A stretch of DNA of 59,048 nt from the IMG/VR virus record IMGVR_UViG_3300036845_000232, positions 1 through 59,048 of that record; one strand, written 5' to 3'. Made by a program: the position numbers and the translations under genes. Shown here piece by piece: positions 1 to 59,048 of the stretch; within the stretch, counting starts at the first letter, position 1, and every line of letters starts with the position of its first letter. Origin of the DNA: a virus (lineage: Duplodnaviria; Caudoviricetes). The notes beneath the pieces are model-generated. The model had not been told where the DNA came from, made no database searches, and saw nothing but the letters and a program-made list of their open reading frames with translations.

Positions 1-127
1 TTGCGGCGTCAGCGCTTCAATTCCGTGAGAGCATCGAACGAGTGGCCGTCCAGCAGCTTGTCCATGCCCGCGATCCAGTCCGGGTGATCGCCGATGCACT
101 CGCCGTCGTGCTGGCGCAGGAACATGA
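1..127. repeat. Terminal direct repeat, copy 1 (circular assembly overlap)
   Basis: 1-127 is identical to 58922-59048. It cuts through a gene, and 127 nt is a common assembler k-mer, so this indicates a circular contig. Confidence 0.95.
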
Positions 128-260
128 TCATCCGATAGAGTTCGTTCGAGCGAAGGTGCGCGCGGTCCAGCGCGAACTGCGTCAGTTCGCCGGTGACGGG
201 AGCGTGCGCGGCGTTCTCGTTCCGCGTCTCGTCCTGCTCATCGAAAATTCCGTTGGCCAT
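9..260 (-). CDS. Hypothetical phage protein
   Basis: ATG at 260 with CAGGAG RBS; MANGIFDEQ... Confidence 0.7.
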   Translation of the reverse strand: MANGIFDEQDETRNENAAHAPVTGELTQFALDRAHLRSNELYRMIMFLRQHDGECIGDHPDWIAGMDKLLDGHSFDALTELKR

Positions 261-280
261 TGTGATCTCCTGTGGTGGCG

Positions 281-568
281 TTACGAGACAAATTCGATTG
301 GGTCGAGCGGGTCGAAAGCGCACCGTTCGCCGGTTCCTTCGCACGTAGCGCACTCGATGCCAGGGATAGCGCTCCCCTTGCCGCGACAATCCACGCAGGG
401 CGCCGGATGGTTGGTCAGCAGATCATGTGCTGCCTCCTCGCGCGTGCGACCGTAGCCGATCCGCATGCAGCCAGCGTCATTTGGCTCGTCGCCGTCGTAC
501 CATGCCGACCAATCGAATTGACGCGGCGGGATCGGCTTCATCCAGAACTCGGTTGCGATCTTCGGCAT
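281..568 (-). CDS. Hypothetical protein with DnaJ-like CxxCxGxG zinc finger
   Basis: CVDCRGKG and CATCEGTG motifs; packed in the leftward operon. Confidence 0.7.
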   Translation of the reverse strand: MPKIATEFWMKPIPPRQFDWSAWYDGDEPNDAGCMRIGYGRTREEAAHDLLTNHPAPCVDCRGKGSAIPGIECATCEGTGERCAFDPLDPIEFVS

Positions 569-570
569 CG

Positions 571-759
571 TCAGACCCGCTTTTGACTTGTCGGCGTGAT
601 CGGAATAGCTCCACGCATCCTGACGAGTAGGGCAAGGATGTTGCTTTTCTTCAGGCCGCCCGGCGTCATGGCGTGCGCGCGCTCGACGTGGGGCTGCGCT
701 TCAAGGATCATATCCTGAAGTCGGGCGATTTCGGCTCTGGCTTCGTCCAATTCGGACAC
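571..759 (-). CDS. Hypothetical protein
   Basis: 62 aa ORF, AGGAG RBS, tiles between its neighbours. Confidence 0.6.
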   Translation of the reverse strand: MSELDEARAEIARLQDMILEAQPHVERAHAMTPGGLKKSNILALLVRMRGAIPITPTSQKRV

Positions 760-785
760 GGCTCAAGTCTCCTGTGGTAGCAACA

Positions 786-1229
786 TTAAACTCCAAGCAC
801 TTCATCCCATCGCGCCTCGCCGAGCGTCAGATAGTTACGGAGGGCCGCGGCGGCTTGGGAAGGAAGGATCGCCTCCCATGCCTCGGTCTCGATAACGTTT
901 GGGCAGAACAGGTCGATGAGATCGCCGGGCAGATCGCCGAAACGCAGATCGCCGGCCGGCGCAAAATCAGTTCCACAGAACAAGTCGGCGGTCCCGGCAA
1001 TACACGCCGCCGTCTGACAATCGGCGACGGTATAGATATTTCCCATGTTGAATGCGCCGGTAAAACCGACAGGCGGCTTTCTATTCTCATTGTAGAAACA
1101 GTCGGTGTCGCAGACACGAACGTGTGTGACTTCCTCGCGCTCCAAGAGGCCGAGAACCTGGATAAGGCCCTCAAGCTGCTTGTCGGTTATGTCGAGGTCG
1201 GCGGCGCTCTTGAAGTTTTGTGCGAGCAT
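786..1229 (-). CDS. Hypothetical phage protein
   Basis: MLAQNFKSAADL... with CAGGAG RBS; C-T-A-A-C-I-A-G motif seen in phage hypotheticals. Confidence 0.7.
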   Translation of the reverse strand: MLAQNFKSAADLDITDKQLEGLIQVLGLLEREEVTHVRVCDTDCFYNENRKPPVGFTGAFNMGNIYTVADCQTAACIAGTADLFCGTDFAPAGDLRFGDLPGDLIDLFCPNVIETEAWEAILPSQAAAALRNYLTLGEARWDEVLGV

Positions 1230-1257
1230 TTTAGGTCTCCTGATTGGTGATCGGACG

Positions 1258-1500
1258 TTACCGTTCCTCGTCGTCGATCGCGGCATCGCCGATCATCTTT
1301 CCGTTGGAAAGATCGACCACCGCGCCACTGTCGAGCCTGACGCCCATCGCCACGTCGCCGAGGCGATAGTTATTGTTGTTGCCACGCAGATGGTAGTAGG
1401 TGTCGCCGACGACGCGCACCACGAACCACTGGTTCGGCTCGGTCTGCCCCCAGTATTTGCTGCTGCGCTTGATGCGAGCGACGAGCTGCTGTCCGCTCAT
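1258..1500 (-). CDS. Hypothetical protein
   Basis: MSGQQLVARIKRSSKYWGQT...; protein-like C-terminal part of ORF 1258-1824. Confidence 0.6.
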   Translation of the reverse strand: MSGQQLVARIKRSSKYWGQTEPNQWFVVRVVGDTYYHLRGNNNNYRLGDVAMGVRLDSGAVVDLSNGKMIGDAAIDDEER

Positions 1501-1693
1501 TGCCGTGCTCCGATCTGACGTTATCAGCCGACGTTGCCGTGGCCGTTGGTGATCTTCTCGACCGGCACGCCCTTCGCGTCGGCGACGGAGCGCAGGCGCC
1601 GTGCGTGCTGCTCGGGCGTGGCCGCAGCCTCGCGCTTCGCTAGCTTGTCGCCCTCGGTGCCGACGCGCGGCTGGCCGTCTTTGCGGGTCATGC

Positions 1694-1918
1694 TCATTTG
1701 CGCTTCCTCCTGTAGGTCGGCTCTGCCGGGACTTCCTCAAGCCCGATGGCGTCGAGGATCGCGGGGCCGGGCTTCTGCTTTCCACGCTGAACCCGGCTGA
1801 CATAGGTCGGGTCCAGGTCGCCATACAGGGCGCCGAAGGCTCTTGCGCCGCCGGCCGCCGCGACCCTCCGGGATAGGAGGGCGCGCATCTCGTCGGCGGT
1901 CATAGGGCTTCCTTTCAT
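1694..1918 (-). CDS. Small Cro/XRE-like HTH DNA-binding protein
   Basis: GGARAFGALYGDLDPTYVSRVQRGKQKPGPAILDAIGL; start overlaps the MTase stop. Confidence 0.65.
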   Translation of the reverse strand: MKGSPMTADEMRALLSRRVAAAGGARAFGALYGDLDPTYVSRVQRGKQKPGPAILDAIGLEEVPAEPTYRRKRK

Positions 1919-2613
1919 GGCATGTACGCCGTCATGATTGCCCGCCCGATGACTGTGGCCATTGCCGGAGGGTTGGCATCTCCAATTGCCTCGACGGCAG
2001 CATTTCGGTCCAACCAACCGGAAATCCCATTAGCCACTCGCAAACCTCGGGGTGGACCCGCATACCAAGGGTTTCCGGCAGCGGCTGCCCGCGCGACTCG
2101 GTCAATCTCTTGTGGGACGGCTTGCCAGGAGACCGATAGTCTCGCGAGACAGGGGTGGGCAAGAAGGAACACTCGCCGGCGGATATGAGGCGCACCAAGA
2201 TCGCAAGCCGCGAACTCAGCTCGGGCGCAGTGGAAGCCAGCTTGCGCCAAATCTCGCGTGACTTCGGCTTCCCACGCCGCATTTCCCGGCGGCTGCTCCA
2301 CGACAAACCATTTTGCTCGGGAGTTGAGCCCGATGCGGAGCATGTCGGGCCACAGGCTATCCCCGGTTCGCCGTCCATGGATCGCAGCACTAACGCTCGT
2401 GCGCTGGCAGGGAGGACCACCAAAGACGATATCGCACTCAGCGCGCTCAAAAGTGCGGACGTCGTCATGCAGGGGGATGCCGGGATAGTAGTGCGCGATG
2501 AGCCGCTGGCGTTGCGGCTTGATCTCGACGAACTGGACGGTTCGGAATCCGCCAGCGGCGTCGAGTCCGAGCGCATGGCCGCCGATGTTGCTGAAGAGGT
2601 CAAGGACTTTCAT
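1915..2613 (-). CDS. DNA (cytosine-5) methyltransferase, large (alpha) polypeptide
   Basis: Motif I LDLFSNIGG, motif IV GGPPCQ, motif VI VVEQP, motif VIII PHIRRRVF and motif X AIGDAN are present; motif IX is not in this frame. Confidence 0.85.
   Translation of the reverse strand: MKVLDLFSNIGGHALGLDAAGGFRTVQFVEIKPQRQRLIAHYYPGIPLHDDVRTFERAECDIVFGGPPCQRTSVSAAIHGRRTGDSLWPDMLRIGLNSRAKWFVVEQPPGNAAWEAEVTRDLAQAGFHCARAEFAACDLGAPHIRRRVFLLAHPCLARLSVSWQAVPQEIDRVARAAAAGNPWYAGPPRGLRVANGISGWLDRNAAVEAIGDANPPAMATVIGRAIMTAYMP
1932..2282 (-). CDS. Putative beta polypeptide of the C5 MTase in an overlapping frame (carries motif IX)
   Basis: Alternative frame encodes FLPTPVSRDY...HPEVCEWLMGFPVGWT; start codon uncertain. 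Confidence 0.65.
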   Translation of the reverse strand: MRRGKPKSREIWRKLASTAPELSSRLAILVRLISAGECSFLPTPVSRDYRSPGKPSHKRLTESRGQPLPETLGMRVHPEVCEWLMGFPVGWTEMLPSRQLEMPTLRQWPQSSGGQS

Positions 2614-2777
2614 CCCACCTTCACCGGGCGACCCTGCGCCTTGGCGCGGGCCACAAACTCATCCCGAGCCTCGACGGTCGCGAAGTAGCCTTCCCATCCC
2701 GTATCGGTCAGAGTGACCTTGAGCCCGGACTTTGCCCGCCTGGCCTTCACCGCATCAATCAGTTCCGTGCCGATCAT
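2610..2777 (-). CDS. Small hypothetical protein (55 aa)
   Basis: MIGTELIDAVKARRAKSG...; AGGAGA RBS; its stop overlaps the MTase ATG. Confidence 0.6.
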   Translation of the reverse strand: MIGTELIDAVKARRAKSGLKVTLTDTGWEGYFATVEARDEFVARAKAQGRPVKVG

Positions 2778-2806
2778 TACCCCGTCTCCTAGTCTGGCAT
2801 CCTCTA

Positions 2807-2827
2807 TGTAGACAAAATTAGTCTACA
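2807..2827. promoter_or_regulatory. Palindromic operator upstream of the small gene-MTase-HTH unit
   Basis: Perfect inverted repeat TGTAGAC-N7-GTCTACA in an AT-rich gap. Confidence 0.65.
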
Positions 2828-2853
2828 CGTCCAATCACGAAATATTTCATCCA

Positions 2854-3207
2854 CTAAGGGGTTTTTCCGCTATGCGGAACGCCCTCGGGCTGCGGTGACG
2901 CGCCACGACCGCGGGCTTTCTCGATCGCCTGTCGGCGCATGACGCGGGCGTCGTCGTAGAACGGGAAGCAGGTTTCGCACAGCTCCGGGATTTCGTTGCC
3001 CTCGCACTCCTCGCAACTGAGGTGCAGCAGCTCGGCCATCTCCTGCCGCAGGGCGGCCTCGAATAGGTCAGGGGCGGCGGCGATCACGTCAGCATCGGCG
3101 CTATTGGCGATGTTGACGGCGACGCTCCCCGGCCTGCCGGCGGGCAGCACGTCGAAAACGCTCTCGCCAACAAAGACGATCCACGGCGGCGGCGTGTAGT
3201 CGGTCAT
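2854..3207 (-). CDS. Hypothetical phage protein
   Basis: TPPPW...ADADVIAAAPDL motif typical of phage early genes; two CxxC motifs. Confidence 0.7.
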   Translation of the reverse strand: MTDYTPPPWIVFVGESVFDVLPAGRPGSVAVNIANSADADVIAAAPDLFEAALRQEMAELLHLSCEECEGNEIPELCETCFPFYDDARVMRRQAIEKARGRGASPQPEGVPHSGKTP

Positions 3208-3231
3208 TTGCTTCCTCCCTGTAACGATCCA

Positions 3232-3600
3232 TTATCGGCCGTGCACTCGCGCGACCTCTTCCTCGCATTCGGCGTTGTGCTTTCGCGCCTGGTCGGCGGC
3301 CCACAGTCGCGCCTTGTGCTTCTCGACTACCTTCGCAAGCTTTTCCTGCACGCGCATATCGAGCTTGTCGCCCTCGATCCCGAAACACTTGGCGAGCAAT
3401 TCGAGATAGACGCGGATGTCGGCGATCTCGTCCTTGATCTCCTCCGAAAGATCGGCGCCGTCCCGCCAGCGCTTCTTGATCATGTTGGCGAGCTCGCCGG
3501 CCTCGCCACAGAGGGCGAGCGCGAGAAACCGTTCATCCGAATTGGAGTAGGCCGGGAAAAGATGGCCGGTCATGCGCTCATGCAGATCGTAGAGGTTCAT
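3232..3600 (-). CDS. MazG-like NTP pyrophosphohydrolase
   Basis: LALALCGEAGELANMIKK...EIKDEIADI fits the ExxE...ExxD signature. Confidence 0.85.
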   Translation of the reverse strand: MNLYDLHERMTGHLFPAYSNSDERFLALALCGEAGELANMIKKRWRDGADLSEEIKDEIADIRVYLELLAKCFGIEGDKLDMRVQEKLAKVVEKHKARLWAADQARKHNAECEEEVARVHGR

Positions 3601-3800
3601 CGGTTGCTCTCCTGTAACGAGTTCTTTCTGCGGGACTTCGCCGCTCGCGCTCGTTCCGTCCAGGAGTGGTCACATCCCTCGACACCGTTGCAGATCGGAC
3701 AGGGAAGATACTTCGGGAGCTTTTGGTAGTCGACAAACAGCCCGGTCTCCGGGTGCTGAAACCACGGGCCATGAAGCTCCAGAATCTCACGCTCACTCAT
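3597..3800 (-). CDS. Hypothetical protein
   Basis: 67 aa, 4-nt overlap with the mazG start, CPIC..CDH motif. Confidence 0.6.
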   Translation of the reverse strand: MSEREILELHGPWFQHPETGLFVDYQKLPKYLPCPICNGVEGCDHSWTERARAAKSRRKNSLQESNR

Positions 3801-3824
3801 TGTCTGTTCTCCCTGTGACGGGTC

Positions 3825-4016
3825 TCATTGCGCGGAAAGCGTGCCTGTCTCGTAAAGCTCGCGTTGGTCCATCGAATGATGGACGACCACGCCGTCATCG
3901 TCTGTCGGGTCACACCAGCATTCCGCCCATCCGTGGGGCTTCAAATCATCGATCGGCCTGACGTGCGTTACGCCGTCATCGGCAAAGGTGCATTCCCATC
4001 CCTGTTCCGATCTCAT
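3825..4016 (-). CDS. Small His/Cys phage protein
   Basis: HVRPIDDLKPH...CWCDP...VVVHHSMD. Confidence 0.65.
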   Translation of the reverse strand: MRSEQGWECTFADDGVTHVRPIDDLKPHGWAECWCDPTDDDGVVVHHSMDQRELYETGTLSAQ

Positions 4017-4264
4017 TTGAAATCCCGCAGCGCCACCTGAATGCCTGCGATGAGGCGGCTCTTGGCCATTGCTGCGTCGGTCTGAATGTCCTGGCAAAAC
4101 CGATCGTACAGGCCGCCGGCTATTTGAAGCGCGCGTGCATCCGGGTCCCACGGGATGCTGAGGGTTTTCCCGCAGCACCACCTGCTTCCGTCAGGTTCTT
4201 GCCACATGCCCATACATTTGCATGGGGGTTCGGAGAACTTCACGTATCCATCGGGCGCTGGCAT
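4013..4264 (-). CDS. Hypothetical protein
   Basis: 83 aa, coupled to the downstream gene. Confidence 0.55.
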   Translation of the reverse strand: MPAPDGYVKFSEPPCKCMGMWQEPDGSRWCCGKTLSIPWDPDARALQIAGGLYDRFCQDIQTDAAMAKSRLIAGIQVALRDFK

Positions 4265-4325
4265 TTGTCGCTTTCCTTCGGTAACGGGTCTTGACTGGAC
4301 GGCGGCATTTGCGCCGCCGAGCCGA

Positions 4326-4571
4326 TCACGACGTGAGTTCCTTCACGATCCACATCACGGACTGTTCGAGCGACGTCATGGCGAGCGCGTTGTAGCGGCC
4401 CGGCTTGACCTGAGCGAACAGCTCCTCCATCTCCACGGCCTTGCTCTTGAGCGCGTCATGCAGCGCCTTTTCGTCGTCCGTCAGTGCGCGGTAGCGCGGC
4501 CGGAACCGACTGACCGGAATCGCCGTGTCCGCCTGCCGGGCGTCGGGCTTGCCTTCGAATACGTGCGTCAT
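4326..4571 (-). CDS. Acb2-like cyclic-nucleotide sponge (putative anti-CBASS protein)
   Basis: YRALTDDEKALHDALK...GRYNALAMTSLEQSVMWIVK resembles the Acb2 YRxLxxEE...GRWxAIxxTxxQxxxM pattern. Confidence 0.7.
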   Translation of the reverse strand: MTHVFEGKPDARQADTAIPVSRFRPRYRALTDDEKALHDALKSKAVEMEELFAQVKPGRYNALAMTSLEQSVMWIVKELTS

Positions 4572-4682
4572 TTCTTCTGCTCCATTCGTCTGCTTGATAA
4601 GCTGCTTCCTCACGCGGTACGCCCTTGTGCAGCCAACGCCAAAAGACCTCGTCATAGGTTTTGGGTTTTCTGCGAATATCTG

Positions 4683-5075
4683 TCATCGCCGCGGCACTTC
4701 GATCATGATGGTTTTATCCTTGAGGTGATCCGGGATGCCGTCGGTTGGCAGCATTGCGGTGAGGCCGCCGCCCTTGCGGATCACGACCGTCTTGCCGATC
4801 TCGGCCTCGATCGCTGCGAGCTTGTCGAGATAGTTCTCCTTAGTCACGCCCTCGATGTTCGTCGGCATGCCGGGGCACTGCGCCGCGATCGTCTTCTGCA
4901 TCTCGCTCCAGAGACCCTTGTCGGCGAAGTGGTGTGTCCAGATCGGGTGACCCATCAGGTATTCGGCCGCCTCGTGCATCTTGGAGAAGTCGCAGAGCAG
5001 CGTGCCGCTCGACAGCGACGCGATTACCGCGGTCGGAAATTCTCTCGTCTCGACGGCCGAACTTACCTTTTCCAT
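4683..5075 (-). CDS. Conserved hypothetical phage protein
   Basis: SLSSGTLLCDFSKMHEAAEYLMGHPIWTH. Confidence 0.7.
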   Translation of the reverse strand: MEKVSSAVETREFPTAVIASLSSGTLLCDFSKMHEAAEYLMGHPIWTHHFADKGLWSEMQKTIAAQCPGMPTNIEGVTKENYLDKLAAIEAEIGKTVVIRKGGGLTAMLPTDGIPDHLKDKTIMIEVPRR

Positions 5076-5110
5076 GTTATTCCCCTGTTTTGATTGATTA
5101 TTTACGATCT

Positions 5111-6094
5111 CTAGACAGATTTCAGAAAGCCGACGCCACGGCGCTGGCCGCCCGATCCATCCGATTCCAGTTTGGCTTGGCGCATGCCGTCCAGGCGGGT
5201 GAAAACGGCATCCTCGTCCTGGTCGAAGCACTTGATGGCGATGATCACTTCGCGAAGGTGCGCGATGCTGTAGCCGTCTGTTCGGTTGACCCAGCGTTCC
5301 AGCGCATCGCGGTCGAGTGCTGATTCTTTGGCGCGGAAGTAGACCCGGCGAGCATCGGCAGACGGCATCCCGACGTGCATGATGGTATCGAAGCGAGACG
5401 GGCGATCGACAAAGCGCCGGTCGAGATATTCGGGATAGTTGGTCGTCGCCACATGGACGACGTTCGAGATTTGTGTCTCACCATCCAGCAGCGCGAGATA
5501 GCCGTGGTCTCCGTATTGCTGCACTAGGGCGTCCAAGTCCTCCATGATCGTGATCATGGGGCGCTCGGGCTCGATGCGGCGCAGCAGCCCGATGCACATC
5601 GTCGCGAGGTGAGGGTGCTCAACGAAGATGACGACGCCGCGGTGCAGCCTCACCAACTCCTGCGTCATCTGCCAAATGGCGCTCGTCTTGCCGCTTCCGG
5701 GCGGCCCCCACATCAAAAGGCCACGTTTGAAGGTGAAGCCGCGTTCCGAAAAGTTCTTGCGCAGCGTCCAGAATTTCTTGAATTCGGCGAGAAGCTTTTC
5801 GACAGCGCCATCAGGAAGCGCCAATAGGCTGTCGATCTGGATGGGCATCTTTTCGAGGAACGGACCGCGGTTTGAATCGCGACACCGGTACGCGCCGGGC
5901 GGCAACTCGTTCACTACCTCCGAAACAGGGAAATAGGCGTCGCCGCTCTGCGCCCAGCACCGTGCGCTGGCGGCGATCCGTGCCCAATCGCTATCGGGGG
6001 GCGACGGCTGGGCCGCCGTCTCGCCCACCGATCGAGGATAGGCACCGCCTTGAGCGACGCGAGTCCCAACGATCTCTGTAAAATTGTCAGTCAT
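5111..6094 (-). CDS. AAA+ ATPase
   Basis: Walker A GPPGSGKT, Walker B IMEDLD, SRH TTNYPEYLDRRFVDRPSRFD. Confidence 0.9.
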   Translation of the reverse strand: MTDNFTEIVGTRVAQGGAYPRSVGETAAQPSPPDSDWARIAASARCWAQSGDAYFPVSEVVNELPPGAYRCRDSNRGPFLEKMPIQIDSLLALPDGAVEKLLAEFKKFWTLRKNFSERGFTFKRGLLMWGPPGSGKTSAIWQMTQELVRLHRGVVIFVEHPHLATMCIGLLRRIEPERPMITIMEDLDALVQQYGDHGYLALLDGETQISNVVHVATTNYPEYLDRRFVDRPSRFDTIMHVGMPSADARRVYFRAKESALDRDALERWVNRTDGYSIAHLREVIIAIKCFDQDEDAVFTRLDGMRQAKLESDGSGGQRRGVGFLKSV

Positions 6095-6120
6095 TCTAGG
6101 TAACCCTTTCTTCTGATTGC

Positions 6121-6816
6121 TTATTCCGAGACAGCGGACAAATGTTGAAGCGCGGCGCGCCCGATGAATTCGCCGTAGGCCGGCGGGATTGCTTGCGAGA
6201 GAGCCGCCATCGGCATCCAGTCGATCCCCATCGCCGCTCGAGCGGCGTCAACCGAGAACGTCTGCCGGTCGCGGTTGCGCACGACGTTTTGCTGCGGCGT
6301 GTTGCCGGTGATCGTGATGGTGCGGCGCCGATCGCGGGCGTGCTCGCCGTAAATGCTCACGGTTGCTTTGCCATGCCGGCAGGTCGGGGCCAGGATGATG
6401 AAGCTGGTTTCAAAGTAACGATGGCGCCGGAGCTCGGCACCGCATGGTGTCCGCAGGTCGAACATCGTCCCGCAGAGCCGCAGTGTCGATTTGAGAGGCG
6501 AGCCCGGCACGTTCTCGATCGCGTAGGGAACGCCGCTGGCGCGCAGCAGCTCGCGGGTTTGCGGGATCAGGTCGGCGTGCGGCTTCGCGTTCCACATCTT
6601 TCGCAAGGCCGTGTGGGCCTGACATGGCGGGCTCGCCCAGATGAAATCGAACTGCCGAAGATCGAACGGCGGCCGCAGCGCGTCGGCCTGGACGAACCGG
6701 AACGGATATCGGGGCTGCGGCCGGATATCGACGCCGATCACGTCGAAGCCCGCACGGTGCAGCCCCATCGAGGCGCCGCCGGCGCAACAGAAAAGATCAA
6801 GTGCGAGCGGCTTCAT
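6121..6816 (-). CDS. Second DNA cytosine methyltransferase (short phage type)
   Basis: LDLFCCAGG, ASPPCQ, IENV, RHRYFE, C-terminal SQAIPPAY. Confidence 0.85.
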   Translation of the reverse strand: MKPLALDLFCCAGGASMGLHRAGFDVIGVDIRPQPRYPFRFVQADALRPPFDLRQFDFIWASPPCQAHTALRKMWNAKPHADLIPQTRELLRASGVPYAIENVPGSPLKSTLRLCGTMFDLRTPCGAELRRHRYFETSFIILAPTCRHGKATVSIYGEHARDRRRTITITGNTPQQNVVRNRDRQTFSVDAARAAMGIDWMPMAALSQAIPPAYGEFIGRAALQHLSAVSE

Positions 6817-6866
6817 TGAAATGAATCCCTAAGCCCTTGTTTGGAGTGACGTTTCATTTTCGCGGA

Positions 6867-6992
6867 TCATTTGCATCGCGCGCTTTGTTCGAGCGAGCAG
6901 TGAGGCGACTGCCAGATCACGTAAGCCGCGTTGATGGTGGTGTAGGTCGCGAGCGCGACGAGCAGAGCGGCGAAGAGGCGGGAGAGGATCAT
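6867..6992 (-). CDS. Small membrane protein
   Basis: MILSRLFAALLVALATYTTINAAYVIW; start overlaps the upstream stop. Confidence 0.5.
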   Translation of the reverse strand: MILSRLFAALLVALATYTTINAAYVIWQSPHCSLEQSARCK

Positions 6993-7387
6993 GCGGCCGC
7001 TCCGTAGTAGCGCGAGCGCGGCTCGTTGCCGTCCTGGTCGTTGTCCCATGCGTTGAGGACGGCCGTCGCCGTGTCGGACGGCAGAAACTCGAGCAGCGCG
7101 TCGGTGGCGAGGCCGTCGCCGTTCCACATGAGGTCATAGGCGCGCTGCGCCATCGCTTCGCGCAGGCGGTCGGCGGCGTCGCAGCTCGGGAGCATGTTGA
7201 ACAGCGTGCGCTGGCGATCGATCCGGCGTTCCTCCACGGCGTCGTGGGTGCGGCCATCCGCCTGGCGCGCCTCCAGCTCCTGCGCCTGCTGGCGCAACGT
7301 CTCGACGAGCTTCGCCGGCGCGCTGGTTTCCTCCAGGCGCATCGCCCAGACCCGCAGCATGTGGATCTGGCTGCGGTTGCGCGTCAC
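6989..7387 (-). CDS. Hypothetical protein
   Basis: 132 aa helical ORF. Confidence 0.65.
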   Translation of the reverse strand: MTRNRSQIHMLRVWAMRLEETSAPAKLVETLRQQAQELEARQADGRTHDAVEERRIDRQRTLFNMLPSCDAADRLREAMAQRAYDLMWNGDGLATDALLEFLPSDTATAVLNAWDNDQDGNEPRSRYYGAAA

Positions 7388-7634
7388 CGCCCGCCCCCAT
7401 GCGCCACCCGTAACCGCTCCAGGAGCTTGTCATTCCCGACGGTGATCCCGCCTGCTTCTGACGCGCAGCCAGGATCGTCCTCGGGGAGGGTGGTGAGGTG
7501 GGCGGATCGGCTGTGCCGGCGAGCGCGAACGGGCGCGGAACGCGCCGAGTGGTCGCCGATGCCAGCTATGTCCGTTTTTGTGTCCGTCGCGGACGTATTT
7601 CGCTGCCGAATCGGTCTATCGGCAGCAGCGCCGG

Positions 7635-7663
7635 TTGACGGCGCGCCGTTGAATTCGTACGGC
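7635..7663 (+). promoter_or_regulatory. Sigma70-type promoter for the tRNA-Ser 5' half
   Basis: TTGACG-17 bp-TACGGC ending 10 nt before the tRNA 5' end. Confidence 0.6.
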
Positions 7664-7673
7664 TTTTCCTGCC

Positions 7674-7716
7674 GGAGAGGTGGCCGAGTGGCTGAAGGCG
7701 GCGGTTTGCTAAACCG
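7674..7716 (+). tRNA. 5' half of tRNA-Ser(GCT), truncated after the anticodon stem (attP core)
   Basis: GGAGAGGTGGCCGAGTGGCTGAAGGCG-GCGGT-TTGCTAA-ACCG gives acceptor 5' strand, D arm and anticodon GCT at 7708-7710; no T arm or 3' end follows. Confidence 0.85.
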
Positions 7717-7772
7717 ACGCTGTTCTCCCGAGGAAATCATCACTTTCTCTAGCCCCCACAACATGTTGTGAC

Positions 7773-8870
7773 CTATTTCGCGGCCGAGGGAATCGGCTGC
7801 TGTGTCCACATTTGTGTCCCCTGGTGCTGCGATTGGCGCGCCTCTTCGGCGGTCAGGAATTTCAGATAGATCTCGGTCGTCGTGATGCTCTTGTGGCCGA
7901 GCCGCTGCTGTAGGTCGTAGAGACCGAGGCCGGCGCGCAGCCATTCGACGGCGTGCAGATGGCGCAGGTCGTGGAAGCGGAACGGCCGAAATTCCGGCTC
8001 GCGCCCTTCCTCCTTCGCGGCCTTCGCCTCGGTCGCTGCCACGTCGCGCACGATCGCGGCGAACCGGCTGGACAGGTTGCGATAGGGTTCGCCCTCGTCA
8101 TGCCAAAACAGCCATGGCGACTTGGCGTAGGTTGGCAGGCCCCGCAGAAGCTCGTAGGCGCCCCCGTAGTCCAGGCCAATGACCCGCAGCTTGTTGCCCT
8201 TGCCGATCACGGTTAGCTCGTGGCGCTCGTGGTTGATGGCCGCGCGCGTCGCGGTGACAAGCTCCTCAAGCCGGCATCCGGTGAGCCGGGCCGCGCGGAT
8301 AAGGGCTGCCATGAGGCCGGGGGCGCGCCGGATGACGCGATCGACGTAGGTGGTCTCGGGCAGCACGATAGGATCGCGCCGCTCCTTGAGCAGCCGCAGG
8401 CGCTCTAGGGCCGGATTATCGCGGCGCCAGTTCTGGGTTTGGCAGTAGGTCAGGACCGAAGCCACAGCCCCGAGGTCGCGCCGGAGCGTCGCCGTGGTGA
8501 CGTCGGCCTTGCGCCGGCCGTTCACCAGGTCGACCACCAGGGCCGCATCCACTTCGTCCTGGTAGCGCCCACGCAGCCACGGCTCGCATTGCTTCAGGGA
8601 GACCGCATAGCGCTTCGCCGCGTTCAGGCCGATGCCGCGGTCAGGGATGTGGTGCTCGATCCAACCGGTCACCGCATCCTCCCAGGTGACGCGGCCCGTG
8701 CCGTTGGCGAGTTCGAGGTTGCGCTTGCGGTCGGCCTCGACCCGCTGTGCAGCAACTTCGACATCATCTGTTCGTAGCGACCATCGCTCCTTCTTGCCGC
8801 GGATCGTCTGTCGGCCCCAGAGGACCGAACCGACCCAGAAGCAATGCGGCGGGGCTTTTCGCTTGCGCAT
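7773..8870 (-). CDS. int: Tyrosine integrase
   Basis: TGCRLEE, GKGNK, FHDLRH, LGHKSITTTEIY catalytic residues. Confidence 0.95.
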   Translation of the reverse strand: MRKRKAPPHCFWVGSVLWGRQTIRGKKERWSLRTDDVEVAAQRVEADRKRNLELANGTGRVTWEDAVTGWIEHHIPDRGIGLNAAKRYAVSLKQCEPWLRGRYQDEVDAALVVDLVNGRRKADVTTATLRRDLGAVASVLTYCQTQNWRRDNPALERLRLLKERRDPIVLPETTYVDRVIRRAPGLMAALIRAARLTGCRLEELVTATRAAINHERHELTVIGKGNKLRVIGLDYGGAYELLRGLPTYAKSPWLFWHDEGEPYRNLSSRFAAIVRDVAATEAKAAKEEGREPEFRPFRFHDLRHLHAVEWLRAGLGLYDLQQRLGHKSITTTEIYLKFLTAEEARQSQHQGTQMWTQQPIPSAAK

Positions 8871-9064
8871 GGCGTCGCATCCTCGATTCGCTTCACCCAG
8901 GCGCGCAGCTTGGCCTCATCAAACGTCCATCGGCCGAGCACCTTCCCGGCGCCGGGGACCTTCCCGGCGATCGCGGCGGCCCGTAGCGCGCGCGCCCTGG
9001 CGCCCGTGATGGCGCACGCGGCCGCCATCGTAATGCGCTCAGGCTGGAGCGATGGGGCTGTCAC
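8669..9064 (-). CDS. Excisionase-like winged-helix protein overlapping the int 5' end
   Basis: ITMAAACAITG...GKVPGAGKVLGRWTFDEAKLRAWV; directly upstream of int; GTG start coupled to the previous stop. Confidence 0.65.
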   Translation of the reverse strand: MTAPSLQPERITMAAACAITGARARALRAAAIAGKVPGAGKVLGRWTFDEAKLRAWVKRIEDATPCASEKPRRIASGSVRSSGADRRSAARRSDGRYEQMMSKLLHSGSRPTASATSNSPTARAASPGRMR

Positions 9065-9447
9065 CGCCACTTCTCCACAGTTCCGTCGAACCGCTTGCGG
9101 ATCCCGCTCGCGCGCGTGCCGGGCAGGGGCCGACCCCTCGCCTTGCGGATGCCGGCATGCTTGCGCGCCATCTTGTAGGTCTTCGACTTGATCGCGACGT
9201 CGCGCGCCGTCTTCGCCGGATGGTGCTCGGCGAGGAACGGCCGCAGGTTCGACTCTCTGCGCTCGCCGCCGTTGATGATGGCGATCTCGTCCTCGGCGTC
9301 CCAGCGCTCGCCGGCGAGGATTTTCCGCCCGCAGCCGCATTGGCAGCACTCGTCATAGCGCTTGAAGATGCGGAGGCGGACGCGATCGGGGATGTCGCTG
9401 TCGGGACGCTTGCCGATCCATTCGGGGAGGGCGCGGGTGCCGGTCAT
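9061..9447 (-). CDS. HNH-like endonuclease (divergent active site)
   Basis: RVRLRIF..CQCGC..WDAEDEIAIINGGERRESNL..HPAKT. Confidence 0.7.
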   Translation of the reverse strand: MTGTRALPEWIGKRPDSDIPDRVRLRIFKRYDECCQCGCGRKILAGERWDAEDEIAIINGGERRESNLRPFLAEHHPAKTARDVAIKSKTYKMARKHAGIRKARGRPLPGTRASGIRKRFDGTVEKWR

Positions 9448-9953
9448 GCGGGCTCTTTCTCCCGCTTGCGATGTGCGCGCCGTCTGCGCGTGGTCGGCGC
9501 GGTCGGCGGAGACGCCACGCCCACCGGCCGCTGGGTCGCCTCCACCTCGTCCATCAGTGAGAGCGGATCGACGCCGAGCACCTTGCCGAGCACGAACAGC
9601 GCGCGATCCTTGAACCGTCGGAATGGGTCCTCGGGCAGGGAGGCGAAATTGATGCTGCGCGCGACCAACGACACCTCGCCGGTGAGGATGTTCACCCGCT
9701 TGGTGACGTGGCCGCACGCGATCTTGAGGTCGTCGAGCAATTCCTCTTCGCTGGCCCATCGGTCGGTGTTGTCGACCACCTTGCGCAGGAGCGCGAAGAA
9801 CCAGCGGTGATGCTGCGGCGAGCGCGCGCGCCGAACGGACACGAGGATTTCGCGTCCGCTCGGGATGCCATCGAGAAATTCTTCGGCCGCGAAGTCGGCA
9901 GGCACGAGCGAATTCCCCTTTTTGATGAAGCAACGCGCGTCGAGGTCCGTCAC
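9444..9953 (-). CDS. DUF1367-like recombination-associated protein
   Basis: RSPQHHRWFFALL...LKIACGH...SINFASL. Confidence 0.75.
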   Translation of the reverse strand: MTDLDARCFIKKGNSLVPADFAAEEFLDGIPSGREILVSVRRARSPQHHRWFFALLRKVVDNTDRWASEEELLDDLKIACGHVTKRVNILTGEVSLVARSINFASLPEDPFRRFKDRALFVLGKVLGVDPLSLMDEVEATQRPVGVASPPTAPTTRRRRAHRKREKEPA

Positions 9954-10993
9954 GAGTTCATGATCTCCGAGCGTCGCCGCGCGAATAGCGAGGACAAGTC
10001 CTCCAGGTCGGACGGCATGATCTGTTCGGCGTCGATGTTGGGCTGCACGCTGGTTGCCCAAAGCTGCTCCACCGCGTCGATTGTCGTGGCGAACCCAAGA
10101 TGCTCGATGATCCATTCACGGAAGGTTTCCGGCTCATCGGCCGGCGGCGCGGCGCGGCGGAGGAAGCCCGGAATTTCCGTGTCGGCATCAGAAGGCTTGG
10201 GCCGCGGGCCGCGCGCGAGCGGAGGCAGAGGGCGCCCGCCGGTGGTAGGGGCGGCCTCTGGCGCGTTCCGCTGCGGCGCCGCGTCGCCCGCCTCGGTGGG
10301 TTCGGGTGGCCTGCGCGCCGGGACCGTAGGCGGCAATTCTGGCGAGGCCTGCGCCCGCACCACCGGGCGCGGCGTCACGTCCTTCATGGGCCGGTCGTCT
10401 TCCAGCCCTTCGAGCTCTTCGGCGATGTAGAGGCCACCGAGCACGTCGGCGAAGAGGTCGCGCAGCGTGAAGGCGCGAGCGCGCATCTGCAGCATGCGCT
10501 TGGGATACTGCTGCCATGGGCCGGTCTTGCCCCAGAGCGATGCCTTCTTCGCGTCCGCGACCGAGAACGTGCGCTCGATCGGGTCCTTCTCGCCCTTGCG
10601 CTTGGCGCGGCACGTCGCGACCATGTTGTCGCCATCGCCGATCACCATTTCCTGGACGTACTCGCAGAGGCCGGAGGCGCGCACGAGGCCGATTGCGGCA
10701 TCCCCCCAGATCGACGGGCGCCCGTTGATGACCGCAATACGCTGCAACGCCATCAGCGGCGTGAGGCCGACCTCGAGCCCGTGCATGATCGCGACCGTGA
10801 TCGTCTCGGGCTTCTGCATGTCCTTCGGCGCGATGCCTGACTTGGCGACGATCTGCGCGAAGCGCCAGACCTGATCCATGTCGGTCGGCACGATGGGCTT
10901 GGGCCGCGCGCCCGCGGTCAGCGGGGCTTTCGGCTCGACGACGGCCACCGCCGTCGAAACTGTGGCACGCTCGTTCATTGTCTCGTTCTCCAT
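9950..10993 (-). CDS. recT: RecT-like ssDNA annealing protein
   Basis: GLEVGLTPLMALQRIAVINGRPSIWG...PWQQYPKRMLQMRARAFTLRDLFADVLGG. Confidence 0.85.
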   Translation of the reverse strand: MENETMNERATVSTAVAVVEPKAPLTAGARPKPIVPTDMDQVWRFAQIVAKSGIAPKDMQKPETITVAIMHGLEVGLTPLMALQRIAVINGRPSIWGDAAIGLVRASGLCEYVQEMVIGDGDNMVATCRAKRKGEKDPIERTFSVADAKKASLWGKTGPWQQYPKRMLQMRARAFTLRDLFADVLGGLYIAEELEGLEDDRPMKDVTPRPVVRAQASPELPPTVPARRPPEPTEAGDAAPQRNAPEAAPTTGGRPLPPLARGPRPKPSDADTEIPGFLRRAAPPADEPETFREWIIEHLGFATTIDAVEQLWATSVQPNIDAEQIMPSDLEDLSSLFARRRSEIMNS

Positions 10994-11001
10994 GGTTACG
11001 C

Positions 11002-11655
11002 TCACTTCACACGCCGTTCGCAGTCCTTCACCAAGTCGAACAGCTCGCGCATTTTGAGGAATGCGACGGCTTCGCGTTCGAGCTTGGGATAGTGATGGTG
11101 GCCGAAATCGCCCTCTTCCTTGGCGAAGCGGCAGAGGTGAAAGCCGCCGATCAGCGGATGATCGGGGTAGGCTTCCTCCCACAGCAGCCGGTAGGCGGCG
11201 AGCTGCAGGGTGTAGTCGACGTAAACCGAATTCGAGGTTTTCCAGTCGACCAGGATCAGCTCGTTGCCGACGGCGCCGATCGCGTCGAGCCGACCGCCGA
11301 ACTTGTATTTCTCGGAGACGATCGCGACTTCGGTGTGCCGCACTTCGAGCTTGGTCATCGCCTCCCATTTGAGATAGGAGGCGTAAGCCTGCCGCGCCTT
11401 CTCGACGACGTCGGCCGGGCCGGACAGCGCGGGCTCCGGCTCACCGCGCAGATGCGCCTCGACCAATTCGTGCGCCATGGTGCCGGCGGTCGCGGCTGGC
11501 GTGCGCGCTTGGTCGAGGGTGAGCCCGTCGAGCCCCGCCTTGTTCGCCCAGTAGAGCAGGCCGCCGGAATCCTTGAACCTGCCGATGATGGTGGTGACGC
11601 TCGGCACCTTGGCGCCGGAAGCGTCCTGATAAGTCGGATACTTGGCCTTCGCCAT
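11002..11655 (-). CDS. PD-(D/E)XK exonuclease (partner of RecT)
   Basis: PSVTTII, GTMAH, GRLD, VDWKT, QLAAY. Confidence 0.85.
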   Translation of the reverse strand: MAKAKYPTYQDASGAKVPSVTTIIGRFKDSGGLLYWANKAGLDGLTLDQARTPAATAGTMAHELVEAHLRGEPEPALSGPADVVEKARQAYASYLKWEAMTKLEVRHTEVAIVSEKYKFGGRLDAIGAVGNELILVDWKTSNSVYVDYTLQLAAYRLLWEEAYPDHPLIGGFHLCRFAKEEGDFGHHHYPKLEREAVAFLKMRELFDLVKDCERRVK

Positions 11656-11660
11656 GGTGG

Positions 11661-11876
11661 TCACTCCCGCTCGACTACGGCCGCCGTCGAAGCATGCTCG
11701 TTGATGTCCGCCGCGGCCGCGGCGGCTAAGGCTTGCGATGCGAACGGGAGCGCCCGGCGCTTGACGGGCGTCCACGCGAAGTGGTTCTCCGGCGTGCGGC
11801 GCAGCCAGCACTTGGTGCCGCCGAAGGTGCGGGCGACGAAGAAGTCGGGCTCGAGCTTTTCGGCAGGGGCGCCCAT
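11661..11876 (-). CDS. Hypothetical protein
   Basis: 71 aa ORF tiling the operon. Confidence 0.55.
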   Translation of the reverse strand: MGAPAEKLEPDFFVARTFGGTKCWLRRTPENHFAWTPVKRRALPFASQALAAAAAADINEHASTAAVVERE

Positions 11877-11877
11877 G

Positions 11878-12276
11878 TCAGGCCGCTCGCCTCACCGGCT
11901 TTGCCGCCGGCGCCATGCTCTCGACGAGGTGCAGCACCGCGAGGCGCTGCTTGTCGTCGTCGAGCGCTGCGAACGCCTGCGCCACACGCAGCGTGTGCGG
12001 GTCGGTAAGCAGGGTGCGCGGTGAGGACACCGGCAACGCCTTGCCGGGCTGCGCGCCCTCGAATAGCTGCTCGATCGCGACCCCGAGCGCCTCCGCGACC
12101 TGGAACATGCGCGAGCCGCCGACCCGGTTGGTGCCCTTCTCGTACTTCTGCACCTGCTGGAAGGTGACGCCCAGCGACGTCGCGAGTTCGCTCTGCGACA
12201 TGCCGCGCTGCAGCCGGATGATGCGGATGTTCTGGCCGACGGTGATGTCGACGGGCTTGGGGGATTTCTTCGGCAT
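11878..12276 (-). CDS. XRE-family HTH regulator
   Basis: MSQSELATSLGVTFQQVQKYEKGTNRV, an alphaproteobacterial XRE signature. Confidence 0.9.
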   Translation of the reverse strand: MPKKSPKPVDITVGQNIRIIRLQRGMSQSELATSLGVTFQQVQKYEKGTNRVGGSRMFQVAEALGVAIEQLFEGAQPGKALPVSSPRTLLTDPHTLRVAQAFAALDDDKQRLAVLHLVESMAPAAKPVRRAA

Positions 12277-12278
12277 GG

Positions 12279-12611
12279 TTACGCTCCTGAGGTTCGCTCG
12301 GACGTGACGATTTTTGCGAGGCGCCCCGACCGCATCGGCACGTCGGGCGCCGCCGCTTCGAGTTTTCGCCGGAGGTCGGCCGTCGCCGCGCCAAGAATGC
12401 TGGCGTGCGCCTCAGGCGCGAACCCCACCCCGTCATCCGGAAAGCTGGCTTGGAGGTTGCGGATCGCGGCGCTCTCGGTGTCGCCGTAGCCGCGGGCGCC
12501 GTGGTGCTCGTCACCGGCCCGGTACGCGACCCACAGGTCGACGCCGCGGCGGCGGGTGATGATGGAGGGGCGGGGTGCCCAGATATCGAGAGCCTGCGCC
12601 ATCATCGTCAC
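12279..12611 (-). CDS. Hypothetical protein
   Basis: 110 aa, coupled to the upstream ORF. Confidence 0.55.
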   Translation of the reverse strand: MTMMAQALDIWAPRPSIITRRRGVDLWVAYRAGDEHHGARGYGDTESAAIRNLQASFPDDGVGFAPEAHASILGAATADLRRKLEAAAPDVPMRSGRLAKIVTSERTSGA

Positions 12612-12880
12612 TCCGCCGCCCGCTTCGTCGCCAGACGAAACTCATCCTCCCGGCAGGCATCGAGGGTGAGCCGGCCGCGACGCGCCCGGCCTTCCGCGAT
12701 GATCCGTGCCGTCTCTTCCTCCAGCCCCTTGCGCGCGTTCGGCAGCGCCTTCGCCAGCCGGTCGAGATAGGCCGCCCGCGATGCCGCAAGCTCGGCCTCG
12801 GTCAGGGCCGGGGCCGGGGTCATCGGATTGAACCGGGCGGAGGTCGGGAAGCGGGAGATGTTGTCGGAGGGGAAGGGCAT
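12608..12880 (-). CDS. Hypothetical protein, first gene of the PL operon
   Basis: 90 aa, GAGG RBS. Confidence 0.6.
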   Translation of the reverse strand: MPFPSDNISRFPTSARFNPMTPAPALTEAELAASRAAYLDRLAKALPNARKGLEEETARIIAEGRARRGRLTLDACREDEFRLATKRAAE

Positions 12881-12917
12881 GGGGGTCGCGCCTCGGTGGT
12901 GTTTCGATCCGAGGGCG

Positions 12918-12969
12918 ACCTTACGCTAGATGCAAAAAGCTGTAAAGCGAAATTTGCACTAGATGCAAA
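12918..12969 (-). promoter_or_regulatory. PL-like promoter with two operators
   Basis: Minus-strand TTTACA-17-TAAGGT; operators CTTACG-CTAGA-TGCAAA (12920-12936) and TTTGCA-CTAGA-TGCAAA (12953-12969). Confidence 0.75.
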
Positions 12970-13049
12970 GAAAGTGTTTGGATAACCGGCTTCGCACCGT
13001 AAAACGCAAGGAAACTTATGCTGTTAGTCCGAAGGCTCCGCTGGGGAGA

Positions 13050-13466
13050 TCAGTTCGTAGGACGGTAGCCGCGCTGCGCCATGCAAGCCGACATCGTGGC
13101 GTCTTGGGTTCGATGCCGCCGAATCGACGCACCGAGCGCTGCCCCCGCGTCACCAATCCCGAGGTCGCCCACCGCAGGAGGCTGATAAGAAGATGGGGCA
13201 GGCGGCGCCACTGCCGGCCCTGGCCCAACATACACTGGAACCGTAACGTTGTTGGTCACCGTGACCTGTGGCGTCGGAGCCAGCATTGGAACGCCGTTTG
13301 CGGCGTTCAGGGCCATCGCCCGGCAAGTGGCGAAGTCGACTTGGGCTTGCTGCGCGACCGACGGCGTTGAGGCGAGCGGCTGGCCGTCGAAACGCTCCCA
13401 ATCGGCCTGCGTCCCCGCGCATGCAGCAAGGGCAACGAGTCCGGTAAGGATGACCGCGCACCTCAT
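13050..13466 (-). CDS. Lipoprotein downstream of the repressor
   Basis: MRCAVILTGLVALAAC lipobox; DFATC...CMAQRGY. Confidence 0.75.
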   Translation of the reverse strand: MRCAVILTGLVALAACAGTQADWERFDGQPLASTPSVAQQAQVDFATCRAMALNAANGVPMLAPTPQVTVTNNVTVPVYVGPGPAVAPPAPSSYQPPAVGDLGIGDAGAALGASIRRHRTQDATMSACMAQRGYRPTN

Positions 13467-13477
13467 CGCATCCCCCT

Positions 13478-13804
13478 CTATGAGCTATCGTCCTGCGTCG
13501 CCTTGACAATTCGCATGATGGTGCGGCGCTCGCGCTCGTCGGCGTTTTGCCAGATCGACCAAAGGTCGGGGTCGCTATTCGGGTCGCGCGTCAGCAAGCT
13601 CACGACATCCGTTTGGTAGGTGTGAGCCGCCAATTCGAGGAAATCCTGGGTGTAGGGCGAGATCGCGTTCTCGATTCGCGAGAGCTGCGCTGGCGACATA
13701 TCGAATCGCTCTGCCGCCTTCTCCAAGGTCATCTTCCGGTGCTCGCGCCACTGGCGCAAAAACGTGCGCCGCCGCGGCGTCGATCCTCTAATTCTTCGCG
13801 GCAT
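13478..13804 (-). CDS. CI-like XRE repressor (no S24 peptidase domain)
   Basis: LRQWREHRKMTLEKAAERFDMSPAQLSRIEN; divergent from a cro-like gene. Confidence 0.85.
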   Translation of the reverse strand: MPRRIRGSTPRRRTFLRQWREHRKMTLEKAAERFDMSPAQLSRIENAISPYTQDFLELAAHTYQTDVVSLLTRDPNSDPDLWSIWQNADERERRTIMRIVKATQDDSS

Positions 13805-13812
13805 TTCAGTAA

Positions 13813-13901
13813 TTTACACCCCATGCAAAGAGCTTGTCCCCCGCACTAGGCGCAAATTCACTGCGCGGCCGTTGACGGCTGCTTTGCACCTAGTGTAAGG
13901 T
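13813..13901. promoter_or_regulatory. OR/PR region with three operators
   Basis: TTTACA-N5-TGCAAA at 13813, CCCGCA-N5-CGCAAA at 13840, TTTGCA-N5-TGTAAG at 13883; PR is TTGACG-18-TAAGGT. Confidence 0.75.
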
Positions 13902-13909
13902 CGCCTTGC

Positions 13910-14179
13910 ATGAGCACTTCACCGAAACCCCGCCGCGCCACGCCCGGAGAACGAATCCGGACTGCGCGTGGCGAACGAAGTCTCGACGCCTTCGCCGATC
14001 TCATTCAGCGCGAAGGCGCGCCACGTCCCTCCATCGCCAAGCTTTCGAGGATCGAGACGGGGGTCCAGCCCGTTCCGGTCGACGTTCTGCCAGCTATCTC
14101 GAAAATAACGGGAATTCCGCCGCGCGAGCTGCGGCCAGACTTGGCCGAGATGTTTCGCGGACGCGGTGCGGCCGCGTGA
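13910..14179 (+). CDS. Cro-like HTH protein
   Basis: SLDAFADLI...PSIAKLSRIETG...TGIPPRELRPDL. Confidence 0.85.
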   Translation: MSTSPKPRRATPGERIRTARGERSLDAFADLIQREGAPRPSIAKLSRIETGVQPVPVDVLPAISKITGIPPRELRPDLAEMFRGRGAAA

Positions 14180-14189
14180 GGCCTGAATG

Positions 14190-14465
14190 TCAGTTCAGCA
14201 GCACCGCAGCCTTCTCGATCGCGCCATCGATCAGCGCCTGCAATGCGCTCACGATCGATCCCAGCTTGGTTATGCTGCTGAGCGCCTCGACCTGGATCAC
14301 CCGTTCGCCCGGCCCACCCTCGCCGGGCAGGCGGCGCTCCTTGAACAGAAACAGACGGACAACTTCGCCTCCCAGGCTCTGCACTTCGACGCCATCGACC
14401 CAGAACTCCGGCACCGGGCCAATCTCGACAAGAGGCGGCCGGTCGCCCCCGTCCGTACTGCCCAT
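14190..14465 (-). CDS. Hypothetical protein convergent with cro
   Basis: 91 aa protein-like ORF (VPEFWVDGV...VVRLFLFKER) with an AT-rich upstream region. Confidence 0.65.
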   Translation of the reverse strand: MGSTDGGDRPPLVEIGPVPEFWVDGVEVQSLGGEVVRLFLFKERRLPGEGGPGERVIQVEALSSITKLGSIVSALQALIDGAIEKAAVLLN

Positions 14466-14727
14466 ACGCCACCTGGAATTTTCTTATGGTCGCAATCCGA
14501 ACGCAGATACTCGCACAGGTTTCATTTAATAGGTAATAGCTGCGCATTATGCAGCCATGCTCTGCGGAATGTGATCCGGCGCGCCCGTGTGCCGTACCGC
14601 GCCGCATTTCGCGGCAGCGCCGCTGACGCATCACCATCACAACACCGCTCGCCTGACACGCACGTCATGTGCGCGCGAGCGGGATTCGCCCTCACGTCAA
14701 GCCAAGAGTCGAATCGGATTCGCGGCC

Positions 14728-14768
14728 TGTGGATAACTCACGCACCCCTTTTGCGGGGGTGTGGATAA
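14728..14768. promoter_or_regulatory. Two perfect DnaA boxes
   Basis: TGTGGATAA (= TTATCCACA) at 14728 and 14760 in a non-coding gap. Confidence 0.6.
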
Positions 14769-14999
14769 CTTTTCGCGGCTTCCGCGGCCTTGCGCATGTT
14801 CGGCGCAAGTCATTCGGCCAGTTACGTTTTTCCTGTGCGTTGCGTGCGTGTCGTCCAACCCCGAGAGCCGGGAGGGCTCCATGCGACTGCTCACGCGCGC
14901 GGATTTTCTCTCCGTCGCCATCGCGATCAGCACCGTGCTGGTCGCCGGGATCGCGCTCAACCTGGTCGGCGCCGCCCGCCACGCGATGGGGGCCGGGTG

Positions 15000-15347
15000 A
15001 TGCTGTCCTCCCGCGAGATCGAGCGCCAGTACAAGCTGATCGAGGCGGCCGCCGCCGCGGGCGAGCGCTGCCCGCTCAACTCGCCGCTCGGACCAATCGA
15101 CTCCACCGCACTAAGCCCGCTCGCGCGCGAGGGCCGCATCCTGGTGGAGATCAGCGGCCACAACTGGCGCCAGATCACGATCCTGACCGGCCCGCACGCC
15201 GGCAAGCGAACGCTGCCGAACCCGAACGGGCACGCGGTCTATCGCATCATCGGCAAGACGACGCGATGGCCGACGCGTGAGGCGCGCGGCGAAGGCGCTC
15301 CCGACATGACGCCGCTGGCGCGCAGGCTCGAGCTGGTGCGCCCATGA
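15000..15347 (+). CDS. Hypothetical protein
   Basis: AAAGERCPLN...LAREGRILVEISGHNWRQITILTG, winged-helix-like. Confidence 0.6.
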   Translation: MLSSREIERQYKLIEAAAAAGERCPLNSPLGPIDSTALSPLAREGRILVEISGHNWRQITILTGPHAGKRTLPNPNGHAVYRIIGKTTRWPTREARGEGAPDMTPLARRLELVRP

Positions 15348-15479
15348 ACGTCCGCCGCCACCCGATTCCACCATCCGTCTATGGCCTCGCCGGCCTCGCG
15401 ATCATCGGCGCCTACGCGGTCGCTTGGCTGTCATGGCTCCTGTTCCAGCCTCAACCGTACTGACAAGAGGGAGAGGTAA

Positions 15480-15674
15480 GTGCCTGGAAAACCTTGGTCA
15501 CCTGACGAGATCGACGCGCTGACACAAGCCGTCATGGCGGGCGAGAGCGACGCCGCCGTGGCGCAGCGGCTCGGCCGCCCGAGCGTCGCCGCGATCCGCC
15601 GCCAGCGGCTCGCCATCGGCATCTTCCGCGCGCCCGAGAATGGCAGCGGCCGGCCGCGCAAGGTGGCGGCGTGA
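15480..15674 (+). CDS. Small Myb/GcrA-N-like HTH protein
   Basis: WSPDEIDAL...GESDAAVAQRLGRPSVAAIR; GGAGAGG RBS. Confidence 0.6.
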   Translation: MPGKPWSPDEIDALTQAVMAGESDAAVAQRLGRPSVAAIRRQRLAIGIFRAPENGSGRPRKVAA

Positions 15675-16204
15675 AGTCCGACCTCACCGCAAACGAGGCT
15701 GCGGCCGAAGGCGACGGCTTTGCCCCCATGGGCAACGCCGCCGAGCAATTCGTCGCCCACCTCAAGGCGATCGTCGATGCCCGCGCCGAGATCGCCTCGT
15801 TCGTCGAGAGCCCGATCGAGTTGATCCTCGGGTCGCATCTTCTTGTGGCCGGTCGCGAGCATTTCCCGGCCTGGGAGTTCGCGACGCCATCGCAGGTCGA
15901 GTGGAAACCTGCCGATCGCCTGCTGTTCATCCCGCAATTTCCATGGCGGAATTTCCGCGTCGACTTCGCGCTGCGCCCGCCAAGCGCGTCCCAGCCCAAC
16001 ATCGTCATCGAGTGCGACGGCCACGAGTTTCATGCCGCCACCGCGGCGCAAATCTATCGCGATGGCTGCCGCGACGACGTGATGCAGGCCGCCGGCATCA
16101 CGGTCATTCGCTTCACCGGGTCGCAGATCAACACCGATCCGCGTTCCTGCGCCGAATTTGTGCTGCGTCATCTTCCGCCCGCCAGAGAGGTCACCGCAGC
16201 ATGA
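15671..16204 (+). CDS. DUF559/Vsr-like endonuclease-domain protein
   Basis: FRVDFAL, VIECDGHEFH, RD..RD...GITVIRFTGSQI. Confidence 0.85.
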   Translation: MKSDLTANEAAAEGDGFAPMGNAAEQFVAHLKAIVDARAEIASFVESPIELILGSHLLVAGREHFPAWEFATPSQVEWKPADRLLFIPQFPWRNFRVDFALRPPSASQPNIVIECDGHEFHAATAAQIYRDGCRDDVMQAAGITVIRFTGSQINTDPRSCAEFVLRHLPPAREVTAA

Positions 16205-17004
16205 GCCGTCCATGGATGCCGATGTTCTGGGCCGACTTCATCGCGGACACGCAACACTTGGACGCGGCCGAGAGCGGTGCCTACCTGCTGCTGATCGGCC
16301 ACTATTGGTCGACCGGCCGGCCGCCACCTGATGATGACCGGCAGCTTGCCCGCATCGCCCGCATGTCACCTGCCGATTGGCGCCGCGCGCGGCCGATCAT
16401 CCGGGCGTTCTTTCAGGACGGGTGGAAACACAAGCGCGTCGAGTTCGAGCTCACCGAAGCGGCGAGAATTTCAGCGGCCGGTCGAGCCGGCGGCAAGGCT
16501 TCCGCCAGGGCGCGCCGACAGAAAAAACCAAACAATATCAAAGCAACTTGCGAACGACCGTTGCAAAATCGTTCCAACGATCCGCCAACGAAACGCGAAG
16601 CCCTACAACCACAACCACAGTATTCCGAAGCTAACGCTTCGGCCGCCGGGGCGGCGGGTCCGGTTTTGGAAGTGGTCGGCGAGGACCCGAAGGCGCGACT
16701 GTTTCGGGTCGGGAAAACCGCCCTGGTCAGCTTCGGCGTCGCGGAAAAACGCACCGGCGCGCTGATCGGCCAATGGCTTAAGGCCAAGAACGATTCGATC
16801 GGGCTGCTCGCCGCGATCCAGTTCGCCCGCGACCAGAACGTCGCCGACCCGATCGCCTACGTGTCCGCGCTCGTCCATGGGAAACGCAAACATGACGCAA
16901 CTGGCTCCTTGGCGGCCGCCGCAGACGACCTCATCGCTCGCGCGCGAGAGCGAGAAAAGCAGGGCGGTCATGGCTTCTTCGATCTCGCCGCCGAAAGCGC
17001 TTGA
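16201..17004 (+). CDS. YdaU/DUF1376-type replication initiator
   Basis: PWMPMFWADFIADTQHLDAAESGAYLLLIGHYWSTG. Confidence 0.85.
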   Translation: MSRPWMPMFWADFIADTQHLDAAESGAYLLLIGHYWSTGRPPPDDDRQLARIARMSPADWRRARPIIRAFFQDGWKHKRVEFELTEAARISAAGRAGGKASARARRQKKPNNIKATCERPLQNRSNDPPTKREALQPQPQYSEANASAAGAAGPVLEVVGEDPKARLFRVGKTALVSFGVAEKRTGALIGQWLKAKNDSIGLLAAIQFARDQNVADPIAYVSALVHGKRKHDATGSLAAAADDLIARAREREKQGGHGFFDLAAESA

Positions 17005-17539
17005 GGCAGCGAAAAAGCTTGTCGGGCAGTGGCCGCACCTCAAGGCCGATCAACCCGACGTTTTCATCGCGGCGGTCGGCGCGGTGCTCTCGGAATATCC
17101 GTTCGGCGTCGTCGAGGAATGCGTCGATCCGCGCACCGGGCCGGTGAACAAGATCAAGTTTCTGTCGATCGTCGAGCTGCGCCAATGGCTCGAGGAACGC
17201 GTCGTGTATCACCGCGCGCTGGCGTCGTGGCGGCCGCGCCCGGAGCCGCAAAACGCACCGCCGCGGGTCTACGCGCCGGAATACTGCGCCGCCATGGTGA
17301 CCCGCTTCCGGGCGCTGCTGCAGGGCATGCGGCGCGCGGCGGATCCGGTGGTGTCGCTGATGCGCGCGCACCGCCGCGCCGCGCAAGAGCGGCTGGCGGC
17401 CGATCGCGCCCGCGCGCTGGCGGAGTTGGGCGAGCCGCCCAATCCGGCCCCGATCGACACCGGCCACCATGCCCGCGTCGCCGCCGACCTTTCTGCCCGC
17501 AAGGCTGCGCGCGAGGGCGATCCCCCGGAGGTCGCATGA
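16970..17539 (+). CDS. Replication-associated protein (helicase-loader position)
   Basis: Follows the initiator; VLSEYP...DPRTG...KFLSIVEL. Confidence 0.6.
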   Translation: MASSISPPKALEAAKKLVGQWPHLKADQPDVFIAAVGAVLSEYPFGVVEECVDPRTGPVNKIKFLSIVELRQWLEERVVYHRALASWRPRPEPQNAPPRVYAPEYCAAMVTRFRALLQGMRRAADPVVSLMRAHRRAAQERLAADRARALAELGEPPNPAPIDTGHHARVAADLSARKAAREGDPPEVA

Positions 17540-17745
17540 CCAGCACCCTGCGGCAGATCTCCGCGGCGTTGATCACGAGCTCACGCGAGCGACCGCCGCC
17601 CGCGATCGACGCTGCGGAGGCCGAGCGCCAACGCGAGCGCGCCCGCGCGGTGCTGCGCGAGTGCCGCGAGCGGCTGCGGCGGATCGAGCGCACGAGGCCG
17701 AAATCACCCCATCCCGGCGCTGACGCCAGCCAGAAGGCTGGATAA
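17536..17745 (+). CDS. Hypothetical protein
   Basis: GGAGG RBS, 4-nt overlap. Confidence 0.5.
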   Translation: MTSTLRQISAALITSSRERPPPAIDAAEAERQRERARAVLRECRERLRRIERTRPKSPHPGADASQKAG

Positions 17746-17824
17746 CGCCGTGATCCGCCCCGCGTCGTTTCTTTCTGCCTGACTGAGCGACGCGGGGCGG
17801 CAACCTTCACCAGAGGAAAATTCA

Positions 17825-18001
17825 ATGCCTAAGAAATCCGTGACTGCAAAATCAAAGGCGAAGCCGCAGCCGCACTTCGAAGCCGGCCAAGTCATCGCAC
17901 CGGCCGGTCCCTCTTCGGTCTATCTCGTTGTCGACAGCTTCGGCGACGCGTGGTGGGTCGATACGGATCTCATGACGATACGAAGGGCGATGGCGGCCTG
18001 A
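17825..18001 (+). CDS. Small hypothetical protein
   Basis: MPKKSVTAKSKAKPQ...; GAGGA RBS. Confidence 0.55.
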   Translation: MPKKSVTAKSKAKPQPHFEAGQVIAPAGPSSVYLVVDSFGDAWWVDTDLMTIRRAMAA

Positions 18002-18465
18002 TGTTCGCCCGCCGACGAGTCCTGCAGATGATCGGGTTGGGCGGCGCGGCGGCGCCGTCGATGCTGCGCAGCGCGTCGGGCCTGATCCAGTCCGGCATGA
18101 AGTCCGCGGCCGTCCCGGAGAGCGGCATCTTGGATGACTCGTATGGCGACAACGCCCGGGGCGTCGGGCAGGAAATCACTGCCAACCGCCCTATCATGCC
18201 GCGCTGGCGCGCCGCGCAGCTTGCCATGAAGGTACCCGCGATGCGCGCGGCCGCCTTCGATACCGCATGGCGGCAGAACCGCCGCGTCTATCAGGTCGAC
18301 CCCGATCTCGAGGTCTACCGTTCGTTTTCGCCCATGGCGAAGATCACGTTTCAGCGGCAGCGCAACGTGGAGCGGCACATCCGCGAGATCAGCGAGCCGG
18401 ATCACTACGAAGCGCTGCAGCCGTTCAAGGACTTTCTCAACAAGACGATCTGGGGCCGACCGTGA
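18001..18465 (+). CDS. Hypothetical protein with twin-arginine-like N-terminus
   Basis: MFARRRVLQMIGLGGAAA. Confidence 0.6.
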   Translation: MFARRRVLQMIGLGGAAAPSMLRSASGLIQSGMKSAAVPESGILDDSYGDNARGVGQEITANRPIMPRWRAAQLAMKVPAMRAAAFDTAWRQNRRVYQVDPDLEVYRSFSPMAKITFQRQRNVERHIREISEPDHYEALQPFKDFLNKTIWGRP

Positions 18466-18953
18466 CCACCATCACCTCCCTCTCCCCCACCGACGTCGGC
18501 GCTAAGGTCTCCTACGATCTCGGCAACGAGAAGAAGCTCGGCACCATCGCCGACTTCAATTGCTCGTGCGTGCACGTGCGGATCGACGACGGCACCACGC
18601 TGCCGATGCCGTGGCATCTTTTGGAGCGGGTGGCCGGTGAACCTGGCCCCGCGGTGGTGAATGCGCTCGCCTCGCTCGAGCAAGCGGGCCTCCCAGGGAA
18701 GATGATCGACGCCGCCACGGTCGAGGTCGCCGGATTGATCATCTGGACGCCAGCGGCAGGGAGCTGGAAGGTGAGGGGGGAGAACTCGGTCCATTATGGC
18801 GGGTTTGCTTCGGTCGCCGCGGCGGCGCGGGAACTGCCGGTGCTCGAGGGCCTGCGGATGAAGTCGGAACCGGTTTGCACCTTCAGCCGCTGCCCCAATC
18901 CGGATCAGTGCCGGGAGGGATGCTCGAGCCCGATGAGGTCGCCATCCGCGTAG
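18462..18953 (+). CDS. Hypothetical protein
   Basis: GTG start overlapping the previous stop; SH3-like N-terminus. Confidence 0.6.
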   Translation: MTTITSLSPTDVGAKVSYDLGNEKKLGTIADFNCSCVHVRIDDGTTLPMPWHLLERVAGEPGPAVVNALASLEQAGLPGKMIDAATVEVAGLIIWTPAAGSWKVRGENSVHYGGFASVAAAARELPVLEGLRMKSEPVCTFSRCPNPDQCREGCSSPMRSPSA

Positions 18954-19019
18954 AAAATCTGTCCGAGGAGGGCAGCGAAATCCGCCGTTTCACGTGAGAC
19001 CATTCCCTTAAATCCCTGA

Positions 19020-19048
19020 TTGATAGATTGTTTTCCTCCCCATATAAT
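19020..19048 (+). promoter_or_regulatory. Near-consensus sigma70 promoter
   Basis: TTGATA-17-TATAAT followed by a GGAGG RBS. Confidence 0.75.
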
Positions 19049-19079
19049 GCCACCGCTTTGGCCGGGGAGGGCCATTTAG

Positions 19080-19313
19080 GTGCCTCACACGATCGAGGAC
19101 GGCGACGCCGCCTACCTGCTCTGTCGGGTTGGCCGGATCGTGCCGCAGCTCGGCATCGCCTATGTGGTCGTCCCCAAGGTGGGCTTGATGCCGCACGAAT
19201 GGGTGGGCTGGGACGGCCCCATGATCGTGAGCCTGAAGCTGCTCGCCCGCGCGCCGGAGCCGCGCGACTTCGCGATGCCGCGTCAGATCGAGCCTGCGAA
19301 AGCTGGCACTTAA
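19080..19313 (+). CDS. Moron-like hypothetical protein
   Basis: 77 aa with its own promoter and RBS. Confidence 0.65.
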   Translation: MPHTIEDGDAAYLLCRVGRIVPQLGIAYVVVPKVGLMPHEWVGWDGPMIVSLKLLARAPEPRDFAMPRQIEPAKAGT

Positions 19314-19443
19314 CCGAAAATTGAGCGCGACGGCGTACCCCGAATCCCGGGCCGGCTCCGGCTGGCCGACTTGTTCCGCGCGTACCGCCGGCCGCTCGAT
19401 GCCCTTCGCGCGCGGTCGGCGGATGCACGGGGAGGGGGATGCA

Positions 19444-20196
19444 TTGGCGAAGAAGCGCGGGCGCCCGGCCAAGGCCGGCGAGCGCTACGACTGCGGCAAG
19501 CTCAAGCCGGACGGCGTCTCACCCACCTTGGCCTATCGCATACGGGAACAGGCGGGAAAGATCGCGATTGATCGGCGCCTCGGAAGCGAGCTCGGCCGAC
19601 TGTTGCTGCTGGAACAGATCACGACGGGCGAGGCGGCTTGCGGCTGGCGCGTCCACGATGTGTGGCTGAAGTTCGAATCGGCAGTCGGCCTTGCGCGCGG
19701 CGTGCGCGGCGCCGCGTTTGACGTAGCAGTCAATCGGGCCAGCGCCCTCCTGGTGGGGGATAGAGACGAGGAAGCGCGCATTGCGCGCGACAGGTGGCTC
19801 GCCCTCGATAAATTCCTGCTGAAAAACTTCACCGGCCCCGACGGCCGCATTGCACGCGACCGCCTTGAAACGCTATGCGTCGATGACCGCTCGATTCCGT
19901 ACGCGTGGATCGAGCCGGTGCGCGCGATGCTGCGGCTGTTGGCGCTTGAGCACTTTGGCATCAAGCGACCGCCGAGGAGCGAACCCGGGCGCCTCACCGC
20001 ATCAGCGCCGGTGCGGCGCGCGCTATGGCGATCAGAGTACGGCGCCGACGTTGCCAAGCTTGTGAGTGCGGCGAATCCGGACCTGCCGATGGAGCGAATT
20101 TCGGAAATCCGCGATTTTCACAATGCGCTAGCCGAGCGCGCAAAATTCGATGCGGAGAAAAAGCGCGAGCGATCAAAAGCTTCCGCCTTCGGTTAA
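19444..20196 (+). CDS. Putative late-gene transcriptional regulator (Q position)
   Basis: TTG start with GGAGGG RBS; KKRGRPAK..LGRLLLLEQIT..EAACG; last gene before the late leader. Confidence 0.55.
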   Translation: MAKKRGRPAKAGERYDCGKLKPDGVSPTLAYRIREQAGKIAIDRRLGSELGRLLLLEQITTGEAACGWRVHDVWLKFESAVGLARGVRGAAFDVAVNRASALLVGDRDEEARIARDRWLALDKFLLKNFTGPDGRIARDRLETLCVDDRSIPYAWIEPVRAMLRLLALEHFGIKRPPRSEPGRLTASAPVRRALWRSEYGADVAKLVSAANPDLPMERISEIRDFHNALAERAKFDAEKKRERSKASAFG

Positions 20197-20532
20197 CCAT
20201 CTCGCATGATCTCGATTGCGAAAACTTCCGCAGCAGACCACACTTCCGAAATTCCATCATGGACGACGTGTCATCCGGGGCGGGCTTCCGCGCCGGCTTC
20301 ACGCCTATGGAGACACGTCATGTAGCCGTTCTTGTCCCGGCGCGCCTCCGCGACTGACCGGAGACCGCGCCCGGCAGCGTGGACGTGCCACCCGTGCCCC
20401 ACGCGCGGCCCGGCTTTGTGAGCCTCCCAAGGTGGCCGGGCCGCAGAATTAACGCGCTGTGAATCTTTGCGGCGCATTCAGGCGCTGAGCGCGTGTGTAT
20501 TGCGTCGCGCTCGCCAAATCAGAGGTGCCGCC

Positions 20533-20949
20533 ATGGTGACGCGAGCCAAGCTGCAAAACGTAATCGACGACATCCGCAAGGAGCTGGAAGAGCAGCGCAG
20601 CCGCCGGCAGGCGGCGGAGAGCGAGATGCGTTCCGCGCACGAAGCAGCAAAGCAAGCGCGCGCCCAGTTCGCCGACCTCAAGGAGCGTCTGGCGAACGCC
20701 GAGGCAGAAAACCAGCGCATGCGCGGCTATATCGCGCGGGTGCAGGAGGATGACGTCGTCCGCGAAGAGCTTATCCTCGTGGGCGAAGCTGATGGCGAGC
20801 AACGGCTTGCCCCGAAGCGGAAGGCGACGACTTTCGGCGCGCCGGATGCCTATCAGCACTTCACCGCATCGAGGGATGAAGAGTTCTCGGGCATGGCTTG
20901 CGGCCGCATTGAACGCCGCGGCAAACCGCGCCACTGGATCACCTATTGA
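20533..20949 (+). CDS. Coiled-coil hypothetical protein
   Basis: GAGG RBS; heptad-rich. Confidence 0.65.
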   Translation: MVTRAKLQNVIDDIRKELEEQRSRRQAAESEMRSAHEAAKQARAQFADLKERLANAEAENQRMRGYIARVQEDDVVREELILVGEADGEQRLAPKRKATTFGAPDAYQHFTASRDEEFSGMACGRIERRGKPRHWITY

Positions 20950-20970
20950 GGGTCTCCGCAGGAGGCTGAC

Positions 20971-21429
20971 ATGTCCGGCCGCGCGCGCCATCTGCGCGAC
21001 GGCCAGTGGATCACGAACCGCAAGACCGACCGGCGCAATCCCCGCCGCTCCCCGGCCGAGCGCCGCCAGGCCCTCATCACCGAGGCGTTCGCAAAGCCCG
21101 ACCCCGCCCTGGTCGCCATGGTGTTCCGGCTCCCGGAATGGCTCGGTGCCGCCACCGCCCCGGGCCAGCACGGCATCGGCATCGAGGTGCTCAAGAGCGA
21201 CTTCGTGCGGGTGAGCGGCAACTCGGCCGATCACTGCTGGTATCTCGCCCGCTCGTTTCTCGGCGCCATCGCCCGGGAGAGCCGTGGGTTCACGGTGCAC
21301 GCATCGATCATCTGCCGCGCCGGCGAGCATGCCGGAAAGTCGTACGGCTGCTTCCTCACCGTGACGCGCGGAAGCGTGGTGGTGTCGATGGGGCTGATCG
21401 AGCCGAGGCTTTACGAGGCGGCGGCATGA
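20971..21429 (+). CDS. Hypothetical protein
   Basis: AGGAGG RBS; high-GC3 codon usage. Confidence 0.7.
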   Translation: MSGRARHLRDGQWITNRKTDRRNPRRSPAERRQALITEAFAKPDPALVAMVFRLPEWLGAATAPGQHGIGIEVLKSDFVRVSGNSADHCWYLARSFLGAIARESRGFTVHASIICRAGEHAGKSYGCFLTVTRGSVVVSMGLIEPRLYEAAA

Positions 21430-21710
21430 CGCCATTGCCGCCCTTCGACGTGCTCACCCCGCTCGGGCCCGCCGTCTGCATCGGCATCCTCGCCGAGACG
21501 GACAATGTCGAGTGGGTCACGTTCATCAAGGCGACCGGGGAGCCGTGGTTCTGGCAGAACCCGGACATCCGGCGCGATCTCGATATCACGCAAGGGCGGC
21601 AATCGCTGTCGCCGTTCGGTCCGCCTGGCCCCAAGCTGCAGCGGCATATCGATCGCTACCGTGCCAACGGATGGCTACCGCCACAAGACAAGGAACCCAA
21701 CCATGGGTGA
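21426..21710 (+). CDS. Conserved hypothetical phage protein
   Basis: VLTPLG...WVTFIKATGEPWFWQNPDIR. Confidence 0.7.
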   Translation: MTPLPPFDVLTPLGPAVCIGILAETDNVEWVTFIKATGEPWFWQNPDIRRDLDITQGRQSLSPFGPPGPKLQRHIDRYRANGWLPPQDKEPNHG

Positions 21711-22107
21711 AAACCTCGAAAGCCTGATGCGCCGCGGCGCGATCTCAGGCAAGCAGGCCGGCAAGTCCGGATTGAAGCGCGCCGCCACCGTCAACAAGGG
21801 CGACGGCGACGGCGACTTCGACAGCAAGGACGGCGCCCGCGACCAGGGCGCTGGCCGCGATCGCGGTGACCGTGTCGCCTCCAAGGATCATATCAACCGC
21901 TCGGACAAGAACGAGCGCGGCATGCCCTCGAAGGGCGCGCGCGTGAACAAGGGCGGCCAGTTCGGCCGCGACCAGATCGACGACGGGGAGTATCAGGCGC
22001 CCGAGTTCCCGAAGGGCGGCAGTAACAAGCGCAAGGTCGGCGTCACCGCGCCGGGCAAATCGAGCGGCCCGCAGTACGGCGGCCCGAGCTCGCGCCGGGA
22101 TGGGTGA
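21703..22107 (+). CDS. Basic, Gly-rich hypothetical protein
   Basis: AAGGA RBS; hydrophilic. Confidence 0.65.
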   Translation: MGENLESLMRRGAISGKQAGKSGLKRAATVNKGDGDGDFDSKDGARDQGAGRDRGDRVASKDHINRSDKNERGMPSKGARVNKGGQFGRDQIDDGEYQAPEFPKGGSNKRKVGVTAPGKSSGPQYGGPSSRRDG

Positions 22108-22249
22108 GCCCAAGCTCGCCGGCATCGTCGGCAAGCTGCTCGCCCGCCAGCGGATGATCACGGGGGTGCAGCTGGTGATCATCTTCGTCATCGCCGCCCT
22201 GGTTGACGCCGGCCTCTGTGCCCTGATCGCGCTCGGCCCCCATGGCTGA
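22100..22249 (+). CDS. Small membrane protein
   Basis: MGEPKLAG...VQLVIIFVIAALVDAGLCALIAL. Confidence 0.45.
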   Translation: MGEPKLAGIVGKLLARQRMITGVQLVIIFVIAALVDAGLCALIALGPHG

Positions 22250-22331
22250 CACCGCCGTCGGGCCGAATAACGCCAAGATCGCGTTCCGCGGCCGCGCCAC
22301 ACGCGAGCGCCCTCATTCCGGAGACCCGCAG

Positions 22332-22586
22332 ATGCCGGTCGTATCGAAAAAGCAGAATGCGGCGATGCACAGTGCCGCCGAAGGCGAGAGCACGCTCGGC
22401 ATTCCGCCCGCAGTCGGCAAGGAGTTCACCGCCGATCAGGCGCCCGGTTCCGTCAAGAAGCTGCCCGAGCGGGTCGGCAAGAAGGTCAAGCGCCTGCGCA
22501 AGCGCGGGATGATCTCCGACCGCGAGAGCGCGCGCATCATGGACAAGCATGGCGGGGAAACGGAAATCAAAGCGGCCAGCCGGTAA
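22332..22586 (+). CDS. Conserved small phage protein
   Basis: MPVVSKKQNAAMHSAAEGESTLGIPPAVGKEF; GGAG RBS. Confidence 0.65.
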   Translation: MPVVSKKQNAAMHSAAEGESTLGIPPAVGKEFTADQAPGSVKKLPERVGKKVKRLRKRGMISDRESARIMDKHGGETEIKAASR

Positions 22587-23220
22587 GGCGAAGCCGACTG
22601 CTCCGCCGGCCGCCAAGCCCGACGTCGCCGGCCTCACGCCAAAGCAGCGCGTCTTCGTCGAGGAATACCTCGTCGACCTCAACGGCACGCAGGCGGCGAT
22701 CCGGGCCGGCTATAGCACTGACAGCGCCCGGCAGATCGCTTCCGAGAACCTGTCCAAACCGTACATTGCGGAGGCGATCGACAAGGCGCTCGCCGACCGC
22801 GGCGGCATCACCCGCACCCGCATCGTGGATGAGCTCGCCCGTATCGGTTTCTCCGACATCCGCAAGGTGGTGAGTTGGCGACCGGAGCCCGTCGAGGTCG
22901 AAAGCCTGATCGAGGGCCAGCCGCCGACCACGATACTGGCCTCGCGCGTCACCGTGCTCGACAGCGGCCAGATCGATCCCGACACGGCCGCCGCCATCGC
23001 CTCCGTCTCGCAGGGCGCGACCGGCGCCTTGAAGATACAGATGCATGACAAGCCTGCCGCTCTGGAAAAGCTCGCCCGCGCGCTCGGCATGTTCAAAGAC
23101 AGGCTCTCTCTGACGGATGCCGGCGGCAATGCCATTGTCCCGGTCATCAACATCATCGGCCGACCTGGACCTGCATCTCCACCCAAAGCAATGGGTGGCG
23201 TTCGAGACGGTAGCGACTGA
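22549..23220 (+). CDS. terS: Terminase small subunit
   Basis: LTPKQRVFVEEYLVDLNGTQAAIRAGYS...DKPAALEKLARALGMF. Confidence 0.92.
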   Translation: MAGKRKSKRPAGKAKPTAPPAAKPDVAGLTPKQRVFVEEYLVDLNGTQAAIRAGYSTDSARQIASENLSKPYIAEAIDKALADRGGITRTRIVDELARIGFSDIRKVVSWRPEPVEVESLIEGQPPTTILASRVTVLDSGQIDPDTAAAIASVSQGATGALKIQMHDKPAALEKLARALGMFKDRLSLTDAGGNAIVPVINIIGRPGPASPPKAMGGVRDGSD

Positions 23221-24790
23221 AATCCTCTACGGCGGCGCCGCCGGCGGCGGCAAAAGCCACCTGATGCGCATCGCCGCGATCGTGTGGTGCGCAGCGATCC
23301 CGGGCCTGCAGGTCTACCTGTTCCGGCGGGTGCGTGAGGACCTGCTCAAGAACCACATGGAGGGGCCGAAAGGCTTCCGCGCCGTGCTCGCCGCCTGGGT
23401 GGCGGCCGGCTGGTGCACCATCATCGAGGACGAGGTCAGGTTCTGGAACGGATCGAAGATCTACCTCTGCCACTGCCAGCACGAGAAGGACATCTACAAG
23501 TACCAGGGCGCCGAAATCCACGTCCTGCTGATCGATGAGCTCACCCACTTCACCGAGAAAATGTACCGGTTCCTGCGCAATCGCGTGCGCATGGTCGGGA
23601 TCTCGGTCCCGGCCGAATACGCCGGGCGCTTCCCGCGCGTGATGTGCGGCGCAAACCCGGGCAACATCGGTCACCTCTGGGTCAAGACCACGTTCATCCT
23701 GGGCTCGCCCCCGCTCGACGTCCGCTTGATGCCGTCGAACGAAGGTGGCATGTTGCGCCAGTACATTCCGGCCCGGCTCGAGGACAACCCGAGCATGGCG
23801 CAGGATGATCCGGGCTATGAGAGCAGGCTTGAGGGCTTGGGCTCCGAGACGCTCGTCAAGGCGATGCGCTGGGGCGACTGGGACGTCATCGAGGGAGCGT
23901 TCTTTGACTGCTGGAGCAATGCCCACCACGTTGTCGCGCCGTTCGCTCTTCCGAGCGATTGGCTGCGCTTTCGCAGCGGGGATTGGGGCTCGGCTTCGCC
24001 TGCCTCAATCGGATGGTGGGCTGTTGTCCAGGATGACTTCCGGCTCCCCGATGCTCTCGGCGGCGGAGCGAGCGCAGAGGCTCTTCAACGCCAACGCAAG
24101 CGCGACGGCTCAAGCGATCGCGGACAATCTCTGGTCGGGCAGTCAGTGGACGGCCGAGCAGCTCGCCGATCCGCCGGTGGTGACGTTCAACGATCTGGGC
24201 GAGCCAATATTCTCCCGCGCGGCGCCCTCGTGCGCTACCGAGAGGACTACATCGCCTCCGGCCCCAACAAGGGCCTGAAGCTCACCGCCGAACAGGTCGC
24301 CGACCGCATCGTCACTCGGGAGCTCAAGGACCCCAAGCTCGCCTACGGGGTGCTCGATCCGTCGGCCTTCAAGGAAGACGGCGGCCCGTCGATCGCCGAG
24401 CGCATCAACGGGCGCCTGATCGCCAAGAAGATGGCGCCGTTCCGCGAGGCGGACAACGCGCGCGTCACCCGAACGCAAGGAACCGACAAATCCGGCCCCA
24501 TGGGCGGCTGGGATCAGATGCGGGCCCGGATGATCGGCGACGGCGACACGCCAATGATCTTCTGTTTCTCGACCTGCACCGACTCGATCCGCACCATCCC
24601 GGTGCTGCAGCACGATGCGAGCCGGCCGGAAGACCTCGATACGAATTCGGAAGACCACAACGCCGACGACTGGCGCTACGCCTGCATGTCGCGGCCGTGG
24701 CTCAAGACGTACGAACCGCCGCCGGCTCCGCGCGACGCCTACGCGCCGCCGAGCGAGGATTTGAGCCAGGACAGCTTCAAGACGCTGTAG
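23117..24790 (+). CDS. terL: Terminase large subunit
   Basis: LHPKQ, YGGAAGGGKS, LLIDELTHF, GANPG, nuclease DWG...EDHNADDWRY; start uncertain. Confidence 0.95.
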   Translation: MPAAMPLSRSSTSSADLDLHLHPKQWVAFETVATEILYGGAAGGGKSHLMRIAAIVWCAAIPGLQVYLFRRVREDLLKNHMEGPKGFRAVLAAWVAAGWCTIIEDEVRFWNGSKIYLCHCQHEKDIYKYQGAEIHVLLIDELTHFTEKMYRFLRNRVRMVGISVPAEYAGRFPRVMCGANPGNIGHLWVKTTFILGSPPLDVRLMPSNEGGMLRQYIPARLEDNPSMAQDDPGYESRLEGLGSETLVKAMRWGDWDVIEGAFFDCWSNAHHVVAPFALPSDWLRFRSGDWGSASPASIGWWAVVQDDFRLPDALGGGASAEALQRQRKRDGSSDRGQSLVGQSVDGRAARRSAGGDVQRSGRANILPRGALVRYREDYIASGPNKGLKLTAEQVADRIVTRELKDPKLAYGVLDPSAFKEDGGPSIAERINGRLIAKKMAPFREADNARVTRTQGTDKSGPMGGWDQMRARMIGDGDTPMIFCFSTCTDSIRTIPVLQHDASRPEDLDTNSEDHNADDWRYACMSRPWLKTYEPPPAPRDAYAPPSEDLSQDSFKTL

Positions 24791-24799
24791 GAGTGCCGC

Positions 24800-24958
24800 A
24801 TGCCGCTGGAAGTCCCGCGAGAGAAGCCCGAGGTGCCAAAGCTGAAGCCGGGCACCATCATTGAACGGCGAAGCGTAGTGGTCGACGAAGATGGCGTTGT
24901 GTGGATCATCGATCCGCATTCGTACCAGTTCCTGCGGGCCGACAGTTTCACATCGTGA
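24800..24958 (+). CDS. Small hypothetical protein
   Basis: AGGAG RBS; MPLEVPREKPEV... Confidence 0.55.
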   Translation: MPLEVPREKPEVPKLKPGTIIERRSVVVDEDGVVWIIDPHSYQFLRADSFTS

Positions 24959-25227
24959 CCAGCGACCTCGACCGCACCGCAGCCGCGGCCGTCGCCAAGA
25001 TCGGCGAGGCGCCGCCGGCGGCCGATCTGCCGTCGCCCGAGCAGCTGCAGGACACCGCGCTCTTGATCCGCGCCGCCTGCCGCCCGGACACGCCGCTGCG
25101 CACGCTCGCGCTCTCAGCCCCTTCGTTCCGCGCCGTCGCGCGCGGCATGATCCCGCTCAACGATCTCGACACCACCACCGCACTGTTGCGCAGCGGGCTC
25201 GGGTTGGGGCTGATCCGGCAGGGCTGA
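24955..25227 (+). CDS. Hypothetical protein
   Basis: GTG start coupled to the previous stop. Confidence 0.55.
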   Translation: MTSDLDRTAAAAVAKIGEAPPAADLPSPEQLQDTALLIRAACRPDTPLRTLALSAPSFRAVARGMIPLNDLDTTTALLRSGLGLGLIRQG

Positions 25228-25228
25228 G

Positions 25229-25519
25229 ATGGAAGCCGCGCTTCCGATCGAGCCGCATCCCGGCTCGGTTGAGATCATGGCCGTAATGGACAGCCTGCCG
25301 CGCCGGATGCGCGAACTCGTCCATGAATTCGGCCTCGTCATCGTCGCCGAGATGATCGATGAGGGTTACTACGACCCCGAGGCGCTCCGCGACATGCTCG
25401 AAACGTGGCGCGAGCGCCGCCAAGCCCAGTGGCTCGCCACCGACTACGTGACCAAGCGAACCGCCCGCAGCATCGTCGAAGCCGCGCTCATGCGCCAAGC
25501 CTTCAAGGACGCCGCCTGA
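25229..25519 (+). CDS. Hypothetical protein
   Basis: MDSLPRRMRELVHEFG motif; tiles the operon. Confidence 0.65.
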   Translation: MEAALPIEPHPGSVEIMAVMDSLPRRMRELVHEFGLVIVAEMIDEGYYDPEALRDMLETWRERRQAQWLATDYVTKRTARSIVEAALMRQAFKDAA

Positions 25520-25764
25520 TGCCTCAGCATCCCAAAGTCGCCGCGCTCGCCGCCCGCAAGGCCAAGCATGACGCCGATTTCGAGCGGGATATCGACGGCG
25601 TGATCGCCGCCTATGATGATCTGGACCGCCAGAAGGCTCTCGCCGTCGCCTCGCTGCATAAGCAGGTCGAGCAGCGCAAGGCCGATCTTGAGGCCGCCAC
25701 CAGCAGCGTCACCGATCTGAGCAACCTCGCCGTCGGCAACGAGACAGATCAAAAAAAAACTTGA
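25519..25764 (+). CDS. Coiled-coil hypothetical protein ending in an A9 run
   Basis: MPQHPKVAALAARK...DQKKT. Confidence 0.6.
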   Translation: MPQHPKVAALAARKAKHDADFERDIDGVIAAYDDLDRQKALAVASLHKQVEQRKADLEAATSSVTDLSNLAVGNETDQKKT

Positions 25765-25973
25765 CCGCCTGGCGCTCGCTCGCAACGGCGCCGCGCGATC
25801 GTCCGATCCGGCTCTATCTCCCGGGCCATACCCACAAAATCGGCCAGGATGGCCGCCCGACCGATATCTCCCACGCGGAGTGCGTCGGTCACTGGGACAA
25901 GGCCTCGTCTCACTGGGTGAACGAGGCGGGACATAACGTCTACCCTTCGCAATGGTCGCCGCTTGATGCGTGA
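25761..25973 (+). CDS. DUF551-like small protein
   Basis: WRSLATAPRDRPI...W....PSQWSPL. Confidence 0.65.
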   Translation: MTAWRSLATAPRDRPIRLYLPGHTHKIGQDGRPTDISHAECVGHWDKASSHWVNEAGHNVYPSQWSPLDA

Positions 25974-26229
25974 GCCGATCGCCGAGCGCCTCGCCCGGCT
26001 CGGGCGCCGCTGTCCGAGCGGTGAAGCCTGCGTCGGCGCGTTCTGCCGGGAGCCCTGCGTGCGCGAGCGCCTCGCCGCGCAAGGCCTTGAAGTCAAAGAG
26101 GGTGCCGTCCGTCTCAAGGCTCCCGCGAAATCCTGACGTAGAGCGGAGAATCTGCTATAAATAGCGAAGCGCCGAAGTGCTGGTAACACCTCGGCGCCTC
26201 TGACCATCCCGAGCGTAGGAGCGCCCGAC

Positions 26230-26565
26230 ATGGCTGACGGCAACCATCCCACAATCGTGTTCGATCGTCACTCGCGCTGAAGCGAAGCAGCGAGGACAGC
26301 GACGGTATTTCACGGGCAAGCCCTGCGGTTGCGGCCACATAGCCGAGCGGTGGATCGACGGCCCCTGTACCGATTGTCACCCACGGTTCCCCGTTGCGTC
26401 AGAAGGGCTTTTATGCGATTGTCCGGTTTGCGAGACACGGACGCCCGCACGCGGGCACTTCGGACACTACATGGCGGGATTGGGTTTGCCCCGCCGCGAC
26501 TGACACGCCCCGTCGCGACCTAGCGGCGGGGTTCGTGTTATCAGCCTGCGGCAGCGGCTGGGTAT
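26230..26565 (+). pseudogene. Frameshifted N-terminal part of the HNH endonuclease gene
   Basis: Promoter CTGACG-17-TATAAA and AGGAG RBS before the ATG at 26230; TRAEAKQRGQRRYFTGKPCGCGHIAER lies out of frame. Confidence 0.6.
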
Positions 26566-26901
26566 GTGCTACGCGCATCGCGAGCGCGGCGGAGGGCGCG
26601 GGTGAAAAACGCGCCCGGCCAGTACACCGCTGATGACATCAAGTCTCAATACGAGAAGCAGGGCGGCCTCTGTGCATATTGCCGGCAGCCGCTTGGGTCA
26701 AAATATGACGTGGATCACAAAAAAGCGCTCGCGCGCGGCGGCTCAAATGGGCCCGAAAACATTCAGCTTTGTTGTCGTACCTGCAATCGTCGCAAGCGTG
26801 ACCGCGACCACGAAGATTTTCTGCGAGAAGTAGCCGGAAGAGCGGTCGATGCCACAGGCTTTTCAATCGCAAGAGGGGACCCTCGGTCGTTGGACCACTA
26901 A
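26566..26901 (+). CDS. HNH endonuclease domain
   Basis: CAYC...VDHKKALARGGSNGPENIQLCCRTCNRRK. Confidence 0.8.
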   Translation: MLRASRARRRARVKNAPGQYTADDIKSQYEKQGGLCAYCRQPLGSKYDVDHKKALARGGSNGPENIQLCCRTCNRRKRDRDHEDFLREVAGRAVDATGFSIARGDPRSLDH

Positions 26902-28885
26902 CGCTCCGGACGATTACGATTGGAGCGGCGGAGAAGAAGACGGCTATTTTCCCGTCACTCGTCTCAGGCAGCAATATGTCGATTATCTGAGCGCCAAAGC
27001 TCTTGAGTATGAAGAGCAAAAACAAGCTCGCCATTATTACCATGGGAGTCATTGGTCTCCCGAGGAAGTCGAAGTTCTCCGCAAGCGCCGCCAGCCTATC
27101 ATCACGTTTAATCGCATCAACCGCAAGATCGACGGCATCGTCGGCCTTGTGCAGCGGCTCCGGCAGGACCCGAAGGCCTATCCGACCAATCCGCGCTATG
27201 CCGACGGCGCCGAGATCGCGACGCAGTGCGTGCGCGCGGTGCTTGAAGGCTCCGATTGGGAGTTCATCGACGCGTTTTGCGCCGGCCAGGCCGCGACCGA
27301 GGGCATCGGCGGCGTCGAGTTCAAGCTGGTGCCCGGCGATCATGACGACCCAGACGTCAAGATGGACTTCGTCTTCGGCGACGACTTCTTCTACGACCCG
27401 CGTAGCTTCAAGCCAGACTTCTCCGACGCCCGCTACATGGGCATCGCGAAGTGGCTCGACGTCGAGGCCGCGGTCGAGCTCTTCCCCGACAAGGAGGACG
27501 AGCTCCGCACTCTGATGGTGGAGACCGGCTTCGATCTCACCACCCATTCGGACCGCGAGTTCAAGTGGGTCTACGTCAACGAAAAGCGCCTGCGCCTGGT
27601 GGAGCACTGGTATCGCCACAAGGGCAAATGGTGCTGGGCGTTCTACTGCTCGATGCTGCTGCTCGACGAAGGCGTCTCGCCGTTCCTGGACGAGCGCAAC
27701 CAGCCGATGAACCGGTTCCGCATGTTCTCGGCCGCGGTCGACCACGATGGCGACCGCTACGGTTTCGTGCGCCAGTTCAAGGGCCCGCAGGACGAGACCA
27801 ACCAGCGCCGCTCGAAGGCGCTGTTCATGTCGAACGTCACCCGGGTGAAGGCGCAGAAGGGCGCGGTCGACAACGTCGAGGTCGCGCGGCGCGAGATGAC
27901 GCGGCCGGACGGCTGGGTCGAGTACAATCAGGGTTTCACCCCGCCGGAGGAGGTCGACAACAACGCCGACCTCGCCCAGCAGCTCGCCCTGATGCAGGAC
28001 GCGCGGCAGGAGATCGATTCTTTCGCCAACATCAACCCGGCGATGTTCGCGCGCAACGGCGATCCTGACGACCATTCCGGCGTCGCGATCAACCTGCTGC
28101 AGAAGGCCGGCATCGCTGAGCTCGGCTCTTTCCTGCGCAACTACAAGGCCTGGAAAAAGGGCGTCTACCGCGATGCATGGAACATCGCCAAGCGCACGTG
28201 GCAGTCGGAGCGCTGGATCCGGGTCACCAATAACGACAACGTCGCCCAGTTCCTGCAGATCAATGCGACGGAGCAGGACGAGTTCGGCGCGCCCGTGCTG
28301 GTGAACGCGATCGGCAACCTCCACGTCGAGATGACGATGGATGATGGGCCAGACGAGGCCTCGCTGATGCAGGAGACCTACGAGGTGGTCAAGAACGACC
28401 CCACGGTGCCGTTCCTGGTCAAGCTCGAGTTCATGCCGATCGCGTCGAGCCGCAAGCAGCGCATCCAGCAGATCATGCAACAGCCGGTCGACCCGATGGC
28501 ACTGCAGGCGAAGCAGCTGGCGCTGCGCCAGGCCGACGCGGAAATTCAGGAAACCGAGGCACTGGCCGAGCGCCACCGCGCGCAATCGGTGTCGGATGCG
28601 GCACGCGCCGCGCATCTCGTCTCGGAAGCCGGGCTCAACAGCCAAGAGGCCTACCATCGCGCCCTCAATGTCGGGCAGGGCCTCACCCAAGACGGCCAGC
28701 TCAAGCCGTCGCCGATGCAGGATTTCGGGCCGTTCGGAGGGGGCGCGCCGGGGCAGGGCGGCCCGCCACAGCCGCCGGCTCCGGCGCCGCACCCGATGGC
28801 ACCGGGCGGGCCGCCGCTCGGCGGCGGCCCTGCGCCCGGCGTCAATCTCGCGGCGCTGCGCCGCTTCCTGCCGATGGCGGCATAA
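26849..28885 (+). CDS. Portal protein (P22-like)
   Basis: YYHGSHWSPEE..LRKRRQPIITFNRINRKIDGIVG; DPRS..PDFSDARY; SGVAI. Confidence 0.9.
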   Translation: MPQAFQSQEGTLGRWTTNAPDDYDWSGGEEDGYFPVTRLRQQYVDYLSAKALEYEEQKQARHYYHGSHWSPEEVEVLRKRRQPIITFNRINRKIDGIVGLVQRLRQDPKAYPTNPRYADGAEIATQCVRAVLEGSDWEFIDAFCAGQAATEGIGGVEFKLVPGDHDDPDVKMDFVFGDDFFYDPRSFKPDFSDARYMGIAKWLDVEAAVELFPDKEDELRTLMVETGFDLTTHSDREFKWVYVNEKRLRLVEHWYRHKGKWCWAFYCSMLLLDEGVSPFLDERNQPMNRFRMFSAAVDHDGDRYGFVRQFKGPQDETNQRRSKALFMSNVTRVKAQKGAVDNVEVARREMTRPDGWVEYNQGFTPPEEVDNNADLAQQLALMQDARQEIDSFANINPAMFARNGDPDDHSGVAINLLQKAGIAELGSFLRNYKAWKKGVYRDAWNIAKRTWQSERWIRVTNNDNVAQFLQINATEQDEFGAPVLVNAIGNLHVEMTMDDGPDEASLMQETYEVVKNDPTVPFLVKLEFMPIASSRKQRIQQIMQQPVDPMALQAKQLALRQADAEIQETEALAERHRAQSVSDAARAAHLVSEAGLNSQEAYHRALNVGQGLTQDGQLKPSPMQDFGPFGGGAPGQGGPPQPPAPAPHPMAPGGPPLGGGPAPGVNLAALRRFLPMAA

Positions 28886-28894
28886 GAGGCTTTC

Positions 28895-29269
28895 ATGGCG
28901 ACCGTGACACCAAACATCAACCGCGTCGAGGACGAGCGGGCGCAGTTCGTCGGCTGGGACGTGGCTTGGGCGGGCCTCGCCAATGGTGACGTCGGTGCGC
29001 CGGTCTCCTTCGCGGGCTTCGCCGACCGCAGCTTCCAGGTGACCGGCACGTTCGGCGCCGGCGGCTCGGTCGCGTGCGAGGGCAGCAACAATGGCGCAGC
29101 GAACTATTTCGCGCTCACCGATCCGTCGCAGACAGTCATCGCGATCACGGCCGCGGGCGGCAAGACGGTCACCGAGGCGACGATCCAGACCCGCCCCCAT
29201 GTGACTGCGGGCGACGGCACGACCGCGCTGACCGTCACCATGTTCTTCCGGAGGCTCGCATTCCCATGA
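28895..29269 (+). CDS. Putative virion beta-sandwich protein
   Basis: FQVTGTFGAGGSVACEGSN. Confidence 0.7.
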   Translation: MATVTPNINRVEDERAQFVGWDVAWAGLANGDVGAPVSFAGFADRSFQVTGTFGAGGSVACEGSNNGAANYFALTDPSQTVIAITAAGGKTVTEATIQTRPHVTAGDGTTALTVTMFFRRLAFP

Positions 29270-29799
29270 GCGACAAGCTCCAGCTTCTCGCGGATGCGCG
29301 CAAATTCGCGGCGCAGTTCGGCGCCTTCGTCAAGGCGGCCGAGATGCTCGGCGCCGTCGGATCGATCGAGCAGGCCGAGCAGGAAGCGCGCAGCCGGCTG
29401 GCAGCGGTAGAGGCCGAAATCGCCGCCCGCAGGCAGGCGGCAGACGGAATCGAAGAGACCGCCGCCGCCCGCTGCGCCGCGTTGCGCGCCGACGCCGATG
29501 CATATCGTGCCGCCAAGGAGGCGGAAGGCAACCTCGCCTTGAGCGGCGCAAAAACCGAGGCGGACAAGATCGTCTCCGCGGCAAGCGGCGAGGCCGCCGG
29601 ACTCGTGGCGGCCGCCAAAGCCGCAGCGCTTGCCGATACGCAGGCCTCGGCCGACGCGCGCAATGAGCTTGCCGCGCTCAAGGCCGAAATCGCCAAAACC
29701 AAGCGAGAGCATGAAGCGGTGCTCGCCGCCCACGGCGAGGCAAGCGCGAAGCTTGATGACGTCAACACCGAGATCAGCCGGCTCAAGAGCCGGCTCTAG
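29266..29799 (+). CDS. Ala-rich coiled-coil protein
   Basis: Coupled start; heptad repeats. Confidence 0.7.
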   Translation: MSDKLQLLADARKFAAQFGAFVKAAEMLGAVGSIEQAEQEARSRLAAVEAEIAARRQAADGIEETAAARCAALRADADAYRAAKEAEGNLALSGAKTEADKIVSAASGEAAGLVAAAKAAALADTQASADARNELAALKAEIAKTKREHEAVLAAHGEASAKLDDVNTEISRLKSRL

Positions 29800-29808
29800 G
29801 AGAGCACC

Positions 29809-30297
29809 ATGTCGGCCTATACCATCTCCAACCAGAACGCGGGTTCTCCGCAGAACCTGGGTGCGGCGTACAAAACCATCCTCGCCTGGAACGCCGCGAC
29901 CGGCGCCACCACGCTACGGCGCACATGGCTTCTCGAGGCCGAGGTCGGCGCCGACAACGTGCCGAACGCGACAGACTGCAACATCGCGTGGTCGATCGAC
30001 GTGATGACCGCGGCCGGCACCGGCTCGGCGCTCACCCCGCAGCCCAACGACATCGGCGGCGGCGATGCGGCGGCGCTCGCCACCTACACGGCAAATTACA
30101 CGGCCGAGCCGACCGTCACCGCCAACTCCAACCTGTTCTATCTGCCGCTCAACCAGCGCGCCTCGCAGCGCATCCAGCTGCGCGACGAATACCGCGCCAT
30201 CATCGGCCCGGCCGTCAACCTCAAGGGGCCGGTGGTCCGCGCCAAGTCGCCGAACTACGCGTCCACGGTGGGCGTCTCCGGGATCGTCATGGAGTGA
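29809..30297 (+). CDS. Putative virion protein
   Basis: AGGAG RBS; Ala/Thr/Asn-rich beta composition. Confidence 0.7.
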   Translation: MSAYTISNQNAGSPQNLGAAYKTILAWNAATGATTLRRTWLLEAEVGADNVPNATDCNIAWSIDVMTAAGTGSALTPQPNDIGGGDAAALATYTANYTAEPTVTANSNLFYLPLNQRASQRIQLRDEYRAIIGPAVNLKGPVVRAKSPNYASTVGVSGIVME

Positions 30298-30301
30298 CCG
30301 G

Positions 30302-30607
30302 GTGCTCAAGCCACACGGCTACTCCGTCATTACCGATCCGGGGGCAAAGCAGCTCAAGACCGAGGCCGATCTCGCCACCTGCATCCACTGCCGCCATATC
30401 GATTTCACCAAGAACGCCGAGACCGGCAAGTTCGAGGTGATGATCTATCGGCCGGACGGATCGTTCTATTTCCGCGAAGCCGGCCGGTGTCGCAGCTGCG
30501 ACGATTACATCTGTCCGCGCTGCGCTCCCTGCGAGAGAGGCTCGCTCCATTCGCTGCGCCGCATCGAGGCGGAAGAAAAAGCCGCCCGCAAGTTCGTCTG
30601 CTTCTAG
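30302..30607 (+). CDS. Zn-finger protein
   Basis: CIHC, CRSC, CPRC motifs. Confidence 0.65.
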   Translation: MLKPHGYSVITDPGAKQLKTEADLATCIHCRHIDFTKNAETGKFEVMIYRPDGSFYFREAGRCRSCDDYICPRCAPCERGSLHSLRRIEAEEKAARKFVCF

Positions 30608-30617
30608 AGGATAGATC

Positions 30618-30989
30618 ATGTCCGACCACGCCAAGTGCAAGAACGCCGCCTGCCATCCGGTGCTGCAAATCCGCGGCGAGATGGGCGCGGGAGACTACTT
30701 CGGCGTCATGAAGGCGGATGGCCTCACGCCCGATACCGACCATCACAAGACGGTCGAATTGACGGACGCCAACCGCAACGACTGCCGCATCGCCTGCAAG
30801 ACGTGCGCGCTGGCGACGCCGTGGGCGATCAAGGATGCGCCCGGCATGCCGAACGTCGGCGTGGCGTTTTCGCAAACGCAATGGGCCGCTGCGGTCGCCG
30901 CGAAGGTGCAGAAGTCGGATATGCTCGATGCGCTGCGCGCCCAATTCGGGGACGAGGCGATCGAGACTCACTTCCGGTTCAGCCTCTAA
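30618..30989 (+). CDS. Hypothetical protein with Cys motifs
   Basis: GAGGA RBS; CKNAAC..CKTC. Confidence 0.65.
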   Translation: MSDHAKCKNAACHPVLQIRGEMGAGDYFGVMKADGLTPDTDHHKTVELTDANRNDCRIACKTCALATPWAIKDAPGMPNVGVAFSQTQWAAAVAAKVQKSDMLDALRAQFGDEAIETHFRFSL

Positions 30990-30992
30990 GCC

Positions 30993-31406
30993 ATGGCCTA
31001 TTACGATGCGCTGATTGCGGAATGGCCGTCCCTCTCTCCGGGGACGACTGCTGCGAAACTTGCGCAACTCAATGCGCTGACCGTGACCGGCACAGTTCCC
31101 ACGTCGTTTTTCGTGACGGGAGATCAGCTTCTTAACTGCATCAACTGGACCGAGTTCGCGGCATTGACGGCGCAGCAGCAGAGCAACCTGCTCGCCCTCT
31201 GTCAGGTGCCGGGACAAATCCTCGGGGGAAGCGGGAACACCTCGCACATGGCGCCGGGGATGTTCATTGCGTGTTTCAGCTTGCAGGGCGCGACCATCGC
31301 GGCGCTGACGGCGCTGGCCAAGGGCGCGACGCAGCCGTGGTGGCAGGCGAACGGCTATCCTCGTCCGTTTGACTTGGGTGACATCGCCACGGCAGGGCTA
31401 GCCTGA
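30993..31406 (+). CDS. Hypothetical protein
   Basis: 137 aa, tiles the operon. Confidence 0.7.
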   Translation: MAYYDALIAEWPSLSPGTTAAKLAQLNALTVTGTVPTSFFVTGDQLLNCINWTEFAALTAQQQSNLLALCQVPGQILGGSGNTSHMAPGMFIACFSLQGATIAALTALAKGATQPWWQANGYPRPFDLGDIATAGLA

Positions 31407-31852
31407 TGGCTACCAATTTCCTCTGGGGTCCGGTCGGAACGGTTCAGCATTTGCTGACGACCGAGATGAACGCTCTTGTGACCGGGACGCTCACCGCCGC
31501 TGGGCCGGAGATCAACAATTCTGCAGGCTATCAGCAAGGTCTCTTGTACTTGCATCTGGCGTCAGCCGCGTTCGTCGCCGGCAACTTCGCAAACGTATAT
31601 TTCGTCCCATCGAACGACACCGCCGGATCGATCTATCCGACCGTGACATCGCTGGCCGCGTGGGGTGGTAATAACTATTTCGTCGGTACGATCGCCATCA
31701 ACGGTTCGACTGCGGCGCAGAACGAGACGCTGTTCGTGCCTTACATTCCACTGGGAAAGTTCAAGACATATCTTGCAACCGGCGGCTCGTGCCCGACGCT
31801 GGGTGCGACTTTGAACACACTGGACCTATACCCGACGCCAACTCAGTATTGA
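31406..31852 (+). CDS. Putative virion protein
   Basis: 148 aa beta-rich; coupled start. Confidence 0.7.
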   Translation: MATNFLWGPVGTVQHLLTTEMNALVTGTLTAAGPEINNSAGYQQGLLYLHLASAAFVAGNFANVYFVPSNDTAGSIYPTVTSLAAWGGNNYFVGTIAINGSTAAQNETLFVPYIPLGKFKTYLATGGSCPTLGATLNTLDLYPTPTQY

Positions 31853-31858
31853 CCTAAA

Positions 31859-33517
31859 ATGGCATATTCTCTTTCGAGAACACTGCCAAAAAAGCGTCTA
31901 CCGGTCGGTGTTCCTCCGGGAACGCGAGGGCTCACCAACTGGTGGCCGCTCAACGACGGCTTTGCGGTTAAGTCGCTTCCGGCTGTAGGCGCGATTTACG
32001 GCAGCAATACCGCTGTCAATCCCGCGCCGGGACCGCCATACGCAAATCCGAGCAGCGCGGTAGCTGCGACCGCTTCGACGTCGATTATTTCGTTGAGTGC
32101 CACGCCGTTCGATTTCGGAGGATCGAGCGGGGCATTCACGTTTTCGTTCTGGGCCTATCTGAATTCGTTCACGACGTTTGATGCGTCCACGCTCGGTCGG
32201 TTTGTCTCGTTTGGGGCATCGGCCCATAGCGACGAATTGACGATCATGTGCGGGGCCGCCGGGACCGGCTCCATCGAATTCCGGACGGTCCAAGCCGGCA
32301 CGACCACGATACAACAGACGACGGCGGCGAGCCTTTTTACTACGGGTATCTGGAATCATTTTGTCGGAACATCGGATGGGACGACGTTAAAGTTCTACAT
32401 CAATGGAAAGCTGGTCACGCTCTCGGCGGGCGGCAACTCGCCCACCACCGCTGCAACATTCGCGTTTCTCTGCCGAGCCTCTGCTACCCGGACCATCAAC
32501 GGCAAGATGGCAGATGTCCGGTTTTGCAAAGGCACGCAGTGGAACGACGCGGAGATTGCGGCGCTTTATTTCGGCGCATTCATTCCTCCGCTGGAACTGC
32601 CGACGCAGCTTGTAGGCCAAGCGCAAGCCCAGACGATTATCACCGGTTGGCAAAACTACGACGAGGACCCGCCGCGCCGCCGCCGCATCATCGACGAACC
32701 CCAGGCCCTCGCGCTCACCCCGGCCACGCTTCCGGTCGGCATTGCCGGAATGGCATGGTACGCGCCGGATGAGCCGGTGCCGCGTCACCGCCGTGTAACC
32801 GACGATCAGGCCTGGGCCCCACAGGTTATCGCCCAGCAAGTCACAACGCCACCGAACGGCTGGTGGAACCAGGAAGACCAGCGCCCGGCAAGGCGCCCGC
32901 GTTCAGACGATGCGGCATGGGCCATCACGCCGCCGGCACAAGCTCCGACCGGCTGGTTCCTGCAGTCGCCCGATCCGCCGGCAAAGCGACGGCGAGTGCA
33001 GGACGATCAGATCTGGGCGCCTCCGCCACTTACGCTGCAGGCCCCGAACGGCTGGTTCTGGCAAGCGTCCGACGATCCTACCCGGCGGCCGCGCCGCGCC
33101 TCGGATGAGGTTGCCTTCGTCCCGCTGCCGTTTCCGACGCCGACGATCGCGTGGATGGCGCCGCCGAGCGATTACGTGCGCCGCCTGGCGCGGAGGGACG
33201 AGCCGCCCGCATGGGTGCCGCAGACCTTCACGGCAGCGTCGACCATCGCCGGCATGGCGTGGTATGCGCCGCCGGAGCCATTTCGGCGGCGCGAGCCGCC
33301 ACCGGAGCCGCCGCCCGCGCTGGTTCTGACCCCGGCAACCTTGCCGGTCGGGATCAGCGGCATGGGGTGGTTCTCGCAAGCCGATGATCGGCGCCGCAAG
33401 CCGATAGACACGACGGCAAACGATATCGCGATGCCGTTCGGCGTCTTCGTCACGCCGCCCAATCCACTCAAGGCGGTCGAATGGCTCATTCGCGCCCGCC
33501 GCAGAGGCCGTCGATGA
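31859..33517 (+). CDS. LamG/concanavalin-like domain plus Trp/Pro/Arg repeat tail
   Basis: WWPLND, FTFSFW, WNHFVGTSDGTTLKFYINGK, MADVRF; C-terminal GW...D.P.RR repeats. Confidence 0.8.
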   Translation: MAYSLSRTLPKKRLPVGVPPGTRGLTNWWPLNDGFAVKSLPAVGAIYGSNTAVNPAPGPPYANPSSAVAATASTSIISLSATPFDFGGSSGAFTFSFWAYLNSFTTFDASTLGRFVSFGASAHSDELTIMCGAAGTGSIEFRTVQAGTTTIQQTTAASLFTTGIWNHFVGTSDGTTLKFYINGKLVTLSAGGNSPTTAATFAFLCRASATRTINGKMADVRFCKGTQWNDAEIAALYFGAFIPPLELPTQLVGQAQAQTIITGWQNYDEDPPRRRRIIDEPQALALTPATLPVGIAGMAWYAPDEPVPRHRRVTDDQAWAPQVIAQQVTTPPNGWWNQEDQRPARRPRSDDAAWAITPPAQAPTGWFLQSPDPPAKRRRVQDDQIWAPPPLTLQAPNGWFWQASDDPTRRPRRASDEVAFVPLPFPTPTIAWMAPPSDYVRRLARRDEPPAWVPQTFTAASTIAGMAWYAPPEPFRRREPPPEPPPALVLTPATLPVGISGMGWFSQADDRRRKPIDTTANDIAMPFGVFVTPPNPLKAVEWLIRARRRGRR

Positions 33518-33810
33518 TCTTCCGCCACATGCCCGATGCGCCCGAGACCGCCGAGCACGAGGCCAAAACCGCCATCGCAGCCCTTGAAGGATGGGCGAAG
33601 CGCGCCGGCGTCGAAATCTCGAGCTTCCGTATCGTCCCGAACGCTCCATGGGAGAACCGGGAGATTTCCGTCGCCGGGCAGAAGCCGGATGGCGAGTGGA
33701 TGCGCAACGGCTTTTCGATCGACAATCTGTCGGAGCCGGCCGAGCTCGACGCCGTCCTGATCCGCCTCGCATCCGAGCGCGGCTGGGCCGAGTACCGCAC
33801 CGTTTCGTGA
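33514..33810 (+). CDS. Hypothetical protein
   Basis: 4-nt overlap; protein-like. Confidence 0.65.
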   Translation: MIFRHMPDAPETAEHEAKTAIAALEGWAKRAGVEISSFRIVPNAPWENREISVAGQKPDGEWMRNGFSIDNLSEPAELDAVLIRLASERGWAEYRTVS

Positions 33811-33963
33811 GCGCCTGACGATACAGGCGCAGGCCAGAGCGGGCCTGCTTCACCGCTCTCACGTCCGCACCGAACGAGATCGGCGCACACGTCGGCACCG
33901 GACGATACCGGTGCAACAGGCCGCCGCTGATACGGGCGCTCGTAGTCGCTGACGACACAGCGA
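33805..33963 (+). ncRNA. Array of ACGANA-hexaloop hairpins in the scaffold 5' leader
   Basis: Four hairpins with different stems and conserved loops, plus one degenerate copy. Confidence 0.7.
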
Positions 33964-33979
33964 AACTCAAGGAAAACCT

Positions 33980-35131
33980 ATGGCTGCCAATCGAGGGTCG
34001 GCGCGAGCCGGCAACGGTGCGTCTGCGCGCGCATCTTCTGACGAAGTGAGCGAGCAGGAATACACCCGCACCATCAACGCCGCGATCGCCAACACGGAAG
34101 ACGAAATCTTCCGCGAGGCATCGGCGGAGACGCCGTTGGAGCATGACGGCGACACCTCGCTCGAAGAGATGGGCGAGGGCCTCGAAGGCGAAGAGATCGA
34201 GGAAGAGGGCGAAGAGGGCGGCGAGGCCGACGACGACTCCGAGGAGGGCGAGGAAGCCGGTGAAGCCGAAGGCGAAGAGGGCGACGGCAAGGGCGACGAG
34301 CCCCAGCCGCAGGCCCGCGGTCGCGACCAGCAGCAGGAGCAACCGCGCGACCAGCGCGGCAAGTTCCAGCAGCAGGGCCGCGACCAGCAGCAGCGTGACC
34401 GGCGCGAGCCGGCCATTCCGCCCGCTCGCCTGCGAGAGACCACCGCACGAGCCCAAACCGCCGAGGAGCGGGCCGAGCGGCTCGAGCGCGAGCTTGCGGA
34501 GATGCGAGGCCGGCTGGACGAAGTGTCCAGGCGCGCCACCGCGCCGCCGGCGCAGCAGCAAGAGCAAAAGGTCGACGCCGAGCCGGACATGTTCGCCGAT
34601 CCCGAGGGCTGGAAGTCCTGGAACCGGCGGCAGGCGGAGCAGATCGCAAAAGAGCACGCCAACAACGCGCTCGCCGGCTACCGCCAGGAGCAGCAGCAGC
34701 AGGAGATGCAGCGGCTCGACACGAACCTGCAGGCCCATGCGTGGGGCCGGCGCGGGTTCGAGTTCAACGCCGCCTATCAATCGCTGACGCGGCTCGATCC
34801 GCGCGATCCTCAGGCCCAGGCGCTGGTGCGCAACATCACCCGCGCTGCGGACCCGGGCCAGGCCATCCTCGACTGGTTCGAGGAGACCGGCGGCGCGGAG
34901 GACTTCCGCGAATCGATCCTCGAACAGCTGCAGCCGCGCCAGAACGGCCGCGGTGTCCAGCCTCGCCAGCAACAGCAATCTCGCCAACCGCAGCCGCGCC
35001 AGGTTTTCCGCGGTCCCCGTACCCCGCCCTCGCTCAACGGCGCGCAGGGCTCCAACTCACAGCGCGAACATGATCCGGAGATGCTCGACGGATCGGACGG
35101 CTCTGTCTTCGAATACGCAACCCGCCGCTAA
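33980..35131 (+). CDS. Scaffolding protein
   Basis: Acidic N-terminus, RDQRGKF, IPPARLRE coiled coil, PDMFADPEGW, PPSL; directly before the capsid gene. Confidence 0.8.
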   Translation: MAANRGSARAGNGASARASSDEVSEQEYTRTINAAIANTEDEIFREASAETPLEHDGDTSLEEMGEGLEGEEIEEEGEEGGEADDDSEEGEEAGEAEGEEGDGKGDEPQPQARGRDQQQEQPRDQRGKFQQQGRDQQQRDRREPAIPPARLRETTARAQTAEERAERLERELAEMRGRLDEVSRRATAPPAQQQEQKVDAEPDMFADPEGWKSWNRRQAEQIAKEHANNALAGYRQEQQQQEMQRLDTNLQAHAWGRRGFEFNAAYQSLTRLDPRDPQAQALVRNITRAADPGQAILDWFEETGGAEDFRESILEQLQPRQNGRGVQPRQQQQSRQPQPRQVFRGPRTPPSLNGAQGSNSQREHDPEMLDGSDGSVFEYATRR

Positions 35132-35195
35132 ACCGGGCTGATCTTTCTACTGCCGCTACGACTGCATCAGCCATGACCCCGAAAGGTAAAGGGCC

Positions 35196-36344
35196 ATGGC
35201 AGTCACCACTGTCTCCGCCAACAATAAACTCATCGTCTTCCGCAAGGAGGTGACGAGGGAGTACATCCGCCAGAACCTGTTCTCGCCCTACATCGGCTCG
35301 GAGATGACCGCGATCATTCGCGTCATCAATGACCTCAAGAACGGCGGCGAGCAGATCAACATTCCTCTGATTGCCCGCCTGAAGGCGCAGGCGATTGCGA
35401 CCGGCACGCTGGTCGGCAACGAGGAAGGGATCGACAACTACGGCGACCGTGCCTGGATCGACTGGGCGCGCAACGCCGTCAAGATCCCGAAGTCGGAAGA
35501 GCAGAAGTCCTCGATCGACCTGTTCGGGCAGGCTCGCCCGCTCTTGGAAGACTGGGGCAAGGAGCTGCAGCGCGACGAGATCATCGACGCGTTCTTCGCC
35601 ATCCCGCTCGACTCGACTGCTCCGGCCGGCCTCAACAGCCAGTTCGGCCAGCGCGTCAACGGCGCACTGTTCGATGCGGCGACCGCGGCCCAGCGCAACA
35701 CCTGGACCACCGACAACGCGGATCGCATCCTGTTCGGCGGCTCGCAGGGCAACCTGGTCGCCGGCAACTTCGCGTCTTCGTGCGCCAACATCACCGCCGG
35801 CATGACGCTGTCTGCCGCGGCGATCCTCAAGATGAAGCGGCTCGCCAAGAAGGCGAACCCGCGCATCCGGCCGTACAAGCTCAAGAACGGGCGGGAATAC
35901 TTCGTCCTGTTCGTCGGTCCGAACTGCTTCCGCGACCTGCAGAGCGACACGACCATCATCAACGCCAACACGCAGGCGCGCCCCCGCGAGGGCGACGGGC
36001 TCGACAAGAACCCGCTCTTCCAGGACGGCGATCTGCTCTACAACGGCATCATCATCCGGGAAATCCCGGAAATGGATGTGCGGTTGCCGGTGTTCTATAC
36101 GACCGCCGGGTCCGGAGCGATCCAGGTTTCCCCCACCTTCATGTGCGGCCAGTCCGCGCTCGCTTGGGTGTGGGGCCGCATGCCGCAGCCGACCTTCCTC
36201 AAAGAGGACGATTACCAGTTCTACCGCGGCGTCGGCGTGATGATGGCCTATGGCATGAAGAAGATCGCCAAGAAGAACCCCGCCGGCAACTACAAGGAAT
36301 GGGGCGTCTTCACCGGCTTCTTCGCGAGCCAGGCCGACACCTGA
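35196..36344 (+). CDS. Major capsid protein (N4-gp56/DUF4043-like)
   Basis: LVGNEE, RNAV, NPLFQDGDLLYNGIIIRE, EDDYQF..GV. Confidence 0.88.
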   Translation: MAVTTVSANNKLIVFRKEVTREYIRQNLFSPYIGSEMTAIIRVINDLKNGGEQINIPLIARLKAQAIATGTLVGNEEGIDNYGDRAWIDWARNAVKIPKSEEQKSSIDLFGQARPLLEDWGKELQRDEIIDAFFAIPLDSTAPAGLNSQFGQRVNGALFDAATAAQRNTWTTDNADRILFGGSQGNLVAGNFASSCANITAGMTLSAAAILKMKRLAKKANPRIRPYKLKNGREYFVLFVGPNCFRDLQSDTTIINANTQARPREGDGLDKNPLFQDGDLLYNGIIIREIPEMDVRLPVFYTTAGSGAIQVSPTFMCGQSALAWVWGRMPQPTFLKEDDYQFYRGVGVMMAYGMKKIAKKNPAGNYKEWGVFTGFFASQADT

Positions 36345-36360
36345 TCGCCTGATCTGAACT

Positions 36361-36490
36361 GAGCGCGCGCGGCCGGCTGGATGGGCCGGTCCGTGTCTGA
36401 CTTGGGGTTCGACTCCCCGCTGCCGGGGCTACGGCTACGCGAAAGCTATGTTCCGCGGTCCGCAGGATCGAAACCTGCCCGCGCGCGCTC
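36361..36490 (+). ncRNA. tRNA-like structured element with two T-loop hairpins
   Basis: 12-bp closing stem; GGGG-TTCGACT-CCCC and GCAGG-ATCGAAA-CCTGC. Confidence 0.65.
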
Positions 36491-36521
36491 TTCATCTCAA
36501 CATCCATCAAGGACACCTCCC

Positions 36522-37130
36522 ATGAAGCTCTTCCGCAACCTCGCGGCAGCGGCCGGCATCGCGCTGTCGATGCTCGGCGTCGCCGCCCTGACGCTGGCGC
36601 CGGTCGCCAACGCGCAGGTCATCACCTCGACTACGAACCCGCGGCAGGCGACGCCGCGCCAGTTCCAGACCCAGCAGACGCACTTCATCCGCGCCACGCT
36701 CAACTTCAATATGTGCGTGCAGTCGTCGAACGCGTGCACGGTCAAGCTCGCCAACGCGAGCCTGCCCTATAACTCGATCGTCAAGGCGGTGACGGCCTAC
36801 GTCTACACCGCCTTCAACTCCACCACCTCGGACGTGCTTATTCTCGGCACCACGTCGGCGAATGCGAACGAGATCGTCTCTTCGACGATGAATATCCATT
36901 CGCAGGCGACCGTGACGGGCACCGTGGTGGCGACTGCGTTCAACTCGACCGGCAACACGGTCGCGCAGTCCGGCACCAACGGCGGCCTCGATCTGTGGGT
37001 GAAATGGACGGCGGGCACCGGCAACACCGCGACCGCTGGTCTCGTCTCTCTGGTGATCGAGTATTTCCCGCCGATCGACGGGCTGTGCACGCCGAACATC
37101 GCGCAGGGCGCCGCACCCGCGGGCTGCTGA
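36522..37130 (+). CDS. Putative capsid decoration protein with Sec signal peptide
   Basis: MKLFRN-hydrophobic-ANA/Q; LPYNSIV..V..AFNS..L.LGT; follows the capsid gene. Confidence 0.7.
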   Translation: MKLFRNLAAAAGIALSMLGVAALTLAPVANAQVITSTTNPRQATPRQFQTQQTHFIRATLNFNMCVQSSNACTVKLANASLPYNSIVKAVTAYVYTAFNSTTSDVLILGTTSANANEIVSSTMNIHSQATVTGTVVATAFNSTGNTVAQSGTNGGLDLWVKWTAGTGNTATAGLVSLVIEYFPPIDGLCTPNIAQGAAPAGC

Positions 37131-37143
37131 TCGCCTCAACCTG

Positions 37144-37168
37144 AAAGGCCGGGGTGACCCGGCCTTTT
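37144..37168 (+). terminator. Rho-independent terminator
   Basis: AAAGGCCGGG-GTGA-CCCGGCCTTTT. Confidence 0.7.
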
Positions 37169-37241
37169 CTCACGACGTCGCTGCCGCCGACGGACGCGGC
37201 CCGGGCGGAACCGGGCAATCCCCTCATCAAAGGCAGCAGCC

Positions 37242-37928
37242 ATGTCCGTTTTTCGTCGCCTGTTCGTGGGCGAGCTCATTTTCGAATCCGCGCAAGACGG
37301 CGTCGTCGCCAAGGCCGGCGGCGGCCAGACCAACGCGTTCAATCTCGGCCCGACCGAGATGAACCGCATCACCACGGTCGCGACCGCGGGTGACAGCGTG
37401 AAACTGCCGCCGGCGCAGCCGGGGCTTGGGCTGATCGTGCTCAACCACGGCGCCAACCCGATGCAGGTGTTCGGCACCGAGGGCGACACCATCAACGATG
37501 TCGCGACCGCCACCGGCGTGTCGCAGATGGCGAACTCCTGGGTGTTCTACGGCTGCTTCACCGCAGGCGCCTGGTACACCGAAGGCCTTGCCTCGGGCTT
37601 TGCGTCGGGCTTCGCCACGTTCTCGGCGGTCGATAGCCTCACGGCACTCGCCGGCGGCGGCCAGGCGGGCGCGACCCCGATCACCCGCATGTACAACCGC
37701 TTCTCGACGGTCGCGACCGGCGGTGACAGCTCGCTCCTGCCGGTCTCCAAGTCCGGCATGGAGATCACCGTCACCAATGCGGGCGCGGCGTCGATGAACG
37801 TGTTCCCGGCGACCGGCGAGGCGATCAATGCGGGCGCGGCCAACGCCGCCTTCGCGGTCGCGGCCGGCAAGACGGCGACGTTCTACTGCGCCACCGCGGG
37901 GCAGTGGCACACGATCTTGTCGGCGTAA
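37242..37928 (+). CDS. Virion protein with two tandem ~105 aa domains
   Basis: AGGGQ...NR.TTVAT.GDS..LP...GA..M.VF..G..IN occurs twice. Confidence 0.75.
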   Translation: MSVFRRLFVGELIFESAQDGVVAKAGGGQTNAFNLGPTEMNRITTVATAGDSVKLPPAQPGLGLIVLNHGANPMQVFGTEGDTINDVATATGVSQMANSWVFYGCFTAGAWYTEGLASGFASGFATFSAVDSLTALAGGGQAGATPITRMYNRFSTVATGGDSSLLPVSKSGMEITVTNAGAASMNVFPATGEAINAGAANAAFAVAAGKTATFYCATAGQWHTILSA

Positions 37929-37966
37929 GCCAGACACCACCCTTTCGCCAACAGGAACACGCCACC

Positions 37967-38464
37967 ATGGCCAAGCTTGTCTATCAGCCGACGCCGGATG
38001 ATCCCGACGCGACCACGGTCGCCGGCCTCACCTTCGCGGCCTACGAGCCGACTGAACTCGACGACGGCACCCAAGCCGACCTCATCGCCAAACTCAAGCG
38101 CAATCCCTGGTTCGCGCTCGACGTGCCGGATCAGGCCCGCTTCCTGAAATGGAAGTCGGTGCGCGACGCACAGAACCAGGCAGCCTCGCATCGGGCGGCC
38201 GCCGACCATCTCGATGCCAACCCGGAAGCGGCTGCGGCACATGCCGATGCGGCGTACTCGCAGGCGGATAGCGTCCTCGCCGACGCTCGCGCCCGGGCCG
38301 CAACCGCCATCGCGCAGGCGCACGAACTCGTCGCCCGCGCGCAGGCCGAGGCGGATGCGATCCTCGCCAATGCACACGCGGAGGCCGACGCGATCAAGGC
38401 TGTGGCCGGCGCGCCCGCACCGCAGGCCAATCAGACCAGCACCCAGGCGGGCGGCAACGCCTGA
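37967..38464 (+). CDS. Hypothetical protein (Ala-rich C-terminus)
   Basis: AGGA RBS; LIAKLKRNPWF. Confidence 0.7.
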   Translation: MAKLVYQPTPDDPDATTVAGLTFAAYEPTELDDGTQADLIAKLKRNPWFALDVPDQARFLKWKSVRDAQNQAASHRAAADHLDANPEAAAAHADAAYSQADSVLADARARAATAIAQAHELVARAQAEADAILANAHAEADAIKAVAGAPAPQANQTSTQAGGNA

Positions 38465-38472
38465 CGTGCTGC

Positions 38473-38528
38473 GCGCCGGGCCGCGGCCCGTAAAGCCTAA
38501 TGCGCCCGTAAAGCGCACGGCCCGGCGC
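38473..38528 (+). ncRNA. Three-way junction with two identical CCGTAAA loops
   Basis: 11-bp perfect outer stem enclosing two hairpins. Confidence 0.6.
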
Positions 38529-38562
38529 AACCCTCTTTCCCTCTCGCCGCATGAGGACCGAC

Positions 38563-39105
38563 ATGGCCAAGACGCAAGGGGCGCCCACGAGCGCGCCGGA
38601 CGATAAGCCGACGAAAAAGACCACCGCGGAGCTGATCTACCATCCCGAGGAAGGCGACCCGGCGAAGACGATGTGGGGCGGCATCCGCTTCCTCGCCAAC
38701 GTGCCGACGCCGGTGGCGCTCACCCACTGCATCACGGTTCCGATCCGCAAGGAGACGGTGCTGCCCGACGGCACGATGCAGTCGAAGAACGTGGAGACGC
38801 GCGTCTCCCTGGTCGAGCTCGCGCGCAACAACCCGCATTTCTCGGTCGACGGCGAGCGCGCGCAGCGCAAGACCGCATCCGCCCGCCAGCCGACCGATCC
38901 CGACACCTATCGCGGCTATGCGGTGGGCTGGATTTCGACGTCGACCTCCGCGCGCGAGATGGATGCGCGCTGGGAGGCGGAAGCGAGCCTGCGCGATAAA
39001 TGCGGTCTCGAGCAGCGCGATATCGCGTGGCTGATGCCGTTCTTCGAGGCGAACCGCGAGCGCGCCGCGGAGGCCGACAACATGGGCGGCGTGCGCGCAG
39101 CCTGA
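38563..39105 (+). CDS. Hypothetical protein
   Basis: GAGGA RBS; WGGIRF..N.P, ARNNPHFSV. Confidence 0.7.
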   Translation: MAKTQGAPTSAPDDKPTKKTTAELIYHPEEGDPAKTMWGGIRFLANVPTPVALTHCITVPIRKETVLPDGTMQSKNVETRVSLVELARNNPHFSVDGERAQRKTASARQPTDPDTYRGYAVGWISTSTSAREMDARWEAEASLRDKCGLEQRDIAWLMPFFEANRERAAEADNMGGVRAA

Positions 39106-39119
39106 TCTGAGCACTCGCC

Positions 39120-39503
39120 ATGGCCGGGCAGTATCGCACCTCGCAGGACCTCGTTACCGAGGTCCTCGCCAATCTGGGCGTGTTATCGCCCGGCCAGAAC
39201 GTCGAGCCGGAAGACTTCAACTACGTCTCCGAGCTGCTCGATCCGATCGTGCGTAAGCTCGCGGCGCTCGAGATCGTCTACATCCCCGACGTCGACAACA
39301 TCCCGGGCGCCTTCTTCAAGGACTTGGCGGACATCGTTGCCGGCGAGTGCGCCAACAAGTTCGGCGCGACGCCGGATGATGCGGTGAAGCTAGTGGCCGC
39401 CGGGCTCGGCAAGCCTGTGGGCTCTGGCACGGCGGCCATGTCGTTGAAGCAGATGCAGCGCGGTCGGCCCACCGGCGAAGTGCAGCCGAGCGAGTATTTC
39501 TGA
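39120..39503 (+). CDS. Head-tail adaptor (P22 gp4-like)
   Basis: TSQDLVTEVLANLGVLSPGQ; size and position before the gp10-like gene. Confidence 0.65.
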   Translation: MAGQYRTSQDLVTEVLANLGVLSPGQNVEPEDFNYVSELLDPIVRKLAALEIVYIPDVDNIPGAFFKDLADIVAGECANKFGATPDDAVKLVAAGLGKPVGSGTAAMSLKQMQRGRPTGEVQPSEYF

Positions 39504-41233
39504 TGGGGACCGGCAAGCCGACGCCGATCCCGTGGCCGCTGTCGTCGTTCCCGGGCGCCAACCCGCAGGAGGGCTCCGGCCGGCTCATCAACTGCTACGT
39601 CGAGCCGGTCGGCGATCCGGCGCTGCCGACCGGGCCATCCCGGTTTCTCTGGCGCCGCTCGCCCGGGCTCACGCAATTCGCCACCACGGCGGAGGCCGCC
39701 AACACCTATCGCGGCGGGCTCATCGTCAACAACCTCTCCTATGAGGTGTGGGCGAACGTCTACACGGCGACCAGCGCGGGGGTGATGACGTCGCTCGGCG
39801 CGCTCGCTGGCACCAAGAAAGTCTCGATCGCGCGCAACCAGGCCGCGGCGCCCGACGTGGTCGCCGTCGATATCGACAACGGCGCGTTTCTCTTCACCGC
39901 GGCCGGCGTCCCGGCGGCGCCGGGCTCCTACAACGGCGGCGGCAACCTTCCCCAGCCCAATTCCGTCTGCTTCCAGGACGGCTATTTCTTCTACACCATC
40001 GGCGACGGCCGCTGCTTTGCCTCTCCGTTGAACTCGGTCGGCACCATCAACACGCAGACCTTCATCACCTGCCAGGCCAAGTCCGACGTCAGCCTGTTTC
40101 GCGGCATTCCCTATTCTGGCCTGCTCTGGCTCTTCACCTCGGGCGACTGCGAAATCTGGCAGGATGCGGCCGGCGTCGCCCCCGCCTTTCCCTACGCCCG
40201 CATGTTCGTGCTCGAGTATGGGCTGATCCAGCCCAATGCCATCGCGGGCTGGGAGACCGGGTTCTCCGAACTGATCTGGGTGGCGCAGGACTTCGGGGTC
40301 TACTGGAATACGCCGGGCACGTTCGCGCCGATCAAGGTGAGCCCGCCCGATCTCGACCGCCTGATCGAAGCGGAGGCGAGGGCTGGCCACAACATCGAGG
40401 CTTCCTGCTACGCCTTCGCGGGTCGGAAATTCTGGGTGCTCGATACCCCGTCGTGGACCTGGGAATTCAACCTCTCGACCAAGAAGTGGAACGAGCGGTT
40501 CTCGCTCGCCACCACGGGCCTGCAAGGCCGCTGGCGCGCCTCGGGCGCACATCCGGCATTCGGAAAATGGCTCGTAGGCGACCGCCAGAGCGGCAATCTG
40601 CTCTTCGTCGACAGCCAGAACTACACCGAGAACTTCTCCCCGCAGCTCTTCCGCATGGAAAGCGGCCCGGTGAAGGACTTCCCGCAGTCGCTGCGCATCG
40701 CGCGCGCCGACTTCGATTTCGACACCGGGGTGGGGCAGAACGTCGGCAACGTCACCACCCAGGTCACAGGTGCTGCAGCGGGCACCGGCGGCGTGATCCG
40801 CCTCGCGGTCAAGCAGACCGGCGGCATGACCACGAACGATATCGTCAACGTCTCGGGCGTCACCGGGACGACGGAAGCGAATGCCGGCTGGCCGGTCACG
40901 GTGGTCGACGGCACCCACCTCGAGCTGCAGGGCTCGGTTTTCGTGCATGCCTATGTGTCGGGCGGCACCGTGGTGGACGTGACGGCGCCACCGAACGTGA
41001 TCGATCCGACCATTGCGGTGTCCTGCTCGAAGAACGGCGGGCGCAGCTACGACAATCCGTCGACCCGCAGCCTCGGGCAGCAGAACAAGGTTCGCCGCAC
41101 CCGCATCTCGGTGAAGAACCGCGGCCTCTCCGGCCCGATCGGGGATCGCTGGCGCATCGAGGCGAGCGATCCGGTGCCGCTGGTGTTCTTCGGCGCAACG
41201 CAATCGAGCGATCCGCGCGAAGTCGGGGCGTAA
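39503..41233 (+). CDS. Tail hub / packaged-DNA stabilisation protein (P22 gp10-like)
   Basis: RLINCY.E, RSPGL, FQDGYF, EIWQD.G...FP, TWEF....KKWNER. Confidence 0.8.
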   Translation: MGTGKPTPIPWPLSSFPGANPQEGSGRLINCYVEPVGDPALPTGPSRFLWRRSPGLTQFATTAEAANTYRGGLIVNNLSYEVWANVYTATSAGVMTSLGALAGTKKVSIARNQAAAPDVVAVDIDNGAFLFTAAGVPAAPGSYNGGGNLPQPNSVCFQDGYFFYTIGDGRCFASPLNSVGTINTQTFITCQAKSDVSLFRGIPYSGLLWLFTSGDCEIWQDAAGVAPAFPYARMFVLEYGLIQPNAIAGWETGFSELIWVAQDFGVYWNTPGTFAPIKVSPPDLDRLIEAEARAGHNIEASCYAFAGRKFWVLDTPSWTWEFNLSTKKWNERFSLATTGLQGRWRASGAHPAFGKWLVGDRQSGNLLFVDSQNYTENFSPQLFRMESGPVKDFPQSLRIARADFDFDTGVGQNVGNVTTQVTGAAAGTGGVIRLAVKQTGGMTTNDIVNVSGVTGTTEANAGWPVTVVDGTHLELQGSVFVHAYVSGGTVVDVTAPPNVIDPTIAVSCSKNGGRSYDNPSTRSLGQQNKVRRTRISVKNRGLSGPIGDRWRIEASDPVPLVFFGATQSSDPREVGA

Positions 41234-41803
41234 ATGGCGACGTCTGCCCCCGCGATCCGCCCGCTGCCGCCGGCCAACACGGCGCTCACGGCCGGCGGGG
41301 GAACCCATAGCGTCGGCCCAGGCTATCAGGGCACGGCGCAGAGCAATGGCAACCCGACCGCGCCGGGCCAGATCAGCCAGGTCTATGCGCAGTATCTCGG
41401 CTCGCTCGACAGCTTCATCCGCGGGGGAAACTTTCCCGCCGTCTCGGTCAACGGCAATGCGGTGCTCACCGTCGTGGGCGGGCAGACCCTCACCGGCGGG
41501 TTCACCGAGACGCCGTTCGACTTCGGCACGGTTACGACAGGCACGATCACGCCGAACCCGTCGAAGTGCCTCAAGCAGAAGGTGACGAACAACGGCGCGT
41601 TCACGATCGCGGCTACCGCGGAGGTGGGCGATCTGGAGCTCCTGGTGACGAACGCGGCGGGCGCGGGCGCCATCACGCTGTCCGGCTTCACCAAGCAGTT
41701 CACCGGCGACGCCTTCGACACCACGAACGGGCACAAGTTCGTCGTCTTCATCTATGCGTTCGATGCCGGTGTGACGGGCGTGCTGGTGAAGGCATTGCAG
41801 TGA
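41234..41803 (+). CDS. Tail needle/fibre-like protein
   Basis: Follows the gp10-like gene; Gly/Thr-rich. Confidence 0.6.
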   Translation: MATSAPAIRPLPPANTALTAGGGTHSVGPGYQGTAQSNGNPTAPGQISQVYAQYLGSLDSFIRGGNFPAVSVNGNAVLTVVGGQTLTGGFTETPFDFGTVTTGTITPNPSKCLKQKVTNNGAFTIAATAEVGDLELLVTNAAGAGAITLSGFTKQFTGDAFDTTNGHKFVVFIYAFDAGVTGVLVKALQ

Positions 41804-42429
41804 GCTTCGGGGCGCCGTTTCCGCCCGGCGGCCCGGTCACGGGCGGCTTCGTGTCGTCGGGCCAAGTCATCGGCTCCGGCACCGTCGCCGGCCTCTCGTT
41901 CGGGGCGATCTCCGCCGATCGCTACCTCGTCGCCGTGGTCGGCGGCATCTATGGCGGCGGCGGATCGATCACCGGCGTCACCATCGGCGGGGTCGCGGCG
42001 ACGATCGTCGCCACCCAGATCAATGCCACGGTCGACGCCGTCATCGCCATCGCGGCGGTGCCTGCGGGCGCCTCCGGCAGCGTCGTCGTTACCGGCCCGA
42101 CATTCGCCGGCGGCGGCACGCAGGTCTTTCTCTACGCGCTCTACGGTGTCGGCAGCGCGACGCCGGTGGCGACCGCGAATTCTGCCGCGAACCCGTCGTC
42201 GCTGCCGCTCAATGGCCTTCCCGGCGGGTCGTTCGCCATCGCCGGCTCGGAAGTGTTCGGCACCATCAATTCGTGGACGAACGCGACGCAGGACAGCCTG
42301 CTCACGCAAAGCGGCAGCGAGCGCGGCGCATCGGCGAGCGCCTCCAACCAGTCCGGCAACATCGCAATCGCTTCAAGCATGACGCCATCGGCGGGCGGCC
42401 CGGCCTCGGTCGCAGCGGCATGGCGATAG
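41800..42429 (+). CDS. Putative tail-associated beta protein
   Basis: GTG coupled start; ADRYLVAVV..ITGVTIGGVAAT. Confidence 0.65.
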   Translation: MSFGAPFPPGGPVTGGFVSSGQVIGSGTVAGLSFGAISADRYLVAVVGGIYGGGGSITGVTIGGVAATIVATQINATVDAVIAIAAVPAGASGSVVVTGPTFAGGGTQVFLYALYGVGSATPVATANSAANPSSLPLNGLPGGSFAIAGSEVFGTINSWTNATQDSLLTQSGSERGASASASNQSGNIAIASSMTPSAGGPASVAAAWR

Positions 42430-42467
42430 GCCTTGCAAGGAATCGCACGCGATATCACAATCGGTTT

Positions 42468-42980
42468 GTGAGCGCCCCTAAACCATTGCCGGACCTTGCG
42501 CGGCTGAGACATTTGTTCTCCTACGATCCGGAGACTGGCGACCTCACGCGCAGAGTAGCATGTGGTCAGCGCGGCCGGGCCGGCGCGATTGTCGGCACCC
42601 TGAACGAGCCGGGCGGATATCTTCGCGTCGTGGTCGACGCGTCGAGTTACTACGTCCACTGCATCATTTGGAAAATGATGAAGGGCCGAGACCCGGCTGT
42701 CATGGTCGACCACGAGGACGGAAATAAACTCAACAATCGCTGGACGAACCTTCGTCTTGCGACGAACGGCGAGAACATCTGCAACAGCCGCCTACGTCGC
42801 GATAACCGCAGCGGCGTAAAGGGCGTGATCTGGGAAGCTGATCGCGAGCGTTGGCTGGCCTACATCACCGTCAACGGGCGCAATACCAAGATCGGCCGCT
42901 TCGAGTCGCTCGCCAAGGCCAAGGGCGCGATCATCGCCGCTCGCATCCGCCTTCACGGCGAATTCTCGCGCGTCGCCTAA
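42468..42980 (+). CDS. HNH-AP2 homing endonuclease
   Basis: YDPETG, VDHEDGNKLNNRWTNLRLAT, NRSGVKGV.W...W.A.I, HGEF; upstream TTGCAA-17-CACAAT. Confidence 0.9.
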   Translation: MSAPKPLPDLARLRHLFSYDPETGDLTRRVACGQRGRAGAIVGTLNEPGGYLRVVVDASSYYVHCIIWKMMKGRDPAVMVDHEDGNKLNNRWTNLRLATNGENICNSRLRRDNRSGVKGVIWEADRERWLAYITVNGRNTKIGRFESLAKAKGAIIAARIRLHGEFSRVA

Positions 42981-43037
42981 AGCGCGCGCAATTCACCTAC
43001 ATCGCTAACCTGTGCCGCCACCCAACGGGAGGCTCCC

Positions 43038-43691
43038 ATCGGCATTTTTGATGGCGTATTCAACACCGTGCCGCAGCAGAAGGCGGCGGCGGATCAGACG
43101 GCCGGCATTTCGCAGGGCTACGGCCAGCTTTCCGACCTCGCCAATCAGGGCCGCGGCGCGCTCACCACCAACTTCGCCGCCGGCCTGCAGCCGTTCCAAC
43201 AGAATTACGACGCGGCGAGCGCGGGCCAGACCGCCTACGGCAACGCCACCGGCGTCAATGGGCCCCAGGGAAGCGCGGCCGCGCTACAGGCGTTCCAGAA
43301 TTCCAACCCAGGCTATCAGTTTCAGCTCCAGCAGGGCGAGAACGCGATCCTCGCCAACCAGGCGAAGACCGGCCAGCTCAATTCCGGCAACACCAACCTG
43401 GATCTACAGACCTACGGCCAGGGCCTCGCCAACCAGTCCTACAATCAGTACGTCCAGAACCTGCTGCCCTACCTCGGCGCATCGAACTCGGCCGCACAAG
43501 GCGTGGGCTCGCTCTATTCCAACCTCGGCACCAATCTCAACAACTCGTTCAGCCAGCAGGGCAACGCCGCCTACGGGGCGAACGCCTCGATCGGCAATGC
43601 CAATGCGAACGCCGATCTCGCGCAGTCGGGCGTGAACGCAAACATTCTCGGTACAGGCGTCGGCGCCGCGAAGGCGCTGTTCTCGATCTAG
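43038..43691 (+). CDS. DNA ejection protein (P22 gp7-like), ATC start
   Basis: NPGYQFQLQQG, SGNT...L..YGQGLA; GGGAGG RBS before ATC-GGC-ATT-TTT-GAT. Confidence 0.75.
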   Translation: MGIFDGVFNTVPQQKAAADQTAGISQGYGQLSDLANQGRGALTTNFAAGLQPFQQNYDAASAGQTAYGNATGVNGPQGSAAALQAFQNSNPGYQFQLQQGENAILANQAKTGQLNSGNTNLDLQTYGQGLANQSYNQYVQNLLPYLGASNSAAQGVGSLYSNLGTNLNNSFSQQGNAAYGANASIGNANANADLAQSGVNANILGTGVGAAKALFSI

Positions 43692-43701
43692 GGGCTTAAC
43701 G

Positions 43702-44157
43702 ATGGCCGACAACAATCCATACCTGACCGTCGGCGCACCGAGCTATGCGAGCCCGCTGGTCAATCTGTTCGGGCCGCAGCAAGGCCAAGGCCAGCCGCAG
43801 CCCGGCCAGCCGCAGCAGGGCGGCCAGCCCCCGCAGCAGCAGGGGGCAAGTCAGCAATACGGACAGCAACTCGGCGCCGTGCTGTCGAAGCTGTTCGGGC
43901 TCGGGCCGATGCAGGGGCAGGCGCCCGCTGGCCGCCCACAAATGACCGTCGCAAATCCGCCGGATGTCGACGCGGCGATGCCATGGACGAGAGCCGCGAA
44001 CAATTTCCAGCTTTCTGCCAACCGGCAGGGCGCCTTGGATGCATATCGCAATCTCAACGATCCGACCTTGCGCCGTAGCGATGCCAATGACGCCCTGGCG
44101 ATCTCGGACGCCGTAAGAGGCGGTGTCGCTCCGGGGCCAAAAGGCTTTGGCTACTGA
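43702..44157 (+). CDS. Gln/Gly-rich putative ejection-associated protein
   Basis: 151 aa between ejection genes. Confidence 0.6.
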   Translation: MADNNPYLTVGAPSYASPLVNLFGPQQGQGQPQPGQPQQGGQPPQQQGASQQYGQQLGAVLSKLFGLGPMQGQAPAGRPQMTVANPPDVDAAMPWTRAANNFQLSANRQGALDAYRNLNDPTLRRSDANDALAISDAVRGGVAPGPKGFGY

Positions 44158-44166
44158 GGGTCACGC

Positions 44167-46155
44167 ATGGGTGCGAGCGACTATTTTGTTGGCGCGGCCC
44201 CGCAGGGTGCGTCGTATGCTGCGCCGCTGATCGGCTTCCAGCTCGGCCAGGCGATCGGCAACCTGCCGAAGGATTACTTCGACGCGACGCAGCGCGCGCG
44301 CCAGCTCGCGATGCAGAATGCGTTCCCGAATGGCCTTCCGATGAAGGACGGCCGCGTCGACGTCAACGCGATGGCCAACACGGGCGCGAAGCTTGGCGGT
44401 TTAGAGTACGGCGAGAAGCTCCTGCCGTACCTGTACGGCGACCAGTCCGGCCAATCGATGCAGGACCTTGATTCGTGGGTCCGCGGCGGCGGCACAGGCG
44501 CGCCGGCCGGCGGGCCTGCGAATGCCAACATGGGTCCGGCAGCGACGCCATCGGCAGCCGGGCCGGCAAACCTTCGCATGGGACAGGGCGGCGGCGCGCC
44601 GCAGGCCCAGCCGCAAGCGCCTCAGCCTCAGCCTCAGCCTCAGCCTCAGCTTTCCTCCGCCGGTACCGACAACAACGGCTCCGACACCATTCGCTCGGTC
44701 GCCACCGAGGCCTTCGGCGGTCGCGACGTCTCGCCGATGATTCCGCGCTTTGCCGCCGCGCTCGGGGTTTCGTCCGATGCGCCGTTGACGGCCGAGCAGG
44801 TGACGCGGGCGCGCGCCATCATGGGGCGTACCGCGCAGGCCTCCGGCGGCGCACAGCAGCCGCAGGCGTCGGCGCCGAACCTTGCCGACACCACGGGCGG
44901 TGGCGCGCCGGTGACGGCGCTCGGAGGCGCCTCGGGCGCGCCGGCGCCGCAGGCCGCGCAGGCTCCGCAAGCACAGCCCCCGCAGGTGGCGGCGCCCAAG
45001 CCGGGCGAGGTCGGTGCCGCCGGTGTGCCGTTCAGCGAGTATCCGACCGCGATGGAGCGGCTGGCGCGCGCTTCCGCGCTCTCCAACGCCGCTGCGGCGC
45101 GCGCCGGGCGCTTCAACCCGCAGGCGGCGGCGGCGATGAGCAAGCAAGCCGAACTCTACGACACCCGCCGCAAGCAGATGTACGAGGAACTCGCCCAGCG
45201 CGGCCAACTCACACCCGAAGTTAAGAACGCCCTAGCTTCAGGCAGCGGCAGCCCGCTTGATTACGAGAACAAGAAGGCGCGTGGCTCTGCAGAGGCCAAA
45301 AATACCGAACTCACTACCGAACAGAAGAACGCAGGCGTGGCGGGCGCGCCATTTGCGCCGGCGGGCGGAAATGCGAGCGTAAATCCGGTGCTGGATTTCC
45401 AGCGAAAACAGGAAGAGCAAAAGAGCGATATCGCACGCGGCGAGAAGCAGCTCGGCGGCATCCAGGCGCAGGCCTCGCAATACGAGCGCGACCTTAAGCC
45501 CTATCTCACGCTCTCGCGCTCGATCCTCAACGACCCGCAAATGTATACTGGCCTTGGTGCCGAGGCCACGCTCAACTGGGACAAGGTCAAGGCTTACTTC
45601 GGCGACAACAAGGCCGCCATGCTCAAGGAGGCGCTGTCGAAGGTCACGGCGACGTCGGTGCTTTCGCAGATCAATACCCAGCGCGATCAACTCCAAGAAG
45701 CCGGCGGCGCCTCGAGCCGGATTTTCTCAGCCCAGGTCGACCTCGTCGAGAAAGCAGCCCCGGCGCTCCAGAACACGCTCGGCGGCAACCGCTTCCTCGT
45801 CGAGGTTTCCGGCCGGATGGGCGAACTGTCCTCGCGCGTCGCCCAGATGGCCCGCGACTATAAGCAGGCCCATGGCCATCTCGACGTCGGCTTCGACAAT
45901 GAAATCGCCCGCTACATGGAGGCGAACCCGATCTTCAGCAAGAACGAGCTCGCCCACCCCGAGCTGATCGGCGCGCCGACCTCGCCATTCGACGACGTCA
46001 AGCGCACGGCCGCGTGGGCGCACAAAATGGGGCTCGGGCCCAACGATCCGATCCGGACCCCATCGGGCCGCTATATCCCGGTTTCCGCGCTCACGCCGCA
46101 GCGCGGGCAGGCCGCGCCAGCCGCACCGCAGGCCGCGCCGGCACAGGGCGGGTAG
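44167..46155 (+). CDS. Ejection/internal virion protein (gp20 position)
   Basis: 662 aa, Ala/Gln/Gly-rich. Confidence 0.7.
   Translation: MGASDYFVGAAPQGASYAAPLIGFQLGQAIGNLPKDYFDATQRARQLAMQNAFPNGLPMKDGRVDVNAMANTGAKLGGLEYGEKLLPYLYGDQSGQSMQDLDSWVRGGGTGAPAGGPANANMGPAATPSAAGPANLRMGQGGGAPQAQPQAPQPQPQPQPQLSSAGTDNNGSDTIRSVATEAFGGRDVSPMIPRFAAALGVSSDAPLTAEQVTRARAIMGRTAQASGGAQQPQASAPNLADTTGGGAPVTALGGASGAPAPQAAQAPQAQPPQVAAPKPGEVGAAGVPFSEYPTAMERLARASALSNAAAARAGRFNPQAAAAMSKQAELYDTRRKQMYEELAQRGQLTPEVKNALASGSGSPLDYENKKARGSAEAKNTELTTEQKNAGVAGAPFAPAGGNASVNPVLDFQRKQEEQKSDIARGEKQLGGIQAQASQYERDLKPYLTLSRSILNDPQMYTGLGAEATLNWDKVKAYFGDNKAAMLKEALSKVTATSVLSQINTQRDQLQEAGGASSRIFSAQVDLVEKAAPALQNTLGGNRFLVEVSGRMGELSSRVAQMARDYKQAHGHLDVGFDNEIARYMEANPIFSKNELAHPELIGAPTSPFDDVKRTAAWAHKMGLGPNDPIRTPSGRYIPVSALTPQRGQAAPAAPQAAPAQGG
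44620..44649 (+). repeat. (CCTCAG)5 in-frame microsatellite
   Basis: Encodes PQPQPQPQPQ. Confidence 0.9.
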
Positions 46156-46158
46156 GGC

Positions 46159-48390
46159 ATGACGCCCGATTTGCAGCCGACCGGTCCGAGTGGCATTCCC
46201 ACCATCACGGTCCGGCCGCGTGCCAACACGTCGGCACCGCAGGCGCAGCCAGAGGGCTCGCTTGACAGCCTGCCGGAATGGCAGCCGCAACAGCAGGCGC
46301 AGCCGCAGGCCGCTCCGGGGCCGCCGGCGCCGGGCGTTGCGGCGGCCCCCGCACAATCTCTCGACGCGCTCCCGGAGTGGCAGCCCGCGGCCGAATCGGC
46401 CGAGCCTGGCCGCGAGATCGGAACCGGCGACGCAGCGCTCTCAGGCGCCCGGGACGCGCTTACCTTCGGGTTCCAGCCGGCGCTTGCCGGTGTTACCGAG
46501 GCCTCGAAAGCGGCGACCGGACCCGTTGAGACCGTTGCTGGAGGCGTCGGTAGCGCGCTCGATCTCGCCAACCCGCTTTCGTTGGTCTCACAAAAGCTTG
46601 GGCTGCCCTCCAACCATGACATCGTGCGGGGGGTGACCGGCCTCATTCATCACTATGGCTCGAGCGAGCAGGATCAGGCCGTCCAGGAGGCCTACCGGCG
46701 CGGCCGGGAGGCGGCACTACAGGATCAGCAGCTCGCGCGCGAGCAGCATCCGGCGGCGTATACGGCTGGCCTGGTGGGCGGCAGCCTGCTCACGCCCATT
46801 CCGGGCGTCGGCGGGGGCGGCAGCCTGCTCGCCAATGCGGCGCGGACGGGCGCGGCTGGCGTCGCCACCGGCGCGCTCCAAGGCGTCGGGGCTGGGGTGA
46901 GCGAGGGCCAGGCCTTGCCCGAGGTGGCAGCACGAGGGGCGCGGGGCGGGGCGGTCGGCGGGGTCGTCGGCGGGGCGGTCGGCGCCGTGTTGCCGCGAGC
47001 CATTGGTGCCATCACCCGCGGCCAGCGGGCGGCACGGACCGCGGAAGAGCTTGGCGCGCCGATCCCGCGCGGCCTCGCGTCTGATCGAGCCGCGATCAAC
47101 GCCGCGACGGCTTCCGCCCGCTCGGTCCCGCTGGTGGGCTCGCGGATCAGCTCGGCCGTCAATCGGACGCAAGAGGCCGCCGGTAACAGGGTCGAGGACA
47201 TCGCTTCCGGCATGACCGGCGGGGCGCTCGATCGCGCCGCCGCCGACACGCTGGTGAGGCCGGGACTACAGCAGGCGATCGAACGCAATCGACAGGCGAT
47301 CGATGCGCTTTATAACAACGCCCGTAGCCGGATCGACACTGCGGCGCGGTTCACCATGCCGCGCACCCGGGCGACGCTCGACGCGGTCGAGGCGGCGAGG
47401 CGCCAGGCCGGGCACGTCAATCCCGCGGAGGGGCTGCAGCAATTCCGCAACGTCGCGAACGGCGCGACCTTCAACGGCGCGCACCGCGCCCGGGTCGATG
47501 CCCGCGAGGCCGGCAACGGCCTGGTGCCGCATCCCGGCTATAACGCGGCCGACTACAACAGGCTGACGCGCGCCATGACGGCGGACCTTCGCGCCATCGT
47601 CCATGCGGCGGCGCATGGGACAGCGGCGGAGAAGGCCGCGGCGGTGCACGCCTTTGATGAAGCCGAACGCGCATTTGGCCCGCTCGCGGAGATGAACAGC
47701 CGGCTGAACCGGCTCGCCAATAGTCGCGGCGAGGGGGCGATGAGCAGCTTGCTCGGCGCCGCCCGCGAAAAGGGCGGCGATACGCGCCTGCTGGCGGAGC
47801 TTCGCGCGACCATGCCGCGCGCCGAATTCGAGCAGATCGGCGGCGTGCTCTTGCACGAGCTCGGACAGAACGCGGCGACGGGAGAATTCAGTCTCGCGAA
47901 GTTCGTCACCGAGTTCAGCAAGACGTCGCCTCGCGCCCGCGCGATCCTGTTTTCGCCCCAGCACCTTCAGGAGATCGAAAACATCTTCGAGATGGGGCAG
48001 CACATCAAGGGCGCGCTCCGGGAGTCGAACTCGTCGCATACCTCGAATGCCCTGATCCTGTTCGATCTGGCACGCGATGCCGTCTTGGTCGGCGGGGGCG
48101 TGGCAATGGGTGTCGTGAGCGGGGCCAGCGTGGCGACGGGCGGCGCCGCGGCGGCGCCCGCGGTCCTCTTCGCTCGCTGGCTAGCGAGCCCAGCGACGGC
48201 TACCTCGATGAGCCGGTGGTCGACGGCCTATCGCGCCATGACGCTCGGCCAGCCAACCCCGGCGCGGATCGCGGCGTTCAACATCGCGTCCCGCAACCTC
48301 GCGAACAATCTCGGGCTGCCGGTGGATAAGGTGCTGCAGGCCGCGCAGAACCGCCTCACAGCCCGCGCGGACGACGACACCGAAAAATAG
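46159..48390 (+). CDS. Large ejection/internal virion protein (gp16 position)
   Basis: 743 aa Ala/Gly-rich with glycine-zipper hydrophobic segments. Confidence 0.7.
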   Translation: MTPDLQPTGPSGIPTITVRPRANTSAPQAQPEGSLDSLPEWQPQQQAQPQAAPGPPAPGVAAAPAQSLDALPEWQPAAESAEPGREIGTGDAALSGARDALTFGFQPALAGVTEASKAATGPVETVAGGVGSALDLANPLSLVSQKLGLPSNHDIVRGVTGLIHHYGSSEQDQAVQEAYRRGREAALQDQQLAREQHPAAYTAGLVGGSLLTPIPGVGGGGSLLANAARTGAAGVATGALQGVGAGVSEGQALPEVAARGARGGAVGGVVGGAVGAVLPRAIGAITRGQRAARTAEELGAPIPRGLASDRAAINAATASARSVPLVGSRISSAVNRTQEAAGNRVEDIASGMTGGALDRAAADTLVRPGLQQAIERNRQAIDALYNNARSRIDTAARFTMPRTRATLDAVEAARRQAGHVNPAEGLQQFRNVANGATFNGAHRARVDAREAGNGLVPHPGYNAADYNRLTRAMTADLRAIVHAAAHGTAAEKAAAVHAFDEAERAFGPLAEMNSRLNRLANSRGEGAMSSLLGAAREKGGDTRLLAELRATMPRAEFEQIGGVLLHELGQNAATGEFSLAKFVTEFSKTSPRARAILFSPQHLQEIENIFEMGQHIKGALRESNSSHTSNALILFDLARDAVLVGGGVAMGVVSGASVATGGAAAAPAVLFARWLASPATATSMSRWSTAYRAMTLGQPTPARIAAFNIASRNLANNLGLPVDKVLQAAQNRLTARADDDTEK

Positions 48391-48475
48391 CATCCAGAAC
48401 TGCCACGGCCAGGCGAATAGCCATGCGGCCGCGAAATATGCGGTCCAGGCTGCATCCCATATCGGAAAACGATCA

Positions 48476-49516
48476 ATGAAACGCATGTCGCGCTTTCTGC
48501 TCGCGCTCGCGAGCCTAGCAGCACTGTGGCTGCCGGCAAGGGCGGCGGGGACTCTGCCCATAGCTTTGACGCAACAGTTCAAGTTCTCCGGCTGCTCCAA
48601 CACCTCGGCCGCCTGCGGCCAGCCGCTCAACGGGGGGCTGCTGTATTTCTTCCAAGCCGGCACGGTCGCGACCCGGCAGGACAGCTTCACCGATCCGAGT
48701 CTGACCACCACGAACCCGTGGCCGCTTCCGCTCGATGCCAATGGCCGCGTGCCGCCGTTCTACCTCGCCGACGGGTCCGTGCATGTCCGGCTGACCGACT
48801 CGGCCGGGTTGGTCCAGTTCGACTACCCATCGCTATTGGTGGTTGGGGCGAGCGGGGGTGGCGGGTCCGGCGCGGTGATCGACGTCACTACGATCGCGAG
48901 CGTCGGCGATACCAAGTTTCGTCAGGCTGCGGCGACGCTCTCCGGCTGGGTTCGGCTCAACGGGCTCACGATCGGCTCGGCGACGTCGGGCGCGAGCGAG
49001 CGCGCGAACGCGGATACTCAGGCGCTGTTCGTCTATCTCTACGGCATCTGCGACAATACCCATTGCCCAGTTTCAGGCGGCCGCACAGGTAACGCGCTCA
49101 ACGATTTCAATGCCAACAAGGCATTGACCGTGCCCGATTGGCGCGGGCGGGGCCCTTGGGGCCTCGACGACATGGGCAACGTTGCGGCTGGCACGTACAG
49201 CGGCGTGCCGTTCTCAGGCAGCGACACTGCGACCACGGCTGGCGGCCTTGCGGGTGAGAATGCTCACACGCTCACCACGGCCGAGATGCCGTCGCACAAT
49301 CACGGCGTTACCGATCCGGGGCATAGCCATACGATCAGCTCAACGGCGGGCACGTTCGGCGTCGTTACCGGCTCCGGGGGCGCATCCGCTAATCCGCCTT
49401 CTGTTCAGAGCACGAGCACGGCGACAACCGGCATCACCATCACCAATACCGGCGGTGGCGGCGCGCACAACAACATGGCGCGCATCGTGCTCGGCGTCTG
49501 GTTCATGAAACTATAG
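48476..49516 (+). CDS. Tail fibre/collar-domain protein with signal peptide
   Basis: PLNGGLLYFFQAGT..NPWPLPLDANGR head-binding-like region; PDWRGR, GENAHTLTTAEMPSHNH. Confidence 0.8.
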   Translation: MKRMSRFLLALASLAALWLPARAAGTLPIALTQQFKFSGCSNTSAACGQPLNGGLLYFFQAGTVATRQDSFTDPSLTTTNPWPLPLDANGRVPPFYLADGSVHVRLTDSAGLVQFDYPSLLVVGASGGGGSGAVIDVTTIASVGDTKFRQAAATLSGWVRLNGLTIGSATSGASERANADTQALFVYLYGICDNTHCPVSGGRTGNALNDFNANKALTVPDWRGRGPWGLDDMGNVAAGTYSGVPFSGSDTATTAGGLAGENAHTLTTAEMPSHNHGVTDPGHSHTISSTAGTFGVVTGSGGASANPPSVQSTSTATTGITITNTGGGGAHNNMARIVLGVWFMKL

Positions 49517-49606
49517 GCGCGCGTCGCGACGGATAGCGCGAACGAAAAGCCATGCCGTGACCGCGATGATCGCGAGAACGAGGCCTGCAGCGAGTAGTAA
49601 CGACAT
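49511..49606 (-). CDS. 31-aa single-TM peptide (antisense moron)
   Basis: MSLLLAAGLVLAIIAVTAWLFVRAIRRDARL; GGAGAG RBS; TTGCAG-17-TAGGGT. Confidence 0.6.
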   Translation of the reverse strand: MSLLLAAGLVLAIIAVTAWLFVRAIRRDARL

Positions 49607-49680
49607 AGGCGTCTCTCCGGCCATCCCGCAACCCTATCCGCCCCTTCTCCCTCCTGCAACCATCCCGAGAGCCTGTTGAA

Positions 49681-50349
49681 ATGTACGGTTGGCCCACCCG
49701 ACTAGAGCCGGTGAGCAACCGGGAGGACTTCGTCCTGCCGGTGTCGATCTTCGACGATGAGCTCAAACAGCCGATCAACCTCTCGGGCACCAACGGGACC
49801 GCCTTTACTGGCGCAAGCTGGACGGTGACCGACGGCGCGATCGTCACCGCCTCGGTGACCTCGATCGCGATCCCGGCTTTCCCAATCGGCAATCAGTTGT
49901 CCGCGCTGGCGCTCACCGTCGGCACCAATCTCGGCATTCTCGCCGGCGACCCGGTCTCGATCGTCGATCCGTCCGGGCAGAACACCATGCTGGGCTACGT
50001 CATCTCCTACGCGAAGGCGACCGGCGCGCTGGTGGCGCAAATCGGCATGAGCTTCACCTTCGAGATCAGGAAGCAGGGGCCGCATAGCCCGGGCTACGGC
50101 TATGGCGGCTATCCCGCCTTCTTCGACTTCGGCACCCCGAGCGGGAATGCGGCCGAACTCTCCGCATCGCTCGGCAACGGCATCCTCATCACCGAGCTTG
50201 GCTACCTCCAGATCACCATTCCGGAAGTCATGTTCAAGAAGCTGCGCTCCGGGACCTATCGGGCCTCCCTGGTCATGTCGGATTCGGTCAACACGCGGCA
50301 GCTGTTCGTCGCCGATCTGCCGGTCATCTATGGCGGGGTGACGTCGTGA
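49681..50349 (+). CDS. Tail-associated protein
   Basis: 222 aa beta-rich; SNREDF, LGNGI, GTY. Confidence 0.7.
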   Translation: MYGWPTRLEPVSNREDFVLPVSIFDDELKQPINLSGTNGTAFTGASWTVTDGAIVTASVTSIAIPAFPIGNQLSALALTVGTNLGILAGDPVSIVDPSGQNTMLGYVISYAKATGALVAQIGMSFTFEIRKQGPHSPGYGYGGYPAFFDFGTPSGNAAELSASLGNGILITELGYLQITIPEVMFKKLRSGTYRASLVMSDSVNTRQLFVADLPVIYGGVTS

Positions 50350-50885
50350 GCTTGCCGGCAGCCATCCGCGTCAACACGGCGTTTGCGTTTCCCGCTCTCG
50401 TGCAGGGATCGGGACTGGTCACGATCACCAAGGCCAATGGGATTTGGACGGTCGGGTTTTCGGTTGCGGGGCTCGGCATCATCTCGCCGCCCGCCAACGC
50501 GATCCCGACCGACTACGTGATCGCCTACGACGCGGTCGCGGGGACGTTCTTCAAGCTGCCGTTGAGCTTCCTGGTCAGCGCGACGCGCGTCCAGCGGCTG
50601 GTGACGGGCGCGGGTGGTCTGCCAATCATCGCCGGCGATTCGATCGTCAATCTAAACTGTAGCGCTCCGCTCGCGATCTCGGTGCCGCTCGCGGCATCGC
50701 GCGCTGGCGCGCCCCTCACCTTCAAGGACGTCGGCGGGCAGGCATTCGCCAACAACATCACGCTCAATCGCACGGGCGCCGACACCTTCGACGGGCTGAC
50801 CTCGGTTCAACTCACGCAAAACTATCAGGGCATCACGCTCGTGCCGGCGAACGACGGCACCACGGCAGGATGGTCGATCGAATGA
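50346..50885 (+). CDS. Tail fibre adaptor-like protein
   Basis: TFKDVGGQAFANNITL..GADTFDG. Confidence 0.7.
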   Translation: MSLPAAIRVNTAFAFPALVQGSGLVTITKANGIWTVGFSVAGLGIISPPANAIPTDYVIAYDAVAGTFFKLPLSFLVSATRVQRLVTGAGGLPIIAGDSIVNLNCSAPLAISVPLAASRAGAPLTFKDVGGQAFANNITLNRTGADTFDGLTSVQLTQNYQGITLVPANDGTTAGWSIE

Positions 50886-52954
50886 GACGAGCACTCCAGT
50901 TTCTTGCCCTTTGGGCCGCCCTCCTGGGCGGCCTTTTTGTTGGCGACGCGCATGCCCAGACCTTTCCGGGCCAGCTCCAGGCCAACAAGCTCTTGGGCAA
51001 CTGCACCGGCTCGCAGGCCCTCACAACCGCATGCGCTCTTGGGCTCGGCCTCAACAACCTCAATTCCGGAGCGCTCAATGTCGAGCCGGGCTATGCGCGG
51101 CTCTGGCCAGCGCCGGGCCAATCGACGACGCCGACGGCGGCGTGGAGGGCCGTCGACCCGTGGGGCCGACCGATCAACTGCGCAGGCACCAATTCGCAGT
51201 GCCTCAACGAATTCAACGCCGCCGTCTACGCCAATGGCTGGCCGGCGCGCGTGTTCTGCCAGGGGTCGCAGTTTCCCGGCGGGGCCGAGCCGATCTACAT
51301 CAATTCGACGGTCACCATCGTCTTCCCGGTCGGCCAGGACATGGACTACGAGGTCGACGCGACCTGCAATTTCAACATTCAGATCACCGGCGCCGCCTCG
51401 GGTGTCACGATCGACAGCCAGGGCGCGAGCAAGCTCTGGCTCGACGGCAAGATCGTCTACCAGCCGAGCGCGCCGAACGGAAACACGACGACAAACCCGT
51501 CGTGTGCGGTTCTGGTCAATCCGACCACGAATACGGCGGACGGCTTTGCCGGCCTCTATGCCGGCCGCCTGCGGATCAAGGCGCCGGTGGTGGCGCCGCA
51601 GGTGCAGCAAGCCATCACCGGGGCGGCCAACAACGGCGGCGGTCTCATCCGCCTCACGGTGGCGTCGACCTCAGGATGGGCAACCAACGACACCAAGACG
51701 GTCACGTCCATACTTGGCACCACGGAAGCAAACGGAACGTGGCTGATCACCGTCGTCGACTCGACCCATATCGACCTGCAGAACTCGACATTCGCCCACG
51801 CCTATATGTCGGGCGGGTCGGTCTATGGTGTTGCGACCGGAGCGGTGTGCTTCAACACCGCGACCGGCAGCACCATCCAGATGCATGCGATCGAATTGGG
51901 CGAGCTCAACGCCAGCAATATCCTGACGGGCGGCTTCGCGTTCTTCGGCAATCTGGTCTATGGCGCCGGGCTCACCACCGGCTTCATGCAGAACATCGTC
52001 ACGACCGGCCAAGTGCACGGTGCGGTGCAGAAGGGGACGGCGGTCGGATTCACCGGCGACCCCCATCAGGTGAACTACAACGGCAATCAGTGGCAGATCA
52101 ACAACTGCCAGATGGCGATCGTCGCCGGCTCCGCGGTCTCGCGCTGTCTCGACAGCTTCGCATCGAGCGACAGCTACCAGCTCGGCCCGATGAACAACGC
52201 CCAAGGCGGGCTCACCAGCGGTGTCGTGCTCGAATCGGGCGGATCGTTCAATACGGTCAATTATGCCAGCATCACCGGGGCGACCAGCGTAAACGTCATC
52301 GATAGCGGCACCTGCAACAGCTACTCCGGTCCGCAGGGCAGCCAAGTCTCCTACATCAGCGCGACGGGATCCTGCACCAAATTCCTGCCGCAGAACGCGG
52401 CCACCGGAAACCTCGAAGCAGCGTTCCTCGGTTTCCAGACGGGGCGCTACATCACTGGCCGCGCCTACGAGGCTGGAAGCTCGACCACGCTCTCGGCATC
52501 CGCAAACGTTCTTTATGCGCAGCCGCTCATCATGGACGGCTCGGCGACATGGACCTCGCTCTCGATCGGCGTGCAGGCGACCGGGACGGCGACCGCTTGC
52601 AGGCTCGGCATCTTCAATTCCAGCAACGGCGTTCCGACGACGCTTCTGCTTGATGCCGGAACGGTTGCAGTCACCGGCACCGGAACGCAGTCGGCGACGA
52701 TCAGCCAAGCGCTTCCGGTCGGCTGGTACTTTGGTGTCGTGGTGTGCAACGGCACGGTGACGCTCTACGGATCGTCGCCCGGCAACAACCAGGTCTCGTC
52801 CTATCACGAGGCGATCGGCACGGCCGCGATCGGCGGCGGCATCGACGCGCAGCAGAGCAAAGCCTTCACCTACGGCGTTCTTTCGGGCGCGAGCCCGTGG
52901 GGCACGTCGACGTTCACTGCCGCGACCGTTCCGACGATCGCGCTCAAGATGTGA
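50882..52954 (+). CDS. Tail spike / receptor-binding protein with signal peptide
   Basis: MRR-hydrophobic-AHA/Q; G/T/S/N-rich; C-terminal RLGIFNSSNGVPTTLLLDAG. Confidence 0.7.
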   Translation: MRRALQFLALWAALLGGLFVGDAHAQTFPGQLQANKLLGNCTGSQALTTACALGLGLNNLNSGALNVEPGYARLWPAPGQSTTPTAAWRAVDPWGRPINCAGTNSQCLNEFNAAVYANGWPARVFCQGSQFPGGAEPIYINSTVTIVFPVGQDMDYEVDATCNFNIQITGAASGVTIDSQGASKLWLDGKIVYQPSAPNGNTTTNPSCAVLVNPTTNTADGFAGLYAGRLRIKAPVVAPQVQQAITGAANNGGGLIRLTVASTSGWATNDTKTVTSILGTTEANGTWLITVVDSTHIDLQNSTFAHAYMSGGSVYGVATGAVCFNTATGSTIQMHAIELGELNASNILTGGFAFFGNLVYGAGLTTGFMQNIVTTGQVHGAVQKGTAVGFTGDPHQVNYNGNQWQINNCQMAIVAGSAVSRCLDSFASSDSYQLGPMNNAQGGLTSGVVLESGGSFNTVNYASITGATSVNVIDSGTCNSYSGPQGSQVSYISATGSCTKFLPQNAATGNLEAAFLGFQTGRYITGRAYEAGSSTTLSASANVLYAQPLIMDGSATWTSLSIGVQATGTATACRLGIFNSSNGVPTTLLLDAGTVAVTGTGTQSATISQALPVGWYFGVVVCNGTVTLYGSSPGNNQVSSYHEAIGTAAIGGGIDAQQSKAFTYGVLSGASPWGTSTFTAATVPTIALKM

Positions 52955-52963
52955 GGTGCCGAC

Positions 52964-53272
52964 ATGCGCACTACTGCAGCCATCTTGGCAGTCTTTCTTC
53001 TCACCATTGGCCCGGCGCGATCGGCATCGCCAGATTGCCCGATGGTCGCGAAATACAGCGAGATCGCGGGACGGGCGGTCACGGATATCGGCGCCTACAC
53101 CGCAATGGAACGCGACTTCGTCGCGATCAACGCCGCCCACTGGAAGCAGATGCGGCTGCCGCCGAGCCTCGCCATCCCGGTGACCGCAGACAACCTCTCC
53201 GCCAAGGCGGCTGATTTGCAGAAGGTCGCCAAGGCGCGGATCGACAACCTGCGCGCTGCCGGCTGCCAGTAG
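52964..53272 (+). CDS. Small secreted protein
   Basis: Signal peptide; two Cys at the termini. Confidence 0.65.
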   Translation: MRTTAAILAVFLLTIGPARSASPDCPMVAKYSEIAGRAVTDIGAYTAMERDFVAINAAHWKQMRLPPSLAIPVTADNLSAKAADLQKVAKARIDNLRAAGCQ

Positions 53273-53279
53273 GCGACCC

Positions 53280-54071
53280 ATGCTCACCTTCACCGCCCCC
53301 GCGATCGACATCCCGCGGCTGCCGCAGGCCGTCCTCGACTTCATCACCAACGAGGAAACCGGCGGTAAGGCCTACTACGAAAAGACCGAGATGCATCCCG
53401 ACTGGCCGGGCGGCGCCTCCGGGGTGACGATCGGCGACGGCTTCGACTGCGGCTATTCCGCCGCGGACACCATCCGCCGGGTATGGGGACCGCATCTCGG
53501 GCCGTCGGCGGTCGAAGCCCTTGCGGCGGTCGCTGGCATTAAAGGCAGGCCTGCCGCCTCGCACGCGGCCGAACTCCACTGGATCACGGTGTCCTGGGAT
53601 GCGGCGATCGCCGTGTTCACCGAGGTCGACGTCCCGGAGTGGACCGGCCACGTGGTCGCCGACCTGCCGAATAGCAGCCTGCTCTCCGGGGTGAGCTTGG
53701 GCGCACTGGTCTCTCTCGCCTTCAACCGCGGGCGATCATGGAACATCTCGGCCGAGAACGATCCGGCAGGCCGCTACGCCGAAATGCGCGCCATCAAGGC
53801 GCACATGGCGAGCCAGAACTTCTCCCGCATCCCCGGGGAAATCCTCGCCATGCGGCGGCTATGGCCGGAGGGCGGGGACCTGTGGCGAAGGCGGGGGCAT
53901 GAGGCGGCGCTGTTCACGCAGGGGCTGGGTGCGCCAGTCGCGGTCCCGCAGCCTGCCGCGCCCGCTCCGGCTCCGTCCGCCGCAGCTGCTCCGCACGCTG
54001 CCCCAGCGCCGCGGCCCGCTGCCGCTGCGCGCCCGCGCGTTCTCCCCGACCGCAACGCCACCGAGGCCTGA
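53280..54071 (+). CDS. Endolysin (lysozyme-like, pesticin/GH24-related)
   Basis: EETGG..YY, WPGGASGVTIGDGFDCG, ALVSLAFNRG, LWRRRGHEAALF. Confidence 0.85.
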   Translation: MLTFTAPAIDIPRLPQAVLDFITNEETGGKAYYEKTEMHPDWPGGASGVTIGDGFDCGYSAADTIRRVWGPHLGPSAVEALAAVAGIKGRPAASHAAELHWITVSWDAAIAVFTEVDVPEWTGHVVADLPNSSLLSGVSLGALVSLAFNRGRSWNISAENDPAGRYAEMRAIKAHMASQNFSRIPGEILAMRRLWPEGGDLWRRRGHEAALFTQGLGAPVAVPQPAAPAPAPSAAAAPHAAPAPRPAAAARPRVLPDRNATEA

Positions 54072-54074
54072 CCC

Positions 54075-54461
54075 ATGCGCCGTCTGCCGATTGCCGCGCT
54101 GGCCCTTGTCCTCGCGGTGCCGGCGCTCGCCCGCGATCTCGGCCAGTGGGGCAACGAGGCCTCAGTCGTTCGCGATTGGTACGCGCATCTCATGATGCCG
54201 GATCACCCTGCGGCCTCCTGCTGCGGCGAGGCAGATGCGTATTGGGCGGATGAATTCGAGGTCGAGGGCGATCACTACGTCGCCGTCATCACCGATACCC
54301 GCGACGACGCGCCGTTGAAGCGGCCGCACATCGACCCCGGCACCCGCATCGCGGTGCCGAACCACAAGCTCAAATATTCAGACGGCAACCCCACCGGCCA
54401 TGGCGTGATCTTCGTCGGTCACGGCACGGTCTACTGCTTCGTCACGCCAGCTGGCGGCTGA
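54075..54461 (+). CDS. Secreted Cys-containing protein
   Basis: Signal peptide ALA; SCCGEADAYWAD, GNPTGHGVIF, YCFV. Confidence 0.75.
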   Translation: MRRLPIAALALVLAVPALARDLGQWGNEASVVRDWYAHLMMPDHPAASCCGEADAYWADEFEVEGDHYVAVITDTRDDAPLKRPHIDPGTRIAVPNHKLKYSDGNPTGHGVIFVGHGTVYCFVTPAGG

Positions 54462-54476
54462 CTTCGGAGACCGGCA

Positions 54477-55010
54477 ATGAACACGCTCACGCTCGACCCG
54501 CAGATGCTCGCCGTGATCGGGCAATATATGGTGCTCGGCCTCGGCATGCTGGTCGCCGCCTTCGTGCGCAGCCACATCAAGAACCAGGGCACCGCCGACA
54601 CGCTCGATCGCATCCTGCTCAACGCGGTCAATTTCGGCTTCAACATGGTTCCGGGGGCGCTGAAGGGAAAATCCATCTCGGTCGACCTCGGATCCTCGGT
54701 CGCCGCGCACGCGCTCAAATACGCGCTCGACGTCGGCGCCAAGGAGGCGGGCGCGCTCAATCTCGACGCGCCCGACATCGCCAAGCGGCTGCTTGCGCGC
54801 ATTCCCGGCATCGACGGGCAGATGTCGGCCGGAATCGTCCATGACGTGGTTGCCGCCGCCCAGGGACATCCGCCGCCGCTCGACCCTGCCGCCGTGCTGG
54901 CTTCCCTGCCGGCGGACGTGACCGCTGCCTTGCACGCGGCCCTCGACGGCGTGATCGCCGCCCGCAGCGCGCCGTCGCTGCAACCACAGGGCCGCCAGGC
55001 CGTCGCCTGA
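54477..55010 (+). CDS. Holin-like membrane protein
   Basis: One N-terminal TM plus a soluble helical domain; near the endolysin. Confidence 0.5.
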   Translation: MNTLTLDPQMLAVIGQYMVLGLGMLVAAFVRSHIKNQGTADTLDRILLNAVNFGFNMVPGALKGKSISVDLGSSVAAHALKYALDVGAKEAGALNLDAPDIAKRLLARIPGIDGQMSAGIVHDVVAAAQGHPPPLDPAAVLASLPADVTAALHAALDGVIAARSAPSLQPQGRQAVA

Positions 55011-55041
55011 TCCCGCAATCCTAAGAAACCAGGAGAGACCC

Positions 55042-55686
55042 ATGCGAAAGCTCGCCACCCTCGCGCTCGCCCTCGTGGCTGCGCTCGCCATCGTGCCCGC
55101 CCGCGCACAGGCGCCGGCGCCCGCCTCGCCCAACTGCACCGTCGCCAAGACCACCGGGTTCTACGCTGGCGTCAACGCGATCGGCGTCGGCTCCAACCTC
55201 GATATCGCCGGGCAAGGTCTCGCCGGCAGCCTCTTCGCCGCGGGCGGGCTCGCCGGCGCCAACGTCGGGTTCCAGTATTGCAAGGGCAATTACTTCGGCG
55301 CGGTCGAGCTCTCCGCCGACTATGACCTCTCCGGCATGACGCCGGGGGCAGGGGGTCGCTTCCTGGTGCTGGAGACCATCAAGGCGGGCGGCAGCCTCGC
55401 GAGCCTGATCGGCGGCAGCGCGACGCCGGCAACACCGTCGCCCACCATCAACCTTCCTGCCGCCCTCAACGCGCAGCTGATCTCGCCCTACGTGGTGCTC
55501 GGCGCCGCGCAGCGCTCGTTCGGCACCGGCATGGTGACCGGCGCCGGCATGGACTTCGCGCTCGGCGGCGGATGGTCGCTCGATCTCTCGTACCTCTACA
55601 TCAAGTACGACGGCGCGATGGCATCGTCCGTGCTCGGCGTGAGCAACGAGAACCTGGTCAAGATCGGGCTCAACTACGTCTTCTGA
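55042..55686 (+). CDS. Outer-membrane beta-barrel protein (Omp25/RopB-like)
   Basis: Signal peptide, TGFYAGVN, GAGMDFALGGGWS, C-terminal VKIGLNYVF. Confidence 0.85.
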   Translation: MRKLATLALALVAALAIVPARAQAPAPASPNCTVAKTTGFYAGVNAIGVGSNLDIAGQGLAGSLFAAGGLAGANVGFQYCKGNYFGAVELSADYDLSGMTPGAGGRFLVLETIKAGGSLASLIGGSATPATPSPTINLPAALNAQLISPYVVLGAAQRSFGTGMVTGAGMDFALGGGWSLDLSYLYIKYDGAMASSVLGVSNENLVKIGLNYVF

Positions 55687-55723
55687 CGCTTCGCCCTTTC
55701 ACCCCAAGTCCGAAAGTCGGCCC

Positions 55724-56008
55724 ATGATCCCGCGCGAGCCCGACCACTGGCAGGTCGACCGCAAGATCCCGCTCGCCCTGATCGGCGCCGTGCTCCTGCA
55801 GACCGCCGGCATGTCGTGGTGGGCCTCGGGCATGTCGATGCGGGTCGAGCAATTGGAGCGCCAGGCGGCGGGCATCTCGTCCCAATCCGAGCGCATCGTC
55901 CGGCTCGAGGAAAAGGTCGGCGGCATTCAACAGGGTATCGCGGAGATCAAGGCGATGCTGCAGCGGGCGAACGTCCCCGGGGTCCCGCGCGATCAGCCGC
56001 CCAAGTAG
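55724..56008 (+). CDS. TM plus coiled-coil protein (holin/lysis-associated)
   Basis: WQVDRKIPLALIGAVLLQTAGMSWWAS...RIVRLEEK. Confidence 0.7.
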   Translation: MIPREPDHWQVDRKIPLALIGAVLLQTAGMSWWASGMSMRVEQLERQAAGISSQSERIVRLEEKVGGIQQGIAEIKAMLQRANVPGVPRDQPPK

Positions 56009-56085
56009 CTGCAGGCGGACGCGGAACCGGCAACGGCAGCGATCCGCGGCCCGGGGCGAAAGCTCCGGCCAAATTGGAGAAATCC

Positions 56086-56235
56086 ATGACCAAGAAACAG
56101 GCCCTGCTCAAGCGCGCCGCTACCATCGCCCGCCGCCCGGAGCATCAATGGTGCGATCCCAAGCGCGTATCCAAATGCTACGGCTGCGCGTGTCGGAAGG
56201 AAGCGCGAGCGGAACTGCGGAAAGCTTCGCGCTGA
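56086..56235 (+). CDS. Small basic Cys protein
   Basis: GGAG RBS; H..C...C..C.C. Confidence 0.5.
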   Translation: MTKKQALLKRAATIARRPEHQWCDPKRVSKCYGCACRKEARAELRKASR

Positions 56236-56269
56236 TTTCCTGATCGTTCCGGCGTCCCATCCGGGATTT

Positions 56270-56309
56270 TCCCCGCGCTCCGGCTTCGGCCGGGCGCGGG
56301 GATTTTTTT
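56270..56309 (+). terminator. Late operon terminator
   Basis: GC stem with TTCG loop followed by T7, at the convergence point. Confidence 0.85.
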
Positions 56310-56314
56310 GCGTT

Positions 56315-56689
56315 TCAGGACGGTGGTCCAGCATTAGCGCGGCGAACTCGTACGATGGGAATGCCGGCATGTCTGGCAAGCTTCACCATATTGGCCGTGC
56401 CGCGTCCGCCTGGGAATGCGATCACCATGTGGGGCTTGGTAGCCTCTAGCATAAGTCCGTTTCGGATAGGCCCGGCTGCGTCCCCATATTTTTTCCAGTC
56501 CGCAGGAAACGCCTGTACGGACACGCCGCGTTCCTTGGCCCATAGCCCAGCAAGTGTGTCGGCGCCCGTTGCCGCGCCGTGAACCAGAAGCTCTATTGGG
56601 TTTGCCCAATGAGCGCGATCAAGAATCAAAAAGAGGCGGTCTCGATCATCGTAGCCTCGTCCGCCGCATACGAGAACGCGCTGCTGCAT
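56315..56689 (-). CDS. SLOG (YspA/DUF2493-like) protein
   Basis: RVLVCGGR, VHGAATGAD, ADWKKYG.AAGPIRN, AFPGGRGT. Confidence 0.88.
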   Translation of the reverse strand: MQQRVLVCGGRGYDDRDRLFLILDRAHWANPIELLVHGAATGADTLAGLWAKERGVSVQAFPADWKKYGDAAGPIRNGLMLEATKPHMVIAFPGGRGTANMVKLARHAGIPIVRVRRANAGPPS

Positions 56690-56726
56690 TGTAGTTTGCC
56701 TATCTCTTGAAATTGCCGAAAACTGG

Positions 56727-56828
56727 CCGGGGCGTCGGCTCGCTACTTCCGCACCAGCCCGAAGGCCGGACCCTTGGTTTCCCGCACATCAGCTTTCGCC
56801 GATTGGTGAGCATTCTGAGGGCACCCCG
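56727..56828 (-). ncRNA. Structured leader RNA with GAAA and UUCG tetraloops
   Basis: ATCGGC-GAAA-GCTGAT and CCGGCC-TTCG-GGCTGG enclosed by CGGGGT/GCCCCG. Confidence 0.55.
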
Positions 56829-56847
56829 AAACTCGTACACGTTCTAT

Positions 56848-57003
56848 CTATAACGGCACTCGTCCGATTGCGCTGTTCATCCGATCGCAGGCCGAGTCGG
56901 CCGAACGCTTCTTCTCGTAGTAGGCCACAGGATCGAAGCGGCCATCCGAATAGAGGAAGCCGACGCACCACCATTTCGTGTTGAGCTTGCGAACGGCATA
57001 CAT
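56848..57003 (-). CDS. Small hypothetical protein
   Basis: WCVGFLYSDGRF...A...CDRMN. Confidence 0.6.
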   Translation of the reverse strand: MYAVRKLNTKWWCVGFLYSDGRFDPVAYYEKKRSADSACDRMNSAIGRVPL

Positions 57004-57007
57004 GCGA

Positions 57008-57214
57008 CTATTGCCCATCAATGACCGGCGAGCCGCCGTTTGACCATGCCATCTGCATGATGAAATCACACGGGATATAGGTCCCATCGGAAAATTCGAT
57101 AAGCGTATCGCTGCCCAGGTCATGCATAAGGGTAGCGATTGCTCTCATCCCGTCCGCCCCGTGGCGCTTAGCAAGCTCGGCCATCATCGCTTCGATCTGT
57201 TCCATGGCAGTCAT
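57008..57214 (-). CDS. Hypothetical protein
   Basis: 68 aa. Confidence 0.55.
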   Translation of the reverse strand: MTAMEQIEAMMAELAKRHGADGMRAIATLMHDLGSDTLIEFSDGTYIPCDFIMQMAWSNGGSPVIDGQ

Positions 57215-57384
57215 CGCTTATAAGCTCGTGACTAAGTAAACTGCTTTGCGATACTCGCGGCGGCATTCTTCTGCGCGCTGCTCGGCCTTATCCAGCTCTC
57301 GTTTCCAGTGAAAAAGATCCTGCTGAGCCTGCTGGAGCGGCGTTTTTCTCGGCACGGGATCGCGGTTCATCCATGTCTCGGCTT

Positions 57385-57765
57385 TCATCGCTTTTGCTCC
57401 TGCGGCGGTGACTGCTCATCTCTGGACGGCATTGGCGCAATCCACTGCATCCGAGTGCAATCGCATCGCCAAAGAATTTCCCGCTCGGTGACGCCGCTCC
57501 CGCACGAACTGCACATCAGGTTTGGCGTAGGATTGTCCGCCTGCTCAACAGCATACGGGACTATGCCATCCCTGACACGCCGCGCGAAATCGCGCACGCG
57601 GCGGAATCGGTCGCGACCATCCCACTCGTTCTCCTCGTCGTCCATTTCTGCAATCATGTTGATGCCGCGCTGCAGCCGATTGATCTCGTTGACGAGGTCC
57701 TGCTTGCTGTCCATGACGAGCCGGCCCTCTCGATAGGCGCGATCAGCTTGCCGCTTCTCGATCAT
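57385..57765 (-). CDS. Hypothetical protein
   Basis: GAGGG RBS; C-terminal CSSC..CDC. Confidence 0.55.
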   Translation of the reverse strand: MIEKRQADRAYREGRLVMDSKQDLVNEINRLQRGINMIAEMDDEENEWDGRDRFRRVRDFARRVRDGIVPYAVEQADNPTPNLMCSSCGSGVTEREILWRCDCTRMQWIAPMPSRDEQSPPQEQKR

Positions 57766-57779
57766 CTTTCCCTCATTCA

Positions 57780-57956
57780 CTAGGTAGAACTGCGGTGAAA
57801 GCGTTCGGTCAGCCAGAGCGCAAGGAACGCCCAACCGGTCCAGTACATCATGTCGAAGTGCGCTTCCCAATTCGGGTGCAGGCCAAATAGGAGCTTCGCA
57901 GCTTGATAGAGGGCGCCGACGATTGCCCAGCATATCCAAAGCGCGAGACGGTTCAT
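57780..57956 (-). CDS. 58-aa two-TM Trp-rich protein
   Basis: MNRLALWICWAIVGALY...YWTGWAFLALWL. Confidence 0.5.
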   Translation of the reverse strand: MNRLALWICWAIVGALYQAAKLLFGLHPNWEAHFDMMYWTGWAFLALWLTERFHRSST

Positions 57957-58008
57957 GACTTCGTGTCCAGAGTTGTGATGTTCTCAAACGAATTGCGCTG
58001 CGCTTCCA

Positions 58009-58209
58009 TCAGTAGTCGCCATCCTCCAACACAAAGCAGCGCGGGACTTCGGTGTTGATCTGCCGAACAAACTGCATCCCATTTGGGCTAAGCTTGTGCT
58101 CAATGAGCGCCGCCCGCGTCAATTCAATCGCCTGGAGGAGGCTCTCCGCGACCACGATTGAAAGGCCACCGAGATAGTGACCGCCATGCCTGAATTCGTA
58201 GACGTTCAT
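58009..58209 (-). CDS. Hypothetical protein
   Basis: GHYLGGLSIVVAE...DGDY. Confidence 0.65.
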   Translation of the reverse strand: MNVYEFRHGGHYLGGLSIVVAESLLQAIELTRAALIEHKLSPNGMQFVRQINTEVPRCFVLEDGDY

Positions 58210-58428
58210 CGCTCAGGTTCCGTTTGCGAAGCAGTCGTCATAAGATTTCTTCGTGGATATTCTGCGCGGGAATAACCACACTCGGAATCTGGTCGGCGAT
58301 ATAGTGGCATGACGATGCCTGGTGCTCGTGGTGCTCTGCCTCGATTACCATTGCAGCAGCGCGCTCGCGCAGATGCCGCGCCTGCATTTGGAGATAGTTC
58401 GCTCGAAAGAGCCATTCTTGCTTCGTGG

Positions 58429-58719
58429 TCATCGCGTCTCGCTCCATGCTTCGCGCAGCAGTGCGTTCACCAATCGACACGTCTGGCGATTGTCCCTATT
58501 TAGGTTGAAGGCCATGTAACCTTTGCCATTTGGGACAGCGACCTTCTCATGACGCTTTATGGTCTTGCTGAACCTTCTTCCCAGAACATCATCCTGGATG
58601 ATCGTTCGCTCGACAGCGAACACTCGACCGTCCCGAGAAATCTCGTAAAGCCCTTCGTACCCCGGAACGGGACGAAACTCCTCCTCAGCATCGGGTCGCA
58701 TATGCGTCATCACTGCCAC
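58429..58719 (-). CDS. NUMOD4-domain protein lacking the HNH domain
   Basis: EEFRPVPGYEGLYEISRDGRV...GY...L. Confidence 0.8.
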   Translation of the reverse strand: MAVMTHMRPDAEEEFRPVPGYEGLYEISRDGRVFAVERTIIQDDVLGRRFSKTIKRHEKVAVPNGKGYMAFNLNRDNRQTCRLVNALLREAWSETR

Positions 58720-58904
58720 TCAAAGCAGTTGAGGGATTTATACTTCGGCTGCTTCAATCCCGTTTTCACCAGCAGCTTATGATTTCGCTCGTTCGGGACG
58801 CCCTCGACGACTTCAACCTCATATGGCGTGCTGAGCATCCGCGTATTGCACATGCCGAGTGTGATCTCTCTGGCAATGTACTTCCCTGGCTTGTCCGGCA
58901 CCAT
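58710..58904 (-). CDS. Hypothetical protein
   Basis: GAGGA RBS; PDKPGKY. Confidence 0.6.
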   Translation of the reverse strand: MVPDKPGKYIAREITLGMCNTRMLSTPYEVEVVEGVPNERNHKLLVKTGLKQPKYKSLNCFEWQ

Positions 58905-58921
58905 GACGTCGTTCCTCGGTG

Positions 58922-59048
58922 TTGCGGCGTCAGCGCTTCAATTCCGTGAGAGCATCGAACGAGTGGCCGTCCAGCAGCTTGTCCATGCCCGCGATCCAGT
59001 CCGGGTGATCGCCGATGCACTCGCCGTCGTGCTGGCGCAGGAACATGA
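58922..59048. repeat. Terminal direct repeat, copy 2
   Basis: Identical to 1-127. Confidence 0.95.

What the first reader, a model, noticed from the sequence alone, without database searches (positions are those of the whole stretch)
36522..55686. Virion-type proteins with Sec signal peptides and paired cysteines
Seen: classical signal peptides on the post-capsid decoration-like protein (36522), the tail collar/fibre protein (48476) and the tail spike (50882), and also on 52964, 54075 and 55042. The first three have close Cys pairs (CVQSSNAC; CSNTSAAC and CDNTHC; CAGTNSQC). Known: tailed-phage structural proteins normally fold and assemble in the cytoplasm without signals. Inference: part of this virion is exported, oxidatively folded in the periplasm and added at or after lysis, an apparently undescribed two-compartment assembly route.
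Basis: partly seen in the sequence, partly recalled or inferred. Interest (0 to 1): 0.78.

Follow-up and report, generated by a model that had tools for sequence, protein, structure and literature searches.

The report
Phage cement and fibre proteins with export signals
A soil-bacterium phage makes its capsid cement protein, its tail fibre and a tailspike-like protein with ordinary bacterial secretion signals, so these outer parts probably mature in the periplasm, apart from the cytoplasm where the particle is built.

Summary
All six named ORFs start with Sec-type signal peptides (SPs). By one heuristic they are the only 6 of 43 plus-strand and 0 of 16 minus-strand ORFs so flagged at the ORF start.

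Three are ordinary. 52964, 54075 and the OMP-like 55042 lie in the lysis/accessory end, where export signals are expected.

Three are true virion-part orthologues:
- 36522 models as a jellyroll whose best PDB match is the Pam1 capsid cement protein.
- 48476 carries the Pam1-type tailspike head-binding domain.
- 50882 models as a tailspike/depolymerase-like protein.

The SPs are conserved across relatives: about 76 of 76 cement genes next to related coat genes, 106 of 120 fibre homologues, and 18 of 21 spike N-domain homologues.

SP-less orthologues exist in related phages. They begin at or within a few residues of the predicted cleavage site and lack the cysteine pairs.

Some SP-bearing members have no cysteines, so disulfides are not the only reason for export.

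Export, cleavage and joining at lysis are inferred, not shown. I found no paper describing this. This scan has noted the same phenomenon before on other DNA.

The parts
35196..36344 (+). Major capsid protein (no signal peptide)
   Evidence: phrog_334 major head protein, E 1e-67. 36% identical to the Pseudanabaena phage Pam1 MCP.
36522..37130 (+). Capsid cement protein made as a preprotein. SP codons 36522-36614, mature part from 36615. Four Cys: 65/72 and 189/202.
   Evidence: AF2 model of the mature part: pLDDT 84, pTM 0.80. Best PDB match is 7eel_H, the 140-residue chain of the Pam1 capsid asymmetric unit (E 3.3e-4); GP4 capsid and KHP30/KHP40 cement chains also match. Homologous to SP-less post-MCP proteins: hhalign prob 98.7%, E 1.6e-16. 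SP conserved in relatives.
39503..41233 (+). P22 gp10-like tail hub protein, no SP. It shares a ~75-residue domain with the spike.
   Evidence: phrog_578, E 3.4e-53. 56% identity to spike residues 245-317, E 8.6e-22.
48476..49516 (+). Tail fibre made as a preprotein. SP codons 48476-48544, then head-binding domain, then tail-collar-type C-terminal part.
   Evidence: Residues 51-103 match N-terminal tail-spike chains of PDB 9vyg (E 1.4e-4). Residues 43-97 match 7eeq_A 'Tailspike head-binding domain' (E 0.011). phrog_8763 tail protein, E 3.2e-40. 38% identical to the Pam5 tail fibre from residue 48. Family statistics.
49681..50885 (+). Two tail-region ORFs without signal peptides (49681-50349 and 50346-50885)
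   Evidence: No SP at the ORF start. The second has weak PHROG hits, one of them to a baseplate protein.
50882..52954 (+). Tailspike/depolymerase-like protein made as a preprotein. SP codons 50882-50956; 14 Cys.
   Evidence: AF2 pLDDT 80. PDB fold hits are phage tailspikes/depolymerases (8iqe E 4e-7, 6w4q, 6e1r). One domain matches the 201-residue chain 9jwb_Z of the phage A4 capsid, TMt 0.65. 18 of 21 homologues holding its N-domain have an SP.
52964..53272 (+). Small exported protein, 102 aa, 2 Cys, function unknown
   Evidence: SP. No family in Pfam, PHROGs or NCBIfam.
53280..54071 (+). Probable lysozyme-like endolysin without SP (weak call)
   Evidence: Pfam Pesticin (phage-lysozyme homologue), E 0.0074, below the curated cut-off. 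No SP.
54075..54461 (+). Small exported protein, 128 aa, conserved, function unknown
   Evidence: SP. The nearest ESM Atlas clusters (score 0.96) are unnamed hypothetical proteins with members from Pseudomonadota and from viruses.
54477..55010 (+). Protein with an N-terminal hydrophobic segment; holin candidate by position only
   Evidence: Sequence. No family hit.
55042..55686 (+). Probable outer-membrane beta-barrel protein with SP; moron-like accessory gene
   Evidence: Pfam OMP_b-brl, E 3.5e-4, covering the whole profile but below the cut-off. C-terminal residue is Phe.

Best explanation
The window is a complete temperate short-tailed phage with a P22-type portal and a Pam1-type coat. Its nearest relatives in sequenced genomes sit in Bradyrhizobium and allied genera.

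Three last-added, surface-exposed virion parts are translated as Sec preproteins:
- the trimer-type capsid cement protein (36522);
- the only protein with a tail head-binding domain (fibre 48476);
- a tailspike/depolymerase-like protein (50882).

Proposed route:
1. The three proteins are translocated across the inner membrane.
2. Signal peptidase I cuts them at AxA, before Gln or Ala.
3. Where paired cysteines are present, they are disulfide-bonded in the periplasm.
4. DNA-filled, plugged particles are meanwhile built in the cytoplasm.
5. The two pools meet when the holin breaks the inner membrane, and in the lysate afterwards. The exported parts then dock through their unchanged capsid-binding N-arm or head-binding domain.

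Shown: the signals, their conservation, orthology to SP-less virion parts, the mature end matching the orthologues' N-terminus (exactly for the fibre, within a few residues for the cement), gain of Cys pairs, and single-copy status.

Inferred: export, cleavage, disulfides, presence in virions, and docking at lysis.

The other three signal-bearing ORFs (52964, 54075, 55042) are ordinary envelope-directed lysis or accessory proteins.
For: 1. Identity as virion parts.
- The cement model's best PDB match is the 140-residue chain of the Pam1 capsid asymmetric unit. The gene sits directly after the MCP, as the Pam1 cement gene does.
- The fibre has the tailspike head-binding domain.
- The spike has tailspike-type fold hits.

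2. Conservation of the signal.
- Cement, database search: 54 hits including the window's own. 52 of the other 53 start with an SP-like N-terminus by eye. The exception, P0165, is a gene call that begins in the C-terminal end of the coat gene.
- Cement, 44 aligned homologues: -1 is Ala in 38, -3 is A/V/S/T in 39, +1 is Gln in 35. Presequence identity is 0.35 against 0.55 for the mature part.
- Cement, beside related coat genes: of 80 IMG/VR loci examined (the best 80 of 189), 76 hold the cement gene after the MCP. 75 are flagged SP and 1 more is SP-like by eye. The other 4 loci end just after the MCP.
- Fibre: of the 120 listed (393 hits), 106 have an SP-like presequence abutting the conserved mature start. 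-1 is Ala in 96 and -3 is Ala in 87.
- Spike: 18 of 21 homologues holding its N-domain have an SP.

3. Natural controls.
- Six fibre homologues start Met plus the residue that is +1 in the others, with 0-1 Cys.
- In the complete phage G001 a stop codon lies 8 codons upstream of that Met.
- In 13 prophage loci with 50-58% MCP identity (Neorhizobium, Sinorhizobium, Mesorhizobium, Shinella, Xanthobacter and several MAGs), the post-MCP gene is about 130 aa, has no SP and has 0-1 Cys.
- It is homologous to the SP family (prob 98.7%, E 1.6e-16). Its N-terminus aligns within a few residues of the mature N-terminus, and the Cys loop and Cys tail of the SP family have no counterpart in it.

4. Cysteines come in pairs. 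All 45 aligned cement rows have 4 or 6 Cys. 92 of 106 SP-bearing fibres have the N-terminal pair.

5. No signal-less paralogue of cement, head-binding domain or spike exists in the window.

6. No excess of promoter- or terminator-like sites sets these genes apart from the late operon.

7. Recalled, not from a call: P22 tailspikes and decoration proteins such as lambda gpD, T4 Hoc/Soc and L Dec can be added to finished particles in vitro, and canonical holins open very large membrane holes.
Against: - No experiment supports this, and no cultured phage in the 50,697-record phage collection has the SP-bearing cement or an SP-bearing full-length fibre.
- Signals were judged by my own heuristic and by eye. 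SignalP was not available.
- The SP is kept in members with no cysteines, so the benefit of export is unexplained for them.
- The spike has no recognisable head-binding domain, so how it would attach is unknown.
- Docking after the compartments merge must compete with dilution.
- Two cement homologues left out of the alignment (P0125, P0129) have five Cys; the fifth lies in the presequence. A few cement loci show odd mature counts: L094 has 5 and L165 has 3.
- Fold matches for the spike have low TM-scores (about 0.2), as expected for a multi-domain model, so its class rests on E-values only.
Confidence: 0.5

Rival explanations
1. The proteins are exported but are no longer virion parts. Former cement, fibre and spike genes were re-used as periplasmic or envelope-directed proteins. 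Possible roles are destroying or masking the receptor, superinfection exclusion, or exopolysaccharide remodelling. Virions of this clade would then go without them or use the SP-less neighbours 49681 and 50346.
For: - A bacterial precedent exists. Pantoea WceF is a trimeric tailspike-fold enzyme with a cleaved Tat signal (PMC7949094, passages read).
- Phages are known to place exported non-virion genes among late genes (lambda lom and bor, T5 llp, cor; recalled).
- Two SP-less tail-region ORFs could be the real fibres.
- Cement proteins are often dispensable (recalled).
Against: - The parts that only make sense on a particle are conserved. The fibre keeps the head-binding domain, whose mature start matches the first residue after Met in SP-less orthologues.
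- The cement keeps the N-terminal arm motif shared with SP-less orthologues. In Pam1 that arm contacts the coat E-loop (PMC9698820, passages).
- The genes are single-copy, and no other head-binding domain exists in the genome.
- The genes keep the orthologous positions in the late operon.
Confidence: 0.25
2. The N-terminal hydrophobic segment is a temporary membrane tether or timer and does not lead to full secretion. The proteins would be held at the inner membrane, as SAR endolysins are, and released when the holin collapses the membrane potential. This would stop them binding immature particles too early.
For: - The cement presequences are long (20-42 residues) and rich in Ala, Gly and Ser. 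That recalls signal-arrest-release domains (recalled).
- The idea would explain why the SP is kept in Cys-free members.
Against: - Strong conservation of Ala at -1 and -3 (38 of 44 and 24 of 44 in cement; 96 and 87 of 106 in fibre) points to signal peptidase cleavage, not a retained anchor.
- SP-less orthologues start at the predicted cut (fibre) or within a few residues of it (cement).
- A tether of this kind still puts the body of the protein on the periplasmic side.
Confidence: 0.12
3. The signals are annotation artefacts. Translation would start downstream and the proteins would be cytoplasmic.
For: The fibre has an in-frame TTG at codon 31.
Against: - There is no usable downstream start in the cement gene before the conserved N-arm.
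- That TTG is absent from the fibre homologue in L004.
- The presequences keep signal-peptide character across hundreds of diverged homologues while their sequence drifts.
- GC3 of the cement SP codons is 0.97, typical of coding sequence here.
Confidence: 0.03

Closest known systems
Cyanophage Pam1 cement protein and tailspike (PDB 7eel, 7eeq)
   Same: Same coat lineage (36% MCP identity) and same gene order, with the cement gene right after the MCP. The cement models to the same fold. The fibre shares the N-terminal head-binding domain.
   Different: The Pam1 proteins start directly with the mature sequence and have no signal peptide. Here both carry a cleavable-type Sec signal and added Cys pairs. 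No sequence match to the Pam1 cement protein came up in the PDB search; Foldseek aligns the model to it at 19% identity.
SP-less post-MCP ~130-aa proteins in related prophage loci (Neorhizobium, Sinorhizobium, Mesorhizobium, Shinella, Xanthobacter and several MAGs)
   Same: Orthologous position. Homologous by profile comparison: prob 98.7%, E 1.6e-16. They share the N-terminal arm motif.
   Different: They have no presequence, 0-1 Cys, no Cys loop and no C-terminal Cys tail.
P22 tailspike gp9 and add-on decoration proteins (lambda gpD, T4 Hoc/Soc, L Dec). Recalled, not from a call.
   Same: They are peripheral parts that bind finished particles last and can be added in vitro. That makes a late joining step mechanistically possible.
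   Different: They are made and added in the cytoplasm. None has a secretion signal.
Filamentous phage coat proteins (pVIII, pIII). Recalled.
   Same: Virion proteins made as preproteins, cleaved by signal peptidase. pIII is disulfide-bonded in the periplasm.
   Different: Those phages assemble by extrusion through the envelope. Here an icosahedral DNA-filled head is built in the cytoplasm.
Pantoea stewartii WceF (PMC7949094)
   Same: A tailspike-fold protein with a cleaved export signal. It is one of the fold hits of the spike model (6tgf).
   Different: It is a chromosomal host enzyme with a Tat signal, not encoded in a phage late operon, and has no particle-binding domain.
Exported morons and exclusion proteins in late operons (lambda Lom and Bor, T5 Llp, Cor). 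Recalled; a Cor-type lipoprotein is described in PMC4936722 (passage).
   Same: Signal-bearing genes placed among structural or lysis genes. This fits 55042, and perhaps 52964 and 54075.
   Different: Those proteins are not homologues of virion parts. The three proteins at issue are.

Membership tests
Sec-type (signal peptidase I) signal peptide | Basic n-region, uncharged hydrophobic core, small residues at -3/-1, within about 15-40 residues of the start | tested here: met
   Met for all six ORFs by my own heuristic and by eye. AxA is conserved in the families.
Sec-type (signal peptidase I) signal peptide | Score from a trained predictor (SignalP); experimental cleavage | not testable with these tools
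   No such predictor or proteomic data were available.
Sec-type (signal peptidase I) signal peptide | Not a lipoprotein (no lipobox Cys at +1) and not Tat (no conserved twin-arginine motif) | tested here: met
   +1 is Gln or Ala. The spike's own Arg-Arg is not kept in its homologues P0176-P0179.
Pam1-type trimeric capsid cement protein | Encoded directly downstream of the major capsid gene | tested here: met
   Seen in 76 of 80 related loci; the other 4 are cut.
Pam1-type trimeric capsid cement protein | Same fold as the solved cement protein | tested here: met
   7eel_H is the top PDB hit: E 3.3e-4, prob 1.00, TM 0.51/0.60. GP4 capsid and KHP30/KHP40 cement chains also match.
Pam1-type trimeric capsid cement protein | Binds the coat protein on the capsid surface as a trimer | tested here: inconclusive
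   The one complex job (MCP plus cement) gave no answer. The trimer was not tested.
Pam1-type trimeric capsid cement protein | Cytoplasmic protein without a presequence | tested here: not met
   A 31-residue SP is present and conserved. This is the point of difference.
Podovirus tailspike/fibre with N-terminal head-binding domain | Sequence similarity to solved head-binding domains | tested here: met
   9vyg tail-spike chains, E 1.4e-4; 7eeq_A, E 0.011.
Podovirus tailspike/fibre with N-terminal head-binding domain | The domain lies at the very N-terminus of the translated protein | tested here: not met
   It is preceded by a 23-residue SP in the window. The feature is met in six SP-less homologues and in G001.
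Beta-helix tailspike depolymerase | Right-handed beta-helix fold like solved tailspikes | tested here: inconclusive
   Foldseek E 4e-7 to 1e-5 to several tailspikes, but TM is only about 0.2 for the multi-domain model.
Beta-helix tailspike depolymerase | Particle-binding N-terminal domain; catalytic residues | tested here: not met
   There is no head-binding similarity in 50882. Catalytic residues were not examined.
Outer-membrane beta-barrel moron (Lom/OmpX-like), for 55042 only | Match to an OMP beta-barrel family above threshold; own promoter or terminator | tested here: inconclusive
   OMP_b-brl scores 21.2 bits against a cut-off of 28.7. No flanking promoter or terminator was found.
SAR (signal-arrest-release) proteins | Uncleaved weakly hydrophobic N-terminal domain on a muralytic enzyme | tested here: not met
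   Conserved AxA cleavage motif. The proteins are not muralytic by any family search.

The most novel reading that the evidence does not exclude
A whole clade of temperate podoviruses whose closest sequenced relatives lie in Bradyrhizobium and allied genera builds its virion in two compartments. That is at least 76 related contigs for the cement protein, and 393 database hits for the fibre, of which 106 of the 120 examined carry a signal. The DNA-filled core is built in the cytoplasm. The cement, fibre and spike are secreted, trimmed and (mostly) disulfide-bonded in the periplasm. The particle is completed only when lysis merges the two pools. Each part has switched between the cytoplasmic and the exported route more than once in evolution.
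Probability: 0.45. Interest if true: 0.85.

Novelty: new variant of a known kind. Interest (0 to 1): 0.72.

Why it matters
Tailed-phage assembly is taught as a purely cytoplasmic process. If these parts are exported and still end up on the particle, several things follow:
- Assembly has a post-lysis step.
- Virion proteins can carry periplasm-made disulfides, and possibly other envelope-side modifications.
- Particles seen inside cells would be incomplete.
- Host Sec, signal peptidase and Dsb functions would become phage dependency factors.

There are practical consequences too. Annotation pipelines that treat a signal peptide as evidence against a structural role would be wrong for these phages. 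Recombinant fibres or depolymerases from them may need periplasmic expression.

The case is directly testable. Cultured lysogens carry relatives: Bradyrhizobium oligotrophicum S58 and Bradyrhizobium sp. YR681.

Tried and rejected
- The genome search 'relatives' was not available because the window is a virus record. I used the search for related loci instead.
- A complex prediction of MCP plus mature cement gave 'no answer' (score 0.00). It counts neither for nor against binding.
- The first genome-contig scan, with the cement alignment, found nothing. The second, with the MCP alignment, worked.
- Pfam, PHROGs and NCBIfam gave nothing for the cement, the spike, 52964 or 54075. The ESM Atlas only showed that 54075 resembles unnamed hypothetical-protein clusters.
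- Plain sequence search of the PDB gave nothing for the cement or the spike.
- The promoter/terminator scan of 36200-56100 found no excess over shuffles: 2 against 1.8 and 14 against 13.3. The moron-cassette idea got no support, but the sigma-70 consensus may not suit this host.
- A Tat route was rejected, because the Arg-Arg of the spike is not conserved in its homologues.
- Dual initiation (a cytoplasmic isoform from an internal start) was rejected for want of conserved internal starts.
- Five literature searches aimed at export signals on virion proteins, and one following a Cellulophaga lead, found no paper describing them in tailed phages. Passages checked in PMC5723332, PMC3517404 and PMC4936722 were irrelevant or concerned a lipoprotein.
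- The Cellulophaga-phage lead came from earlier scan notes. I could not check it (one search found nothing, and supplements are closed), so virion proteomics of those phages may bear on the claim.
- Lookups of earlier findings by place and by sequence were empty.

Full report
CONTEXT. The 59,048-base window is a virus record with about 66% G+C. It encodes the following:
- an integrase and RecT on the minus strand;
- small and large terminase subunits;
- a P22-type portal, Pfam E 4.3e-91;
- a major capsid protein (MCP), phrog_334 E 1e-67, 36% identical to the Pseudanabaena phage Pam1 MCP;
- a P22 gp10-like tail hub;
- a protein with a weak match to a DNA-ejection family (43068; phrog_598), followed by three unassigned ORFs up to 48390;
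- a fibre/spike block and a lysis/accessory end.

It is therefore a complete-looking temperate podovirus. Relatives by MCP lie in Bradyrhizobium sp. YR681, B. oligotrophicum S58 and MAGs labelled Bradyrhizobium, Pseudolabrys, Roseiarcus, Rhizobiales and Alphaproteobacteria (65-77% identity). More distant ones lie in Neorhizobium, Sinorhizobium, Mesorhizobium, Shinella, Chelatococcus and Xanthobacter (50-58%).

THE OBSERVATION. All six ORFs begin with a basic n-region, an uncharged hydrophobic core and small residues at -3/-1. The quoted cysteine motifs are present. One crude heuristic of mine (not SignalP) flags 6 of 43 plus-strand ORFs at the ORF start, exactly these six, and 0 of 16 minus-strand ORFs. 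It also flagged internal starts in four other ORFs, which I ignored.

Starts are sound.
- The cement gene has no in-frame start between codon 17 (inside the hydrophobic core) and codon 64.
- The spike ATG at 50882 overlaps the upstream stop as ATGA.
- The fibre's only alternative is a TTG at codon 31, which the homologue in L004 lacks.

WHAT THE THREE 'VIRION-TYPE' PROTEINS ARE.

(a) 36522, the cement protein.
- No family or PDB sequence match.
- An AlphaFold2 model of the mature part, built on 45 sequences, is confident: pLDDT 84, pTM 0.80.
- Its best PDB match is the 140-residue chain H of the Pam1 capsid asymmetric unit (E 3.3e-4, prob 1.00, TM 0.51/0.60). A phage GP4 capsid chain and H. 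pylori phage KHP30/KHP40 cement chains follow.
- The size and the annotation of the Pam1 record identify that chain as the cement protein, whose gene directly follows the MCP gene, as here.
- Passages of PMC9698820 describe the Pam1 cement as a trimer whose long N-terminal loop runs under the neighbouring subunit and contacts the coat E-loop. The first 22 mature residues of the model are coil.

(b) 48476, the fibre.
- Residues 51-103 match N-terminal tail-spike chains of PDB 9vyg (E 1.4e-4). Residues 43-97 match 7eeq_A, named 'Tailspike head-binding domain' (E 0.011).
- The rest matches a PHROG tail protein (E 3.2e-40) and the Pam5 tail fibre (38% identity from residue 48).

(c) 50882, the spike-like protein.
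- It is modular.
- Its model (pLDDT 80) hits phage tailspikes and depolymerases: Klebsiella K2-2 TSP at E 4e-7, CBA120 TSP2 and Acinetobacter P1. TM-scores are low, as expected for a multi-domain chain.
- One domain matches the 201-residue chain 9jwb_Z of the phage A4 capsid (TMt 0.65). The A4 paper describes its auxiliary cement gp25 as a carbohydrate-binding module with an N-terminal anchor (PMC12002296, passages). That chain Z is gp25 is my reading and was not checked.
- A 75-residue middle domain is 56% identical to a domain of the SP-less tail hub 39503.
- It has no recognisable head-binding domain.

None of the three has a paralogue in the window.

CONSERVATION OF THE SIGNALS.

Cement, database search.
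- The search returned 54 proteins, including the window's own.
- 52 of the other 53 begin with an SP-like N-terminus by eye. The exception, P0165, is a gene call that begins in the C-terminal end of the coat gene.
- I aligned 44 of them. I left out 8 near-duplicates or variants and P0165.
- In those 44, -1 is Ala in 38, -3 is A/V/S/T in 39 and +1 is Gln in 35.
- Presequences are 20-42 residues long. They are 35% identical pairwise, against 55% for the mature part.

Cement, beside related coat genes.
- I examined 80 IMG/VR loci, the best 80 of 189 relatives, with 66-90% MCP identity.
- 76 hold the cement gene just after the MCP. 75 are flagged SP and one more (L144) is SP-like by eye.
- The other four loci end just after the MCP.

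Fibre.
- 393 hits; 120 were listed and examined.
- 106 have an SP-like presequence of at least 14 residues directly abutting the conserved mature start. -1 is Ala in 96, -3 is Ala in 87, and +1 is Gln in 83 and Ala in 23.
- One more (P0089) is SP-bearing by eye.
- Four have short presequences that look like truncated gene calls, and two start inside the domain.
- Seven start at +1.

Spike. 18 of 21 homologues holding its N-domain have an SP. The other three are partial or N-terminally extended.

NATURAL CONTROLS.

Fibre.
- Six of the seven fibres that start at +1 read Met followed by the same residues that follow the cut in the others, and have 0-1 Cys. The seventh, P0077, has the Cys pair and may be a truncated call.
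- In the complete 60.5-kb phage G001, which has direct terminal repeats, a stop codon lies 8 codons upstream of that Met. That fibre truly has no signal. Yet the same phage's cement protein has one.

Cement.
- In 13 prophage loci at 50-58% MCP identity, the post-MCP gene encodes about 130 residues with no presequence and 0-1 Cys.
- Profile comparison shows it is homologous to the SP family: prob 98.7%, E 1.6e-16, 127 columns.
- Its N-terminus aligns within a few residues of the mature N-terminus of the SP family.
- The first Cys loop and the C-terminal Cys-bearing tail of the SP family have no counterpart in it.
- Of the seven loci at 65% or more, six have an SP-bearing cement, including B. 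oligotrophicum S58. One locus is cut.
- Eight further loci gave no clear post-MCP homologue and were not resolved.

CYSTEINES.
- All 45 aligned cement rows have 4 or 6 Cys, and the optional third pair appears or disappears together.
- Two homologues that I had left out have a fifth Cys, inside the presequence.
- 92 of 106 SP-bearing fibres have the N-terminal pair, 11 have none and 3 have one.
- Three cement loci have no mature Cys (L147, L163, L164), and two complete ones have odd counts (L094 with 5, L165 with 3).
- Among the 152 spike-related proteins listed, those flagged SP have twice the Cys content: 1.6% against 0.79%.
- The four ORFs between the tail hub block and the fibre (43068-48390, 1,763 residues) have no Cys at all.

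The signal is thus more conserved than the cysteines. Cys pairs occur almost only with a signal, but a signal occurs without them.

THE OTHER THREE ORFS.
- 55042 matches the outer-membrane beta-barrel family over its whole length but below threshold, and ends in Phe.
- 52964 and 54075 are small, Cys-bearing and of unknown family.
- They flank a weak lysozyme-like ORF without a signal (53280; Pesticin family, E 0.0074) and membrane-segment proteins (54477, 55724).

Signals on such envelope-directed lysis or accessory proteins are ordinary.

HOW IT MOST LIKELY WORKS.

Shown: conserved signal-peptidase-type signals on single-copy orthologues of a cement protein, a head-binding fibre and a spike-like protein. 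The mature ends match the N-termini of signal-less orthologues, exactly for the fibre and within a few residues for the cement.

Inferred: Sec export, cleavage, disulfide formation where pairs exist, and docking onto cytoplasm-built particles once the holin opens the inner membrane.

Three points of general knowledge (recalled, not from a call) make this feasible:
- Tailspikes are the last part added in P22 and can be added in vitro.
- Decoration proteins bind finished capsids in vitro.
- Canonical holins make very large holes.

The phage's lysozyme-like protein lacks a signal, which fits a canonical large-hole holin. That identification is weak.

RIVALS.
- Exported but re-used for an envelope function, as the tailspike-fold host enzyme WceF is (Tat signal; PMC7949094). 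The conserved particle-binding elements and the lack of any other head-binding protein argue against this.
- A membrane tether or timer. The conserved AxA site argues against this.
- Annotation artefact. This is excluded in practice.

COMPARISON AND NOVELTY. The proteins are variants of known virion parts. The new feature is the export signal, and with it the implied assembly route. Five literature searches aimed at export signals on virion proteins, one following the Cellulophaga lead, and three passage checks found no description.

This scan has already noted signal-bearing fibre-type proteins on other DNA (for example a Bradyrhizobium-type prophage, soil phages and Bacteroidota phages). Those are unchecked AI notes, and I did not test them.

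This window adds the following:
- fold-level identification of an exported cement protein;
- orthologous pairs with and without a signal for both cement and fibre;
- mature ends that match the signal-less orthologues' N-termini;
- a phage (G001) that mixes both routes.

VERDICT. I put the best explanation at 0.5 and interest at 0.72.

Noticed in passing
window 42273-42980 (+): An HNH_3 plus AP2-domain ORF (homing-endonuclease type) sits inside the tail gene block, between the hub-associated genes and the ORF matching a DNA-ejection family.
   Followed up: no
window 40763-40981 and 51614-51832 (+): A ~75-residue domain is shared at 56% identity between the SP-less tail hub (39503) and the SP-bearing spike. 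It gives a weak Pfam E1_FCCH hit and recurs in many database proteins and in Bradyrhizobium phages ppBjS10J-1 and ppBeUSDA76-2. The same module is therefore used in a cytoplasmic and a putatively exported protein.
   Followed up: partly
window 31859-33517 (+): A 552-aa ORF with a Laminin_G_3 (ConA-like lectin) domain lies between the portal and scaffold genes. It has no signal peptide. It may be a head-associated lectin.
   Followed up: no
window 43068-48390 (+): Four consecutive ORFs between the tail hub block and the fibre (1,763 residues) contain no cysteine at all. The three signal-bearing virion-type proteins have 4, 4 and 14. Only the first has a family match, a weak one to a DNA-ejection PHROG.
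   Followed up: partly
window 37242-37928 (+): The 228-aa ORF right after the cement gene matches no family and by eye looks like two similar halves. It could be a second, signal-less head or neck protein.
   Followed up: no
cement, fibre and spike families; window 36615, 50957, 55108: Gln is strongly preferred at +1 after the predicted cut: 35 of 44 cement and 83 of 106 fibre homologues, and also the spike and 55042 in the window. This suggests N-terminal pyroglutamate on the mature proteins.
   Followed up: partly
G001 (L166, L179): A complete 60.5-kb relative with terminal repeats combines an SP-less, Cys-less fibre with an SP-bearing cement protein. The export status of each part has therefore changed independently.
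   Followed up: yes
window 55724-56008 (+): A 94-aa ORF with one N-terminal membrane segment and a coiled-coil-like rest (weak hits only) sits at the end of the late block. It may be a spanin- or holin-type lysis protein.
   Followed up: no
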